A stretch of 64,000 nt of DNA, taken from contig CBDBLX010000002.1 of the NCBI GenBank assembly GCA_965207445.1, forward strand, positions 960,001 through 1,024,000. Reading direction: 5' to 3'. The notes under the pieces are model-generated. The model saw only the letters and a list, made by a program, of their open reading frames with translations, had not been told where the DNA came from and did not search any database. Position numbers and translations under genes: made by a program. This DNA comes from Nitrosopumilus sp. Lineage in GTDB: Archaea > Thermoproteota > Nitrososphaeria > Nitrososphaerales > Nitrosopumilaceae. Within the stretch, counting starts at the first letter, position 1; the number at the start of each line of letters is the position of its first letter. Below, piece after piece: positions 1 to 64,000 of this stretch.

Positions 1-429
1 TTCTTTGGCAAAGGAAGACGAACTGGTATATATGGAACATTACTTTTGGCAGCATACGACTACCAAAGTGACACATTTCCTAGTATATGTAAAGTTGGTA
101 CAGGATTTACAGATGATGATCTTGACAGATTGTATCAAATATTGCACTCAAAGGTTACGATAAGAAAGAACTCGCGCATAAACAGTGAGATGATGGCAGA
201 TGTGTGGTTTGAGCCTGAACTTGTAATTGAGATTGTTGCATCTGAGATAACCATAAGCCCAATACACAAGACTGCATGGAATATGATAAGAAAGGATACT
301 GGACTTGCCCTGCGATTTCCAAAATATACTGGCAAGATAAGAGGCGACAAATCCGCTGAGAATGCATCTACTATACACGAAGTAATTGCATTATTTAAGG
401 GACAAAAAAAGACAAACTTTGATGCATAA
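1..429 (+). CDS. lig: ATP-dependent DNA ligase, C-terminal OB-fold part (5' truncated by window edge)
   Basis: Frame open from window start (FFGKGRRTGIYGTLLLAAY); CKVGTGFTD and LALRFPK...IRGDKS ligase motifs. Confidence 0.93.
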   Translation, partial: FFGKGRRTGIYGTLLLAAYDYQSDTFPSICKVGTGFTDDDLDRLYQILHSKVTIRKNSRINSEMMADVWFEPELVIEIVASEITISPIHKTAWNMIRKDTGLALRFPKYTGKIRGDKSAENASTIHEVIALFKGQKKTNFDA

Positions 430-613
430 ATATTTATGTATTATAATGTATATAAAATATACTTGATGTTTATTTGTAATTACCTGTTTTTTGATTGTAA
501 TTGCCAGTTTAGTCTAAATCACATATGTGAATGATTTGTATTTACCTCTTTAATTGTACATTTTATTGAATTGTGCATAATTTAAATTATAGAATAGGTT
601 TATACGTTATGTT

Positions 614-1267
614 ATGTATAGTGGTGAATTAGAGGTACAAGCAAGACGTAAAACAATTGCGGTACTTCAAGACGAGATTAATCGTATACTTAACGCGTCT
701 AGAGAACTTGCAACTTTGCCAGATTTGATGATGAAGAAGAACAGACCTGGAGTAAAGGATGCCTTGGCTCAGATATTCTCATTAGAGGATGAGATAGAGA
801 ACCTGCGGCGTAAGATTACTCGTGAGGTTGCTGATGTGGGTGGTCTTATAGATAGTAGAGAAAACCTGTTGAATACTGCATATACGATGGATGAAATTGC
901 AGGATACATTACGGGAATATCATTCAAACTCTCAAACATCAAACCTGCCACACTAAAAGGTGCAAAACTCGACAAAGATATCACGGATCTCATTGAACTA
1001 GTTGTTGATGAGGTTTACAAACTCAACGAGATAATACGTAGTTTGTCATCAAATACTGCAAATGCAATCGAGCTTGCGCAAGAGACACAGGCCATCGAAC
1101 GAGAGATTGATACCAAATACAGGAAAATAACACTAAAGATACTCTCAGAGGTGTCTAACACTCGTGAGATGTTGTTGCTCAAAGACGTGATAGAAGGAAT
1201 AGAAGAGATGGCAGACAAATGTCAAAGAGTGTCTGATTCATTCATCTTACTAGCACTTCGTCTCTAG
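614..1267 (+). CDS. DUF47/PhoU-like phosphate transport regulator family protein
   Basis: All-helical 217 aa with repeated E..E.E.D/E..R and 'IEEMADKCQRVSD' pattern. Confidence 0.75.
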   Translation: MYSGELEVQARRKTIAVLQDEINRILNASRELATLPDLMMKKNRPGVKDALAQIFSLEDEIENLRRKITREVADVGGLIDSRENLLNTAYTMDEIAGYITGISFKLSNIKPATLKGAKLDKDITDLIELVVDEVYKLNEIIRSLSSNTANAIELAQETQAIEREIDTKYRKITLKILSEVSNTREMLLLKDVIEGIEEMADKCQRVSDSFILLALRL

Positions 1268-1344
1268 TTAGTATACTAACTTACACCTATTTTTATATAT
1301 TTTTATATTTGTAATAAATAAATAAATATTATTAATTTGTGTCC

Positions 1345-1423
1345 GTGACCGTTCAACCCCTTTCCAAATTTAGGCACAAATTCATCGTCTAACTTTTGAT
1401 GCAGATATAGGTTGAACGGTTAC
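1345..1423. mobile_element. ~80-bp MITE with IS66-type terminal inverted repeats (copy 1)
   Basis: Ends GTGACCGTTCAACCCC ... GGTTGAACGGTTAC resemble TIRs of the IS66 at 50206-52334; internal sequence is the reverse complement of the 37398-37478 copy. Confidence 0.8.
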
Positions 1424-1465
1424 CTTCTTGATATAATTCATATACATATACTCAAAACCCGCAAC

Positions 1466-2014
1466 ATGAGCAAATTGATTCGTTGTGAGCTTGTAGAGAA
1501 CCGAATTATGGCCTGGGATCCTTTGGATGCAAAGACGCTTTTTGCAGAAGGATATTATGGCAAGCCAATCGGAATGCCAAAACCCAAAATTGATGAGATA
1601 AATGTCCCTCTAGTGCTAGATTTGATCGAAGGATTTTACCTTTTAGAAAAAGGAAGAATTACAATTACGCAGTCAAGACGTAGAGTATCTATATCTCACA
1701 TGATGGATATATGTAGAGGAGAATATCATGAGTTTGATAAAAAGTATATCGTATATAAAAAATTCAGAGACCTTGGGTATATTGTCAGTTCTGGTATAAA
1801 ATATGGTTGTGACTTTGCAGTATACAAGCTAGGTCCTGGTATTGACCATGCCCCGTATATGGTTCACGTGTTTAACAAAGCAGATCATATTACATCAACT
1901 AGTATAGTACTTGCAGGTAGACTTGCATCTGCTGTAAGAAAACGATTCATACTTGCTGTTCCAAAAAGCAAACAAAATGTAGACTTTGTTGAATTAGACT
2001 GGTGGAAGGCATGA
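1466..2014 (+). CDS. endA: tRNA-intron endonuclease catalytic subunit
   Basis: VYKKFRDLGYIVSSGIKYGCDFAVYKLGPGIDHAPY and RLASAVRK motifs; ATG at 1466 preferred because the ORF-track start lies inside the MITE. Confidence 0.92.
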   Translation: MSKLIRCELVENRIMAWDPLDAKTLFAEGYYGKPIGMPKPKIDEINVPLVLDLIEGFYLLEKGRITITQSRRRVSISHMMDICRGEYHEFDKKYIVYKKFRDLGYIVSSGIKYGCDFAVYKLGPGIDHAPYMVHVFNKADHITSTSIVLAGRLASAVRKRFILAVPKSKQNVDFVELDWWKA

Positions 2015-2416
2015 TGCCTTTATGTGTCCTGCTATTTTATCGTAAATCTCAAACACATCCTGCTCTATTCTAAATGTTGCCTTGTCATTCCATCTACCAT
2101 AAATTCTAATGTTATCGTTAGTTTGCTCAATATGAATTTCTGCATTCCATACTGACTGTTTTGCAATCATCTCATTTAGTTCTGTGTCTTTATTTAATTT
2201 ATCAAGCAATGTCTTTGTATTCCCAACCCAACTCACCGATGTGACACGTTTGGATGCAAAGTGGCCGCTTGTCTCAAGTTTAGTCTTTGCAAATATGTCC
2301 ATGTTTGCACCACTGTGTGACTCGTCATACTTTGGAATATTGACAATATAATGAGCCTGATATCTATCTAGCGCTCCCCATTCAGTGACGTGTGGATCTT
2401 GCATTGTATCATTCAT
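1994..2416 (-). CDS. hypothetical protein
   Basis: 140-aa ORF overlapping upstream ORF by ATGA; no motif recognised. Confidence 0.7.
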   Translation of the reverse strand: MNDTMQDPHVTEWGALDRYQAHYIVNIPKYDESHSGANMDIFAKTKLETSGHFASKRVTSVSWVGNTKTLLDKLNKDTELNEMIAKQSVWNAEIHIEQTNDNIRIYGRWNDKATFRIEQDVFEIYDKIAGHIKASCLPPV

Positions 2417-2649
2417 CCTTTTTGAACTATATGTATCATATCAATATTCTTTCCACTTAATGTGACGCATCCGCGATTTGTCACCATTCGAGGGGTACTA
2501 GATGAGTATCTAGAGTAATAGTCTCCTGATTCGGCTGACATTGTACCAATATCACACGGCTCTGCTGACACATTAATTTGATCAAGCATGTCTGCAATCT
2601 TTTCTGGCCATGTCATATATACAAATGTGTCTGGTTCATCATCATGCAT
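2413..2649 (-). CDS. hypothetical protein
   Basis: 78-aa ORF coupled to 1994-2416. Confidence 0.65.
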   Translation of the reverse strand: MHDDEPDTFVYMTWPEKIADMLDQINVSAEPCDIGTMSAESGDYYSRYSSSTPRMVTNRGCVTLSGKNIDMIHIVQKG

Positions 2650-2750
2650 AAAAAATCAACAGACTGCCCACAAATAAATATTGAGAGTTTCATAACATGG
2701 TCATATAAATTGATCAATCAAAATAAATATCAATGCAATAACTGCAATAC

Positions 2751-4538
2751 ATGAAGTTTGTAGGGAAGACTGCTATAATTACTGGAAGCGGTACGGGAAT
2801 AGGCCTTGCAATTGCTAAGAAATTTGTCTCAAATGGTGCAAATGTAATTATTCTTGGAAGGCGTAAAGAGCCACTTGAAGAAGCTGCAAACGATCTCAAA
2901 GGAATAGCTGTAAATGGTGCAAATATTAGGATATTTCCGGGTGTCGATGTTGCCGATGCGTCTAGTGTAAATGCCATGTTTGATCAGTTGGAATCTGAGA
3001 ATATAATGATAGATTACATGATAAATAATGCTGGTGTATCTGGACCCGTGACCTGTTTTTCAAATGCATCTATTGATGACTTTAGATCTACTGTACATAT
3101 ACACTTGACAGGTACGTTTTGGGGATCTGTACAAGCACTACGTGTGATGAAGCAAGGTGGTAAAATAATTACAATATCTACATTCTTTACAGAAGAGAGG
3201 CCGTTGGAGCAAAGACCTTATAGATTTCGTACTCCATACACTGCGTCACAGGGAGCAAAGAACAGACTTGCTGAACTATTGTCTTGGGAGCTTACATGCG
3301 ATGGCATAACATCTATTGCAACAAATCCTGGCCCTGTTCATTCTGATAGAATATACAAAACAGTGTACCCAAAAGCCGCTGCAGAATTTATGAGAGTGAG
3401 TGGCTATGAAGACTTTAGTCCTTTAGAAGTAGAATCTACTGCTACAAAGATGTTGCTGCCGTTGTTGGGTGAGGATGAAAAAACCTTATCTGATGGAATC
3501 GGTACTGCTGCACGAGTCACGTCTCATGATAAAGGGATAACAGAGGATAAAGCATGTGATATTTTATCAGGATTATTAGAAAAGATCAAATACATTGCAG
3601 AAAAGGTTCAAAAAAACACATCTCGAATGATTGCAAACCAAGAGTTTCTCTCCCAAGATCAGGTTGCAGAATCTGTTTTGAATCTGTGTGATGAAAAGAT
3701 CTCTGCAATATTGGATGGAAAGGTTGTGCCAGGTGACAGAGTATTTTATCCAGTAAAGCCACATGTCTCAGGGGCTATACCTGCACCTATACAAATACCA
3801 GATTTGACAGACAAGGGTATAGTGATAATTACTGCTGATCCTACTGATGATGATGATGTACAAAAGATTGGACACATGATAAACCATATAGAGAAAGAAT
3901 GCAATGGTAGCGTGGTGTGTTTTGTATCTGCATCTGCACCAACTGATATGGCACAACGTATCGCTGATATGGCACACTCTCATGTAATTGACATGAGTAA
4001 TTCTGATGATGTGTCTAGATGGTTCTCTACTGCACAGCAAAAAAAAGGCAAGATCATTTGCACCATACATTACACTGGCAAGGTTCCATCAACGATTACA
4101 AAAATGACAAAACTCCCAAGAGTAGAATGGGATGAATTAGTTGAGAAATTTATAATTAGACCTGCAATATCTGCACAACGCACACTTGAGGCATTTGTTC
4201 CCGGTGGTGGTAGTGATCCGAGACTCTACAAAGATACCAACGGCGCAATGATTATTGTGGGCCCACAATTACCATCTGGTAAAAAGACTACTCCCACACA
4301 ACGAGCACAAGCAGAAGTATTCCGAGGTGCACTGCGCCCATTTACAACCACACTCAACCAAGAACTAAGTGATGTGCTTGGTTCAAACATAAGACTATTT
4401 ACTGCATTGCCCGGATCCGTTACAGGAATAGAGTCTGATCCACAAAAAGTTGCAGACTTGTTTGATAATATGATGACATCACCTATCGTATGTAGTGCAC
4501 TCTCAACTGTAATATTCTGTACAGACGAGTCGCGTTAA
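2751..4538 (+). CDS. two-domain SDR-family oxidoreductase
   Basis: TGSGTGIG Rossmann motif, NNAG, PGPV; second degenerate SDR-like domain in C-terminal half. Confidence 0.85.
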   Translation: MKFVGKTAIITGSGTGIGLAIAKKFVSNGANVIILGRRKEPLEEAANDLKGIAVNGANIRIFPGVDVADASSVNAMFDQLESENIMIDYMINNAGVSGPVTCFSNASIDDFRSTVHIHLTGTFWGSVQALRVMKQGGKIITISTFFTEERPLEQRPYRFRTPYTASQGAKNRLAELLSWELTCDGITSIATNPGPVHSDRIYKTVYPKAAAEFMRVSGYEDFSPLEVESTATKMLLPLLGEDEKTLSDGIGTAARVTSHDKGITEDKACDILSGLLEKIKYIAEKVQKNTSRMIANQEFLSQDQVAESVLNLCDEKISAILDGKVVPGDRVFYPVKPHVSGAIPAPIQIPDLTDKGIVIITADPTDDDDVQKIGHMINHIEKECNGSVVCFVSASAPTDMAQRIADMAHSHVIDMSNSDDVSRWFSTAQQKKGKIICTIHYTGKVPSTITKMTKLPRVEWDELVEKFIIRPAISAQRTLEAFVPGGGSDPRLYKDTNGAMIIVGPQLPSGKKTTPTQRAQAEVFRGALRPFTTTLNQELSDVLGSNIRLFTALPGSVTGIESDPQKVADLFDNMMTSPIVCSALSTVIFCTDESR

Positions 4539-4539
4539 A

Positions 4540-5004
4540 ATGAAGCGATTCGATGAATTTGAGATTGGTGAAAAATTTTACAGCACTTGCACTATAACAA
4601 AAAGTGATCTAGATGCATACTTGCAACTCTCACAGACAAAAAACATATTTCTTGAGAGTGATGATAAACACCCCAATAAACATGTCATACCTGGTAGAAT
4701 GTTGTTGGCCAAGATCGAGGGCGCATTTACAAGATTGCCTGAGATATATGGTAATTATGTAATGTTGGTTGGCACAGATGGTGATCCGGATTGGGATTGT
4801 CGTAGTGTGAGATTTTTAATGCCATTTTACACTGGTGATGATTTAAAGATCGAATATGAAATATCAGATATGGTCAATGTAAATGATGATTTTGGTAGAA
4901 TCTATGTTGATTACAATGGTACTGACTTGAAGAATGGAAATTTGGTGATAGTTGCAAAACGAAACATATATCAAATTAAAAAAGATCATATTTCTAACAA
5001 GTAA
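4540..5004 (+). CDS. MaoC-like hotdog-fold dehydratase
   Basis: FDEFEIGEKF...TITKSD, VIPGRMLL, VRFLMPFYTGDDL pattern; starts 1 bp after SDR stop. Confidence 0.7.
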   Translation: MKRFDEFEIGEKFYSTCTITKSDLDAYLQLSQTKNIFLESDDKHPNKHVIPGRMLLAKIEGAFTRLPEIYGNYVMLVGTDGDPDWDCRSVRFLMPFYTGDDLKIEYEISDMVNVNDDFGRIYVDYNGTDLKNGNLVIVAKRNIYQIKKDHISNK

Positions 5005-5050
5005 TTCTACGTATTATTATTATTGTTAAAAATCACACAGTGTGATCGTT

Positions 5051-5848
5051 TTATGTGATGGTATTTTCATCACCTATTATAGAGTCATAAAACATCTTTA
5101 TTGCTGTTGCAAGTATTGCCCCAAATGCTAATATGCGCAAGTTGCGCTCTCTTGCTTCCATTGAGAGACGTGCACCTGTCAGACCTCCGAGAAATGCTCC
5201 TATTGCCATAAATGATGCTTGCAACAAGTCTGGATTTCCAAGCAAACCATGTACTGTTATACCTGAAACAGATGCAAAAAGTAAGATCATCTGAGATGTG
5301 GGGGCAGCACGTTTTATTGACATTGCAAGGCCAGTGACCATTAATGGAATGAATATGATTCCACCACCTATTCCAAAGAATGATGATGCCACACCTGCAA
5401 AGAAACTCACTCCTACTAGTATTAGAATCAAAAATCCTGGGAATAGATGTTGTAATTTTTTCCCATATTTGTCGTCTTGTTTATCTGAAAATTTTGATCT
5501 TAATATGAGGTATGTGGCAGATGCTACAAGTACTATACCAAACAGAAATTCAAACGTATGAGACGAAAGTTCACTTGTCACTAGTGCCCCTACTATAGTA
5601 CCTGGTATTGAGAGCAGTCCCATCTTTAATGCCAACTTGTACTCGATTCGTTTCTGTCTAGAGTATACAATGGTAGATGCAACAGCATTACTCAATGTTG
5701 CAAGCAGACTATTACTTGCAGCAAGTGTATGTGGGAATCCGAGAAATACCATTACAGGAACCGTGATGATCCCTCCTCCAAGTCCTGTCATTGATCCTAA
5801 TAATCCGGCGGCAAAGCCTAATGGAACAAGCCAAAGATGTTCTATCAT
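5051..5848 (-). CDS. TauE/SafE family sulfite exporter
   Basis: Twice-repeated G(L/I)GGG(I)I(T/F)(V/I)P motif, about 8 TM helices. Confidence 0.88.
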   Translation of the reverse strand: MIEHLWLVPLGFAAGLLGSMTGLGGGIITVPVMVFLGFPHTLAASNSLLATLSNAVASTIVYSRQKRIEYKLALKMGLLSIPGTIVGALVTSELSSHTFEFLFGIVLVASATYLILRSKFSDKQDDKYGKKLQHLFPGFLILILVGVSFFAGVASSFFGIGGGIIFIPLMVTGLAMSIKRAAPTSQMILLFASVSGITVHGLLGNPDLLQASFMAIGAFLGGLTGARLSMEARERNLRILAFGAILATAIKMFYDSIIGDENTIT

Positions 5849-5980
5849 GTCATAATCTTTTATTTTTGCTTTATATTTTCTATAAATTTTGATAAAACGA
5901 ACCTGACGTGCCCTATGGTATTGTTATGGTTAATATTATGATTATATTAAAATTACACATTTACATATTTTCAGTATGCG

Positions 5981-6090
5981 TAATAGTTTCATTAAATATC
6001 CGATAGTTTTCTAATATTTTGTATTCATAATATGTGCTCAACTTTGAGATGAATATCAATCAAAATATCAGATCTTTAATCATATCAGTA
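5981..6090. mobile_element. 110-bp MITE with IS630-type TIRs (copy 1)
   Basis: TAATAGTTTCATTAAATATCCGAT...ATCAGATCTTTAATCATATCAGTA; near-exact reverse complement of 43034-43143; ends match TIRs of the IS630 at 31368-33028. Confidence 0.88.
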
Positions 6091-6273
6091 TACATCACTG
6101 TTAATGGCCCTGTTGTTACCAATTGTATTGATTTTAGATATACATCACAGCTATTATTATTATTACCTATTTTCACTAGTCACATTCTACATTAAACCGA
6201 GTACAAAACATGATCTTTTAAACACATCACATTTCATCACAACCTATAATTGAACGTCATTTGTAATGTTTGT

Positions 6274-6660
6274 ATGGGTGAGTTCAAGTTATTTGGGTCT
6301 GGTGGAAGTATAATAGCCGATCTGACAGATGCACAAGCTAAAACAGCAGATCTCGGTGTTGGCAAGCTATTCTTAGCACCTATTGGCAAAGTTGAACTCT
6401 CAAAGATTAAAGGGTACTCGTGCAATGCATGCAAGGCTGACTTTGGAAAACCTCCTAATATCAAAGTTGAGCAAGAGGATGATGATGGTGATGGTACTAC
6501 TACCACTGCTGGACCTGAACAAGTATCTGAAAATTTAATGCTAGTTGAGAGAGGACAATACACGTGTGACAAGTGTGGTTCTGTAATTGGTAATTACAGA
6601 GTGTTTGTCAAGGGTGACAAAGACTCTGATGCTGGATTGGCAAAACCATCATCTTTATAA
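6274..6660 (+). CDS. hypothetical zinc-ribbon protein
   Basis: CNAC and CDKC pairs; ATG at 6274 (MGEFKLFG). Confidence 0.75.
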   Translation: MGEFKLFGSGGSIIADLTDAQAKTADLGVGKLFLAPIGKVELSKIKGYSCNACKADFGKPPNIKVEQEDDDGDGTTTTAGPEQVSENLMLVERGQYTCDKCGSVIGNYRVFVKGDKDSDAGLAKPSSL

Positions 6661-6685
6661 TTATCTGGAGTGTGTTTGTGTGTCA

Positions 6686-7198
6686 ATGATGCAGGAAACT
6701 AACAAAGAATTAAAACAGATTGTCGAGGAACACATCAAGATACTCGGGGCAAAATATGAAGATCAAACAAATGTCGTAAAAGACAAAAACCAAAACATAC
6801 AATGGCAATTTCGTGTAGGATCTAATTTTATCGTAAGAAAAAATACGGATAACGACGGCCGGGTACACGTTAGTGTGACTCTGCAATTCAATCCTAGTGA
6901 CTCTAAACTTTTAACGTCTACTAATCCAACATTTATGAAAACTGACTTTCAAATTAGTGAAATCTGTACCATATGTGGTGTTGGACACCAGTGGGTAAAT
7001 TTTGGAGATGATATTGCAGGACTAGCACTATTTGATTATGTTGATGAGTTGGTCCTGGACAGAATATCTTTTCATAAATCATTGGAAAATATGATACGTG
7101 TATCAAACCATGTAAAAAAAATATTACATGCAAATTTTGGCAACATTGCAAAAGATTTGATGACGGGCGAAAAACTTACATCATCAATATATGATTAG
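6686..7198 (+). CDS. hypothetical protein
   Basis: Open frame from MMQETNKELK; non-overlapping start chosen. Confidence 0.6.
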   Translation: MMQETNKELKQIVEEHIKILGAKYEDQTNVVKDKNQNIQWQFRVGSNFIVRKNTDNDGRVHVSVTLQFNPSDSKLLTSTNPTFMKTDFQISEICTICGVGHQWVNFGDDIAGLALFDYVDELVLDRISFHKSLENMIRVSNHVKKILHANFGNIAKDLMTGEKLTSSIYD

Positions 7199-7348
7199 TG
7201 AACAAATCTTAAAATGTGTACTTTTTATGATTTCAATAAACTCAAGGGTCTATAGTTCATCCCAAATATAGATAGTAATTGTCACTAATGTAAATGAACA
7301 CTGTGATTTCTATAAATGACATTTTCGATTACAATCAATGTGATCGTA

Positions 7349-9490
7349 CTACATGACATCGGGCGCCTCGATTCCAATTAAATTTAATGCCTTTGTTATT
7401 GCAAGCCGAAATGAATATACCAAACAAAGTCGAGCATCTACAAGATTGGGATCATCGAGTCCAAGTACTCTACATTGTTCATAAAATGTGTTAAAACCTG
7501 TTGCTAGGTCATGACAATACCGCGCCACTACTTTGGGTGAGAGATTCTTTGCTGCATCATATACTGCTACATCAAAAGAACCTATTAATTTGATTAGATT
7601 TATTTCTGAATCTTTTTTGAGCACGTCACAATTGATTGTGTCATATGATACAACTTGCTTGGATTTTTCTAATATTCGTGACGCCCGTGCTACTGTATAT
7701 TGTATATATGATGCAGTATTGCCTTCCAAACTCAGTGAATGTGTTAAATCAAATGTTATGATTTTATCCAAGTCTTGCTTTAGCATCTCATATCGAATAG
7801 TGCCTACTGATATGGCATGTGCAATGCGTGCTGTGTTGTCATCATGTGTCATCTCAGGATGTCGTTTTATAGTTTCTGATGCAACCTTTTCATACAACAT
7901 ATCATATATGGTGTCTGCATCCACGTATAGCCCACGACGTCCTGACATCTGTGCTATTTTTCCATCTGTTTTCACTCCAAGAATCTTTGCAGTATTTGCG
8001 CTCAAAGTGACAGATTCATATGCCAAATGTATGTACGCTGCGTTATTTGATTTAAATCGCCTCATGAGACTCGTAATTATATTTTGTAGCCCTGATTGTC
8101 TAGAATCAATTACAGTAATTACAATGTCACCTGCAAAATTCATTTTATCATTATTTTTGAATGCAGTATTTTTTGTAGATGTATCCTTATTGTCGAGTAT
8201 AGTCTGCCATAGTGTTGTACCATCTGGTTGTTTTATTGGATACTGTATATAGTCAAAAGGATCCTCAAGCAATCCAAGTTTCCATGCTGCATAAGGAATG
8301 TCTTTTGCGATATATGTGGCAGTTCCATTACTGCGCACAATGACCTTGTCTTGATTGTCTTGTTTTGCTACTTGTGTGTGACTTTTGTGGTTGTCTGTGT
8401 TGTATTTGGTGTTGTATTTGTTGTTGTCTTTTGTATTTTTGGTTGCTGATGCTGATGCTGATGTATTAACATCTCGTATAACCCAACACCCATCATTTTT
8501 ACCGCCGCTAGAATCTAACTCTAGTAACTTCATATCTTTTAATTTTTCAAATACTTTGTTCCACAAACCTGAATGAATTATGTGAGATTCAAAGTTTAGG
8601 CAATTATAATATACTGAGAGACGCCAGCACGTCTGGAGTTGATCCATTAATACGCGACGAGTAATCTTGTTTGCAAATGCAGATGTCTTTGTACTTTGAT
8701 CCTCGATCTCCTTTAATGTATCTCGACGTATTTGTTCAAGTTCAGAATCTGTATTATATCTCTCAGTAGTCTTTACATATACGTCATCCCCACAATATTG
8801 TGCAAACGTCTTGTTTGGTGGTGGTTCTTGTGAAAACCCCAATTTCTGAAATCCCACAACTACATCTGCGACTTGCAACCCAGAGTCATCAACATAATTT
8901 AACACGTTGACTTTGTACCCTGCTTTTTTAAGTATCCGTGATATACTGTCTCCAATTATTATGTTTCTGACGTGTCCAATGTGTAATGCCTTGTTTGGAT
9001 TTACGCTTGTGTGCTCTATTGTAACAGTTGTGTCTTTTCCAATACTCTGATCCCCGAATGTCTTTGATCTTGCATCTGATAATATAGATTTTGTCATCTT
9101 TTTCCAATTGGCCTCAAAGTTTACAAATCCTGATGGGTGCGGCACACAAAGTGAGACGAGTCTGTCTGGTACCGACTTTTCATTGTACATATCTGATATA
9201 ATTTTAGCAATGTCCGCAGGACTCTTCTTTAATATGCGTGCAAGTAAAAATGCAATGTTTGAGCTTGCGTCACCGAATCCTGGTTTTGCAAGAGACACGT
9301 CAAATTTCACAGTGGTGGATAAATTATCTGCCTTTTTGTTGTGTTTGCTATTCTCATACTTTTCCCTGTCACCATTATCATACTTGCCACCATTATCATA
9401 CTTGCCATCATAGTCATATGTGATACTTATACGTGTCAAAATACTGTGTAATTCATCTCGTATTTCATTGAGTAGTGTTTGTATTGACAA
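7349..9490 (-). CDS. argS: arginine--tRNA ligase
   Basis: EHTSVNPNKALHIGHVRN (HIGH), RSNGTATYIAKDI, MSGRRG, GNTASYIQY, FNTFYEQCRVL. Confidence 0.97.
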   Translation of the reverse strand: MSIQTLLNEIRDELHSILTRISITYDYDGKYDNGGKYDNGDREKYENSKHNKKADNLSTTVKFDVSLAKPGFGDASSNIAFLLARILKKSPADIAKIISDMYNEKSVPDRLVSLCVPHPSGFVNFEANWKKMTKSILSDARSKTFGDQSIGKDTTVTIEHTSVNPNKALHIGHVRNIIIGDSISRILKKAGYKVNVLNYVDDSGLQVADVVVGFQKLGFSQEPPPNKTFAQYCGDDVYVKTTERYNTDSELEQIRRDTLKEIEDQSTKTSAFANKITRRVLMDQLQTCWRLSVYYNCLNFESHIIHSGLWNKVFEKLKDMKLLELDSSGGKNDGCWVIRDVNTSASASATKNTKDNNKYNTKYNTDNHKSHTQVAKQDNQDKVIVRSNGTATYIAKDIPYAAWKLGLLEDPFDYIQYPIKQPDGTTLWQTILDNKDTSTKNTAFKNNDKMNFAGDIVITVIDSRQSGLQNIITSLMRRFKSNNAAYIHLAYESVTLSANTAKILGVKTDGKIAQMSGRRGLYVDADTIYDMLYEKVASETIKRHPEMTHDDNTARIAHAISVGTIRYEMLKQDLDKIITFDLTHSLSLEGNTASYIQYTVARASRILEKSKQVVSYDTINCDVLKKDSEINLIKLIGSFDVAVYDAAKNLSPKVVARYCHDLATGFNTFYEQCRVLGLDDPNLVDARLCLVYSFRLAITKALNLIGIEAPDVM

Positions 9491-9502
9491 TCATATCCTC
9501 CT

Positions 9503-10297
9503 TTACACTGATGATATTTGTGGAGCTAATTTATCTAATGCTTCTAGTACTCCCTCACCTGCACTAGAGTCTACTGTCATTGTGGCCTCTGCTTTTACAT
9601 CATCAAATGCATTTCCAAGCGCAACACTCGTATTTGCAACTTTGAACAGTGGCACATCAGTTGCACTATCCCCAATAGCAATAACGTCTTCTCTTTTAAT
9701 TGATAATTGTTCTGCAACATGTTTGAATCCATTTCCTTTGTGTATGCCAATTGAGTTTATGTGATATCCATATTGACTATCAGACAATTGCACGCCAAGG
9801 TCATATTTTGCAAGAAGTGATTTGGCATCATTAAGATCAAATGTACGCTCCATCACAACTTCTGTCATTCTTGGAAATACATCTTTAAGTTTGACATTTG
9901 GTATGTGTGATTTGATGACCTCAAATGCTTTTTGACATTGTGCTTTGTTGCCAAGCATTGTATGTTTATCAGGACCATATGTAATGCAACCTCCATTCTC
10001 ACCTACGGTAATTTTTGTCGTACCTCCATAAACTGACAAGATGTATCCTTCTATTGACGAACGACCAGTAACAAAGATCACTCTATGCCCGTCTGCCTCA
10101 AGTCGTCTCAATGCACCTAGTGAATCTAGATGTATTCGCCCACCCCCATTCTCAGTTATTGTACCGTCAATATCAACTGCAAATGTCTTTTTGTTCTTAT
10201 TTTTATAACCGTCAAGATTGATATCATTAGAGTAATGATTGTGTGGTAATGTCTTTTTTTCATTATGCGTATTACTACTGGTATTACTGTACTGCAT
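9503..10297 (-). CDS. HAD-IIB hydrolase, archaeal phosphoglycolate phosphatase-like
   Basis: DIDGTIT, VTGR, ENGG, KG, GDSATD motifs. Confidence 0.88.
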   Translation of the reverse strand: MQYSNTSSNTHNEKKTLPHNHYSNDINLDGYKNKNKKTFAVDIDGTITENGGGRIHLDSLGALRRLEADGHRVIFVTGRSSIEGYILSVYGGTTKITVGENGGCITYGPDKHTMLGNKAQCQKAFEVIKSHIPNVKLKDVFPRMTEVVMERTFDLNDAKSLLAKYDLGVQLSDSQYGYHINSIGIHKGNGFKHVAEQLSIKREDVIAIGDSATDVPLFKVANTSVALGNAFDDVKAEATMTVDSSAGEGVLEALDKLAPQISSV

Positions 10298-10450
10298 GAC
10301 TAGTGAATTTTTGACACGTAATAAGATGTTTGGTGTGTATAGTTAATCATAGATCAAAGTGCTCAAGCTTTCGTCGCAATCGATTAATTTACATAAAATA
10401 AGAGTATCTAATGTACACTTTTAAAAATTAAGATATATCTACAAATCAAA

Positions 10451-11572
10451 TTATGTACCTCGCGTCTTTATTATAGTAAGTACATCTTTATCTACTAATA
10501 TGTGCCTCAAACCGACTCTTTGACCTCCGAATTTTACACTTTTACCCCAAACCAATCCATATCGAAACTCCCGACGCATTCTACGATGCAATTTATTACA
10601 CACATCCTCTACAGTATCACCTTCTCTTGCAATGAGTGGTTCTTTGTAATCTGTTTCACCACCTTTTGGTCGCATGTATATACGAATAAATTTTAATTGA
10701 CTGTATATTTGCTGTTTGAGTTCATCTATGTTAATACCTGCATTTGCAGAAACCTCAACTGCCATAGATCGTGACTCTTTGTGTCTTTTTTGACGTAAAT
10801 CTTCGATAAATTTACCATCTACTAGATCTACTTTATTTAATACCACAAGCGCTTTTGAATATGATATGTTACCTGCCATATGATCGGTTAATTGTTCTGA
10901 TGTAATGTCTTCTCGAATCACCACTCTGGCACTTACAACCCCATACAAATGTAATATATTTTTGAGATGTTTTTCTGTGATTTTTGTAAGCTTTACTTGT
11001 TGCGCAACTGCAATGCCGCCCATCGATGCTTTTTCTATTGTTATATTTGGGGGCAGTTGGTTTAATCTTATACCTATATTTCCAAGCTCATTTATCAGTA
11101 CATCTTCATGATTTGGTTGAAACACATCTAATACTAACAAGACAAGGTCTGCTGTTCGTGCAACAGAGAGGATTCGTTTCCCGAGTCCCTTTCCTGATGA
11201 TGCCCCTTTGATGATTCCAGGCAAGTCCAGCACTTGTATTTTTGCTCCTTGGTACTCCATCATACCTGGAACTACAGTCAACGTGGTAAATTGGAATGCA
11301 CCCACCATAGACTTTGCATCTGTTAATTTGTTTAGTAATGTCGATTTACCCACACTTGGTAGTCCGATAAACACAACTGTTGCATCACCTGTACGCTTGA
11401 CATCAAAACCATCTGATTTTGCACCTGATTTTTTTGTAATATTGTCTTCTTGTTCGCGTTTTAATTTTGCAATTTTTGCTTTTAATAGTCCAATGTGGTG
11501 TTCTGTTGCCTTGTTGATTTGTGTTCTTGCCATCTCATCTTGAATGGATTTTATTTTTTCTGGAATTCCCAT
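10451..11572 (-). CDS. DRG/OBG-family GTP-binding protein with TGS domain
   Basis: QINKATEHHIGLLKAK, GLPSVGKS, FTTLTVVPG, DLPG, NKVD. Confidence 0.95.
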   Translation of the reverse strand: MGIPEKIKSIQDEMARTQINKATEHHIGLLKAKIAKLKREQEDNITKKSGAKSDGFDVKRTGDATVVFIGLPSVGKSTLLNKLTDAKSMVGAFQFTTLTVVPGMMEYQGAKIQVLDLPGIIKGASSGKGLGKRILSVARTADLVLLVLDVFQPNHEDVLINELGNIGIRLNQLPPNITIEKASMGGIAVAQQVKLTKITEKHLKNILHLYGVVSARVVIREDITSEQLTDHMAGNISYSKALVVLNKVDLVDGKFIEDLRQKRHKESRSMAVEVSANAGINIDELKQQIYSQLKFIRIYMRPKGGETDYKEPLIAREGDTVEDVCNKLHRRMRREFRYGLVWGKSVKFGGQRVGLRHILVDKDVLTIIKTRGT

Positions 11573-11802
11573 TATGCCGACGGTGAATCTTATTCAAATA
11601 AAACTATTGTATTTGGTCTAGTTCTTTTATTGGGAGTTACAATATTGTACAATGTACTTTTGACTTGGCATATTGTATTGTAATGATGTACAGATAGTTC
11701 AGCTAATGCGCGAAATAGTCGATTGTTGTGTTCGTGATGATGTTATTCAAATTGTTCTGGCGTATTGAAAGCACGCGTCGACTTTGATATTTGCAGGCTG
11801 TC

Positions 11803-11846
11803 GGTGTGGGTGTGGGTGTGGGTGTGGGTGTGGGTGTGGGTGTGGG
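11803..11846. repeat. (GGTGTG)7 hexanucleotide microsatellite
   Basis: Seven perfect tandem units plus GG, intergenic. Confidence 0.95.
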
Positions 11847-12049
11847 GTAAAACCATCTGCCCTGCCACACGAATTGACACCATCACACAGATTTCTTAGT
11901 GTGTCAAGACTAGGTTACTATACGTTAACTTGACATTCATTGATCAAGATAGTGTATGTCATTCCCATGTATCTTGCCAAATTAATCTTTTATAATATTC
12001 GTTGATCCTTTTTGACATGTATTTTTATCATGGATGATAAAATCAAGAC

Positions 12050-12697
12050 TCATTTGGTTGAAGGTGGAGAAGGTATTCCTCTCATTCTCATAAGCAAAAC
12101 GCCTACTGTATATGCAATCAGACACAATCCTATAATCTTAATTGACAGTGACATTTCAAGTAAAAGTGATTCTGGAAATACTAATGAATACCAACTAATA
12201 AATTCGCCTACAAGTAACATCCCAAACCCAACTGTTGTGAGTAATGTTGATGTGTTTTTCTTTTTTATATATGACATTATTGTCTCAACTACGATATATG
12301 CTAACAACATAAATGATATGGATTTAAATATGTGTTCTAATTGAACTACTGATACTAGGAAAAGCGGTAAAAAAATAACAGCGCGAAACTGTGTATCATT
12401 GGATACAAATGCTTTTAGAGCATGAGAAAACGCAATAAAGAACAAACCAACTGTTTGGACGATCGCACCTATGGTTTGTATATGTCTTGGTTCTTCAAGA
12501 TCGCCAATTATTGGCGGTGGCAATACTACAAATCCTATTAATGTCACAAAAAACCCTGAACCAATGAGCAGAAAACCAATTGTCAATCTAAGCAATGTTG
12601 GACTGGTTGTTTTATGAAAACCGATAAAGGCAAGTGCACTTGTTAAAAAACTGACCAATGTTCCAACTATATAAAAAAGACTTACTAAAATATCCAT
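12050..12697 (-). CDS. polytopic membrane protein (about 7 TM)
   Basis: Multiple long hydrophobic segments over 215 aa. Confidence 0.75.
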   Translation of the reverse strand: MDILVSLFYIVGTLVSFLTSALAFIGFHKTTSPTLLRLTIGFLLIGSGFFVTLIGFVVLPPPIIGDLEEPRHIQTIGAIVQTVGLFFIAFSHALKAFVSNDTQFRAVIFLPLFLVSVVQLEHIFKSISFMLLAYIVVETIMSYIKKKNTSTLLTTVGFGMLLVGEFISWYSLVFPESLLLEMSLSIKIIGLCLIAYTVGVLLMRMRGIPSPPSTK

Positions 12698-13499
12698 GAA
12701 TATATTAACAAAATTTTTGTTTATAATTGTGTGTGATTAATGTAGCTTAAACATTTTAAATTTATAAAATACTCATTTAATTAATAATTGACATTTCAAT
12801 GTTTATTGTATCTGCTACAAAGTATTTTTAACCTATTTTAATTATATGTATATATTATACTTTTGAATAATAATAATATTTGGAGTTAAACATCTTTAAT
12901 TAAATCAGATAAACATGTGTTATGTGATGCATCATTTAATTTGAAAACACAACCTAATTACTACAATATGTCAATAATTGATGTATTGAATATCAATGAA
13001 ACTTTTTGATATGGGCTAAAATCTTTAAAATATTCTCTAAATGGTGATTTTATAAACAAAATTCATTTTTGATTTCAATTATATCCACTCCTCAAAATAT
13101 ATGCTAAATATACATATTAAATAAAAGTTTCAATGATGCGTACAAAATAATTTATTACAAATATGATCGTATTATTTTTGGATACTGTCTAAATTTATAA
13201 TAATCATATTAAAACTGTTTTTATCAAAATATGTACTTATTTAGTCATGAAAAATGATTCAAATAATGTTTGATATTAACTGATCATTGATATTAATTAC
13301 TATATTTTGAGATTTACCATATCAATCATCAAAAATATCAAAATAAATATTCTATTTTTATAATATCATATTTTTATGATCGTAAATTTTCCTTTTATGG
13401 TACTAAATTACTTTATTTTTACGATCATTTTGTACATTTTTTTATATACAACACATCTAAAGATAACTATAATTGACATAATATATGACAAAATTTAAT

Positions 13500-13937
13500 A
13501 TGGCTAACAGCAAATCTGGTAAAGCAAAAGTAGCTGCCAAGACTGGTAAGACGACACCTGCCAAAAAAGTAGCTGCTAAAAAAGCACCTGCCAAAAAAGC
13601 AACTACTGCAAAAGTAGCTGCTAAAAAAGCACCTGCCAAAAAAGCAACTACTGCAAAAGTAGCTGCTAAAAAAGCACCTGCCAAAACCGGTAAGAAGGCA
13701 CCTGCCAAAAAAGCAACTACTGCAAAAGTAGCTGCTAAAAAAGCACCTGCCAAGACCGGTAAGAAGGCACCTGCCAAAAAAGCAACTACTGCAAAAGTAG
13801 CTGCTAAAAAAGCACCTGCCAAGACCGGTAAGAAGGCACCTGCCAAAAAAGCAACTACTGCAAAAGTAGCTGCTAAAAAAGCACCTGCCAAAAAAGCAAC
13901 TACCAAGACCAGCAAAGCAAGTAAATCCAAAAAGTAA
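13500..13937 (+). CDS. histone H1-like Lys/Ala/Pro/Thr-rich repeat protein
   Basis: Tandem [15 protein letters not shown] and KKAPAKTG units; no acidic residues; T-rich tract at ~13978-13998 downstream; alternative start 13485. Confidence 0.8.
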
Positions 13938-14053
13938 AACGATACAATTGGATGAGTGTCCTGTCGTTCTGCGACACTTTTTTCTTATTTTTAATTTTGT
14001 ACTGATAAATCGTAAACGATCTTTTTGTTATGTGATACTGGAACTTTTATCAC

Positions 14054-15052
14054 TTATTCAGTAGAATCAGGCCACATCATCTTACGCATCTTTTTACCTA
14101 CTTGTTCTATTTGATGCTCATCGTACTGTTTCATATGTGACTCAAATGCATCTTTACCGTTCTTTTCATACTCTGATATCCATTCACGATTAAATGTGCC
14201 GTCTTGTATCATTGCAAGTACGTGTTTCATTCTTTCTTTTGTTGTACTATCCATCACCATTGGGCCGCGTGTTAATCCGCCATATCTTGCAGTCTCACTC
14301 ACACGTCTCCACATACCGTTTATTCCATAACGTTGTATCATATCTACAATCAGTTTGAGCTCATGCAATACCTCAAAGTATGCAATCTCTGGCTGGTATC
14401 CTGCTTCTACAAGCGTCTCAAATGCATTTGTTACCATTGATGCTGCACCTCCACACAAATCAGCTTGCTCACCAAACCAATCAGTCTCGACTTCTTCTTT
14501 AAATGTGGTTTTAATCAGTCCTGCTCTTGCACTCCCAATAGCTTTTGCAATTCCAAGTGTTCTATCCCATGCATTTCCAGTATAGTCTCTTTCAACTGCA
14601 ACTATTGATGGTGTGCCAAATCCATCAAGATACGTTTCACGAACCTTGGAGCCTGGGCCCTTTGGTGCAATCATAATTAAATCAACATCTGATGGGGGCT
14701 CTATCCACTTCCAGTATATTGCTGCGGCATGTGAAAATGATAGTGCGTTTCCTGCAGTGAGATTGGGTGCAATATCTTTACGGTATGTGACAGCTTGTAC
14801 CATATCTGGAATCAATATGTGTATGACATCTGCTTGCTTTACTGCATCTGAAACTGGCAACACATTATGTCCATCATCTTTGGCCTTTGACCAACTATTG
14901 CCATTAGGGCTCAACCCCACGACTACATTTAATCCAGAATCTTTCATGTTATTTGCTTGAGCGTTGCCTTGTATACCATACCCAATAACTGCAACAGTTT
15001 GATCTTTGATTGATTCTAGATTGATATCTTCATCCTTCCATGTTTTGGCCAT
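14054..15052 (-). CDS. ilvC: ketol-acid reductoisomerase
   Basis: IGYGIQG, LIPD, APKGPG, TTFKEEVETDWFGEQADLCGG, HELKLIVD, SETARYG. Confidence 0.97.
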   Translation of the reverse strand: MAKTWKDEDINLESIKDQTVAVIGYGIQGNAQANNMKDSGLNVVVGLSPNGNSWSKAKDDGHNVLPVSDAVKQADVIHILIPDMVQAVTYRKDIAPNLTAGNALSFSHAAAIYWKWIEPPSDVDLIMIAPKGPGSKVRETYLDGFGTPSIVAVERDYTGNAWDRTLGIAKAIGSARAGLIKTTFKEEVETDWFGEQADLCGGAASMVTNAFETLVEAGYQPEIAYFEVLHELKLIVDMIQRYGINGMWRRVSETARYGGLTRGPMVMDSTTKERMKHVLAMIQDGTFNREWISEYEKNGKDAFESHMKQYDEHQIEQVGKKMRKMMWPDSTE

Positions 15053-15091
15053 TATTTTCTCACCTGTAAATTGTTAATATTAATCAACAAA

Positions 15092-15355
15092 TTACTCTAA
15101 TTTGATTATCTTGTCACAGATTTTACACTGCAGTATGATACTTGGTGCGTCTACTGGTGATACTGCAATTGAATTTTTCTTGTTTGTGTGAGTGTTGCTG
15201 TCTTGTGCGTGATGTGGCATGCTCTCCACAGTAGTATCTACATGCATGTCTTTTTTATCTATGATCTTTGAATCTTTGTGGTGTGTCAGTCTCTGGAATT
15301 TTTTCCCACCACAGCTAGGACATATCGGACAAGATCGTATTGGCTTTCTGCTCAA
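15092..15355 (-). CDS. small zinc-ribbon protein
   Basis: CPSC ... CKIC; ATGA overlap with nadM. Confidence 0.6.
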   Translation of the reverse strand: MSRKPIRSCPICPSCGGKKFQRLTHHKDSKIIDKKDMHVDTTVESMPHHAQDSNTHTNKKNSIAVSPVDAPSIILQCKICDKIIKLE

Positions 15356-15888
15356 TGTTCAGTCGGCCTCGTATCAGAATCATATATGACAGATAATCTA
15401 CGTTTTGCATTTATCTCTTTGAGAAACTGATATACCGAATTTGGTACTGTGTCTTGCCATTCATCCTCTCCTGATGCAATCATGTGTCGTATTGTAGTTG
15501 CATTGTATTGTGCACGATCGATGAAAATAGGCTCTACAACATCAACTCCAAAGTCTGATAGTAACATCGTAACGTACGGGTTGCCACTATACACTCGCTC
15601 GAATTTTGGTAGTGCCGAATTTAGGTAACCGGACCACGTGGCAACGTTGAACTGATTCTCAATTGCTGTCACAAAACATATTGACATGTCTAGATGCGCT
15701 TCCACAAGAGCACGATGTACCATCTCTATACGTTCTCCTGCTGTAAATGGATCTTTTTGGATATAGTTGAACTGTGAACTTGTAATTGCAACAATTAGAC
15801 CATCTTTACATTCATCAAGTATCTGTTTGGCTAGTGAAAGATGACCCAAGTGAAATGGTTGAAATCTACCCACCATTAATCCTCGCAT
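15352..15888 (-). CDS. nadM: nicotinamide-nucleotide adenylyltransferase
   Basis: GRFQPFHLGH, PFTAGERIEM, YSGNPYV, NATTIR motifs. Confidence 0.93.
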   Translation of the reverse strand: MRGLMVGRFQPFHLGHLSLAKQILDECKDGLIVAITSSQFNYIQKDPFTAGERIEMVHRALVEAHLDMSICFVTAIENQFNVATWSGYLNSALPKFERVYSGNPYVTMLLSDFGVDVVEPIFIDRAQYNATTIRHMIASGEDEWQDTVPNSVYQFLKEINAKRRLSVIYDSDTRPTEH

Positions 15889-16174
15889 AATTATAATCAA
15901 ATTTGTATGTACTATTAACCTTCTTGAACATTGATGTGTAATTTTAGTAATGGCAATGTATTTGCAACACTTGTATGGTTATATTCTAAATTGTATATTT
16001 TTTATCTTTTCAATGTTTGTGTGATGTTGAACTTTGATCTGTTATGATTAATGATGTATGTATATACTATCTATTAAAGTCAGTTATTTATAATTTATAA
16101 TAAAATATATTTATACATCATTCATTAATTATGGTCAACTAGTATTTACTTAGTCATTATCATCATCATCATCA

Positions 16175-16459
16175 TCATATATTTTTATCTAATTCATCTT
16201 GTGTCTTGTATGTAACTTTTCCTTTTTTGTCATGTGTATCATCATCATCACCATAAATTATTGTATGTGATTCTTCTTCGTATCCTTTAGTTTCATCTTG
16301 TAGTCGCTCTCTACGACGCTTGATGTACAGCCATATCCCACACACAAGCATTGCGCTAAGCAATATTACGCCTGCCATCTGTAACTCAAAGTGATACAGC
16401 ATAACTTGCATTTTATGTGACAACTCAAAAGTGTTGTGTTTTGCGACATTGATTTGCAT
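16175..16459 (-). CDS. small single-pass membrane protein
   Basis: One TM segment followed by KRRRER; start uncertain. Confidence 0.5.
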   Translation of the reverse strand: MQINVAKHNTFELSHKMQVMLYHFELQMAGVILLSAMLVCGIWLYIKRRRERLQDETKGYEEESHTIIYGDDDDTHDKKGKVTYKTQDELDKNI

Positions 16460-16620
16460 TGAATGATATTGCTGCTATCGTTTGATATCAAAATATGTTC
16501 GTCTTATACATTTCCGTATACTGCCAATTCATATGTATACTTTAAATCTTCTGTGTTGCACAATTTTTAGTTCAACTACTAGAGATTAAACATATTACAA
16601 GGATTGTTTGCACTCACGTC

Positions 16621-17718
16621 ATGATAAGTGCATCTGATATGGCAAGTATGGTAGATACATATGCGAATCCTAGAATTGGTGTACTTGGAAGCCACTCGGC
16701 ATTAGAGATAATGGATGGCGCAAAAGATGAAGGATTTCAAACTACTGTGTATTGTCAACGTGGTAGAGAAGGACCATATATGAGATTTAAGAGGATTGCA
16801 GATGAGATTGTGGTCTTGGATAATTTTTCAGATATGACATTGCCGAATCATCAACAACACATGCAACAGTCAAACACCATTATAGTACCGCACAGATCAC
16901 TAACTGCTTATTTGGGATATAGTGCTATAGAGAATACACTAAAGATTCCAATATTTGGCAATAGGGCACTCTTTGCTGCAGAAGAACGTAATGCTAAACG
17001 GGGGCAGTATTACTTGCTTGAACGCGCACAAATACCATACCCAAAAGTAATACGGGATCCAAAAGAGATCAATGTACCGTGTATAGTGAAAGCTCAAGAA
17101 AAATCAAGACCACTAGAGCGCGCATTTTTCACAGTGGCATCATACGATGACTATAAGCAAAGATCACAGGCAAAGATCAATGACGGTACAATATCTGAGC
17201 AAGGTCTTGCTGATGCAAGTATTGAAGAACTAATTATTGGAACATATATGAACTTTAATTACTTTTACACCCCTATATCGGATCAAGTTGACTTTATCGG
17301 AATCGAACGACGATTGCAAACTAACATACATGATTATAATGCTCTGCCTGCACAACAACAACTAGACATCGATCATATTATGGATATTCAAAATATTGAG
17401 GTTGGACATACTCCTGCAAGTATACGTGAGTCGTTGTTAGATAAAATTTTAAAGATGGGTGACAAGTTTGTGGATGCTGTAAAGAAAGAATATAGCCCTG
17501 GAATCATCGGACCGTTTTCTCTTCAAAGTGTTATTACAAAAGATTTGGAGATGGTTGTGTATGACGTGTCGTTACGCGTACCAGGGAATCCAATTGTTGC
17601 AACTACTAGTCCTTATACCAAATATCAGTATGGACAGACATTTGGTATTGGTAGGCGTATTGCAATGGAGATCAAGCGTGCAATTGATGAAAAAAGTCTT
17701 CATAAAATAGTCACATAA
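16621..17718 (+). CDS. purP: formate--phosphoribosylaminoimidazolecarboxamide ligase (PurP family)
   Basis: LGSHSALEIMDGAKDEG, IPIFGNR, GHTPASIRESLL, PGIIGPFSLQ, GRRIAMEIK. Confidence 0.93.
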   Translation: MISASDMASMVDTYANPRIGVLGSHSALEIMDGAKDEGFQTTVYCQRGREGPYMRFKRIADEIVVLDNFSDMTLPNHQQHMQQSNTIIVPHRSLTAYLGYSAIENTLKIPIFGNRALFAAEERNAKRGQYYLLERAQIPYPKVIRDPKEINVPCIVKAQEKSRPLERAFFTVASYDDYKQRSQAKINDGTISEQGLADASIEELIIGTYMNFNYFYTPISDQVDFIGIERRLQTNIHDYNALPAQQQLDIDHIMDIQNIEVGHTPASIRESLLDKILKMGDKFVDAVKKEYSPGIIGPFSLQSVITKDLEMVVYDVSLRVPGNPIVATTSPYTKYQYGQTFGIGRRIAMEIKRAIDEKSLHKIVT

Positions 17719-17950
17719 ATAAATAACGGCATAAATATTAACGATGATGTGCTGTGTGGTTGTGTGTCCGATGATTAATTGTATACACTGCTCTGATCTT
17801 GTGATGAGTTTGCCGAATTATGAGGCACTTTTTCTTTGTGCGTGGTAAAGTAGTTGTACTTTTTTATCTACTGTATTCATATTTCTGAGTGTGAATTACT
17901 TGTAGATCTAATCTAAATTACTATATATTATAGTTGTATCATATATCTGA

Positions 17951-19015
17951 CTACTTGCCATTTATGTTATGATCCATATCATCTGTTGAATCATTTTCAA
18001 TATTGTCATCTGCCGAATCATTTTTGAGATCTATAATTTCACACCCTTTGCCTTGTGTAGGGCCCCGTATGCGTCTTGCTATCAAATAAGGTGTCAATAA
18101 TAAAACGGGTATTGATATTGCAATGAACAATGTTTGCATTTGAGCCAATGCCGCAGATAATACGATCCCGCTTGCTGTACCTAAAAATACTGAAAAAAAC
18201 GTCCCTGCGCATGTGGGGCATGCAATAAAGAGACCTGTTGCAGCACCAATAGTTCCAAGCCCTCTGCGTTTTTTGGATGTGGCGTATGCACCAACTGCAA
18301 GTGCTGCATTAAGCCCGACTAAATATGAGACTATGATTTGTAATACTAGATTAATTGGAATGATTTGCAGACCTATGTTGTTTGTCAAATATATGATAAT
18401 TTTGGGCATGTATCCTATATCACCGCAACAAGGCGAGACAAATCCTGATGGAATGTCTGCACCGTAATGAATCTCAAAATCTACTTCTGGTTGATATACT
18501 AGGGTACCTGATGCTAGTGAAAAGAATATACCATATGTGATAAATGTGATAATGAATGTTTTTCGAGCACGTGAGTTTTGTATAGTGTGCGCAATTATTG
18601 AATTTAAATCTCTATAACCTGTATTCCACTCTGCAATCTTGACAATGTGATATTTGTGCATTCCATATGCAATGGTGCAAAATGCCGCGATCATTGCAAC
18701 GTAAAATCCATACGCGAGGCGTTGTACTCCATGTATTGCATCGGGGGTTAGATTTACTGGATCTTGATATCTTGAATATATGATAAATAGTATTGCAAGT
18801 GAGAAAAGTCCAATCGTGACAAGACGTATGCCTTTTGAATGATTTTGATCGCGCTGCTGTGACGGTGACCTTTGAGTTGGATATGGTGTTATGTTATTAT
18901 TGTTGTTGTTGCTACTGTTATTACCGCTAGTATTGTTACTAGTATTGTTACTATTACTACTACTAGATTCATCTTTTCTTGTTTTATCTATATTTGATGC
19001 ACTCATACTAGACAC
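17951..19015 (-). CDS. membrane protein with CPTC motif and Ser/Asn-rich N-terminal extension
   Basis: About 6 TM helices, PCCG and ACPTCAG. Confidence 0.75.
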   Translation of the reverse strand: MSSMSASNIDKTRKDESSSSNSNNTSNNTSGNNSSNNNNNNITPYPTQRSPSQQRDQNHSKGIRLVTIGLFSLAILFIIYSRYQDPVNLTPDAIHGVQRLAYGFYVAMIAAFCTIAYGMHKYHIVKIAEWNTGYRDLNSIIAHTIQNSRARKTFIITFITYGIFFSLASGTLVYQPEVDFEIHYGADIPSGFVSPCCGDIGYMPKIIIYLTNNIGLQIIPINLVLQIIVSYLVGLNAALAVGAYATSKKRRGLGTIGAATGLFIACPTCAGTFFSVFLGTASGIVLSAALAQMQTLFIAISIPVLLLTPYLIARRIRGPTQGKGCEIIDLKNDSADDNIENDSTDDMDHNINGK

Positions 19016-19269
19016 TTATAACACACGATTAAATTCTATACGATTGTAATTTTTGAGATCTTTTATAATATCTGTTTTTGTTACTGTTGATAATAGTTCT
19101 AGTTGCAACGGAAACACCTAGTTCTAATACTATTCTTCTTCTTCTTTGTTTCTGTTTGTAATATTTGGATACATTTTTTGTACATTGAACTTACTATATG
19201 TGCTATTACACGTCATTATCTTACATTCGATCTCTTTTGTGTAAAAGGTGGTTTGATTCCATGGTTCTA

Positions 19270-21096
19270 TTAGTTTGTGTCCCCTAATTTGGGCGCAAAG
19301 ATGTACACAAGTGCTATTATCTCTAGTCTTCCAAATATCATCAAAAAGCTCAACATGATTTTAGTTGCAGGATCTGTATCAAAATCGATCACACCTGTGG
19401 TCAATCCCCCTGTTGTAATTACGCCACTTGCCTCAAAGAATGATTCTGTATATGATGCTCCTGTAACTGATGATAGGTGCGCTCCTGCCACAGCAGCAAT
19501 AATGGGAAACAATGACACTATAATCAATGCACTAATGACTTCGTTTTTGATCTCTGGTTTCATGGTTCTTCGAGTAGATGTACGTATCAAGTTCAAGAGA
19601 TTTCGCAGGGCAATGAGGCGGAACACCTTCATTCCCCCTGCAGTTGAGAATCCACATCCTCCAATAAACATCAACATAACAAGCACACTGTAAGCAGCTC
19701 CATTGAGCCCCAGTGTACTTTGAATCTGTAAACCTGCTGTTGTGCTAGCAGACACTGCATAAAATGCAGACTCTAAAAAGTCTATACCACTCAATACAAT
19801 GAACAATGCAGTGCCAATTCCTAGTATGTAAAAGTATACCATTACCTCGCGTCCTAATTTTTTTACTCGCAATTTTTTACTCACAAAACTATAGTGAAAT
19901 GTGAATGGTAATGCACCTAAAATCATTGCAATCATCAACACTACATAATCTGTCCACAGAAGACCATCTAGTATCGTTGATGATGGCAAAAATCCTCCTG
20001 TTGCAACCGTACTCATAGATAACGAGAAATCATCTAGTAAGTTTTTCTTTCCAAGAAAGAATAGTATAAGTGCTAGTGTGACTATATACAGCATAAAAAT
20101 TACTGTGATCGATAAAAATAATTCTTTGAGATGCAGCGCCCTGCCTGTAAGAAAGCCCCGCATTGATTTTAGTTGACCCTCAGAATAAAATGCTGTTATG
20201 ACTAGATATATGAAACTCATACCACCGACGAGCTGCGTATAACTTCGGAAAAATGTAAAACTTTGTCCCAAGTCCTCTGGTGTGTCAAACAGTGATATCC
20301 CTCCAGTAGTGAATCCTGCTGCGCTTGAGAAAAACGAATTTGCAAATATTTCTGTATGTGACATGTCCGGTGGCATTACATACAGGTATGGAATGGAACC
20401 GAACAGCGACATTATAAATAAACTTGATAAAACTAGTATGGATGCCTGCCTCATGTTTAGTCCTGCTTTTTCTCCATATGTGTTAAGTGAGAACCCTGTT
20501 GCAAGAAGCAATACGGTGGTAAGATAGATGCCTGTTGCAGTTGTTGTATCTTCCAAGACAGTAGCTACAATTGCAGGTACAAACAACAGCACTCCTGCAA
20601 ACTGTAACACAAATCCAAGATTCCCCAATACTGCTCTAACAGGTGGACTGAGCAATCGAGGTGGACTTACAACTGCTTCTTTTCGAGCACGAGTTATGCC
20701 TTCTTGTCTGATTACTCCTCTAAGCGTACCATTATCTGCAACTACTGGTAATTTGTGCACACCTTCTTTAATCATTAAATTTGCTGCATCTGAAAGAGTA
20801 GTATTCTCTTTTACTGTAATTAATGAAGTGCTCATTATTTGTGAAAGTGTTGATCTCTCAACGTTGATGTTTGTATCACTAACAGTCTCCAATATGTCTA
20901 CATCTGTCACTATGCCAACTGGGCGACGTGATTTCTTATCAATTACAATGACTGTATCTGTATTGTTATCATTCATTCTCTGTGCTGCATTCCTTGCAGT
21001 ATCATCTGGACTCATAATGGTATAATCCATACGCATATACTCTCTGACGTGTTTTGTACTGAGATAGTTTAGTGCACGCTCAGGGTCAGTTGACAT
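19270..21096 (-). CDS. trkH: CBS-pair plus TrkH potassium uptake membrane subunit
   Basis: N-terminal CBS pair (GIVTDVDI, VHKLPVV); GFTTGG, VATGGF, GGCGFSTAGGMK, LMIFGRLEI. Confidence 0.9.
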   Translation of the reverse strand: MSTDPERALNYLSTKHVREYMRMDYTIMSPDDTARNAAQRMNDNNTDTVIVIDKKSRRPVGIVTDVDILETVSDTNINVERSTLSQIMSTSLITVKENTTLSDAANLMIKEGVHKLPVVADNGTLRGVIRQEGITRARKEAVVSPPRLLSPPVRAVLGNLGFVLQFAGVLLFVPAIVATVLEDTTTATGIYLTTVLLLATGFSLNTYGEKAGLNMRQASILVLSSLFIMSLFGSIPYLYVMPPDMSHTEIFANSFFSSAAGFTTGGISLFDTPEDLGQSFTFFRSYTQLVGGMSFIYLVITAFYSEGQLKSMRGFLTGRALHLKELFLSITVIFMLYIVTLALILFFLGKKNLLDDFSLSMSTVATGGFLPSSTILDGLLWTDYVVLMIAMILGALPFTFHYSFVSKKLRVKKLGREVMVYFYILGIGTALFIVLSGIDFLESAFYAVSASTTAGLQIQSTLGLNGAAYSVLVMLMFIGGCGFSTAGGMKVFRLIALRNLLNLIRTSTRRTMKPEIKNEVISALIIVSLFPIIAAVAGAHLSSVTGASYTESFFEASGVITTGGLTTGVIDFDTDPATKIMLSFLMIFGRLEIIALVYIFAPKLGDTN

Positions 21097-21606
21097 ATTT
21101 TATACAGAATGCGGTTGTTAAATAACGTAATGCGGTTGTTTTAGCGTGTTGCATAACTCGTAAATTTATACTCCTCTGGGGTCGTGGCCATGTGGTCTGA
21201 GCCGCGCAACCTACGTTACACGATTCGAAGCCACTCAAATGCTCTGTAAACTGGACAGGAAGACTGTCTGCCTCAAGCTACGATGCCAGCGGGTGTGTCA
21301 AGTCACGCCTACAACAAGCCATATGCGGGCCGTGCTTCCAAGCCTACAAAGTGTACGCGCAAAACATGGCGTGGTAGATGCCTTGGTATTTTGTGAGTAC
21401 ATATACATATCTCCATATTTGTATTTAACCTATACAATGTTCTATTATACAGCAGTGTATATGTGCAAATAGGTTAAATACGCATAATGTGAGATTCCAT
21501 CGATCAAGGAAATGATGAGATCAAAACATCAGCAATGTAGTATTGTAAAGGATAAATTTAACACTGCTTGTGCCCCGCGCACGCAAACCAGAGGTGAGGT
21601 TGTATC

Positions 21607-21969
21607 ATGAACAAAAGTGCAGAGAAGGTAGACAAAACCACCACGCAGGTAGGCAAAAGTGCAGAGAAGGTAGACAAAACCACCAAACAGCGAAAACCAG
21701 ACACGCGATCATCATACGAATACAATGACAAGTATGTCAAACGTGCATACTATCTGTTTGACATGATGGTAAACCTAATTGAAAACTATAATGAACCGGA
21801 GGAGCTAGCTGCCATGAACCGCAACAAGCGAGGACGTCCATTCGTGTGCACACCCCGACTAATAGCAATTGTATCGCGCGTACGTGACGTGTTACAACTA
21901 CCATACAGATCAGGTGAGGGTATGTGTGAGGCCATCAGCCTCAAAATATTCCGGCGGATTCAATTATAA
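21607..21969 (+). pseudogene. IS5-family (IS903-like, archaeal type) transposase, N-terminal fragment
   Basis: YNDKYVKR...MNRNKRGRPF...LPYRSGEG...IFRRI; no DDE core; 45-bp internal duplication (KSAEKVDKTT x2). Confidence 0.75.
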
Positions 21970-21996
21970 AAACCTCTATCATTTTCTTATGTTTTT

Positions 21997-22548
21997 TTAA
22001 TTGTTGTACCAATGGCGCCAAGATGGACGCAACCACCACATTCGAGGTTTTGCGTTTATTATACGAGAATGTTTGGATTCAAGTGCATTTACTTTCAACT
22101 CCACTTCATTTTGGAAGTCACATAACTTATCGTTCATGAGACTATCCGATCCGATCGATCCTTTAACACCTCCATTGCTTAACTTTGACAATTCAATTTT
22201 ATATGGGTGCGGCCCAAATATTCCATAAAACGTATCACGTTTTATCATTTCATGATATTGTTTATGAATAGATTTTGATAATAAATTACCATATCTGTCA
22301 AAATAATCTTGCAAATATAGAAAATCCCTCTGTGTCATTTGATGTGTGTATTCACTATTTTTGAATCTTTCACCTTGGACTTCATATTTTTGTAACAATT
22401 GAAGCAACAGTTTAGACACATTAAGCTCATTTTGTATATATTTTCCATCTTGCTCTATGATCGTATTACGATGAATATATAATTGAGTAATTACTGTTGA
22501 AATCACTATTGCACCCGCTCCTATGATTGGTGCTAACGATTCAATCAT
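21997..22548 (-). CDS. hypothetical membrane-anchored protein, last gene of type III RM operon
   Basis: N-terminal TM helix; start overlaps mod stop by 8 bp. Confidence 0.7.
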   Translation of the reverse strand: MIESLAPIIGAGAIVISTVITQLYIHRNTIIEQDGKYIQNELNVSKLLLQLLQKYEVQGERFKNSEYTHQMTQRDFLYLQDYFDRYGNLLSKSIHKQYHEMIKRDTFYGIFGPHPYKIELSKLSNGGVKGSIGSDSLMNDKLCDFQNEVELKVNALESKHSRIINAKPRMWWLRPSWRHWYNN

Positions 22549-25084
22549 TATTTTGAACCTCGTGTATTGTGGTCATTACTTCGCCATATTCAGTAATTAT
22601 GCGGACCGCGATACGGCCACTTTTGGGAGTGTCAAACGGTAGGGATTCTAAGGATGTCATAGCATCCCAATGTTCATTGTTAATCTTTGTGGCGAGTTTA
22701 TTTTTGAGATTTTTTATCTGCTTATCGTTATCCTTGTCAGGAAGGTGTATCCTTCTTGCAAAGAATGACTGTCCATCATAGTTTGTATCTAACATCCAAC
22801 AATCTATGTTGTCGGCGCGTCCTGTATTGACCATGCCGGTTTCAGGGTTAAATGTGTCATATCCTATTACCTTTACAACCACTTTGTTCTTTCCGTGCTT
22901 TTTTACGTCAATATCTGGCTCTCCAAGCATTACAAATGACGAATCATCTTTTTTGTGCATTAATTCTTTGAGTGCCAAATCATTGTTTATCTTGATCTTG
23001 TGGATCTGTATCTTGCCTCGTTTTTCTGTCCGTTTGTCATATGCAACTGCTTCAAACTCAAATGCAAGAACAAACAACTTTTCAATACTGGGATATTGTA
23101 CTGTTTCCTCTGCTGCATGATTTATGAGATTCACTCCAGCAGTATTATCGTCTGGCAGTAGTACAACAGCTACTTTTTCTCCAGTCTCTCGAAGTCTGGC
23201 CTCATGTGTCAGTAATGTGCCATTCGACCATGCATTCGCATCCTCAAGATGCCATCGTTTTTTTGTGCCTGGTATTATGATGCCTGCAACGCTGATTGCT
23301 TCTAGTATTGTAGGGAATACATCGCCACTTTGGTTATCATATTCGTGTGTGCTAATGTATTTGTGTGGTGAGGCAGATTCAACAGTAAACGGTGAACTAA
23401 TCCTCTTTGTACCGCGTTTTTTGATAGGTTGATTTACTAGATGTATAACGTCGGGCTTATTGTCATATGCAAGCGTAGCGGCAGAAATATGTGGTACGCG
23501 CTCGTAGACAAACCCACTACTTGGATCGTATTGATGATCATGGCTATCTTGTACTGTAGGGGTGTTTGTTCCTGCAAGCCTTGATTCTTCTAGTCGCCCT
23601 TCGTAACTATCTTTTGTAAGACACCATTCGTTTATTGCCGTTATGATTCTTTGTCTACACAAGGATATTTGTACTGGGTTGATATCGATTGTAATCCAAC
23701 GTCTACCCAATTTTTCAGACACAAATGCTGTCGTACCTGACCCACATGTAGGATCTAATACCAAATCCCCTGGATCTGTTGCCATGAGTATGCATCTTTC
23801 TATAACTGATTCGGCTGTTTCAACTATGAAATGTTTGTCTGATGGTGCCATTTGTGTGTGCCAAACATTATTAATTTTTCTTCCTGGTACTTCATTTTCG
23901 TATTTTTTCCAATGGAGTGTATGTTTGCCGGGAGCGGCAAGTCGATTCAACATACCTAGTTTTTTTAACCCATCATGAGATACACGCCATTGAGTACCTT
24001 TTGGGCATTTATATTGAGTATTTTTCCAAATAAATGGATCAGAGTATCCAGTTGAAGATTCTGATTGTGATGTCAATGGCATTAATCTGAATAAACGTGC
24101 TTTTTGTGGTAATAATTCTGGATTATTTTTTTCATCTTGAGTTAATGTACGTATTTTTTTATCAGGTAGTTCAACCATTGCAGCAAATGACATATGTTCT
24201 ATTTTTTCTTTTTTTGTTAGCGGTGTATATAATTGATGGAATTTTAATTCATTTTTGTTTTTTGCATACCAGAGTATCCATGTAGCTACATCTGGAAGTA
24301 ATTTAGTAGGTGATGAGCCTGTTGTTGCAAATGGAATAGTTACAATTTTGTTCTCAACCCCAAATATCTCGTCTAGTATAATTGCCATACGGTGTACATG
24401 TGCGCTCCCTATCTGCAGAAAAAAACTCCCTGACTCTCTCAATAACATCCTAGAGTATGTGGCAATACGGTATATGCTGTCCATGTAGGAATGTATGCCA
24501 TCTTTGTACGTGTCGCGGAATGCCCTCTTACTCTTACTGTCCTGAGGCGCTCCACCTTTGGTTTTCTTGGTGCTGACTTGGAACATAGTCTCAAAGTTGA
24601 TCCCATACGGTGGATCAAAATATATCATCTGCACCTCACCCTTCATCCCTTCTCTGTGCAGAAAGGATGCCATGACTTTGGATGTGTCACCATGTATAAT
24701 CCTGTTGGACCAGTTTCCTCTGTGCTTGTACCAATTGTATTTTGCGTCTTCTGGATAACCGTTGAACGAGAAGAGATGAGTTTGTTCTCCGGGCGTCTGG
24801 TCTATGAGATGATTGATGAACCATGAAGGATCTACCTTTTCTTGTATGTACAATGGATGTGCTTCACGTGCCACATATTTTTTGTCCGTGTTACGTCGCC
24901 ATGACAGGCGGGGCATGCCTTCGTCCGATCTTATGTTTGGATAGAATACAGCAGATTCGCGCTCTTCGTCTGCCATGTACTGGTCGTCTGATTCGGTGGG
25001 TATCTTTGTCCGTCTGGATTTTGTATGATGGTAACTGCGGGGGGGGGGGGCGGTTTCTTTTTTGGTGGTGGTCATATCATACAC
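22541..25084 (-). CDS. type III-like RM adenine DNA methyltransferase (Mod)
   Basis: VQMIYFDPPYG (motif IV), DPGDLVLDPTCGSGTT (motif I), beta-class order; IDCWMLDTNYD C-terminus. Confidence 0.92.
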   Translation of the reverse strand: MYDMTTTKKETAPPPRSYHHTKSRRTKIPTESDDQYMADEERESAVFYPNIRSDEGMPRLSWRRNTDKKYVAREAHPLYIQEKVDPSWFINHLIDQTPGEQTHLFSFNGYPEDAKYNWYKHRGNWSNRIIHGDTSKVMASFLHREGMKGEVQMIYFDPPYGINFETMFQVSTKKTKGGAPQDSKSKRAFRDTYKDGIHSYMDSIYRIATYSRMLLRESGSFFLQIGSAHVHRMAIILDEIFGVENKIVTIPFATTGSSPTKLLPDVATWILWYAKNKNELKFHQLYTPLTKKEKIEHMSFAAMVELPDKKIRTLTQDEKNNPELLPQKARLFRLMPLTSQSESSTGYSDPFIWKNTQYKCPKGTQWRVSHDGLKKLGMLNRLAAPGKHTLHWKKYENEVPGRKINNVWHTQMAPSDKHFIVETAESVIERCILMATDPGDLVLDPTCGSGTTAFVSEKLGRRWITIDINPVQISLCRQRIITAINEWCLTKDSYEGRLEESRLAGTNTPTVQDSHDHQYDPSSGFVYERVPHISAATLAYDNKPDVIHLVNQPIKKRGTKRISSPFTVESASPHKYISTHEYDNQSGDVFPTILEAISVAGIIIPGTKKRWHLEDANAWSNGTLLTHEARLRETGEKVAVVLLPDDNTAGVNLINHAAEETVQYPSIEKLFVLAFEFEAVAYDKRTEKRGKIQIHKIKINNDLALKELMHKKDDSSFVMLGEPDIDVKKHGKNKVVVKVIGYDTFNPETGMVNTGRADNIDCWMLDTNYDGQSFFARRIHLPDKDNDKQIKNLKNKLATKINNEHWDAMTSLESLPFDTPKSGRIAVRIITEYGEVMTTIHEVQNND
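25039..25050. repeat. G12 (C12 on coding strand) homopolymer in 5' end of mod
   Basis: ...ctgc gggggggggggg cgg...; encodes APPPR in frame. Confidence 0.95.
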
Positions 25085-28008
25085 GCCTCACTTATCTGTC
25101 TCTTTGCAGATTTAACATTCTCAATCCAGACACTTCTCCATTCACCATACTCGCCGTCATTATGTGCAGACACTGAAGGGCACCACCAGTTCTCCATGTA
25201 ATACCTTTTCGCCTGTTCCTCTGCCTCTTTCTTTTTCATTCCTTTGAACTCAATAACAAGGTGTACAGGCTTGTCATTTTTCTTCGTCTTTACACGCGCA
25301 ACAAAGTCCGGTTCTGTATCTCTCCACGTATTCTGTGATTTATCAAACCAGTGTATCTTAAAATCCAGTCTAAAGTTTCGTGTCCATGCTTCGACGCTGG
25401 GGTGGGTATCAAGTATCTTGGCAATTGATGCTTCCTCGCTGGAATGGCATGCGGCTCTGTTCAGCTCGGACTTTTTCAAGAATGTATTCTGGGTATTCAC
25501 TGCATCCATATCATCATACAGCGTGGAATTCTCACTGTTACCTATTTTCTTGTATGTGTGCTGCAATGTAGTCCTGAACCTGACTCCCTCTGTTGTCAAC
25601 AACCTGTCTCCAGATTGGTACTTGTCTGCAAATATGGGTCGGATGTTCACGACTTCATCATTATGGTCGCACGCCTCTGCAATCCTTTGCGGCACGTGCG
25701 GATCTGCCATGACTCCGGCGTGGTCATTGCATGTTATATTTGGATGATCAAGCCATTGTTTGACAATCCTACAAGAGTCGACAAATGAAATGTTTCTGCC
25801 TGTCATGATGTGCTGTCCGACATCGTGATCACGATCAGAATCATGATTTAGTAGTTCTGCTACTTGACGTGCTGTATTCCATATTGAAGTCTGTACTCGG
25901 CGCTCCCGTACTACTGTCATGCCGCTGCCAGCTGGGCCTTGGACTTCCGTTACTGTGGGTTCTGACTTTATTACATACGTCATGACTTTGTCTGGATTAA
26001 GCACAAAGCGTCGCCGCTTTCTCGGGTTTTGATACCCGATTACATTTGGAAATGATATGCGGAATTTTTCATTACCTGTCACTGAAAACACCATGTATGG
26101 TTGCGCGGGTGGTTGCAGCTTGACATCTCCTCCACGTGCAAATGTATATGGTACTCCGAACACGTTGGCGTACTCGGGCTTTTGTTTAGCAAATCCTACA
26201 AATGAAGTCCGTCTCAGGGCCCTGCCAGTAACCTGTTCACACAGCAATTGACTGCCAAATCTCCTGTATCCAAACACGTGGGTTACATTCTTGGCGTCCC
26301 ACCCTTCAGTCAGCATACCTACGGATATCACGCACCGTATGTGTCTGGCAGCCCCGCTTTGCCCTACTGATGTAAAGAGGCTTCGTATCTGTTCTTGTTT
26401 TTTGTCAAGTGATCCATCAAGTCCAAACAACGTGGCTTGTTCATCTACAATCTTCTTCTCAGAACCTGAAGTGGGGGCCTTTTCAAACAAGCGAGAGTGG
26501 ACAAGAAGAGTAGGAGGGAGATTCAGAGGATTACCGTCTTGGTCATAGTTTGAGAACATACTCAGGTGCCCGCGAGCTCCACGTTTGCCATCTGAATGGC
26601 GGCTTCCTGCGATCCATCTGTAGATGGCAGTTGCATTTTTAATGTTGTTTGCAACTATGATAAAGATCGGAATTATGCCGATCTCATCGTATGCAGGATT
26701 TACTTTATCATGATAGTGCTTGTACAACTGCTCAAGCGGCTCTTGCACCTGTACGGACAGGTTGGGGCCGAGCGGCTTGCCAGAATTATATTCATATATG
26801 TTTCTGTATTTTGGGTGATAACTGTCTACATCATCTTTGACCGGAACCCTGGGTATCTTCACAAGTCCCGACTCTATCGCGTCAAGCAGGGAAAAGTCCG
26901 AGACGGTCCATGGAAATACTACGGATTCCACATTTTTTGGCTTTGAAATCCACATCGGAGTGGCAGAAAAGTCATGGACATGCACCAGCCTGTCCTGCCC
27001 CTTTAGCAGCTTCAGAGCGTTGAACCAAAGAGCGGCTGCTTTCTGATATTCTGCATATTCTACATCATACTGTCTTTCCTCCTGCGGTTTGTAGCAGTGA
27101 TGTGCCTCGTCGTTAATTACGACGACCTTTGATTTTGGGTCGTGTTCGCGCAGGACACGGTTTATCATATCCGTCTCACTCTCCTTGGAGTTCTCGACAT
27201 TTGCTCTACCAAGCATCCTCTTTTCTCTTGTGCCCAGCGACTTGCCGTCCATGGTTGCAGTTCGTCTCTGAAAGACATGAAAATTCACGACCGTAACCTG
27301 GGCCCTACCAAGCACGCGGTGAAATTCCCTTGGTGTTATCGCATCCCATAACTCTGTTCCCTTTTTTGGATCCAGCACCTCAAGTCTCTTTCTGACTGTC
27401 AGGTTGGGGGCTATGACAAGAAAGTTTGTTATGCCGCTGTCATCACGGTGGATGTCATTTACAAGCATCCATAGCATTGTCATGGCCATCACATTGGTCT
27501 TGCCGGTTCCGGTCGCCATCTTAAATGCGGTTCTATATACGCCGTCATTATACGCGTCGTTGATTGACTTGAGGTTACGCGTCACTCTCTTGTGAAATGC
27601 CGGATCGTGCACCTGCCCTGCCTCAAAGAGCCAGATCATGGTTTCTACTGCTTCCATCTGGCACCAAAACGGGCGCATCCCGGCGCCCGGATCGCTTCTA
27701 TTCCAAAACTCTAAGAGTCTTCTGGTTCTGTATGTTGTTCCTTTCCAACCATTTTGTCTCCAGTGTACTAGAGCATCACGGAGTCCATTGATTGTCATGT
27801 GGGGTTCTATGCTAGTTGAATCCACTATTGTTTTATTGCCATCTTCATCAGGCATGCCTGATGATGCTTCACTTGGTCTGCGACCACTACATACCTCATT
27901 GGTAGATCGTCCCCTTGGATCTGTTACATAATATGTGGCAGGTTCCTCATATGGTTTATGTAGTATGGGAGATTCATTGAACATGCGCTTGGTATCACTT
28001 CCTTGCAT
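25072..28008 (-). CDS. type III-like restriction endonuclease/helicase subunit (Res, BPTD_3080-like)
   Basis: MATGTGKT Walker A, INDEAHH, SVGMLTEGWDA, EQVTGRALRR, C-terminal PDF...IEFKG nuclease motif. Confidence 0.92.
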   Translation of the reverse strand: MQGSDTKRMFNESPILHKPYEEPATYYVTDPRGRSTNEVCSGRRPSEASSGMPDEDGNKTIVDSTSIEPHMTINGLRDALVHWRQNGWKGTTYRTRRLLEFWNRSDPGAGMRPFWCQMEAVETMIWLFEAGQVHDPAFHKRVTRNLKSINDAYNDGVYRTAFKMATGTGKTNVMAMTMLWMLVNDIHRDDSGITNFLVIAPNLTVRKRLEVLDPKKGTELWDAITPREFHRVLGRAQVTVVNFHVFQRRTATMDGKSLGTREKRMLGRANVENSKESETDMINRVLREHDPKSKVVVINDEAHHCYKPQEERQYDVEYAEYQKAAALWFNALKLLKGQDRLVHVHDFSATPMWISKPKNVESVVFPWTVSDFSLLDAIESGLVKIPRVPVKDDVDSYHPKYRNIYEYNSGKPLGPNLSVQVQEPLEQLYKHYHDKVNPAYDEIGIIPIFIIVANNIKNATAIYRWIAGSRHSDGKRGARGHLSMFSNYDQDGNPLNLPPTLLVHSRLFEKAPTSGSEKKIVDEQATLFGLDGSLDKKQEQIRSLFTSVGQSGAARHIRCVISVGMLTEGWDAKNVTHVFGYRRFGSQLLCEQVTGRALRRTSFVGFAKQKPEYANVFGVPYTFARGGDVKLQPPAQPYMVFSVTGNEKFRISFPNVIGYQNPRKRRRFVLNPDKVMTYVIKSEPTVTEVQGPAGSGMTVVRERRVQTSIWNTARQVAELLNHDSDRDHDVGQHIMTGRNISFVDSCRIVKQWLDHPNITCNDHAGVMADPHVPQRIAEACDHNDEVVNIRPIFADKYQSGDRLLTTEGVRFRTTLQHTYKKIGNSENSTLYDDMDAVNTQNTFLKKSELNRAACHSSEEASIAKILDTHPSVEAWTRNFRLDFKIHWFDKSQNTWRDTEPDFVARVKTKKNDKPVHLVIEFKGMKKKEAEEQAKRYYMENWWCPSVSAHNDGEYGEWRSVWIENVKSAKRQISEACMI

Positions 28009-28222
28009 GTTGTTTGCGCTCTTTGGTTGGTAAAAACTTCAAGAGCTCTTCAAGAGACTCATCATAGTGTTTGATCCACTCTTTGGTGTACTCTACTGCT
28101 TTTCTTACATTCTCTATCCTGGCCTTTGACGGATCGTCCTTGGGTGCAATGTACAGAGACTTTGCCCCCGCCTGAAAGTAGAGGTACTTGGCTCCCCTTG
28201 ATCTCTTGGTTATCAGAGTCAT
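27995..28222 (-). CDS. small basic leader protein of type III operon (paralog of 44659-44901)
   Basis: 47/75 ungapped identity to 44659-44901; overlaps res start by 14 bp; TTAAAA box ~27-32 bp upstream. Confidence 0.85.
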   Translation of the reverse strand: MTLITKRSRGAKYLYFQAGAKSLYIAPKDDPSKARIENVRKAVEYTKEWIKHYDESLEELLKFLPTKERKQHARK

Positions 28223-28270
28223 GATGCTGGCTTATTATATGGTACTACTTTTAAGTGCTGTGTTTGCTGG

Positions 28271-29942
28271 GAGGTTGGTGCGTAATTGACATTAGGCCTG
28301 CCTGTGACCCTTCTGTGAGCTTGGTTTATTGCACATTCAATCTACAAAAGACTGAAATCTATCTATAGTGCGTTTCGTTTTTGAATATACGTGTGTGTTT
28401 TAGCAGACAGATTATAGAACATGAAACGTGCAAGTGTAATAGCAGTCACTATCATTCGTATGATGGAATTTTTTGCCCTTTTTCATGAGCGCAGATAAAT
28501 CTGTTTAGGACGTTGATATTCCATGCAATTGATAATATTTTACCAAACCGCTTTTGGTTTTTGGCCAGGCGCATACGACAGTGTAGCCTGTGATTCTTTG
28601 TCTCTTCTGCTCCAAATATTGCCTCGATAAGTGCGCGTTGTTTGTATGCATCTTGGTCAAAGATCTCTGCTGCTTTTTTTCTGCTTGGTTTGCCACGGTT
28701 TGTATGACCTGCGCCATCTGTGTGATTGCGCTGCTTTATGTTCGGTTTCATGTTTGCATTGAATATTGTCTCGCAATTTTGATCCGAGTCGTATCCCTTG
28801 TCTCCGTTGAATAAGCGTTCTTCAATCTGTGTATAGTTTTTTACGAGAAAGCTGACCATATATGGAAGCATTGACGTGTCACTCACATTGCTTGGAGTTG
28901 TGTATGATGCAAGTATGATCTGATGTCCTGTTATCGCAGTAATGTGATATTTTAGGTACGTCTTGATGCGTGTCGGCTCAAAATCTTGTAGTACATGATT
29001 AGGTCTTTCTTGTTTTTCGTACCTGTCAGTCTCTACCCCACTACTGTCTATCCCAATTGGAGCTGTAGGTTCTTGTTTTACGTCTTGTTTACCGCTCTCA
29101 AAATCCTCGGATCCGTGCGTAAGTATGGTCTCTTTACCTTTTATCGGTACCGGATCTGTCCCCGATTTTTTAAGTTCAGTTAGACACATGTTGGCAGTAT
29201 GTGCCAAAATAGAATCAAGCCAGTCGAGATCAATTGTTTGCATATGTTTTGTTACCCAACTATAATCAGGCTTCGGCTCGTCAACCCATTCATCATGCAT
29301 ATGTACAAGATCATTTATCACGTCACGAAAAGGAATATTTTTTGCAACTTTTAAAAGACACAAAAAATCCATCTTGTCACGCGAGTGTACAGGCTTGCAT
29401 CCTCTATTTGTCTTCTTTTCCTTGCACGGATGTGGATTTTTCCGTATCGCCGACAGCAAGGTCTTGCGCATAAAATCCGGCTCAGATTTGCGTGCCTGTT
29501 CGTAATACAGCCAATAACCTTCGCGTCGCTTGTGTTGCTCTGTCACTGTACGGTCTGCCTCCTTGATTTGTTCTTATTTGAAACCCACACACTAAATTTA
29601 CACAAACAACAAGCAGACGTCACATTCATCACAAACAATGCATTGTAATGGACATCATTCTGTGTAGCATAGTATGTTGTGGCAACCCACCATACGTCGT
29701 CGTCCCACCACACTTCACAAACGATACGTTGATAACATTGGCTAGTCAACGTTGTTTAGCATCCCCTTTGGTGACATTACAATTATTCATTTGGGATGCC
29801 CCTATAAGTAACTTTTGGTATGCGCGCATATACTTTTATATATGAGCTTATTAAATATATGTACATAAAACTCTGGCGATATTTGCAGATGGCTTTGCAA
29901 GTACGATGCAAGTGGCGATTTGATGAATTACGCACCAACCAC
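28271..29942 (-). mobile_element. IS5-like element copy A
   Basis: 17-bp TIRs GAGGTTGGTGCGTAATT / AATTACGCACCAACCAC; 9-bp TSD GTTTGCTGG. Confidence 0.92.
28452..29546 (-). CDS. DDE transposase (IS5-like), copy A
   Basis: PDYSW, IDSSG, YLKYH, GDKGYDS, YKQRALIEAIF motifs. Confidence 0.9.
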   Translation of the reverse strand: MTEQHKRREGYWLYYEQARKSEPDFMRKTLLSAIRKNPHPCKEKKTNRGCKPVHSRDKMDFLCLLKVAKNIPFRDVINDLVHMHDEWVDEPKPDYSWVTKHMQTIDLDWLDSILAHTANMCLTELKKSGTDPVPIKGKETILTHGSEDFESGKQDVKQEPTAPIGIDSSGVETDRYEKQERPNHVLQDFEPTRIKTYLKYHITAITGHQIILASYTTPSNVSDTSMLPYMVSFLVKNYTQIEERLFNGDKGYDSDQNCETIFNANMKPNIKQRNHTDGAGHTNRGKPSRKKAAEIFDQDAYKQRALIEAIFGAEETKNHRLHCRMRLAKNQKRFGKILSIAWNINVLNRFICAHEKGQKIPSYE

Positions 29943-29951
29943 GTTTGCTGG

Positions 29952-31367
29952 GAGGTTGGTGCGTAATTGACATTAACCTGCCTGTGACCCTTCTATGAAT
30001 TTACTCGGTTTATTGCACATTCAATCTGCAGAAGACTGAAATCTATCTATAGTGCGTTTTGTTTTTGAATATACATGTGTGTTGTTTTGACAGACATAGA
30101 TTATAGAACATGAAACGTGCAAGTGTGATAGCAGTCACTATCATTGATATGATGGAATCTTTTGCCCTTTTTCATGAGCGCAGATAAATCTGTTTAGGAC
30201 GTTGATATTCCATGCAATCGATAGTATTTTGCCAAACCGTTTTCTGTTTTTGGCCAGACGCATACGACAGTGTAGCCTATGATTCTTTGTCTCTTCTACT
30301 GCTCCAAATATTGCCTCGATAAGTGCGCGTTGTTTGTATGCATCTTTGTCAAAGATCTCCTCTGCCTTTTTTCTGCTTGGTGGTTTACCACGGTTTGTAT
30401 GACCTGCGCCATCTGTGTGATTGCGCTGCTTTATGTTCAGTTTCATGTTTGCATTGAATATTGTCTCACAGTTTTGATCCGAATGTATCTCTTGTCTCCG
30501 TTGAATAAGCACTCTTCAATCTGTGTATAGTTTTTTACGAGAAAGTTGACCATATATGGAAGCATTGATGTGTCACTCACATTGCTTGGAGTTGTGTATT
30601 ATGCAAGTATGATCTGGTGTCCGTTTATCGAGTAATATGATATTTTAGGTACATCTTGACGCGTGTCGGTTAAGTCTTGTAGTAAATGATTAGGTCTTTG
30701 TTGTTTTTCGTACATGTCAGTCTCTATACCCCACTACTGTCTATCCAAATCGGAACTGTAGGTTCTTTTTTTACGTCCTGTTTACTGCCCTTAAAATCCT
30801 CGGATCTGTGCGTAAGTATGGGCTCTTTACCTTTTATCGGTGTCGGATCTGTCCCAGATTTTCCAAGTTCATTTAGACACATATTGACAGTATATGCCAA
30901 AATAGAATCAAGCCAGTCGAGATCAATTGTTTGCATATGTTCGGTTACCCAAATAATCAGGCTCCAGCTCGTCAACCCATTCATCATGCATATGTCCAAG
31001 ATCATTTACCACGTCACGAAAAGGAATATTTTTTGCAACTTTTAGAAGACACAAAAAATCCATCTTGTCACGCGAGTGTACAGGTTTGCATCCGCCTCTA
31101 TTTGTCTTCTTTTCCTTGCGCGGATGTGGGTTTTTTCGTATCGTCGACAGCAAGGTCTTGCGCATAAAATCCTGCTCAGATTTGTGTGCCTGTTTGTAAT
31201 ACAGCCAGTAACCTTTGCGTCGCTTGTGTTGCTCTGTCATTGTACGGTCTGCCTCCTTGTTCTGTTCTTATTTGAAACCCATACACTAAATTTACACAAA
31301 CAACAAGCAGGCGCCACGATCATCACAAACCATGCATTGTAATGGGCGTCATTCTCGGTGTAGCATA
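29952..31367 (-). pseudogene. degenerate IS5-like element copy B, frameshifted transposase, one end replaced at the IS630 insertion
   Basis: Starts with the same TIR; fragments 30141-30512, 30724-31005, 30923-31240 align to copy A. Confidence 0.88.
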
Positions 31368-33028
31368 GTGATTTCATTAAAGATCCGATGGTTTTTACAA
31401 GCGATTTCGGCTAGGCAGGCGGGTACGGAGTGAAAAAATAGACGTAATTGGCACTATGTGTAGCAGATACCGTGTGGTGGCCAGAAGAGCGACGAGGAAT
31501 TGGTGTGTATATCCAGTGGCAGGTATTGGGTAATTTTTGATCATTTGGTTGAATTAATTTGACCTCGAGTGTCAAAAGGCGATGTGGCCATTAGTGTTTA
31601 ATGAATCACAACAAAATGGTACATCGACTAGTACTCGCTGATGCCATATTTAACGACTCTGCAGGCAGATCGTCTTGCGGCATCGACGAGGTGCGTATTT
31701 TTTGAAGACAGCCTATGTAGAAAGAGGGGACGGGTTCATGCCCGACGTGTCCCTGGAAGATCTAAAAGCCGCCTACCGCAAAGAGCCTCCGGGCAAGTCC
31801 CGGGATAGACTGCAGGCAGCAGTTGGGTGAAAAAAGGGCAAGAGTGAGTCTGCAATAGCCGCCCAGCTCGGACGCAGCCAGAGCGTCATATCCGAGTGGC
31901 TCAACAGGCTACAATCAGAGGGCCTGGAGGGCAGGTATGACCGCAAGAGCCCCGGCAGGCCGTGCAGACTCACAAAAGAACAACAAGAACAGGCAAAGGC
32001 CGATCTGAGCAAGGAACCGATGCAGTGCGGCTTTGAGCGTGCATGGACTGCCGCCTTGTTTGCATTGCATCTGGTAAACATTTTTGACGTCCAGTACACG
32101 TGGACCGGAGCCCTGGCGCTAGCTCACAGATGGGCTTTTCAATAAGAATGCCCAAGGCCAATCCACCACAAGTCTGCCAGTCCATTAGAAGAACTGCATT
32201 ATGTACACGACACAATACGCGCCATCATGGCGCACGCCCGCGCCGGCTATGAGATGTTCTGCATGGATGCCGCTGCAATCACAAACTCGCCGTATGTCGC
32301 GCGCGGACTACATCTCCGAGGAGGCTCTGAGACTGTAAAGGTCAACTTTTCAAAAATGAGCATGAAAATGCTGGGTGCACTCGGGGCCGACACGTGCCAC
32401 CTGCACTTTTGCGACAGTGCGAATACTGTAAACGTCATAAAACTGTTGGAGATGCTCCGAGAAAAGTACGGCAAGGTATTTGTCATATGTGACAATGCAT
32501 CTGCGCACAAGTCCAAAGACATCAAGCAGTATCTGGAACAGACAAGAGGACAAGTTGCACTATGGTACTTGCCGCCATACACGCCTCAGCACAATCCCAT
32601 AGAGATCCAATGGCGCGAGATAAAGCGCGCACTAGCAGGCAGATACTACAAAGGTGGTTTTCCAGAGATTCAAAAGTCCATACTACACATGATGGAAAAA
32701 GGCGAGGTGGGTACAGTCAGGCTGCTAGAGTACATGCGCAATGCCATACAGGACGCAAAGAACAACGCGCCAATACCAGAACTCCGGGCTGCATGAACTA
32801 CATATTACGCGAACTAGGAGGTCCGGGTGAGGCTGTGCGACGCACAGATCGCACTATGATCAGGACGGTTGCGCACATACCCTTTGCCACGCCTGAATAC
32901 ACGGCTGGCATGGCCATGTCCATGGAAAAATCATGGATCCGGTGTGAATTACCTCACAGGTCCTGCTTGATTTCCTAATATATGATTACAAGAATGTCTA
33001 AAAACTATCGGAACTTTAATGAAACCAC
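31368..33028 (+). mobile_element. IS630-family element
   Basis: TIRs GTGATTTCATTAAAGATCCGATGGTTTTTA / TAAAAACTATCGGAACTTTAATGAAACCAC, flanked by TA on both sides. Confidence 0.85.
31738..32796 (+). pseudogene. IS630 transposase; HTH region with in-frame stop and frameshift, DDE region 32227-32796 open
   Basis: IAAQLGRSQSVISEW HTH, SPGRPCRL; DNASAHKS, YLPPYTPQHNPIEIQW. Confidence 0.85.
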
Positions 33029-33030
33029 TA

Positions 33031-33222
33031 TGGCCTACGGTTAGCTTGTTGAGATTGTGATATCTGCATTCAAGAGAAAGATGGAGAATATCTACCAAGA
33101 GATCAAATTAAAGATCCGCACCTATAACACAATGTTGCAAATTGGCAAGGAGGTGAAATCATAATTCTAACAACAACATAAACATAAACAACTATTTGCG
33201 CGTATAATTACGCACCAGATGC
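33031..33222 (+). pseudogene. C-terminal remnant and right end of an IS5-family element
   Basis: Translates as AYG*LVEIVISAFKRKMENIYQEIKLKIRTYN; followed by TIR-like AATTACGCACCA. Confidence 0.6.
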
Positions 33223-33569
33223 AAATAGCGTCCTAGTGCCGGATCAACATGTTTGATTTTTGAAGGTGTAAGGCTTCAAATCCGGTCATTGTGGCTTGCG
33301 CTCTTACACGTGTCACTGAAAGCCTGCCGAGTCATATTGCAACGGTGTCGTCCTACAGGATACGTATCGAATTGTACAACACGCTAATTTATTGTGATTA
33401 ATTACAATAGATGTTTCTTGTTTGTGATGTGGCAGTAAAATAACGTGACTGTACTGTCAATTAATGTAAGGCGCCATACACAGAATAATACTAATAACAA
33501 TAATTGGTCATACCATTGTATCGTACACCTATTATAGTATTATCAAGTATTTTTTAATATTCAAACCAA

Positions 33570-33863
33570 TTAATTACTATTTGTTTTAACTAGTTTCCTA
33601 AGTTCTGTAACTGCCAACTGGAAAATTGATTCATCATCGAGCGGTATGCATGGTATGTTATTTTCTTGACATGCTTTTATATTCTGTCTGTCTCTAGTTA
33701 AAAAGATCATTTTATTTGTTTGTGCATAACTAATTACAGAAAAATCTGTATGCATGCTATTTCCAGCATCATTGAGTTTTCTAACACTTTGTGCATCAAA
33801 TCCTAATTTTTGAAGTTTTATATCCCACCCATCAGAGTGCTCGTCTACAAGAATCTTCACCAT
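33570..33863 (-). CDS. PIN-like domain protein (DUF5615/Mut7-C-like)
   Basis: KILVDEH...LQKLGFDA...TD..VI.YA....MIFLTRD. Confidence 0.75.
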   Translation of the reverse strand: MVKILVDEHSDGWDIKLQKLGFDAQSVRKLNDAGNSMHTDFSVISYAQTNKMIFLTRDRQNIKACQENNIPCIPLDDESIFQLAVTELRKLVKTNSN

Positions 33864-34075
33864 GTTAAATATTATATGTGCTTCTTTATTATTGTACCTA
33901 AAATCAAATTTATTATGATTATATAATTAAAAGTCTGTAAATATTATGATATATGTAGTTGATAACTTTGATTCTTGTTATGTAACTTGTGATGGAATTT
34001 TCTATTGCAAATATTATTAAATCAAAAAATAATACACTAGTGTTTTGTAAAAAATATGCAATATTTGTTAATTCT

Positions 34076-34453
34076 TTATATTGCATTTGTGATCTCTTTG
34101 ACCTTTTCAACAATCTTGATTTTTTTGTTGATTGGCATGTCACGTTCAATGGTAAAGTATATTGTATTTCGACTTGTATACACAACCATCTGAGATACTT
34201 TTTCACGTTCAACGTGAACATATGTGACCTTGCCGAGAGTTCTGTCAAATTCTTTACGCATCTTTCTTCTTTGAGCTACTTGTTGACAAAAGTGTTCTTC
34301 TTCTCTTTGAGATTTAAGATTGGTCTTACCTGTCTTCATTATGGCTTCGCGTATCTTGCCTTGAAGGTTAATAATGGCTGCAAAACGCATTTTAGAATCC
34401 AGATTGAGGATCTTATTTACTATTTCAATAAGATCAACTTTATTGGAACTCAT
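34076..34453 (-). CDS. thaumarchaeal DUF6659/roadblock-like protein
   Basis: ILNLDSKMRFAAIIN..GK...RKEFDRTLGKVTYVHVEREKV. Confidence 0.75.
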   Translation of the reverse strand: MSSNKVDLIEIVNKILNLDSKMRFAAIINLQGKIREAIMKTGKTNLKSQREEEHFCQQVAQRRKMRKEFDRTLGKVTYVHVEREKVSQMVVYTSRNTIYFTIERDMPINKKIKIVEKVKEITNAI

Positions 34454-34623
34454 TATATTTACAATATTTAGGACTCATATAAGCTATCGTGCTTTTACTC
34501 AATATTCGTTTTGATATTTAACTGAATATATAATATATTCTATAGTTTTGCTATATGATATGAAAATTTGGTTGTAACATATGTATTGTTAATTTAATGT
34601 CATTTTAATTTATAGTATGAATA

Positions 34624-36297
34624 GAGGTTGGTGCGTAATTGACATTTGGCCTGCCTGTGACCCGTCTGTGAACTTGGTTTATTGCACATTCAATCTACAA
34701 AAGACTGGAATCTATCTATAGTGCGTTTCGTTTTTGAATATGCATGTGTGTTTTGGCAGACATGGATTATAGAATATGAAACGTGCAAGTGTGATAGCAG
34801 TCACTATCATTGGTATGATGGAATTTTTTGCCCTTTTTCATGAGCGCAGATAAATCTGTTCAGGACGTTGATATTCCATGCAATTGATAGTATTTTACCA
34901 AATCGCTTTCTGTTTTTGGCCAGACGCATACGACAGTGCAGCCTGTGATTCTTTGTCTCTTCTGCTCCAAATATTGCCTCGATAAGTGCGCGTTGTTTGT
35001 ATGCATCTTGGTCAAAGATCTCTGCTGCCTTTTTTCTGCTTGGTTTGCCACGGTTTGTATGACCTGCGCCATCTGTGTGATTGCGTTGCTTTATGTTTGG
35101 TTTCATGTTTGCATTGAATATTGTCTCGCAATTTTGATCCGAGTCGTATCCCTTGTCTCCGTTGAATAAGCGTTCTTCAATCTGTGTATAGTTTTTTGTG
35201 AGAAAGCTGACCATATATGGAAGCATTGACGTGTCACTCACATTGCTTGGAGTTGTGTATGATGCAAGTATGATCTGGTGTCCTGTTATCGCAGTAATGT
35301 GATATTTTAGGTACATCTTGATGCGTGTAGGCTCAAAGTCTTGTAGTACATGATTAGGTCTTTCTTGTTTTTCGTACCTGTCAGTCTCTACCCCACTACT
35401 GTCTATCCCAATTGGAGCTGTAGGTTCTTGTTTTACGTCTTGTTTACCGCTCTCAAAATCCTCGGATCCGTGCGTAAGTATGGTCTCTTTACCTTTTATC
35501 GGTACCGGATCTGTCCCCGATTTTTTAAGTTCAGTTAGACACATATTGGCAGTATATGCCAAAATAGAATCAAGCCAGTCGAGATCAATTGTTTGCATAT
35601 GTTTGGTTACCCAACTATAATCAGGCTTCGGCTCGTCAACCCATTCATCATGCATATGTCCAAGCTCATTTACCACGTCACGAAAAGGAATATTTTTTGC
35701 AACTTTTAAAAGACACAAAAAATCCATCTTGTCACGAGAATGTACCGGCTTGCATCCTCTATTTGTTTTCTTTTCCTTGCACGGATGTGGGTTTTTTCGT
35801 ATCGCCGACAGCAAGGTCTTGCGCATAAAATCCGGCTCAGATTTGCGTGCCTGTTCGTAATACTGCCAATAACCTTCGCGTCGCTTGTGCTGCTCTGTCA
35901 CTATACGGTCTGCCTCCATAATCTGTTCTTATTTGAGACCCGCCCACTAAATTTACACAAACAACAAGCAGGCGCCACATTCATCACAAACCATGCATTG
36001 TAATGGGCGACATTCTGTGTAGTATAGCATGTTGTGGTAACCCACCATATGTCGTCGTTCCACCACACTTCACAAACGATACGTTGATAACATTGGCTAG
36101 TCAACGTTGTTTAGCATCCCCTTTGTTATTATCACAATTATTCAATTGGGATGCCCCTATAAGTAACTTTTGGTATGCGCGCATATACTTTTATATATGA
36201 GCTTATTAAATATATATACATAAAACTCTGGCGATATTTGCAGATGGCTTTGCAAGTACGATGCAGGTGGCGATTTGATGAATTACGCACCAACCAC
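34624..36297 (-). mobile_element. IS5-like element copy C
   Basis: Same TIRs; 9-bp TSD GTATGAATA. Confidence 0.95.
34807..35919 (-). CDS. DDE transposase (IS5-like), copy C
   Basis: Intact 370 aa; same translation as copy D. Confidence 0.92.
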   Translation of the reverse strand: MEADRIVTEQHKRREGYWQYYEQARKSEPDFMRKTLLSAIRKNPHPCKEKKTNRGCKPVHSRDKMDFLCLLKVAKNIPFRDVVNELGHMHDEWVDEPKPDYSWVTKHMQTIDLDWLDSILAYTANMCLTELKKSGTDPVPIKGKETILTHGSEDFESGKQDVKQEPTAPIGIDSSGVETDRYEKQERPNHVLQDFEPTRIKMYLKYHITAITGHQIILASYTTPSNVSDTSMLPYMVSFLTKNYTQIEERLFNGDKGYDSDQNCETIFNANMKPNIKQRNHTDGAGHTNRGKPSRKKAAEIFDQDAYKQRALIEAIFGAEETKNHRLHCRMRLAKNRKRFGKILSIAWNINVLNRFICAHEKGQKIPSYQ

Positions 36298-36340
36298 GTA
36301 TGAATATGAGATTAATAACGCTTAATGTGTTATCTAAAGT

Positions 36341-36550
36341 GTGATACTCTCAGTATTTATCATATTAATCGGTCTTACTATGTTTGTGTCTGGTTTGGTG
36401 GTGTTTTACTCTATTGAGATGGGGCAGTTTGAGCCTGTATCTAGATTTATCAAAAATACTGGAATATTCATTGGGTTAACTGGGATAGGAGCAGTTATGG
36501 TTGGTATACTTTTGTTATTAATAGACAAAAGTGAGCCGATCAAAGACTAG
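36341..36550 (+). CDS. small two-TM membrane protein
   Basis: Two hydrophobic helices. Confidence 0.6.
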   Translation: MILSVFIILIGLTMFVSGLVVFYSIEMGQFEPVSRFIKNTGIFIGLTGIGAVMVGILLLLIDKSEPIKD

Positions 36551-36622
36551 TATTATTTGGTAAAATATAGTTTGATCAATATTGTCACAACTATTAATTG
36601 TATAATCTATGGTATTGATAAC

Positions 36623-37096
36623 ATGGATGCTAACAAAGCATGGCTTGGCGCATTATACCTCAAAGATGAGGGTGGATATGATATTGTTCTAAAAGCACTA
36701 GAACACTATAAAAGACGATTAAAAACTATAGGAAAAAGTCCAGAATTGCAAGGTGCTGCTGCAATGTTTTCTGTCGTATTACGCCAACAGGCAGTCAAAA
36801 TAATCCCAGAGATTGATGTAGTATGTGACAAAATATGTAATAGCTTGGCTTGTAATGATTATACTCTAGTCAGTAAGATTGTAGATGATATGCCACTTGT
36901 CAAAAAAGCGCTTTTATGTTACAAATCAGATATACAAAAAGCTCGTGATACAAAACATGAATATTTTATAAAACTGATACATCATCACAATGACAAAAAA
37001 TCATCTACAGAGGATTCACAATCATCAGAAACAACATCTGATACACTGGACATGATTGAATCTGCAATACTTAAACTTGATGCATCTGAGACATGA
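36623..37096 (+). CDS. hypothetical protein
   Basis: Open frame from MDANKAWLGALYLKDEGGY. Confidence 0.7.
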   Translation: MDANKAWLGALYLKDEGGYDIVLKALEHYKRRLKTIGKSPELQGAAAMFSVVLRQQAVKIIPEIDVVCDKICNSLACNDYTLVSKIVDDMPLVKKALLCYKSDIQKARDTKHEYFIKLIHHHNDKKSSTEDSQSSETTSDTLDMIESAILKLDASET

Positions 37097-37108
37097 TTAT
37101 AATATTCG

Positions 37109-37348
37109 TTAACGTGCACTGATTCCTTGCAGATACCAATCCACATACGGCTTTAGTGCAGCGCACTTTATTCTTCGCTCTTGTTCGTCGTTCTCACCTT
37201 CAATGGCGTCTATCTTTTTTTGCAGATACAAAGATGTGTGCTTGCTCTTTAAAAAGGGACGTATGTGATTTAACACCATCACTATATCTTTTGTCGATAC
37301 GTGCTCAAAGTCGTTGCTTATACGTTTGGCATCCATCTCTAGTGTCAC
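37109..37348 (-). CDS. hypothetical protein
   Basis: 79-aa ORF, LKPYVDWYLQG C-terminus. Confidence 0.6.
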   Translation of the reverse strand: MTLEMDAKRISNDFEHVSTKDIVMVLNHIRPFLKSKHTSLYLQKKIDAIEGENDEQERRIKCAALKPYVDWYLQGISAR

Positions 37349-37397
37349 ATGTCAAATCGGCTTGCACTCTTTATTATTTCTTGCATTGTGTTGATAT

Positions 37398-37478
37398 GTA
37401 ACCGTTTAACTCCTGTGTCTGTTTTAGACGTTAGATGATGAATCTGTGCCTAAATTTGGGAAGAGGTTGAACGGTTAC
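37398..37478. mobile_element. ~80-bp MITE with IS66-type TIRs (copy 2)
   Basis: GTAACCGTTTAAC...GGTTGAACGGTTAC; flanked by near-perfect 9-bp repeat TGTTGATAT/TGTTAATAT. Confidence 0.82.
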
Positions 37479-37755
37479 TGTTAATATGATATACACATGA
37501 AAAATTTTCTACCAATTTTTTACTAAAAATAATCACAATAAAATAATTTATCTATACAGTTATCATAAACGTAGTGTTTCAAATAAAGAATAAAAAATTC
37601 CATAGACAAACATCAATGGCTCAGGAACAATAAATGAAGATAAAAACCGAAAAATTTTGGTTCATTGTTTTAATTACTAGTAGCTTGTTCTAGTCGAATA
37701 ATGTTTATACTCTAATATCTGACTATCTTACAGATCTTAGACTGGTGAACTTGAA

Positions 37756-38244
37756 ATGAATACTGATTTTACAAAATTTAAAGACAAATTATTTAAAATT
37801 CGACAACTTGCATACAACACATACGATATCCAACATCCTATGATCAAAGGACAGTTGCGCATAATTGCCGTTCCTGGGAATTTTGTTCAAATGGCTAGGG
37901 CAAATACTGAGGATGGTATTCCTCAGATTGGCGTAGGGACGCAAAATGTTATAGGATTTAGCAACATGGGCAAGAAACTAAAACCGATCAACTCTAATAT
38001 ATCGCCAGATCAACTCTCTTCTACTGACAAAGAAGATATTACAAGATATGTTGAGAATGAACACGAACCTTGGAACGAATTCTTACTAGAGGATAACCTA
38101 CTAGTAAGACTAAAAACTGTATTGACCAAAGTCACGTGGGTGAAACCATCTGTCAACATTCAAGGAGACCCGCTTCTTTGGGTTCGTACTAGTATCAATG
38201 TGGACGTATCTAAATCTAAAATTGGTGAATCTGGACTGGTATAA
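37756..38244 (+). CDS. hypothetical protein
   Basis: 162-aa ORF; EPWNEFLLED..LVRLK motif. Confidence 0.7.
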   Translation: MNTDFTKFKDKLFKIRQLAYNTYDIQHPMIKGQLRIIAVPGNFVQMARANTEDGIPQIGVGTQNVIGFSNMGKKLKPINSNISPDQLSSTDKEDITRYVENEHEPWNEFLLEDNLLVRLKTVLTKVTWVKPSVNIQGDPLLWVRTSINVDVSKSKIGESGLV

Positions 38245-38313
38245 AAGACACGTGTATGACATTTACAATAATCATTATTTACACGACAATAACGAGTACA
38301 TCAGACACCAACA

Positions 38314-38553
38314 TTAATCCTCTTGTAATGTTGCATCGTCATTACTCCATGTAACTCGAAACTTACCTGTGACTCGTAGTACATCCACTGTACCTCCTTT
38401 TTTGAATATTAGGCGGTATGGCTTGTGTGATGTGTCTTCAATGTCAAGGGGCACATCGTCTGTTCTTGCTCGAAATTTGACTGGATCATTTGAGACTTGC
38501 TCCCACTGTGCAGAGTCAAAATCCATGTATAGTTTGGTGTACAACAATCCCAT
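38314..38553 (-). CDS. hypothetical protein
   Basis: MGLLYTKLYMDF...GKFRVTWSNDD; start uncertain. Confidence 0.6.
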   Translation of the reverse strand: MGLLYTKLYMDFDSAQWEQVSNDPVKFRARTDDVPLDIEDTSHKPYRLIFKKGGTVDVLRVTGKFRVTWSNDDATLQED

Positions 38554-38902
38554 GATGTGTCGTATGTGCACCTGTATAAATAATGAGTTGATAGGCACGT
38601 CATTGCAAATTTAATTAATATATAATTATATGGATATATTAATAAAGTTTTTATCTAGTGATATATATGACAAAATAAATGGATATTTTTCTCAAAAAAT
38701 TACACAGAAACTCACTATTATTTTTTTTAATTTGTCTATTCAAATGAATTTACCAAATATCGAGTTTTATAAAATGTTCATTGTTGATTAGATATTATCT
38801 TTGGGGTCTATATTACAATCTGTGATTTCGTTGTGAATATTATTACTCATTTGAATTTTTGCTCAAATAAATTAAATTTTATTTATATAATTATTTTATT
38901 TT

Positions 38903-38977
38903 ATAACCATTCAACTCACATACCTACGTCATACGTTAGGCGGTGAATCCGTACATAAATTTGGTAAGGGGTTTTAA
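38903..38977. mobile_element. degenerate IS66-type MITE (copy 3)
   Basis: ATAACCATTCAACTC...ACGTTAGGCGGTGAATCCGTACATAAATTTGGTAAGGGGTT resembles copy 2. Confidence 0.55.
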
Positions 38978-39025
38978 TTTTTTTATTGTAAAATAAGATT
39001 AACGTGAAAATGAAATATGTGTATA

Positions 39026-41218
39026 TCATTCTTTGTCGATAAACTCATTTGCTTGTGGTGGATTCGGTGACAGTCCTTTGCGCTTTCTGATATCACTTAT
39101 TGCAGATTCTAAAAGCGACTTTGGAACCTCACTCCATTCTTTAAATGATGTATTCCATGTTGCCCTACCTGCTGTCTGACCTCTCATCTCTTCTGATAGT
39201 GTAAATGTCTCTGATGCCGGTATCTCGCCTGTGACTATACTTGATGCGCCCATTTGTGACATGTCCAAAACCTTGCCGCGTTTACCTGACAGTACTGTTG
39301 CTACATTCCCAACTAAATCCGTAGGTACGCGGACCTCTATTGCAAGCATGGGCTCTAGTACTATTGTCCCTGCAGTTAACAGCGCTCCCATACATGCCCT
39401 TCTTGATGCCGGACCTAGTTGTGACAGTCCCCGATGGGCAGTATCTTCGTGTGGAACAAAATGTGTAAATGTAAATTTACAATCCCTCATCTGCTCACGA
39501 CATAATGGACCTTCTTTCATAACCTCTTCAAATCCAGAGTTGATAGAGTCTGTAGACTCTTGGACAAACTGTACACCTTTGGTCCCATTTATCATTACAT
39601 TTCCGCGTGAGTCAAGACGCATAATTCTCTTGATCGTATCTGTATCCCACCCTGCACCCTTTAGCAGATCTGAGACTGTCTTTTTATCCTTCATATCACT
39701 GATCTCACCTGTTCTGAGCATATTTGCAATCTCTGGTTCTAGTGGTTCTACTTTCATGAATATCTTGTTGTGTCTGTTCGGTGACTTTGCCATTACGGGC
39801 TCACACGTTGAGCGTACAGTCTCCCTATAGTTTATCAGAGGCTCTGATGTTATTATCTCTAGTTTTGCATCTTGTATTCTATGGGTTGCAACATCTAAAT
39901 GCAACACCCCCATACCTGCCACAATAGTCTCTCCACTCTCTTCATCTATCTTTACTACTAAATTCGGATCTTCTATAGTTAGTTGTTTTAGCACTTCAAC
40001 TAACTTTGGCAAGTCTTTTGGGTGCTTTGGCTCTATTGCAACTTGAACCACTGGTTCTGATACGTACTTTACCCCTTCAAAAACTGGCATGTCTTTTATC
40101 ATTGATATTGTGTTTCCTGCCCTTGCATCTGTCAGTCCTAGTAGCGCAGGTATATTACCTGCTCCTAGTTCTCCTACTTGCTCACGTTGATTTCCCATGA
40201 AAAAGTTTACAGATTGAATGCGTCCTTGGCGCTTTTCATCAATTATGTGTATTGTTTGCCCATCACGAACGGTACCTGAAAATAGTCTTCCAATGGCAAC
40301 AGGACCTGCAGCGGGATCAAGTACCATGTTGACGATCATCATTATGGTGGGTCCTTCATCACTACACTCTAAAAGAGCTTTTCCTACATCAGAGTCCAAG
40401 TCACCTTTCCATATCTGTGGTATACGATACTTTACTGCCTCGTGCGGTGCCGGATGGTGTTTAACTACCATTCCCAATACTGCATCTGCAAGCGGCGCTT
40501 TTTCAACTAACTCTGCTACTTTTTCACCTTCGTATGCATCTATTACATCTTTGAATGTTATTCCGCGCTCTTTCATCATATCAATGTTAATTGCCCATCG
40601 ATCTTTTGCAGAACCAAACGTCACACTAGCGTCTTGAATTGAGACCTTCCATTTGTCACGATACTCTGCTTCTGCATATGTGTCGATCAATCGATTAAAG
40701 TTTGACACTACATCAGCTAACTGTTGTTGCATCTTTTCAGGTGTAAGTCGAAGTTCTTTTATCAAACGGTCTACTTTATTTATGAACAGTACTGGTCGCA
40801 CTCTCTCCTCTAATGCCATGCGTGTTACAGTCTCTGTTTGAGTCATTATGCCCTCAACAGCGTCACACACTACAACTGCACCATCAATTGCTCTTAGACT
40901 CCTGATCACTCTACCACTAAAATCAACATGACCTGGTGTGTCGATCATATTTATGACGTATTCTTTGCCCCCTTGTGAAAAATGTAGTGTGACGTTTGCT
41001 TGATATATGGTAATTCCCCTTTGCTGTTCTTCTTTATCAAAGTCCATTGCAAGTGCCTTACCTGCTGCTGAAGGTGCAATAATCCCAGAGTATGCCAACA
41101 GACTGTCACTCATCGTAGTCTTGCCATGATCCACATGTGCAATAACTCCAAAGTTGCGTATTTGGTCCTTGTTTTTGATGATCTTCAAAACCTCGCCTGT
41201 TGACTTGAATTTTACCAT
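39026..41218 (-). CDS. fusA: translation elongation factor EF-2
   Basis: AHVDHGKTT, RGITI, DTPGHVDF, NKVD, HEDTAHRG diphthamide loop. Confidence 0.98.
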   Translation of the reverse strand: MVKFKSTGEVLKIIKNKDQIRNFGVIAHVDHGKTTMSDSLLAYSGIIAPSAAGKALAMDFDKEEQQRGITIYQANVTLHFSQGGKEYVINMIDTPGHVDFSGRVIRSLRAIDGAVVVCDAVEGIMTQTETVTRMALEERVRPVLFINKVDRLIKELRLTPEKMQQQLADVVSNFNRLIDTYAEAEYRDKWKVSIQDASVTFGSAKDRWAINIDMMKERGITFKDVIDAYEGEKVAELVEKAPLADAVLGMVVKHHPAPHEAVKYRIPQIWKGDLDSDVGKALLECSDEGPTIMMIVNMVLDPAAGPVAIGRLFSGTVRDGQTIHIIDEKRQGRIQSVNFFMGNQREQVGELGAGNIPALLGLTDARAGNTISMIKDMPVFEGVKYVSEPVVQVAIEPKHPKDLPKLVEVLKQLTIEDPNLVVKIDEESGETIVAGMGVLHLDVATHRIQDAKLEIITSEPLINYRETVRSTCEPVMAKSPNRHNKIFMKVEPLEPEIANMLRTGEISDMKDKKTVSDLLKGAGWDTDTIKRIMRLDSRGNVMINGTKGVQFVQESTDSINSGFEEVMKEGPLCREQMRDCKFTFTHFVPHEDTAHRGLSQLGPASRRACMGALLTAGTIVLEPMLAIEVRVPTDLVGNVATVLSGKRGKVLDMSQMGASSIVTGEIPASETFTLSEEMRGQTAGRATWNTSFKEWSEVPKSLLESAISDIRKRKGLSPNPPQANEFIDKE

Positions 41219-41352
41219 GTTGGCAACGCTCAAATTTTAGCTTTTAAATCTTGGCTTGTTTAATCAATTGATTATATAAAAAACAAAATCCAATTTTTCT
41301 GATTTTGATACAATCCACTGATTTTTATTACAATTGATGAATTTTCATATCA

Positions 41353-42195
41353 ATGCAAATAACTGTGGGACATACACCTGATGCTGATGATGCGTTTATG
41401 TTTTATGGTATGCTATCTGGAAAAATTCCATCACCTGGATTTGAGATTGCACATGTGGTAGAGGATATAGAAGCACTCAACTGCAAGGCACTGTCCCCTA
41501 GTCTTGATGTGACTGCAGTGTCTGCGCATGCGTGCGCATTTATACCTGGATATACGATACTTCGAAGTGGTGGGAGTTTTGGATTAGGGTATGGTCCAAT
41601 AGTCACTACTAAAATGGAAAATAGTCAGATAAGCATTAATGATCTAAGTGATGCTACCATTGCCATACCTGGAAAGATGACGTCGGCATTTTTGTTACTG
41701 CAGCTTGTCATTGGTAAATTTAAATATGTAGAGATGAACTTTGCACAGATACCTGATGCTGTGCGTTTGGGCAAGGTGGATGCTGGGCTAGTAATTCATG
41801 AGACACAGCTCTCATACACTAATGAAGGAATTGCAAAGATTTTTGATGTGGGACGATGGTGGCATGATACTACTGGCGGTCTTCCTGTTCCATTGGGTGT
41901 TAATGTGATTAAAAGCGACCTTGGGGAACAAACAATTACAAAGTTTGATAGATATTTGCGAGATTCTATACAGTATGGTCTTGATAATGATAATGATGCT
42001 ATTGACTATGCAATGAAATATGCTAGAGGAAAACCAAAGGACATGATAAACAAATTTGTTCACATGTATGTTAACAAGTCAACTGTAAACATGGGTGATG
42101 CAGGTGAAAAAGCTATAAACTTGATGTTTAATATGGCGTCTCAGCGTAACCTATTGGAAAAACCATTTGTTGCAAAGATTGCTCCAAAACTTTGA
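41353..42195 (+). CDS. mqnD: MqnA/MqnD family menaquinone biosynthesis protein, 1,4-dihydroxy-6-naphthoate synthase-like
   Basis: GHTPDADDAFMF, DIEALN, GLGYGP, PGKMTSA, GLVIHE, LPVPLG, MYVN. Confidence 0.85.
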   Translation: MQITVGHTPDADDAFMFYGMLSGKIPSPGFEIAHVVEDIEALNCKALSPSLDVTAVSAHACAFIPGYTILRSGGSFGLGYGPIVTTKMENSQISINDLSDATIAIPGKMTSAFLLLQLVIGKFKYVEMNFAQIPDAVRLGKVDAGLVIHETQLSYTNEGIAKIFDVGRWWHDTTGGLPVPLGVNVIKSDLGEQTITKFDRYLRDSIQYGLDNDNDAIDYAMKYARGKPKDMINKFVHMYVNKSTVNMGDAGEKAINLMFNMASQRNLLEKPFVAKIAPKL

Positions 42196-42375
42196 TTAAA
42201 TTTTATAATTATTTAAAATGATTATACTCTATAATAAAGTGTTACTATAATGTATGATCATTTATATGAATTGATAGGTTAAATGATGAGTGTTGCTTGT
42301 GGGTTGTTGCTTGTGGGTTGTTGGTGTATGATAAACTTGCATGATTTCACATCTAAAAAATTTGTGTGAATCAAG

Positions 42376-44271
42376 GTGTGAACCAACCTATTTTGGCATA
42401 ATAACAAGATCATATATTTTTAAGATGTATCATCAGACGGTGGGCCAATGATTTTACACAACTCCTCCCAGACATTTAGTCCACGCAGCTTCCACGTCTC
42501 AACACAACTAAATATTACACAGAGATTTTCTGCTCCCTTGTCACTCTTCAACTGTAGATGATTGTTCCTCTGACCTATTACAGGTTTCATTGACTGTTCT
42601 CCAAGATTTGTGGTATAGTAGACAAATGGATACAAAACAAATGTAAAAAGTTCGGGCGCTGCATTTTTTAGTGTGGTGCCAAACTTTTTCATTATCTCAT
42701 ATCTGCTTTTTTTGTATCTAGATATTATACCACACAACCATTTTTGAAGTTTTGTAACATATGAACGCCTACTCTTTAAAGAGCGGTCGCCACGAGTCCA
42801 TTTGCGCAACGCGATAAATTTTTTGTTCAACTCATTGTACAGATTGGTAGCAGATTCAAGTTCACTACGATTTGAAATAGTTCTACTCTCCCGCACAATG
42901 TGTTGTGTGTAGCGCTGTTTTATGTGATTTGAGAATACAGTACCATACCCGCGATATCCATCTCGACTTATTGCACCAATACAGTTTTCGGCCTGTACTA
43001 TGAGATCTGTTGCACTACGATTCTGAGAGTGCATACTGATATGATTAAAGATCCGATATTTTGATTGATATTCATCTCGAAGTTGAGTACATATTATGAA
43101 TACAAAATATTAGAAAACTATCGGATCTTTAATGAAACTATTATGCATGTACGCTACAGTGTCATCGTTTCTAACTGCCATTATCCATCTTTTGGGCTCA
43201 CCTTTGTATTCGGTCTCATCCATGATTACTGACTGTGATTTTTCTAATTCTGCCATGAAACCATCTCTTATGGGTTTTAGCATTGCAGTTTGACGGTCGT
43301 ATATATTACGAATTGTCGTATCAGAAACGTCTAGTTTGTACAGATTCTTTAAATCTTCTGAAACCATTTTAGGAGTCTTTCTGTGCGTGGATTGATATGT
43401 TACATAGCGAATTACAGAGTAATCGAACTGACCGTTTGGTGGAAGGTTATTTTTAGCTTGAAATTTTGCACCACAGTCAAGACAATTGTACTGGGCAGTT
43501 TTGTGTAGCGTTACAGTGTGAGGAACAAATTCATGTATAGAAACTATTGTCCGTTTTTATCCTTGTGGAGGTCTTGTATGTTGTTTTTACCACCACTCTG
43601 GGCAACATGTAGCAGCATGTCTCTTTTTTTCTGTTGCTTTGAATATGTGAGTACCACCATTATGCCCTAAAACACCACTTCGTTTGTTGGGTTTAGCCTT
43701 GTCTGTCTTTGCACCATTAGTGTTGTTTTTGTTTTGTGCAGATGTTTTTGATTTATTATTTTTTGATTTATTATTTTTTGATTTATTTGGATGTATGGCG
43801 CCCTGCTTTGATGATGGTGTATGGGCATTCTCATAATAGTTGAGCTTTGCCTCATAATTTTGTATGGTTGTATCTTTTTTTTTGACTTTGTTTTTTTATA
43901 GCAGTGTTATTCTTTTCTAGGTTTAAGTTATCTTCTTCTAATGTATTGACACGGCGCTTTAATGTATTTATAATATGATCTTTTTTCTTTAGCTCTTTAT
44001 ACTTACTATCTATTTTTGTTCAAGTTGCTGAATTTTCTTTTCATATTTTATTTTTAATTGAATATATACATAATCTGCTTTGTCTGATCTTTTTTGACTC
44101 ATGGTGTTGGTAAAAACCTTTGATCATATATGTGTATTTATTATTTCCAATGATTTAGATAGATTGATTTAAATATGAAAAATATCATAGTAAACCTAAA
44201 AATCTAAATTATTTTATTTATTCATATTCAAATTTTAAATGAATATATCAATCAGGGAGGTTGGTTCACAC
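42376..44271 (-). mobile_element. degenerate IS66-like element (family 2, copy 1); transposase pseudogene 42420-44102 interrupted by MITE
   Basis: 14-bp perfect TIR GTGTGAACCAACCT / AGGTTGGTTCACAC; MDETEY, SRDGY, TTNLGEQSMK motifs; frameshifts. Confidence 0.85.
43034..43143. mobile_element. 110-bp IS630-type MITE (copy 2) inside IS66-like transposase
   Basis: Absent from homologous site at ~54597-54605; flanked by TGCA on both sides. Confidence 0.9.
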
Positions 44272-44620
44272 GATATATTTAGTCCGAGATCGTCGAATCG
44301 TTTTCGTAAAACTTTATAATTTACTTGTCCTAACTCATATTGATGTTTTAGTACCTCATTTTTCATATAATACCAGAGATACTAGAATATTCCCATATAT
44401 TACACTTTCTATTTGATCTGATCAAATATGATCGTCAACGTTCAACGACATTGCGGATTATTCAAACAAAATCATATAAAACACATTGCGAACTAATGAC
44501 ATAGGCACACTCGTATCGTTCATGAGCGTGCTGGTCTGAGGTGGGAAGGGGTTGAATGGTTACGTATTATGCGATAATGTGGTATATATGGATATCGTAA
44601 TAATGTATAACATCCCAATC

Positions 44621-44644
44621 TTTAAAAACAGTGTCATCTGACAC
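44621..44644 (+). promoter_or_regulatory. putative TATA box and adjacent palindrome upstream of leader gene
   Basis: TTTAAAAA (44621-44628) then GTGTCA-TC-TGACAC (44631-44644), 14 bp before ATG. Confidence 0.5.
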
Positions 44645-44658
44645 GATAACACTACATC

Positions 44659-44901
44659 ATGACATTGAGTATCAAGATTGCAAGGGGCAAAGAATACCTG
44701 TACTTTCAGGCTGGCAAGGAGTCACTGTATATCTGCCCCAAGGACAACCCTTCAAAAGCAAAGATGGAGAACTTGACTAGGGCGCTTGAGCACACCAAGG
44801 AGAGGATGAATCACTATGCTACGTCGTACGAAGAACTTCTCCAGTTACTACCGCCCAAAGAGCGCAAACAGTATGCCACAAAATGGGTTGTGTCATCATG
44901 A
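44659..44901 (+). CDS. small basic leader protein of helicase/IIG operon (paralog of 27995-28222)
   Basis: 47/75 identity to 27995-28222; stop overlaps helicase ATG (ATGA at 44898-44901). Confidence 0.85.
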   Translation: MTLSIKIARGKEYLYFQAGKESLYICPKDNPSKAKMENLTRALEHTKERMNHYATSYEELLQLLPPKERKQYATKWVVSS

Positions 44902-47900
44902 GTGGAGATCTTGTTCCGAACAAACATGTGAATATTTCCACACAGATATTGGACAATCAAAGTAACAACGTGGTGGATTACCTGTCCTCGCATCTTTCTG
45001 ACTCGACCACATTTAGAGTCGTGTCTGCATACTTTACCATACAGGGTTACGATCTCCTGGCAGACAAGCTAGACTCACTCCAGGATGTCAAGTTCCTATT
45101 CGGTGATCCTGATTCGTTGGATGATCTGGATCCGGATAAAAATGAAGACAAACGTTTCGAAATTCGAGAAACAGGACTTCACCCTTTGCATTCTTTAAAA
45201 CAAAAACCCTTGGCAAAACGATGCCATGATTGGTTATCCAAAGAATCGGTGCAGGTTCGCTCCATGGTTCATACCAATCTCCTGCACGGTAAGATGTACC
45301 TTACAGAATCTCCTACGGGAATGGCAGGTATCGTTGGAAGTTCAAACTTTACTAAGCGCGGACTTGGATCTGGTGATCTACCAAATATTGAGATCAATCT
45401 TGCAAGCAATAATTCTGATACAATAGTGCAATTACAAACGTGGTTTGATCACTTATGGAACGATCAAGAGAAAACAAAAAACGTGAAACCGGATGTGCTG
45501 GATGCATTAAAAAGGGTAGGATCTGACTACTCTCCTGAGATCATATATTACAAAACCCTCTACGAGTTATTTAAACAAGAGATAGATGATCGAAATACAC
45601 GGGATAAAACACTCAAATCCACATCCATTACAGAAAGCCAGATCTGGAATAAACTATATGCGTTTCAACAAGACGGGGTTCGTAACGTCATATCAAAACT
45701 CCAAAAACACAACGGTTGTATACTTGCTGATAATGTTGGCCTTGGTAAAACGTATACGGCGCTAGCAGTCATCAAGTATTTTGAGCAGCGCAATGAGCGT
45801 GTTTTAGTATTATGTCCACGTAAATTACACGAAAACTGGTCACTATATCAGGCGATCAACAATCATAAACAAAATCCGTTTCCCGAAGATCGATTTTCAT
45901 ATACGTTGTTGGCACACACGGATCTATCGCGTGAATCTGGCAAATCTGGTAGTGTGGACCTGGCTAATTTCAACTGGAGTAATTATGACCTTATCGTAAT
46001 TGACGAGTCACATAATTTTCGCAACAAGGCCGGCAGCAGGTATAACAAACTGCTTGATGACGCCTTCAAAACTGGCATTAACACAAAAGTCTTGATGCTC
46101 TCTGCCACACCAGTCAACACCGATCTAAGCGATCTTCATAATCAAATATCATTAATGACTGGAGGAAAGGATAATCACTTCAATGAAACACTTGATATTG
46201 GCAATATCTCCAATGTCATGATTGCTGCCAAAAAAACTTTCAACGCTTGGGCTTCTGAACTTGACAATACGGGTAACAGAAACAAAGACACACTTTTGGA
46301 CAAGTTAGATTCGGATCTCTTTAGACTTCTAAATGCAACATCCATTGCACGCTCTCGCAAGCACATAAAGCAGTTCTATGCTGATGAACTTACTCGAATT
46401 GGGGCCTTTCCAAACAGGGACAAACCTGACAATAGATCTCCTAAAACAGATTTGAGTGAAAAACTGTCTTATGAAGAACTCGCAGAGAACATAAATGACT
46501 TTCATCTGTCATTGTACAAACCCAGCCACTACCTAATTAACAAGGAAAAGATTGACGATCTGGAAGAAAAAAGAAAAAAGCAGCACTTTAACCAACTTGA
46601 CAGCGAAAAGTTTCTGATAGGCATGATGAGAACCAATTTCCTCAAACGGCTTGAGAGCTCTGCTCATTCGTTGACATTGACCTTGAATCGTACTATCTGC
46701 AAGATGGACATACTTTTGGACAAAATCGACAGAGGTGTCAAGATCTCTGATAGTGATATTCAACCTGATGATATTGACGATGAGAATGATGATTTTATTA
46801 TCAGTAGGGAACACATCTCCTATCGCTTCGATGAGCTTGACTTGGTGCAATGGAAACAAGATCTTAAACGAGATAGGCGTGTACTGTCCAACGTGTTGCG
46901 TCAAGTTGAAACAGTTACTCCTGATCGGGATGGAAAATTGGTAGCAATCATGGGCGACATTCAAAGCAAAGTGCAAAATCTAACATATAACAAAGACGGA
47001 AAACCGAATAAAAAAATATTGGTATTTACCACCTTTAAGGATACTGCCAAATACCTGTACAAGGAGCTTGAAGGACTCTCAACTAAACTAAACATCAAAA
47101 TGGCTATGGTATCTGGAGATGAAACGCACACTCAAGTTGGGAAAAATAACTTTAATGAGATATTAAGTAATTTTGCACCTGTTGCACATAGTCGTTCAAA
47201 CAACGAAATGCCTGAAATTGATCTCCTTATTGCAACTGACTGTCTTTCAGAGGGACAGAATCTGCAAGATTGCGACACTGTCTTAAATTATGACATACAT
47301 TGGAATCCAGTGAGGTTAATACAGCGTTTTGGCCGCATTGATCGCATTGGTAGTAGAAACTCTCTTGTACGTATGATAAACTACTGGCCTACTAAAGATA
47401 TGGATGTCTACCTTAGGCTAGGACCCAGAGTTTCTTCGCGCATGGCAATGGTGGATATCACTGCAACCGGTGACTATGATCCACTTGATGACTCACATGA
47501 GGGGCAAGGGACGACTCGCAACTTTCGAGATGCTCAACTCTTACATCTCATGGATGAGATTATAGACTTGGATGATGATAGTAACGAAATTGGTTTAGGG
47601 GACTTTATAATCGAGGATTTTCTTGCCCAGTTGATGCATTACTTGGAGAAGAACCGAGCTCGATTGGAACAAATGCCGCGGGGTGTTTATGCAGTCACAA
47701 AACGTGACACACAAACTAAGACAGGCGTAATATTCTTTCTAAATCAACGTAATGCCGGATCAAAACAGAATCGGCATGTGGCTAGTCCCGTACACCCGTA
47801 TTATTTTGTGTACTTGTATAATGATGGCACCATACGCTATGGATGTTCCAGCGCCAAGCAAATCTTGACACTGTTTCAAACTCTATCAGTAGGGCGGACT

Positions 47901-48137
47901 GAACCCATTCAAGATCTTTGTGATGCTTTTGACAATTCTATTGAACATGGCAAAAACATGGAGCAGTACAATAAGTTACTCGATATCGTAATATCTCACA
48001 TTCGGCAATCTAACAAAAGCAGGCAAAGTCGAGGACTTGGACTAAATGGATCTGCAGACTTTGTTGTACCAAAACTGTCGGAATCCCCCAGAAGTGCCTT
48101 GGACTTTGAACTAATTACATGGCTTGTAATTGTGTGA
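44898..48137 (+). CDS. phospholipase D-like nuclease domain plus SNF2-family helicase
   Basis: SAYFT, LHGKMY...GSSNFT (PLD); LADNVGLGKT, IDESHNFRN, LSATP, SEGQNLQ, QRFGRIDRIG. Confidence 0.9.
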   Translation: MSGDLVPNKHVNISTQILDNQSNNVVDYLSSHLSDSTTFRVVSAYFTIQGYDLLADKLDSLQDVKFLFGDPDSLDDLDPDKNEDKRFEIRETGLHPLHSLKQKPLAKRCHDWLSKESVQVRSMVHTNLLHGKMYLTESPTGMAGIVGSSNFTKRGLGSGDLPNIEINLASNNSDTIVQLQTWFDHLWNDQEKTKNVKPDVLDALKRVGSDYSPEIIYYKTLYELFKQEIDDRNTRDKTLKSTSITESQIWNKLYAFQQDGVRNVISKLQKHNGCILADNVGLGKTYTALAVIKYFEQRNERVLVLCPRKLHENWSLYQAINNHKQNPFPEDRFSYTLLAHTDLSRESGKSGSVDLANFNWSNYDLIVIDESHNFRNKAGSRYNKLLDDAFKTGINTKVLMLSATPVNTDLSDLHNQISLMTGGKDNHFNETLDIGNISNVMIAAKKTFNAWASELDNTGNRNKDTLLDKLDSDLFRLLNATSIARSRKHIKQFYADELTRIGAFPNRDKPDNRSPKTDLSEKLSYEELAENINDFHLSLYKPSHYLINKEKIDDLEEKRKKQHFNQLDSEKFLIGMMRTNFLKRLESSAHSLTLTLNRTICKMDILLDKIDRGVKISDSDIQPDDIDDENDDFIISREHISYRFDELDLVQWKQDLKRDRRVLSNVLRQVETVTPDRDGKLVAIMGDIQSKVQNLTYNKDGKPNKKILVFTTFKDTAKYLYKELEGLSTKLNIKMAMVSGDETHTQVGKNNFNEILSNFAPVAHSRSNNEMPEIDLLIATDCLSEGQNLQDCDTVLNYDIHWNPVRLIQRFGRIDRIGSRNSLVRMINYWPTKDMDVYLRLGPRVSSRMAMVDITATGDYDPLDDSHEGQGTTRNFRDAQLLHLMDEIIDLDDDSNEIGLGDFIIEDFLAQLMHYLEKNRARLEQMPRGVYAVTKRDTQTKTGVIFFLNQRNAGSKQNRHVASPVHPYYFVYLYNDGTIRYGCSSAKQILTLFQTLSVGRTEPIQDLCDAFDNSIEHGKNMEQYNKLLDIVISHIRQSNKSRQSRGLGLNGSADFVVPKLSESPRSALDFELITWLVIV

Positions 48138-50205
48138 GGTGGGTTGATTTGATGACCGATAACAAAACCCGTATTCGGCAATCATTATTATCCCTTTCCG
48201 TAGGTGATTTTGGACATCGAGTAACTGAGCTATTGAATACATTGGGATACAAAAGTGATCGCATAGTCCATGACCGATTTGTCAGCGCATTGGAATTTAT
48301 TAATGAATACAGCGCAGATCAACCAACACAGTATGAAGAATTATTTCTTTTAGAAGTTAAATCCGTACGTGTACTATTTCAACTGACTGATGCTGAAATT
48401 GATGTGGAGCAAACTAAATTGCTTAATGAAAACATCTTTGATTCGGGAAAAACAAAAAGCTTTGTATTTGTTGCCGTTCAGTTGACATCTCACAAATATG
48501 CACGGGGCCAGTATGCATCATTTACTAGAGAAATAAACAAGCGATTTAACATGCCGGTGGTTGTACTGTTTAAGACACTTGGTGATCTTTATACTATATC
48601 TTTTGTACATCGACGTGAAAATCTACGTGATCAAACTCGTCATGTTCTAGGACCCATTTCTTTAATTCGTGAAATTAAAGCTAAAGATCCCAACCGCGCA
48701 CACATTGACATACTTGAGGCCTTGATGATGGATGCGCGTCTCAAGTGGATGGATGATAATGACAAGCAAAAAAATTTTGATGGTCTGCTAAAATCCTGGT
48801 TGAGTGCACTTGATGTTGAAGAACTCAACAAGAGGTTTTATTGTGACTTGTTTGAATGGTTCTTGCATGCAGTCAATCACAGTAAACTTCCAAAGTCAAA
48901 TATAAAATCTTTAAAACCTGAAGAGCATACACTTCGTCTCATTACTAGACTACTTTTCATATGGTTCATCAAACAGAAAGGATTGGTTGCTGATGACTTA
49001 TTTAACGAAAACAGAATTCGAACATTGTTAAAAAATTATGATAGTAAAGATGGTGACTCATACTATCGTGTAATTCTACAAAATTTGTTTTTTGCTACAC
49101 TTAATACAAAAATCAGTGATCGTAATTTTAATGATAGTCCCAACGATGCATTATCTTATCATTTTAAAAATGAAATGGAAGATCCTAAAGCTCTTCAAAC
49201 TCTGTTTAACAAAACTCCTTTTATCAACGGCGGATTATTTGATTGCTTAGATGATGATTCCGATCTTGTTGATTATTTTGTAACTGATCCTGAAAAGAGA
49301 AGTGTTTATTCCATCCCAAATTTTCTCTTCTTTAATTCTGGTGTGGGGGGATACAAAATGGCAAAAAACCACAACAAAAATTCCATACCGGGTTTATTTA
49401 CAATATTCGGTAAATATCATTTTACTGTTGAAGAGAACACTCCTCTGGAACAGGAAGTTGCACTTGATCCAGAACTAATTGGTAAAGTTTTTGAAAATTT
49501 ACTTGCTGCATATAATCCTGAAACACGTGAAACTGTACGAAATCAAACTGGATCTTACTATACTCCTAGAAAAATTGTTGATTATATGGTGGATGAATCA
49601 TTATGCACAGTTCTTACAGATAAGGTAACAAAACTAATGGAAAAAAATACCGTAAACGCATCTATGAAATTATCTGAGAAACAAATCACTGTGTTAGGTG
49701 ACAAAATACGTGCGCTGTTGGGTTATTCGTTTAATGTAACTAATTCGAAATTAAATAATTTAGAATGTAAACATATTGTTCACGTTATTTCTAAAATTAA
49801 AATAATTGATCCTGCCGTGGGTTCTGGTGCATTTCCAATGGCCGTATTGAACAAATTGACACTTATCTTGAACCGTGTTGATCCTGATAATGTATTGTGG
49901 GAACGATTACAACGCGATATGACTAAGGAGCGAATCAAAGATGTCTTTGAATACGAAGATGAAAAACTACGTGAGACTCAATTAAAACATATCAACACCG
50001 TTTTTGAAAAATATCGAAATAATTTTGGACGCAAACTTTGTTTAATTCAAAATAATATTTATGGAGTAGACATTCAACCCATTGCTATTCAAATAGCTAA
50101 ACTCAGATTTTTTATATCGTTAGCAATTGAGCAAGACCCAACTGCAAATCCCAGTACTAATTATGGTATACATCCACTACCAAATTTGGAAACAAGATTT
50201 GTCGC

Positions 50206-52334
50206 GTAACAGTTCAACCCCTATTTTGTAAGTAGGCATACAGATACAGCAATAGCGATCACCGATCATTATTGTGATCGAATTTACGTAAATCTAAATG
50301 ATAAACACGATGATATGTGAGAAAGTGCCCAAAATGTTGAAAACACGTTTGATTATTTTTTGCATCTAGGCAGGAAATTACTCAGCTAATTGATCTGTGG
50401 TCAGCTTTTGACATTGCGGGGTGTTAAATACATAGTTTTTTACTTACCATTGATACCAAAATGGTAAGTAGAAAACTTAATGATATTGTATTGCAAAAAC
50501 AGTATTTAGACTATTTTAATCACAATAATGAAAATTTACATAATTGTGTACAGTGTGTGCTCAAACACAGTTGTGCGGTGAGTAGCAAAATCATCAGAGG
50601 TGGTGTGTTGCAATGATCTCAGAGATGACCACACTGCGCAAAGAAATTCATACATTGCACTCACAGTTGGATTCTGCAAATGATACGATACGCAACAATT
50701 CTGCTGAATTAGAGAAGAGTCATCTAGAGACGGCTACTGCGCGAGCAGAGATTGCGGTATTAGAAGAGAAATACTCCAAAATGTCTGCCAAAAACAAGCA
50801 GCTTGAGGATACAATAAAGCAACAGCAACAGCAACACAATTGCAGTCAGGAATGCATAGTTTTGAGAGAAGAGAATGTACAACTAAAACAACAACTCCAA
50901 CAAAAAACCAGACAACACCACCGTGTTGATAATGCCCACACACCTCCCTCTGCAGGAAGCGACTCACAAAATAAACTCAAAAATTACAGACGCGAACATG
51001 CAGAACGCTGTTACTTGGAATATGGAATAGTTATGGAAGCCATTACTAATTCTGACAATTATGTACTCGAAAATGTAATTGCACATGAAACCAACGACAA
51101 AGCGGTTAGAAAAGGAGTCAGTCTAATCCTGTATGGGTTAGAAGATAAGACAAAAGGAAAAAAATGGAATGAAGGTGAGGGAGAGGAGAAAACAACCATA
51201 TATGATATGGACGTCACAGAGGAAATTGACTATACAGTAGACAAATGCCCCGAATGTGGTGCAGATGTAGATGTTAAACACGAATGCAAGATGGTAATAG
51301 ACACTCCAAAAATAGTCAAAGCCACAAAAAAACGGATTAAATCATCAAAAGGCAAGTGCAAAAACAACCACAAAATAAACACCATGCCCAAAGGATATAC
51401 CAAAGGCTCAATGTTTGGCCCCAATCTCATGACCATGATCGTATTCATGTTCTTTACAACACTCAGTCTAAACTCCATATCACACATGCTAACGCTAGTC
51501 GGCGTTCCAAAGGTCTCAAAGGTGACCATAATGAACGCTCTTACAGCAGTAGCAAGAGAAAAGTTTGCAGCAACTGCAAAACAGATCTCAAAAAATCTTG
51601 CAAAAACAAGATATTTGATGGGTGATGAAACGCCAGTCAAAATAGGCATAAAACGTGGCTATGCGTGGGTGTTCATAGGCGAATATGGCATCAGTTTTGT
51701 CATTACTCGCTCACGTGGTGCGGCTGTATTAGATATACACTGTCCGTTATTTGACATTCCAATCGTGGTGGATGGATACGCCGCATACAACAAATTCAAA
51801 ACCAAACAGCGCTGCTGGGCGCATGTTTTGCGCGATGCCGAACTGCTGGCAGCCATGCAAGGCGGCAATCTCGTAGAATTACACCAAAAACTCCAACACA
51901 TATTTCACGAGGCCAAACAGCTACCCCCAGACACCACAGATCAACAACTGCAAGACAACTGGATAGATCCCGTCATGGCAATTGCAGGCACATATACAGA
52001 ACTGGGATACTCGTTTGGTGGTAAACTACTCAATGCGGCGCCAGACCTGTTTACATTTGTCAAATATCCGGGCATGCCACCTACCAACAACAAATCCGAA
52101 CGAACACTTCGACGCGTCGTGATTCACAAAAAGATTCGTCAGATGTTTCGCAGTACAACAGGAATGGAGGTTTATGGTATATTGATGTCATGTATGATGA
52201 CGTGGTATGATCAGGACAAGGATCTTGTAAAGAACATCTATGACACCATCATGGCAAGCTAAATCATTCACCAAACTTCATCGCATAGCGGTAGATGTGT
52301 GTTGAGGTGTACAGGTAGGGGGTTTAACTGTTAC
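50206..52334 (+). mobile_element. IS66-family element (single-ORF type)
   Basis: TIRs GTAACAGTTCAACCCC / GGGGTTTAACTGTTAC; perfect 9-bp TSD ATTTGTCGC. Confidence 0.95.
50613..52262 (+). CDS. IS66 transposase
   Basis: Coiled coil, HTPPS, CPECG, GDETP, DGYAAY, QRCWAHVLR, PTNNKSERTLR. Confidence 0.93.
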   Translation: MISEMTTLRKEIHTLHSQLDSANDTIRNNSAELEKSHLETATARAEIAVLEEKYSKMSAKNKQLEDTIKQQQQQHNCSQECIVLREENVQLKQQLQQKTRQHHRVDNAHTPPSAGSDSQNKLKNYRREHAERCYLEYGIVMEAITNSDNYVLENVIAHETNDKAVRKGVSLILYGLEDKTKGKKWNEGEGEEKTTIYDMDVTEEIDYTVDKCPECGADVDVKHECKMVIDTPKIVKATKKRIKSSKGKCKNNHKINTMPKGYTKGSMFGPNLMTMIVFMFFTTLSLNSISHMLTLVGVPKVSKVTIMNALTAVAREKFAATAKQISKNLAKTRYLMGDETPVKIGIKRGYAWVFIGEYGISFVITRSRGAAVLDIHCPLFDIPIVVDGYAAYNKFKTKQRCWAHVLRDAELLAAMQGGNLVELHQKLQHIFHEAKQLPPDTTDQQLQDNWIDPVMAIAGTYTELGYSFGGKLLNAAPDLFTFVKYPGMPPTNNKSERTLRRVVIHKKIRQMFRSTTGMEVYGILMSCMMTWYDQDKDLVKNIYDTIMAS

Positions 52335-53942
52335 ATTTGTCGCAGCAGATACACTTATACCTCTCACCAATTTTCAAAAATACACTCAAGAAACACTCGG
52401 TCAAACTGACGAAATAAAAAAATTAGAAAAACTTCTTCTAAATAACCGTGAACAATATTTTCATGCCAACACTAGTGAATTGAAATTAAAATATAAAAAA
52501 TGTGATATGGAGTTACGTGAGAATCTTATATCTGTCTTAACTTCTGAAAATAAAAAAACAGGATATTTAGAAAAAATTATTCAATGGAATCCCTACAATC
52601 AAAATGAAACTGCAAATTGGTTTGATATTAAATATATGTTCGGAACACATGATGGATTTGATTTGGTGATTGGCAATCCACCATACATATCACTTACAAG
52701 TGAAAATGGTAAGTTGAGGCAACGTTATAGTCATATAAATTATCAAACATTTTCTAGCCGCGGTGACATATATCAATTGTTTTTTGAATGTGGTTGTAAT
52801 ATGCTCACTCATGATGGAATATTGACCTTTATTACATCGAACAGTTGGCTAAAAACCGAATATGGTAAGCGCACGCGTGCATTTTTTCCAAAATATTATA
52901 CCCCATTGTGGTTAATTGAATTAGGAAAAGATGTATTTGAAAGTGCAATTGTTGATTCGTGTATATTTTCTTTATCTGCGAGATCTATGGATGCGTCTGT
53001 ATCGTTTAAGGCTGTGGATCTCGATACTCAAATTGATTATATTTCTAACTTAACAGTTTGGAAGCGAATTCTTATTCTTGGTGATTCTCCGTGGTGTATA
53101 TTATCTGATCCTGAGCAACGTATCGTAAACAAAATTTGCTCTAAAGGAACCCCATTGAATGCTTGGAACGTAACTGCTAACATGGGCATTGTCACAGGCC
53201 ATAATGATGCGTTCATTATTAACACAGAAATAAAAAATAAATTAATTCAATCCGATTCAAAATCTATTAATATTTTAAAACCCATGTTACGTGGCAAGGA
53301 TATTGATCGTTTTTCTCCAAAATGGAAAGATCTTTGGTTAATTGACACCCATAATGGTTATGATGACGTTGACTCAGTAGATGTTAAAAAGTATCCAGCT
53401 ATTATGGAACATTTTAAACAAAAACATTTGTATCCTAAATTAAAAAAACGATCTGATCAAGGAAAAACTGTGTATAATTTGCGTGATTGTGCATATCATG
53501 AAAAATTTAAAAGTGAAAAACTGTTTTGGGCCGATATGACATCTATGGGCCGATTTGCTTATTCTGATACGGAAACCTATTGTAACAGTAAAGGTTACAT
53601 AATGGTTGGAGAGTCTTTAAAGTATCTGTGTGCAGTTCTTAACAGTATGTTGATTGCATGGTACATACAAAACACCGCCGCTACTACTGGTATGGGACTT
53701 ACAGAATGGACGGTTGTGACGGTTAAACGCATACCAATTCCAAAAATCTCAATCGAGTTACAACGTCCATTTGTATCACTAGTTGATAAAATTATTAAAA
53801 TAAAGTCTACCAATCCTGATGCAGACACACGCGAATATGAGAACCAAATAGATCTATTGGTCTATAAATTATATCAATTATCTGATGATGAAATTAATAT
53901 TGTTGATCATGATTTTTTAAATAAAAAATGATTGTGCAATAA

Positions 53943-54859
53943 GTGTGAACCAACCTATTTTGGCATAATAACAAGATCATATATCTTTAAGATGTATCAT
54001 CAGACAGTGGGCCAATGGTTTTACACAACTCCTCCCAGACATTTAGTCCACGCAGCTTCCACGTCTCAACACAACTAAATATTACCCAGAGATTTTCTGC
54101 CCCCTTACCACTCTTTAACTGCAGATGACTGTTCCTCTGACCTATTACAGGTTTCATTGACTGTTCTCCAATATTTGTGGTAGAGTAGACAAATGGATAC
54201 AAAATAAATGTAAAAAGTTCGGGCGCTGTGTTTTCTAGTGTGGTGCCAAACTTTTTCATTATTTCATATCTGCTTTTTTTGTATCTAGATATTATACCAC
54301 ACAACCATTTTTGAAGTTTTGTAACATATGAACGCCTACTCTTTAAAGAGCGGTCGCCACGAGTCCATTTGCGCAACGCGATAAATTTTTTGTTCAACTC
54401 ATTGTACAGATTGGTAGCAGATTTAAGTTCACTACGATTTGAAATAGTTCTACTCTCCCGCACAATGTGTTGTGTGCAGCGCTGTTTTGTGTGATTTGGG
54501 AATACAGTATCATATCTGCGGTATTCATCTCGACTTATTGTACCAATACAGTTTTTGGCCTGTGCTATGAGATCTGTTGCACTACGATTCTGAGCGTGCA
54601 TGTACGCTATGGTGTCATCGTTTCTAACTGCCATTATCCATCTTTTGGGCTCGCCTTTGTATTCGGTCTCATCCATGATTACTGACTGTGATTTTTCTAA
54701 TTCTGCCATGAAACCGTATCTTATGGGTTTTAGCAGTATGGTTTGACGGTCGCATATATTACGAATTGCCGTATCAGAAACGTCTAGTTTGTACAGATTC
54801 TTTAAACCTTCTGAAATCATTTTAGGAGTCTTTCTGTGAGAGAGTTGATATGTTACATA
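53943..54859 (-). mobile_element. 5'-truncated IS66-like element (family 2, copy 2)
   Basis: Same TIR GTGTGAACCAACCT; colinear with 42376-43407 minus the MITE; homology ends ~54859. Confidence 0.85.
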
Positions 54860-54908
54860 CTGAGTGAGCGGAGCCATACTTTACATCTATTATATTATAA
54901 ATTGTAAT

Positions 54909-55730
54909 TTATTCTGCAGAAAGATCCCAATAATTTGCATCTTCTTGAACTTTGATATCCCTCAAAGTATCTGATTTCCATTCTCTAAAAGAGTTTGAAT
55001 ACATGCCAATATCAGTAAAACCTGCATGTTTGAGTGCATAATATACGAGTCCTGACAATGTACCTGCAGAACCACAATACGTGATGATTTGTATGGATTT
55101 GTCTGTTATAATATCTCGGTTCTTAAACAAGCGGTTTAATTCATCAGGAGTACGCAAAATTTTACCTTTTTCCATATCTCGGAACATGGTAGATGGCATG
55201 TTAATGGCGCCAGGTATATGACCTGAAAGAAAATTCAGTCGTGGGCGGGCATCTATTAAAATTGCACTGCCATCTTTGGATGCAGACTCTACATCGTCAA
55301 TCTTTGTAAGTGACTCTTTGTGTTTTTTTAATTTAAATTCAGTCGGTGGCAGTGTATGTGAGTTTGTTGTAGCCTTTACATCATTTTGATCTGACTTCCA
55401 TGCTTCAAAGTCTTGGTCAAGTAAGGTTGCATGTCCACCAACAGATTCAAGTGCCATTGCACCACGTGATGCAACTGCACCATTTATGCCATCATAAAAT
55501 ATACATAATGTGTCAGACGATATACCAGCGTCACCGAACACTTTACACAGTGCCATATCTGTATCTGCCTCTAGTATCTTTTGTAGTGGTAGATTTATCG
55601 ATTCAGGTATATGTTCTAAATTGTATTCACGTGTGGTACGTGTATCAATTATTACGTGGTTATGGTGTTGTGTTAATTCTCCAAAAGATATTACAACTTG
55701 TGTGATTTTTGATGTTTGTTGCTTTGACAC
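54909..55730 (-). CDS. tandem rhodanese-domain sulfurtransferase
   Basis: IDTR...HIPESIN, IDAR...GHIPGAIN, YCGSAG. Confidence 0.9.
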   Translation of the reverse strand: MSKQQTSKITQVVISFGELTQHHNHVIIDTRTTREYNLEHIPESINLPLQKILEADTDMALCKVFGDAGISSDTLCIFYDGINGAVASRGAMALESVGGHATLLDQDFEAWKSDQNDVKATTNSHTLPPTEFKLKKHKESLTKIDDVESASKDGSAILIDARPRLNFLSGHIPGAINMPSTMFRDMEKGKILRTPDELNRLFKNRDIITDKSIQIITYCGSAGTLSGLVYYALKHAGFTDIGMYSNSFREWKSDTLRDIKVQEDANYWDLSAE

Positions 55731-55961
55731 AGAGTAAAAATATTTAGTGTTTAATATAAAGGTGTGTGCTTAAATATTGATGCATGTAAAAATATATATT
55801 TTTATAAATACTCATAATTAATTTGATAATAATGTGCACATGTACATACTAGTTGCATTTTAATCATAATTAATCAGATATTAATTTCTTAATATTGTGT
55901 GATGTGACAGCAAAAATTATGTGCAAATGCCATCTAATACAAAAACACCATGTAACATTAT

Positions 55962-56303
55962 ATGTATGAAATACTCAACTATATCGTGGCATTTTTAATT
56001 GACAAAAAGATATTGTGCGGTGGCGTTGCAATGTTGGCAGTTGGGATTGCACTCTCTGCGTCGTTCACTGCATCTATGCCAATAGGGCAAGCAGGAATGA
56101 CTGAAGATGAAGCACTAGAGTTGATAATGGCTCAACAAGAACTAGAAGATTACAGTATACTTGCAGGTATATTGATTGCAATAGGATTCATGTTAATATT
56201 GATAAGTTTTGGTGCTAGAAGAAAGAAGAGTGGTGGTAATAAAAAAAGACAGAACACCACTGATCTTGGTTCTGAAGATGCAAATAATACATATCGCGCC
56301 TAA
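55962..56303 (+). CDS. two-TM membrane protein
   Basis: Two hydrophobic helices then ISFGARRKK; start uncertain. Confidence 0.65.
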   Translation: MYEILNYIVAFLIDKKILCGGVAMLAVGIALSASFTASMPIGQAGMTEDEALELIMAQQELEDYSILAGILIAIGFMLILISFGARRKKSGGNKKRQNTTDLGSEDANNTYRA

Positions 56304-57007
56304 ATTGTTGACTCAATACATGATTTATCGATGAGTTTTATTTTTAATGGTGTTTGGCTCTCTTGCAAACGCAGTTGATCGGTGTTTATGTGAACTTTTT
56401 ATCTGAATTTGGTGTTTGAGGCTGGGAAAGTGTAAGTTTTTAGTACTTTATTGCATGACTATGATGATAGTTTGAAATAGAGATAGCTAGAGTTGGTATC
56501 AAAAAAAACAAGGTAATACGTAACTATTTGGACCTTGAAAAAGTTCATATTGATAAATAATTTCATGCCTAGGTAATGCCTAATAACCTCAATACGTGGC
56601 TCATACGTGGATGGAGTCCCGTCAATGTATGTGACCTCTGTTCTTGAGTCAAATTTGACAGTGGTATCGTTTAGATACGTAAGTGTGGCGGCGCTGTTTG
56701 GATATGTGATCTTGGTGTCTAGAAAACCTACATTAGAGTATGTCACCGTGGCGTCGTTGTATGTGATTGTCGTCACTTTGTTTTTCTGATATGCTACTTT
56801 ATCAAGAAATATCATGGTGCCTGCAAAACTTATTGTGTTGGTCGTCTGTCCGCTATATGCCTGATATGGGTTTCCCTGTACTGCATGTCCATCAGTTTGC
56901 GTGAGATTAATTTAATTGAAAATAACAAATTACGACTACTGCAAATCCAATTAAATTGAGACTCTAACATACATACATACATACATGTGTAAATCATACC
57001 TCAGGCA

Positions 57008-57313
57008 ATGATACATGCAGATATCAGCATATATCCAATTGCCACAAAAACGACTAGTGTTAGTTTCTATATTGCAAAGGCCATAGAATCAATACAAAAT
57101 ATTGAAAAGATCAATTTCACTCTTCATTCAATGGGAACGACACTAGAGTCTAAAGATATGAGCTCTATATATGAGGCCATAACAAACATGACACAAACAG
57201 TTCATAATTTGGGAGTGTCTAGAGTATGTACAGTAATAAAGATAGATTCTAGGCTTGACAAAGATCACCCTGCACAACAAAAGATCGAATCTGTCAAAAA
57301 ACACATAATGTAA
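57008..57313 (+). CDS. MTH1187/DUF77 thiamine-binding family protein
   Basis: ISIYP...TSVSFYIA...LHSMGTTLE...RV.TVIKIDSRLDK. Confidence 0.88.
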   Translation: MIHADISIYPIATKTTSVSFYIAKAIESIQNIEKINFTLHSMGTTLESKDMSSIYEAITNMTQTVHNLGVSRVCTVIKIDSRLDKDHPAQQKIESVKKHIM

Positions 57314-57469
57314 AAACCATAACATCTTCATTTATTTTTTGTTTATAATTTGATTTGATTATTTGCTTTACCAAACATACAACTCGTATGAATGCAACAT
57401 CAATGATTAAAGAATTCGTTAATTACATGTATATTTTTTGTATTGCATGTAATCAAAGCATTTTGTCCC

Positions 57470-58591
57470 TCACACTAACCTACGCAATGTCTTGAAATGC
57501 GTGTCTCTTTGTATTGGTATTCTATTAACTTCGTGCACCATATCTGCAAGCTCATCTATTGATGATGATGTTGGTTTACCTGCTGCACGATAAACCTCTT
57601 CTGAGAATGCAGTTCCTACTAGATCATTTCCTCCATTACACAATGCCACTTGTGCAAGCTTGCGACCATATGCGACCCAGTATACTGATATGTTATTGAG
57701 AAATCCTGCAAGCATTAATCTTGAGACTGCAATAACACGCAGATCATACAATGATGAGCATTCACTATTTACTTGGTTTTTTTGTTCTAGTTCTGTATTA
57801 TCTAGACTAAACTTTAATGGTATTAATGTCAAAAACCCGCCTGTCTCTTTTTGAAGATCTCGGATTTTGATCAGATGATCAATTATGTGCTTTGGTTGCT
57901 CTATATGTCCATACAACATGGTAACATTACTTTTAATTCCTAAATTGTGGGCTTTACGTATCACATCAATCCACTCTTGACCTGTGCATTTACCCCGCCC
58001 AATTTTGGGACGTATCTCTGGATGAAATAATTCTGCCCCGCCGCCTGGCATAGAGTCAAGACCTGCACTCTTTAATCTTGATAATATCTCAGAAACAGAG
58101 TTCTTTGTCAGCTTTGACAAATAAAATATCTCAGCTGCTGTAAGTGCTTTGATATTGAGATCTGGATGCTTTTCTTTTATGATTTGCATCATATCCTCGT
58201 AATATTCTAACTTCAAGTCTGGATGAAATCCTCCTACTATGTGTACTTCAGTTGCGCCCATCTCTTTTGCAACTCTGACTCGTTTTTCAATCTCAACTGG
58301 TGTTAGCGTATATGCATCTTCATCTCCCTTTTTACGATAAAATGCACACATTTGACAGCTAGCGGCACAGACGTTTGTATAGTTCATATAATATGATGCA
58401 ACAAATGACACTGTATCACCTACGTGGGTTTTTCTTGATGCATTGGCTGCAGCTCCTAGCACATGTATATTATCCATATTCATCAGTTCAAGTCCATCAC
58501 TATGAGTTAACTCTTCACCAGACATGGCGCGCTCTAATACTTCAGAGTGTCCTACAAGCTGCTCTAGCATGTTTGTGATGTTCTTGTACAT
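57470..58591 (-). CDS. mqnE: CofH/MqnE-family radical SAM enzyme, probably aminofutalosine synthase
   Basis: NYTNVCAASCQMCAF, EVHIVGG.HP, MPGGGAE, TMLYGHIE, DLVGT. Confidence 0.8.
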   Translation of the reverse strand: MYKNITNMLEQLVGHSEVLERAMSGEELTHSDGLELMNMDNIHVLGAAANASRKTHVGDTVSFVASYYMNYTNVCAASCQMCAFYRKKGDEDAYTLTPVEIEKRVRVAKEMGATEVHIVGGFHPDLKLEYYEDMMQIIKEKHPDLNIKALTAAEIFYLSKLTKNSVSEILSRLKSAGLDSMPGGGAELFHPEIRPKIGRGKCTGQEWIDVIRKAHNLGIKSNVTMLYGHIEQPKHIIDHLIKIRDLQKETGGFLTLIPLKFSLDNTELEQKNQVNSECSSLYDLRVIAVSRLMLAGFLNNISVYWVAYGRKLAQVALCNGGNDLVGTAFSEEVYRAAGKPTSSSIDELADMVHEVNRIPIQRDTHFKTLRRLV

Positions 58592-58873
58592 GATATATTC
58601 TTTGAGTAACTATGCGTGATTACTGAACACTCTACTCAAATCACACCTGAGCAAACTACTATCTAAAGCAGTTTTAATATCACAACCAAAACAAAAATCC
58701 ATGTACTTGGCACAAGATGTCTATACATAATCTGTGTACCTTTAGCAGTCTGCAAACAAAGTTTACTTTCAAATAGATTATTCAAGTGAACTAATATACA
58801 AGAATACTCAAATGGCTACGCCAACAAAGTGGTAATCATACTAGCCAGATGAATTAAGAGTTAATCTAAAATT

Positions 58874-61870
58874 ATGGGGCAAATATTGTTGTTTTGTATG
58901 ATTCATTATGCATCTTTGTTTTTTGTGTTCGCTATGGTTATTGTCTTGGCTCCGTCACTTGTGTATGCTGACACATTTGAAAATGCGGACTTTACAATCA
59001 AGCACCCTGATGGCTGGAGCGCAATAAAACCTGATCTCTGGAACTCTACACACAGTGTGACATTTGCACCTAGTAGTACAAAAACAACGACCACTGCAAC
59101 AATACTTGATACTTTCATAACAGTATCTCTTTATGATACATATTTTGCTGCAAATATGCCAGGTGACACACAAACTATAACAATTGAGCAGATAGATTTG
59201 GATGTGATAAATACGATCGCACATGATGCTGAACAAAGATGTCGAATGAACCTTGATGGACATTGTTGGGGATTTAAACTACTTGACTCAAAGATCATAA
59301 CTATATCTCATGAGCGAGCGGCACAAATTGATTTTAGTGCACATATGAATAATGCTGATGTATTGGTGCGAATTATTGTACTGCCATCTGATTCGGGAAT
59401 CTGGGTGGTAAAAGGTATGTCTGTTATCCATGATGATGACTTTGTTGTTGCGCAACCTGTAATAGATGCCACTTCTACATTTAACCTCATTAAATTTAAC
59501 ACTGTCACAAAACCCAACATATTGCAAAAACCTGTGCAATGGGAACCTGATGATCCGGATTTAGTATTGCAAAAGACAATACAAATCAACATGATAATGG
59601 TGGGTCAAAAATGGTCGCCACTTGATACGGCTCGCATACTAGAAGAGATGCCATCGTATCATGATCCTGTGTTTACAACTATTGGTGACAGGGTAGGTGT
59701 CAGGTACCACTATGACTATAACTTTGTCTCTGATGTGGATAATACTGAGGAAATATTGCGTATTATGGATGAGAATTCAAAAAAACATCCGATACTAGGT
59801 AGTGGAATTATTGAGGATTATATGTTCTGGCATGCTGCATGGCTTGAGCGTCATCCTCATTTACAAGACAAAAAGTATCGTCTAGTAGATGCTTTGGCAG
59901 TTGAAGAATATCTACAAGATGTCATAATAGGATCAAATCCAGATCTTGTTCTTGATGGCTCTTTTACTGCCAACTTTGTCTTTTTGAATATTGAACCTAC
60001 TGAAACTAAACACATACAAAATTATTACATATCAACCACTGATAGGGCTACAGACAAGAATGTAGATTATGTGGGATTGATGGGATTTGGTAGTAGTACT
60101 AGCAATACGTTCTTTTTTGATATGTGGGCTCTTCCATGGGAAGACCAAGTTCTAGATGATTTCTTTTATCTTCCGTCATATATGGAAAATCTACATGATT
60201 GTCACGAGCCAAACTGTATTGCAAAGATAGTATCTACTCACACTGATTCTGCCATATACCATATACTGACACCGTCATTTTTGTATCCTGTTGAGTTTTT
60301 TGACAGTTACTTTTTGGATGTGTTATTGTATTTGACACCTGGTGGTAGGATTACAGTCACACACTCTGTTCTGGATGATTTTATGAATCAAGATGAATTA
60401 GTACGTGAGATGGAGTATCTGTATCCATTTGCAAAATGGGATATTAGTTTGTCAGTTGAACGCAAGGATTTGCGCGGAATGTCCTATGAGTTTAAGACAC
60501 AGTTTGAGAACCTCAAACGTGAGCGAATTGTATACGGTGACCAAACTATAGTAAATGCATATCTCAACTCTAGTAAGATAACGCCATACTTGATCGAGTG
60601 GGCTCAGCAGCGACAACACGATAGATTGTCTGTTGTATCAAATGACACTTGGACTGTACCTATGCTCATTGTTGTGGATAATACAGATGCTGAAGTATTA
60701 TTGGATAATGGGGCGATAGGTATTGCATCGGGTATGCCTGATGATGAGTCTCTGCCGTGTTGTGCACTTGCAGTGACGGATGCAACTGATGTTTGGGAGA
60801 ATAGAATAGGACTTGATAATCTTATGTTGCATGAACTAGGTCATGTTATGGGACTACACCATCCATTTTTATCATTCAAATATAGTGAGCCTACGCCGAA
60901 CTTTTACTTTAATTGGTATTCGAGTCCTATGACGTACTCTTTTCCAGATGGCTGGATTGCATGTGGATTGTTGTATTATTGGTTTTACGCAAGCCCATGC
61001 GGCAATGCTGCTGCATCCTTTACTGTGTTTGAGCGAGAGCGACTCAGCGATGTTCGAGTCGTATCTTTGTTGCAAAAGATAGGTGTAGAGTCCGAGGATT
61101 TATCAGAGGATGTCGCTGCGGTGATTCAATCCAACGTCACTGAGATAAAAAAGACATTTGCATCTGGTGATACACTATCGGAGACAGGGGCGTTACACAC
61201 TGCACTTGAGTTGTATGATGCTGTCAAGTATGCCGTGATCAGTGGCAACACTACTGCTATTATTACTACTGCTGTTGATGTTGATGATAATGATGATGTT
61301 ATGGTTGATGATGTTATGGTTGATGATGTGTTGCCTGATATGGCAGTTGAAATAGAATCGGGTGTTTTTGCGCATGATGGTGATGATGGAGATGCATTGA
61401 TGACAAATGAAACATCAAAAGACAATAGCACTTTTAGTGATGTGCCTGTAGGCTCTAAAACACCATTACTTGATGATCATAATAATGATGTGTCCTCAGA
61501 TGATGCAACTAGTATAGATGATATGATTAATTCTACTGATAATAACTCTACAACTAGCAATCTCATTACAGATACCCCTACACATACACCTAAACAAGAT
61601 GTTATTCCTGCATGGGTCAAGAACAGTGCTGGGTGGTGGGCAGATGGACTAATAGATGACTTGGAGTTTATCTCAAGTATAGAGTATATGATAGAACACG
61701 ATATCATAATTGTAGATGTCTCTAATGCTGTACGAACTGATGATGCGCAACAGAAACTTCCTGCATGGGTCAAGAACAGTGCTGGGTGGTGGGCAGATGG
61801 ATTGCTTGCGGATAATGAATTTGTTGAAAGTATAAAATATATGATCTCTGTAGGTATAATTCAAGTGTAA
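58874..61870 (+). CDS. secreted zinc metalloprotease-like protein with thaumarchaeal C-terminal repeats
   Basis: Signal peptide (LVYA|D), HELGHVMGLHH + SPM Met-turn, acidic linker, two PAWVKNSAGWWADG repeats. Confidence 0.82.
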   Translation: MGQILLFCMIHYASLFFVFAMVIVLAPSLVYADTFENADFTIKHPDGWSAIKPDLWNSTHSVTFAPSSTKTTTTATILDTFITVSLYDTYFAANMPGDTQTITIEQIDLDVINTIAHDAEQRCRMNLDGHCWGFKLLDSKIITISHERAAQIDFSAHMNNADVLVRIIVLPSDSGIWVVKGMSVIHDDDFVVAQPVIDATSTFNLIKFNTVTKPNILQKPVQWEPDDPDLVLQKTIQINMIMVGQKWSPLDTARILEEMPSYHDPVFTTIGDRVGVRYHYDYNFVSDVDNTEEILRIMDENSKKHPILGSGIIEDYMFWHAAWLERHPHLQDKKYRLVDALAVEEYLQDVIIGSNPDLVLDGSFTANFVFLNIEPTETKHIQNYYISTTDRATDKNVDYVGLMGFGSSTSNTFFFDMWALPWEDQVLDDFFYLPSYMENLHDCHEPNCIAKIVSTHTDSAIYHILTPSFLYPVEFFDSYFLDVLLYLTPGGRITVTHSVLDDFMNQDELVREMEYLYPFAKWDISLSVERKDLRGMSYEFKTQFENLKRERIVYGDQTIVNAYLNSSKITPYLIEWAQQRQHDRLSVVSNDTWTVPMLIVVDNTDAEVLLDNGAIGIASGMPDDESLPCCALAVTDATDVWENRIGLDNLMLHELGHVMGLHHPFLSFKYSEPTPNFYFNWYSSPMTYSFPDGWIACGLLYYWFYASPCGNAAASFTVFERERLSDVRVVSLLQKIGVESEDLSEDVAAVIQSNVTEIKKTFASGDTLSETGALHTALELYDAVKYAVISGNTTAIITTAVDVDDNDDVMVDDVMVDDVLPDMAVEIESGVFAHDGDDGDALMTNETSKDNSTFSDVPVGSKTPLLDDHNNDVSSDDATSIDDMINSTDNNSTTSNLITDTPTHTPKQDVIPAWVKNSAGWWADGLIDDLEFISSIEYMIEHDIIIVDVSNAVRTDDAQQKLPAWVKNSAGWWADGLLADNEFVESIKYMISVGIIQV

Positions 61871-62082
61871 ATGTTACTATTGTTACTGCTGCTGTTATTG
61901 TTGTTGTTGTCACTAACGTGTATATTATTATGTATAATACCTATATGTATATTCATCCAATTAAAGTCACTAGTATAAAATATGATTACCTTGTAATTTG
62001 AATGTGATGTATTGGTGATAATAAGTGGTGGTTAAAACTATGATTCAAAAGTTTTTGGTCTTTTATTTATTGTTCTTGATCT

Positions 62083-63756
62083 GAGGTTGGTGCGTAATTG
62101 ACATTTGGCCTGCCTGTGACCCGTCTGTGAACTTGGTTTATTGCACATTCAATCTACAAAAGACTGGAATCTATCTATAGTGCGTTTCGTTTTTGAATAT
62201 GCATGTGTGTTTTGGCAGACATGGATTATAGAATATGAAACGTGCAAGTGTGATAGCAGTCACTATCATTGGTATGATGGAATTTTTTGCCCTTTTTCAT
62301 GAGCGCAGATAAATCTGTTCAGGACGTTGATATTCCATGCAATTGATAGTATTTTACCAAATCGCTTTCTGTTTTTGGCCAGACGCATACGACAGTGCAG
62401 CCTGTGATTCTTTGTCTCTTCTGCTCCAAATATTGCCTCGATAAGTGCGCGTTGTTTGTATGCATCTTGGTCAAAGATCTCTGCTGCCTTTTTTCTGCTT
62501 GGTTTGCCACGGTTTGTATGACCTGCGCCATCTGTGTGATTGCGTTGCTTTATGTTTGGTTTCATGTTTGCATTGAATATTGTCTCGCAATTTTGATCCG
62601 AGTCGTATCCCTTGTCTCCGTTGAATAAGCGTTCTTCAATCTGTGTATAGTTTTTTGTGAGAAAGCTGACCATATATGGAAGCATTGACGTGTCACTCAC
62701 ATTGCTTGGAGTTGTGTATGATGCAAGTATGATCTGGTGTCCTGTTATCGCAGTAATGTGATATTTTAGGTACATCTTGATGCGTGTAGGCTCAAAGTCT
62801 TGTAGTACATGATTAGGTCTTTCTTGTTTTTCGTACCTGTCAGTCTCTACCCCACTACTGTCTATCCCAATTGGAGCTGTAGGTTCTTGTTTTACGTCTT
62901 GTTTACCGCTCTCAAAATCCTCGGATCCGTGCGTAAGTATGGTCTCTTTACCTTTTATCGGTACCGGATCTGTCCCCGATTTTTTAAGTTCAGTTAGACA
63001 CATATTGGCAGTATATGCCAAAATAGAATCAAGCCAGTCGAGATCAATTGTTTGCATATGTTTGGTTACCCAACTATAATCAGGCTTCGGCTCGTCAACC
63101 CATTCATCATGCATATGTCCAAGCTCATTTACCACGTCACGAAAAGGAATATTTTTTGCAACTTTTAAAAGACACAAAAAATCCATCTTGTCACGAGAAT
63201 GTACCGGCTTGCATCCTCTATTTGTTTTCTTTTCCTTGCACGGATGTGGGTTTTTTCGTATCGCCGACAGCAAGGTCTTGCGCATAAAATCCGGCTCAGA
63301 TTTGCGTGCCTGTTCGTAATACTGCCAATAACCTTCGCGTCGCTTGTGCTGCTCTGTCACTATACGGTCTGCCTCCATAATCTGTTCTTATTTGAGACCC
63401 GCCCACTAAATTTACACAAACAACAAGCAGGCGCCACATTCATCACAAACCATGCATTGTAATGGGCGACATTCTGTGTAGTATAGCATGTTGTGGTAAC
63501 CCACCATATGTCGTCGTTCCACCACACTTCACAAACGATACGTTGATAACATTGGCTAGTCAACGTTGTTTAGCATCCCCTTTGTTATTATCACAATTAT
63601 TCAATTGGGATGCCCCTATAAGTAACTTTTGGTATGCGCGCATATACTTTTATATATGAGCTTATTAAATATATATACATAAAACTCTGGCGATATTTGC
63701 AGATGGCTTTGCAAGTACGATGCAGGTGGCGATTTGATGAATTACGCACCAACCAC
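62083..63756 (-). mobile_element. IS5-like element copy D
   Basis: Same TIRs; 9-bp TSD TCTTGATCT; same length (1674 bp) as copy C. Confidence 0.95.
62266..63378 (-). CDS. DDE transposase (IS5-like), copy D
   Basis: Intact 370 aa. Confidence 0.92.
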   Translation of the reverse strand: MEADRIVTEQHKRREGYWQYYEQARKSEPDFMRKTLLSAIRKNPHPCKEKKTNRGCKPVHSRDKMDFLCLLKVAKNIPFRDVVNELGHMHDEWVDEPKPDYSWVTKHMQTIDLDWLDSILAYTANMCLTELKKSGTDPVPIKGKETILTHGSEDFESGKQDVKQEPTAPIGIDSSGVETDRYEKQERPNHVLQDFEPTRIKMYLKYHITAITGHQIILASYTTPSNVSDTSMLPYMVSFLTKNYTQIEERLFNGDKGYDSDQNCETIFNANMKPNIKQRNHTDGAGHTNRGKPSRKKAAEIFDQDAYKQRALIEAIFGAEETKNHRLHCRMRLAKNRKRFGKILSIAWNINVLNRFICAHEKGQKIPSYQ

Positions 63757-63891
63757 TCTTGATCTATCGATGTTTGTATATGGAATTTTCGATTCTTTAT
63801 TTGAAACACTATGGGTATGTATTGATTGAATACTATCTATCACATAACTAGTTACTAAAAAGATAATTGGCCCCATGTACTATGTATTGTA

Positions 63892-64000
63892 ATGGTTCTT
63901 CCACTTGTAGATGAAGACAAGCCTAAATGTTATCTTTGTTATGCCATATTTGATGACATTGAAGGCCTCAGAGAACATCAACGCACAGTGCACAAAGAGA
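63892..64000 (+). CDS. small C2H2 zinc-finger protein (3' truncated by window edge)
   Basis: MVLPLVDEDKPKCYLCYAIFDDIEGLREHQRTVHKE. Confidence 0.7.
   Translation, partial: MVLPLVDEDKPKCYLCYAIFDDIEGLREHQRTVHKE

Follow-up and report, generated by a model that had tools for sequence, protein, structure and literature searches.

Why does one small gene stand at the head of two unrelated restriction operons? The question arises in a 64,000-nucleotide stretch of DNA from Nitrosopumilus sp. (the window), where copy A of the gene precedes a type III system and copy B a helicase and a type IIG enzyme (Table 1). The two ORFs align without gaps with 47 of 75 residues identical (E 6e-34) and, as a first-pass annotation had stated, each is the first gene of its operon, with a restriction operon downstream and a box upstream (TTAAAA for copy A, TTTAAAAA for copy B) at the position of the TATA box of relatives. 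The same annotation had described both genes as translationally coupled to the next gene, which depends on start choice for both Res and the helicase: a Res start at 28008 overlaps copy A by 14 bp, one at 27984 leaves a 10-bp gap, and the Res family model begins to align at residue 12; the helicase may start at 44883 or 44898, the latter giving an ATGA overlap with copy B. Its statement that similarity between the copies stops exactly where the cargo starts needs correction for copy B, whose ATG directly behind AAAGAGCGCAAACA (44875) matches neither helicase start. Because an IS66-type element splits the IIG gene, system B has probably been disrupted in this allele.

Table 1. Coordinates of the features discussed, in window positions.
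Feature	Position	Strand	Remarks
Cargo A: 183-aa ORF	21997..22548	-	without family match
Cargo A: type III methyltransferase (Mod)	22541..25084	-	PADLOC E 1e-137
Cargo A: type III restriction subunit (Res)	25072..28008	-	NCBIfam restr_BPTD_3080 E 1e-205, below curated cut-off
Small gene, copy A	27995..28222	-	75 aa; predicted three-stranded sheet and long helix, from copy B models
Box 3 palindrome, copy A	28226..28246	-	10.7 bits; remaining one, between TATA and ATG
TATA-like box, copy A	28249..28254	-	
Insertion sequence cluster	28271..33394	.	17-mer terminal repeat, repeat cover, DDE transposases
IS66-like copy, left bracket of block B	42376..43406	.	94-95% identity to 53943-54859
IS end intruding on left arm of box 1, copy B	44547..44563	+	182 genome matches, <=2 mismatches
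Box 1 palindrome, copy B	44558..44578	+	10.8 bits; first 6 bases from IS end
Box 2 palindrome, copy B	44591..44611	+	6.1 bits; between two TATA-like boxes
TATA-like box, copy B	44621..44628	+	
Box 3 palindrome, copy B	44630..44650	+	12.3 bits; between TATA and ATG
Small gene, copy B	44659..44901	+	80 aa
Cargo B: PLD-SNF2 helicase	44883..48137	+	start 44883 or 44898
Cargo B: type IIG REase-MTase, first part	48119..50209	+	
IS66-type element interrupting IIG gene	50205..52338	.	target duplication TTTGTCGC
Cargo B: type IIG REase-MTase, second part	52339..53931	+	
IS66-like copy, right bracket of block B	53943..54859	.	

The small protein is basic, and two structure models of copy B (pLDDT 90-92) give the order strand-strand-strand-helix-helix, with three antiparallel strands and a 27-residue helix. 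Thus the three-stranded sheet expected from the sequence is found in both models, and the expected absence of an HTH holds in both models and in Pfam, which matches neither window protein. The kinship with integrase arm-binding domains that had been read from the same pattern is only weak: structural alignment gave Z 2.9-3.9 (rmsd 4.5, 50 residues aligned) for 3jtz, Z 2.7 (rmsd 4.8, 50 aligned) for 3ju0 and Z 2.5 (rmsd 3.6, 44 aligned) for 1kjk, and arm-type and AP2 comparisons as a whole (Z 2.3-3.9, rmsd 3.6-6.1, 44-50 aligned) stood amid unrelated matches. Foldseek against PDB and BFVD returned nothing at E<=0.001 and VIA nothing at Z>=5, neither of which shows the fold to be new; the best hit of a PDB profile search (E 0.013) was unrelated, and in the ESM Atlas top scores stayed below 0.9, with DUF6788 (0.83) and DUF1678 (0.82) as leads only. 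The window proteins had no match in Pfam, NCBIfam or PADLOC, and 55 members searched against Pfam and PHROGs had no common family, none occurring in more than 2 of the 55. The family of the two window genes is undescribed; we found no paper on the small gene in open-licence PMC and bioRxiv, and some members may be listed as hypothetical genes in tables of published elements.

We next analyzed the neighbourhood of the gene in other genomes. It stands head-to-head with one family of tyrosine recombinases in 33 of 45 copies outside this genome, with the 5' part of the integrase within 250 bp in 31 of them and a 3' remnant in the other 2. In 5 further outside copies the divergent genes form an ATPase operon with an integrase as its last gene; this integrase belongs to the same family in 2 cases and to a different one in 3, so that a tyrosine integrase is present in the element for 38 of the 45 outside copies; this genome holds one intact integrase. 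No integrase was found in the fetched DNA of six outside copies. The total of 49 rows was reached after removal of a row in L084 that duplicated L006, a partial second hit in L065 and a weak partial hit in L063; L064 gave no small-gene match, and L011, from a metagenome scan, was a false hit. The conserved partner of the small gene is the integrase rather than the defence genes. The catalytic residues R..K..YxxR..H..Y, which we take to be the tyrosine-recombinase motifs of this family, are invariant or nearly so, and NCBIfam XerA matches it at E 0.003-0.009 only. The integrase end adjoins a tRNA 3' end in 18 of 32 loci, and within the DNA fetched 5 of these 18 carry 12-15 bp att repeats of the tRNA 3' end beyond the cargo; in this genome att repeats occur at tRNA-Met and tRNA-Arg sites. 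By sequence the layout is: tRNA or gene end, integrase pointing towards it, a promoter region of 60-110 bp, and the small gene pointing away into variable cargo. Features of the N-terminal piece of a split (SSV-type) integrase are absent, the integrase being whole, on the opposite strand and with att past its 3' end. No recognised viral genes were found in the elements, and Rfam returned nothing for eight integrase loci except tRNAs or matches overlapping tRNAs. The proposal that the gene anchors a mobile platform with swapped cargo is supported, the platform being a tyrosine-recombinase integrative element of ammonia-oxidising archaea.

In the window, both small genes have an IS end on their integrase side. 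Going upstream from the copy A ATG, an IS end is reached after 48 bp, in the place that boxes 1-2 and the integrase occupy in relatives; the 17-mer terminal repeat of the IS cluster on this side occurs about 50 times in the genome. At copy B, the IS end corresponds to the site of the integrase start codon in relatives, and similarity to a paralogous promoter begins directly after it. Profile searches gave no integrase hit (E<=1) in 100 kb around the window, no tRNA was found, the direct repeats in or near it are IS copies only, with no att, and Rfam had no match within it. Since no integrase remnant, tRNA or att was found there, the descent of the window copies from integrase elements rests on the shared promoter. 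Two candidate traces were dropped. A stretch of 17 bp that copy A shares upstream with another copy resembled an integrase remnant at first but is an IS end, and a tRNA-Val 19-bp near-repeat 10 kb off was not counted as att, since it lies within coding sequence. The joint of block A (21346-33327) was not relied on, being seen in one contig only with 26 bases in repeats. This genome carries four full copies and one stub, which is the small gene of its sole intact integrase, cut after nine codons.

In the shared promoter the TATA boxes are flanked by two or three palindromes, which differ in sequence between small-protein subfamilies. Palindromes beat shuffles (p<=0.05) in 29 of 49 upstream regions at fixed length and in 34 of 49 at variable length; 15 fail even the variable-length test, in at least two passing regions (L062, L094) the palindromes picked differ from the expected pair, and neither window copy passes the de novo test when taken singly (p 0.74-0.85). 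We then scanned the genome with a matrix built from 30 boxes of 11 outside loci, its spacing chosen after seeing this genome's spacing: the top four of 4,976,026 positions were contig C2 promoters, copy B's among them, at 41, 33, 30 and 29 bits, while the next scored 8.6.

Comparison of trees revealed that small proteins and integrases are incongruent. The small proteins of L082 and L087 are sisters and go with the same box, whereas the integrases of these two loci belong to different supported clades. In L079 and L006/L072 the integrases are sisters, and the small-protein clades and the boxes differ. L067 has boxes of the window type with an unrelated integrase 6-7 kb off. Judged from these sequences, box type goes with the small protein when partners swap. 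Partial Mantel correlations of the boxes were 0.40 (p 0.0005) with the small protein and 0.36 (p 0.007) with the integrase, which does not separate the two candidates; box positions were set by hand, and kin are not independent. Box distance followed the sheet (partial r 0.28, p 0.015) more closely than the helix (0.11, p 0.12). Boxes would also travel with an adjacent gene by physical linkage alone.

From these data we consider it probable that a family of thaumarchaeal integrative elements keeps the small gene constantly beside its integrase, and that the product of this gene is a dimeric, non-HTH DNA-binding repressor of the divergent promoter between the gene and the integrase side. Each palindrome would be bound by a dimer via its beta-sheets. 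Binding at boxes 1 and 3 would lower both the integrase-side transcript and the protein's own, because these boxes cover the predicted transcription starts, and the element would stay integrated; upon entry into a cell without the protein, both promoters would fire until it builds up. In the window, the coupled restriction operons are probably still transcribed from the promoter that remains, and the putative switch, orphaned there, possibly serves as a cargo controller: the protein would have become an accidental, C-protein-like governor of its cargo, and it could also control in trans the only integrase of the genome that is intact. For the window copies alone, and compatibly with this mechanism at the family level, the genes might instead be inert remnants carried in IS-bracketed blocks. 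Neither copy has an integrase any longer, only one box is left at copy A after the loss of two, and an IS splits system B; however, all four full copies of the genome retain open frames although their integrases are absent or broken, and box 3 is present in all five promoters, and we regard inert remnants as somewhat unlikely.

The boxes could be bound by the protein with a different outcome, if it were mainly an activator or a two-state switch, of which C proteins and lambda cI/Cro are examples: low occupancy would then activate the cargo or the integrase side, and high occupancy would repress. The usual site of archaeal repressors is between TATA and start codon. Boxes 1 and 3 take this repressor-like position, and a two-box subfamily has boxes only there, on either side of one shared TATA, which makes an activator or switch unlikely, even though the position of box 2, with a TATA-like box on each side, would allow an activator to aid TBP/TFB binding, and C.PvuII has one activating and one repressing operator (PMC2647307).

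A small basic protein adjoining an integrase, with a weak structural resemblance to the arm-type domains and with boxes that correlate with integrase distance too, could alternatively be a recombination directionality factor (Xis-like) or integrase cofactor, the boxes being bound by the integrase or serving recombination. The boxes, however, lie at the promoter, about 1.3-1.5 kb (an integrase length) from att, and the promoter is the sole place where recurrent sites were found. Furthermore, the gene partners two unrelated integrase families and can lie 4-7 kb away from them, the trees of small protein and integrase are incongruent, and 21 of 21 additional loci of the head-to-head integrase family lack the gene within 1.5 kb; the slot in such elements holds wHTH-, RHH- or AbrB-looking genes, with Pfam matches all below curated cut-offs. 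According to the sections consulted of PMC8371274, characterised archaeal integrases need no directionality factor. A role in recombination thus appears improbable.

The cargo is swapped freely. Defence genes (RM, Dnd, BREX/DISARM-like or PADLOC-listed) occur in 26 of 33 integrase-linked outside loci, and other cargo is non-defence, such as a subtilase with a serpin or an Ig-like surface protein. Of 46 copies, 17 have their first downstream gene on the opposite strand, RM genes among them (L010, L082, L085, L087), and only 10 have it on the same strand within 30 bp; this genome accounts for four of the 10. A regulator common to defence systems, the other option of the first-pass annotation, is therefore kept as a secondary one only. 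That the small protein is a dedicated controller or binding partner of defence systems is very improbable given these opposite-strand and non-defence cargoes, whose proteins are mutually unrelated, despite the frequency of defence genes, the close same-strand cargo of all four full copies here and the recurrence of the copy-A arrangement in another genus (L076).

If binding is confirmed, archaeal gene control would gain new parts in the beta-sheet reader and the variants of its operator. A wider reading of the sequences is tentative, and we would sooner doubt than assert it: the family may be an undescribed class of archaeal transcription factors that read DNA by beta-sheet, not HTH or RHH, and form a divergent switch of the lambda type on integrative elements; the subfamilies would be natural orthogonal protein-operator pairs, so that several elements coexist per genome; after integrase loss it would have been domesticated as an archaeal non-HTH C-protein analogue for type I, IIG and III restriction systems; and a k-turn-like hairpin over the integrase start codon would be a second, translational lock. 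The putative repressor is a candidate for the timing of integration and excision in archaeal elements that, according to PMC8371274, lack a directionality factor. For a major marine nitrifier family it supplies defined operator sequences, a named protein and pairs that have been swapped in nature. The integrase platform accounts for unrelated restriction systems reaching the same kind of site, and a possible route leads from mobile-element switch to restriction controller.

Among known systems, RM controller (C) proteins are HTH proteins, whereas the small protein has no HTH in model or Pfam, and its conserved partner is the integrase, coupling to a restriction gene not being family-wide. The window copies resemble C.PvuII (PMC2647307) in that a short gene leads an operon and runs in the same direction as a restriction gene, and the family has, at the level of sequence, repeated palindromes upstream of its own gene, as C.PvuII does. 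Arm-type domains (HPI 3jtz, HAI7 3ju0, lambda 1kjk) and AP2 likewise have three antiparallel strands followed by a helix, and the first ~50 residues align weakly; in contrast, the small protein has no sequence match to them, stands alone, has a much longer helix, and its predicted sites are palindromes at a promoter. SSV1 F55, which according to sections of PMC8371274 is element-encoded and lowers integrase expression via promoter sites, is likened to it as a predicted element-encoded repressor of an integrase promoter, but has no sequence or family match (Pfam, PHROGs), and the present elements carry no recognised viral genes. In the thaumarchaeal cryptic integrated elements (CIE; Krupovic et al. 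2019) the integrase is the only signature gene in the sections consulted (PMC6563490), which contain no mention that we found of a head-to-head gene with palindromes; the words 'excisionase' and 'directionality' are absent from the text of that paper, and 'excisionase', 'arm-type' and 'AP2' from its four supplementary files. The window copies differ from CIE in having neither integrase nor att, while the small-gene elements as a group share with CIE, as far as these sections describe them, a tyrosine integrase, tRNA or gene 3' end targets, short att repeats, a size below 20 kb and restriction-modification cargo (PMC6563490).

Both small ORFs of the window (copies A and B) are genuine genes, which align without gaps at 47/75 identity. 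As the first-pass annotation had claimed, each is the first gene of an operon: copy A precedes a type III res-mod pair, and copy B precedes a PLD-SNF2 helicase and a type IIG enzyme. An IS66-type element, which duplicated its target, interrupts the IIG gene. The AT-rich boxes upstream of both copies are predicted TATA boxes. The translational coupling claimed for both stood conditionally, its overlaps with the next gene hinging on the start codon picked. The genome carries four full copies and a fifth truncated after nine codons; beyond the window, one full copy leads a type I locus and the other a locus with NucS, IIG and PLD-SNF2. Judged by its named relatives, the family belongs to Nitrosopumilaceae, where it was present in 28 of 400 genomes, and 23 of 25 outside hits from a class-wide draw fell within Nitrosopumilaceae. 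Many distant members (among them proteins P0036, P0048, P0082, P0085, P0090 and P0093) carry long C-terminal extensions or fusions of 200-500 aa, which could be sensor or effector domains.

Of the 49 copies that we mapped, 45 come from other genomes, with three rows left out of the count; locus counts overstate independence, since several fetched loci are near-duplicates (L008/L010, L082/L085, L084/L090, L068/L069, L006/L072 and L007/L009). In 33 of the 45 outside copies the small gene lay head-to-head with a member of a single gene family (410-470 aa), or with a remnant of one; the R, K, YxxR, H and Y residues conserved in this family fit a tyrosine recombinase. A Pfam search of this integrase family gave no match, and NCBIfam gave weak XerA scores only. 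Six further copies were transcribed away from an operon containing a HerA/VirB4-like ATPase, which ended in the same integrase family (two), another family (three) or the contig end (one); the short head-to-head form probably arose from this operon form by deletion. The integrase was absent from the DNA fetched around six copies. In 18 of 32 loci the integrase end adjoined a tRNA 3' end, and five of these had an exact repeat of that tRNA end 7-12 kb off, past the cargo. The stub small gene stands head-to-head with the sole intact integrase copy detected in this genome; their 3.3-kb element contains a serpin and is bounded by a 15-bp repeat of the tRNA-Met 3' end. The integrase-linked loci are of the cryptic-integrated-element class described by Krupovic et al. 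(PMC6563490).

The integrase and small-gene start codons are 60-110 bp apart. Between them, the window's subfamily has three 21-bp palindromes (boxes 1-3, consensus GTTATCGTATAATACGATAAC), while a second subfamily has two boxes of different sequence flanking one TATA. Paired palindromes exceeded dinucleotide shuffles in 29/49 and 34/49 upstream regions in two tests, in which neither window copy alone beat the shuffles. In a genome scan with a matrix from 11 outside loci, its spacing rule set after this genome's spacing had been seen, the top four sites were contig C2 promoters, including that of copy B, at 29-41 bits, and the next site reached 8.6. Box 3 is the only one left in copy A.

The integrase leader has features of its own. 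A second, internal ATG/GTG start ('MG') recurs at 41 integrase starts, roughly 25 nt past a TATA-like motif of its own and immediately after a TGA-hairpin-GA-T leader with stems of between 5 and 11 bp. Across 18 short leaders, pairing holds in 99% of cells and one pair is compensatory; an Rfam search gave no match. The leader resembles C/D-box k-turn strands (PMC5539422), and L7Ae might possibly exert translational control through the hairpin.

Small-protein and integrase trees were discordant, and in the informative partner swaps box type followed the small protein. Locus L067 has window-type boxes despite an integrase from a different family that lies 6-7 kb off. Speaking against the small protein as the binder, partial correlations with the boxes were significant for both the small protein (0.40) and the integrase (0.36), and physical linkage by itself could produce the box/small-protein pattern. 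The integrase family, in 71/300 genomes, is much more frequent than the small gene, and the small gene was not within 1.5 kb of the integrase in any of 21 further loci examined. Where the small gene is missing, the slot head-to-head with the integrase is often occupied by wHTH-, RHH- or AbrB-looking genes, as classed by visual inspection and from Pfam hits below threshold, and is thus likely a regulator position. Two AlphaFold models (pLDDT 90-92) predict three antiparallel strands followed by one long and one short helix, with no HTH, in agreement with the first reading of the sequence. Arm-type domains and one AP2 domain appeared in the structure comparison only at Z 2.3-3.9, among unrelated rows. 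The basic and aromatic strand residues and the long helix would be compatible with a sheet that reads DNA, carried on a helix that dimerises.

Defence cargo was enriched near the family, as had been proposed: within about 10 kb, 26 of 33 integrase-linked loci had type I, IIG/ISP, III or IV restriction, Dnd, BREX/DISARM-like or other PADLOC-listed genes. One had a toxin-antitoxin-like pair, two had surface or protease genes, and the remaining four were IS-filled, unknown or cut short. Coupling to this cargo was not upheld as a family trait; the first downstream gene was on the opposite strand in 17/46 copies, and on the same strand at <=30 bp in 10/46, four of them from this genome. At the integrase-less loci L075, L080 and L094 the small gene has DnaJ-like genes nearby and stands in front of Pel-type polysaccharide, PKD-domain or PolB genes; palindrome-like repeats were seen by eye at L080 and L094.

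No integrase remnant or attachment repeat (att) was found near the window copies. Copy A has an IS end 48 bp upstream of it, and in copy B a second IS end interrupts box 1. In five genomes of the same genus, the gene at window 55962 lies within 0.4-2.4 kb after mqnD, which identifies block B, the stretch around copy B flanked by two IS66-like copies (94-95% identical), as an insertion. In three runs of one sample, which may be the source sample, contigs connect 42375 directly to 54890 and so skip the whole block; the joint showed no target duplication, and the right edge of the block is not an IS end. With contig depth a rough guide only, block B was at about half the depth of its flanks, and block A, around copy A, was also below its own. 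On this evidence, both blocks look like accessory, IS-bracketed leftovers in part of the population.

Features in the window, in the genome's contig C2 (G000 C2) and in fetched loci
Feature	Location	Observation
Copy A	window 27995-28222 (-)	75 aa
Copy B	window 44659-44901 (+)	80 aa
Block B	window 42376-54889	12.5 kb
IS	window 34615-36297	9-bp ambiguity at joint; missing from same sample's contigs; polymorphic insertion
998-aa ORF	window 58874-61870	no Pfam match; not found in stretches of five syntenic relatives
Short repeats	window 1336-1429, 5964-6100, 37381-37493	about 65-75 matches elsewhere in genome; possibly MITEs
Box 1 (window's subfamily)		between integrase start and integrase TATA
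Box 2 (window's subfamily)		between the two TATA boxes
Box 3 (window's subfamily)		between second TATA and small gene
Internal integrase start	L012:12321-12361 (G000 C2, about 642320-642360)	also at 40 other integrase starts
tRNA-Arg site	G000 C2 2373607-2385100 (L014, L002)	tRNA 3' end twice repeated downstream (44 and 22 bp), with integrase fragments; decayed elements in tandem array
Operon form	L101:9910-11888, L102:5128-7121, L141, L142, L143	JAB-ThiF fusion, Zn-finger gene, small membrane gene and HerA/VirB4-like ATPase before integrase; ubiquitin-like module within possible transfer operon
PDC-M33 cargo	L003:10615-14979, L057:6559-10917, L004	matches PADLOC candidate system; SspD-like domain, beside DndB
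C-terminal extensions or fusions	L067:4094-5080, L071:516-2012, L077:4294-5268

The gene order, boxes, att repeats and IS cuts are read directly from the DNA. We propose that a small-protein dimer would bind the boxes and repress both promoters, on the integrase side and of the small gene, that entry into a naive cell would bring a burst of expression, and that after loss of the integrase the small protein would control the coupled restriction genes. According to a review (PMC8371274), the archaeal integrases that have been characterised do without a directionality factor, and archaeal recombinases are controlled first of all at transcription, which the proposed repression would fit. The element class is already known; the candidate regulator with its putative operator set is undescribed in the open-licence PMC and bioRxiv literature, and the reading as a defence controller is secondary. 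In this window the small protein may act like a C protein, the HTH controller that often precedes restriction-modification systems, but it differs from C proteins in fold and in conserved context.
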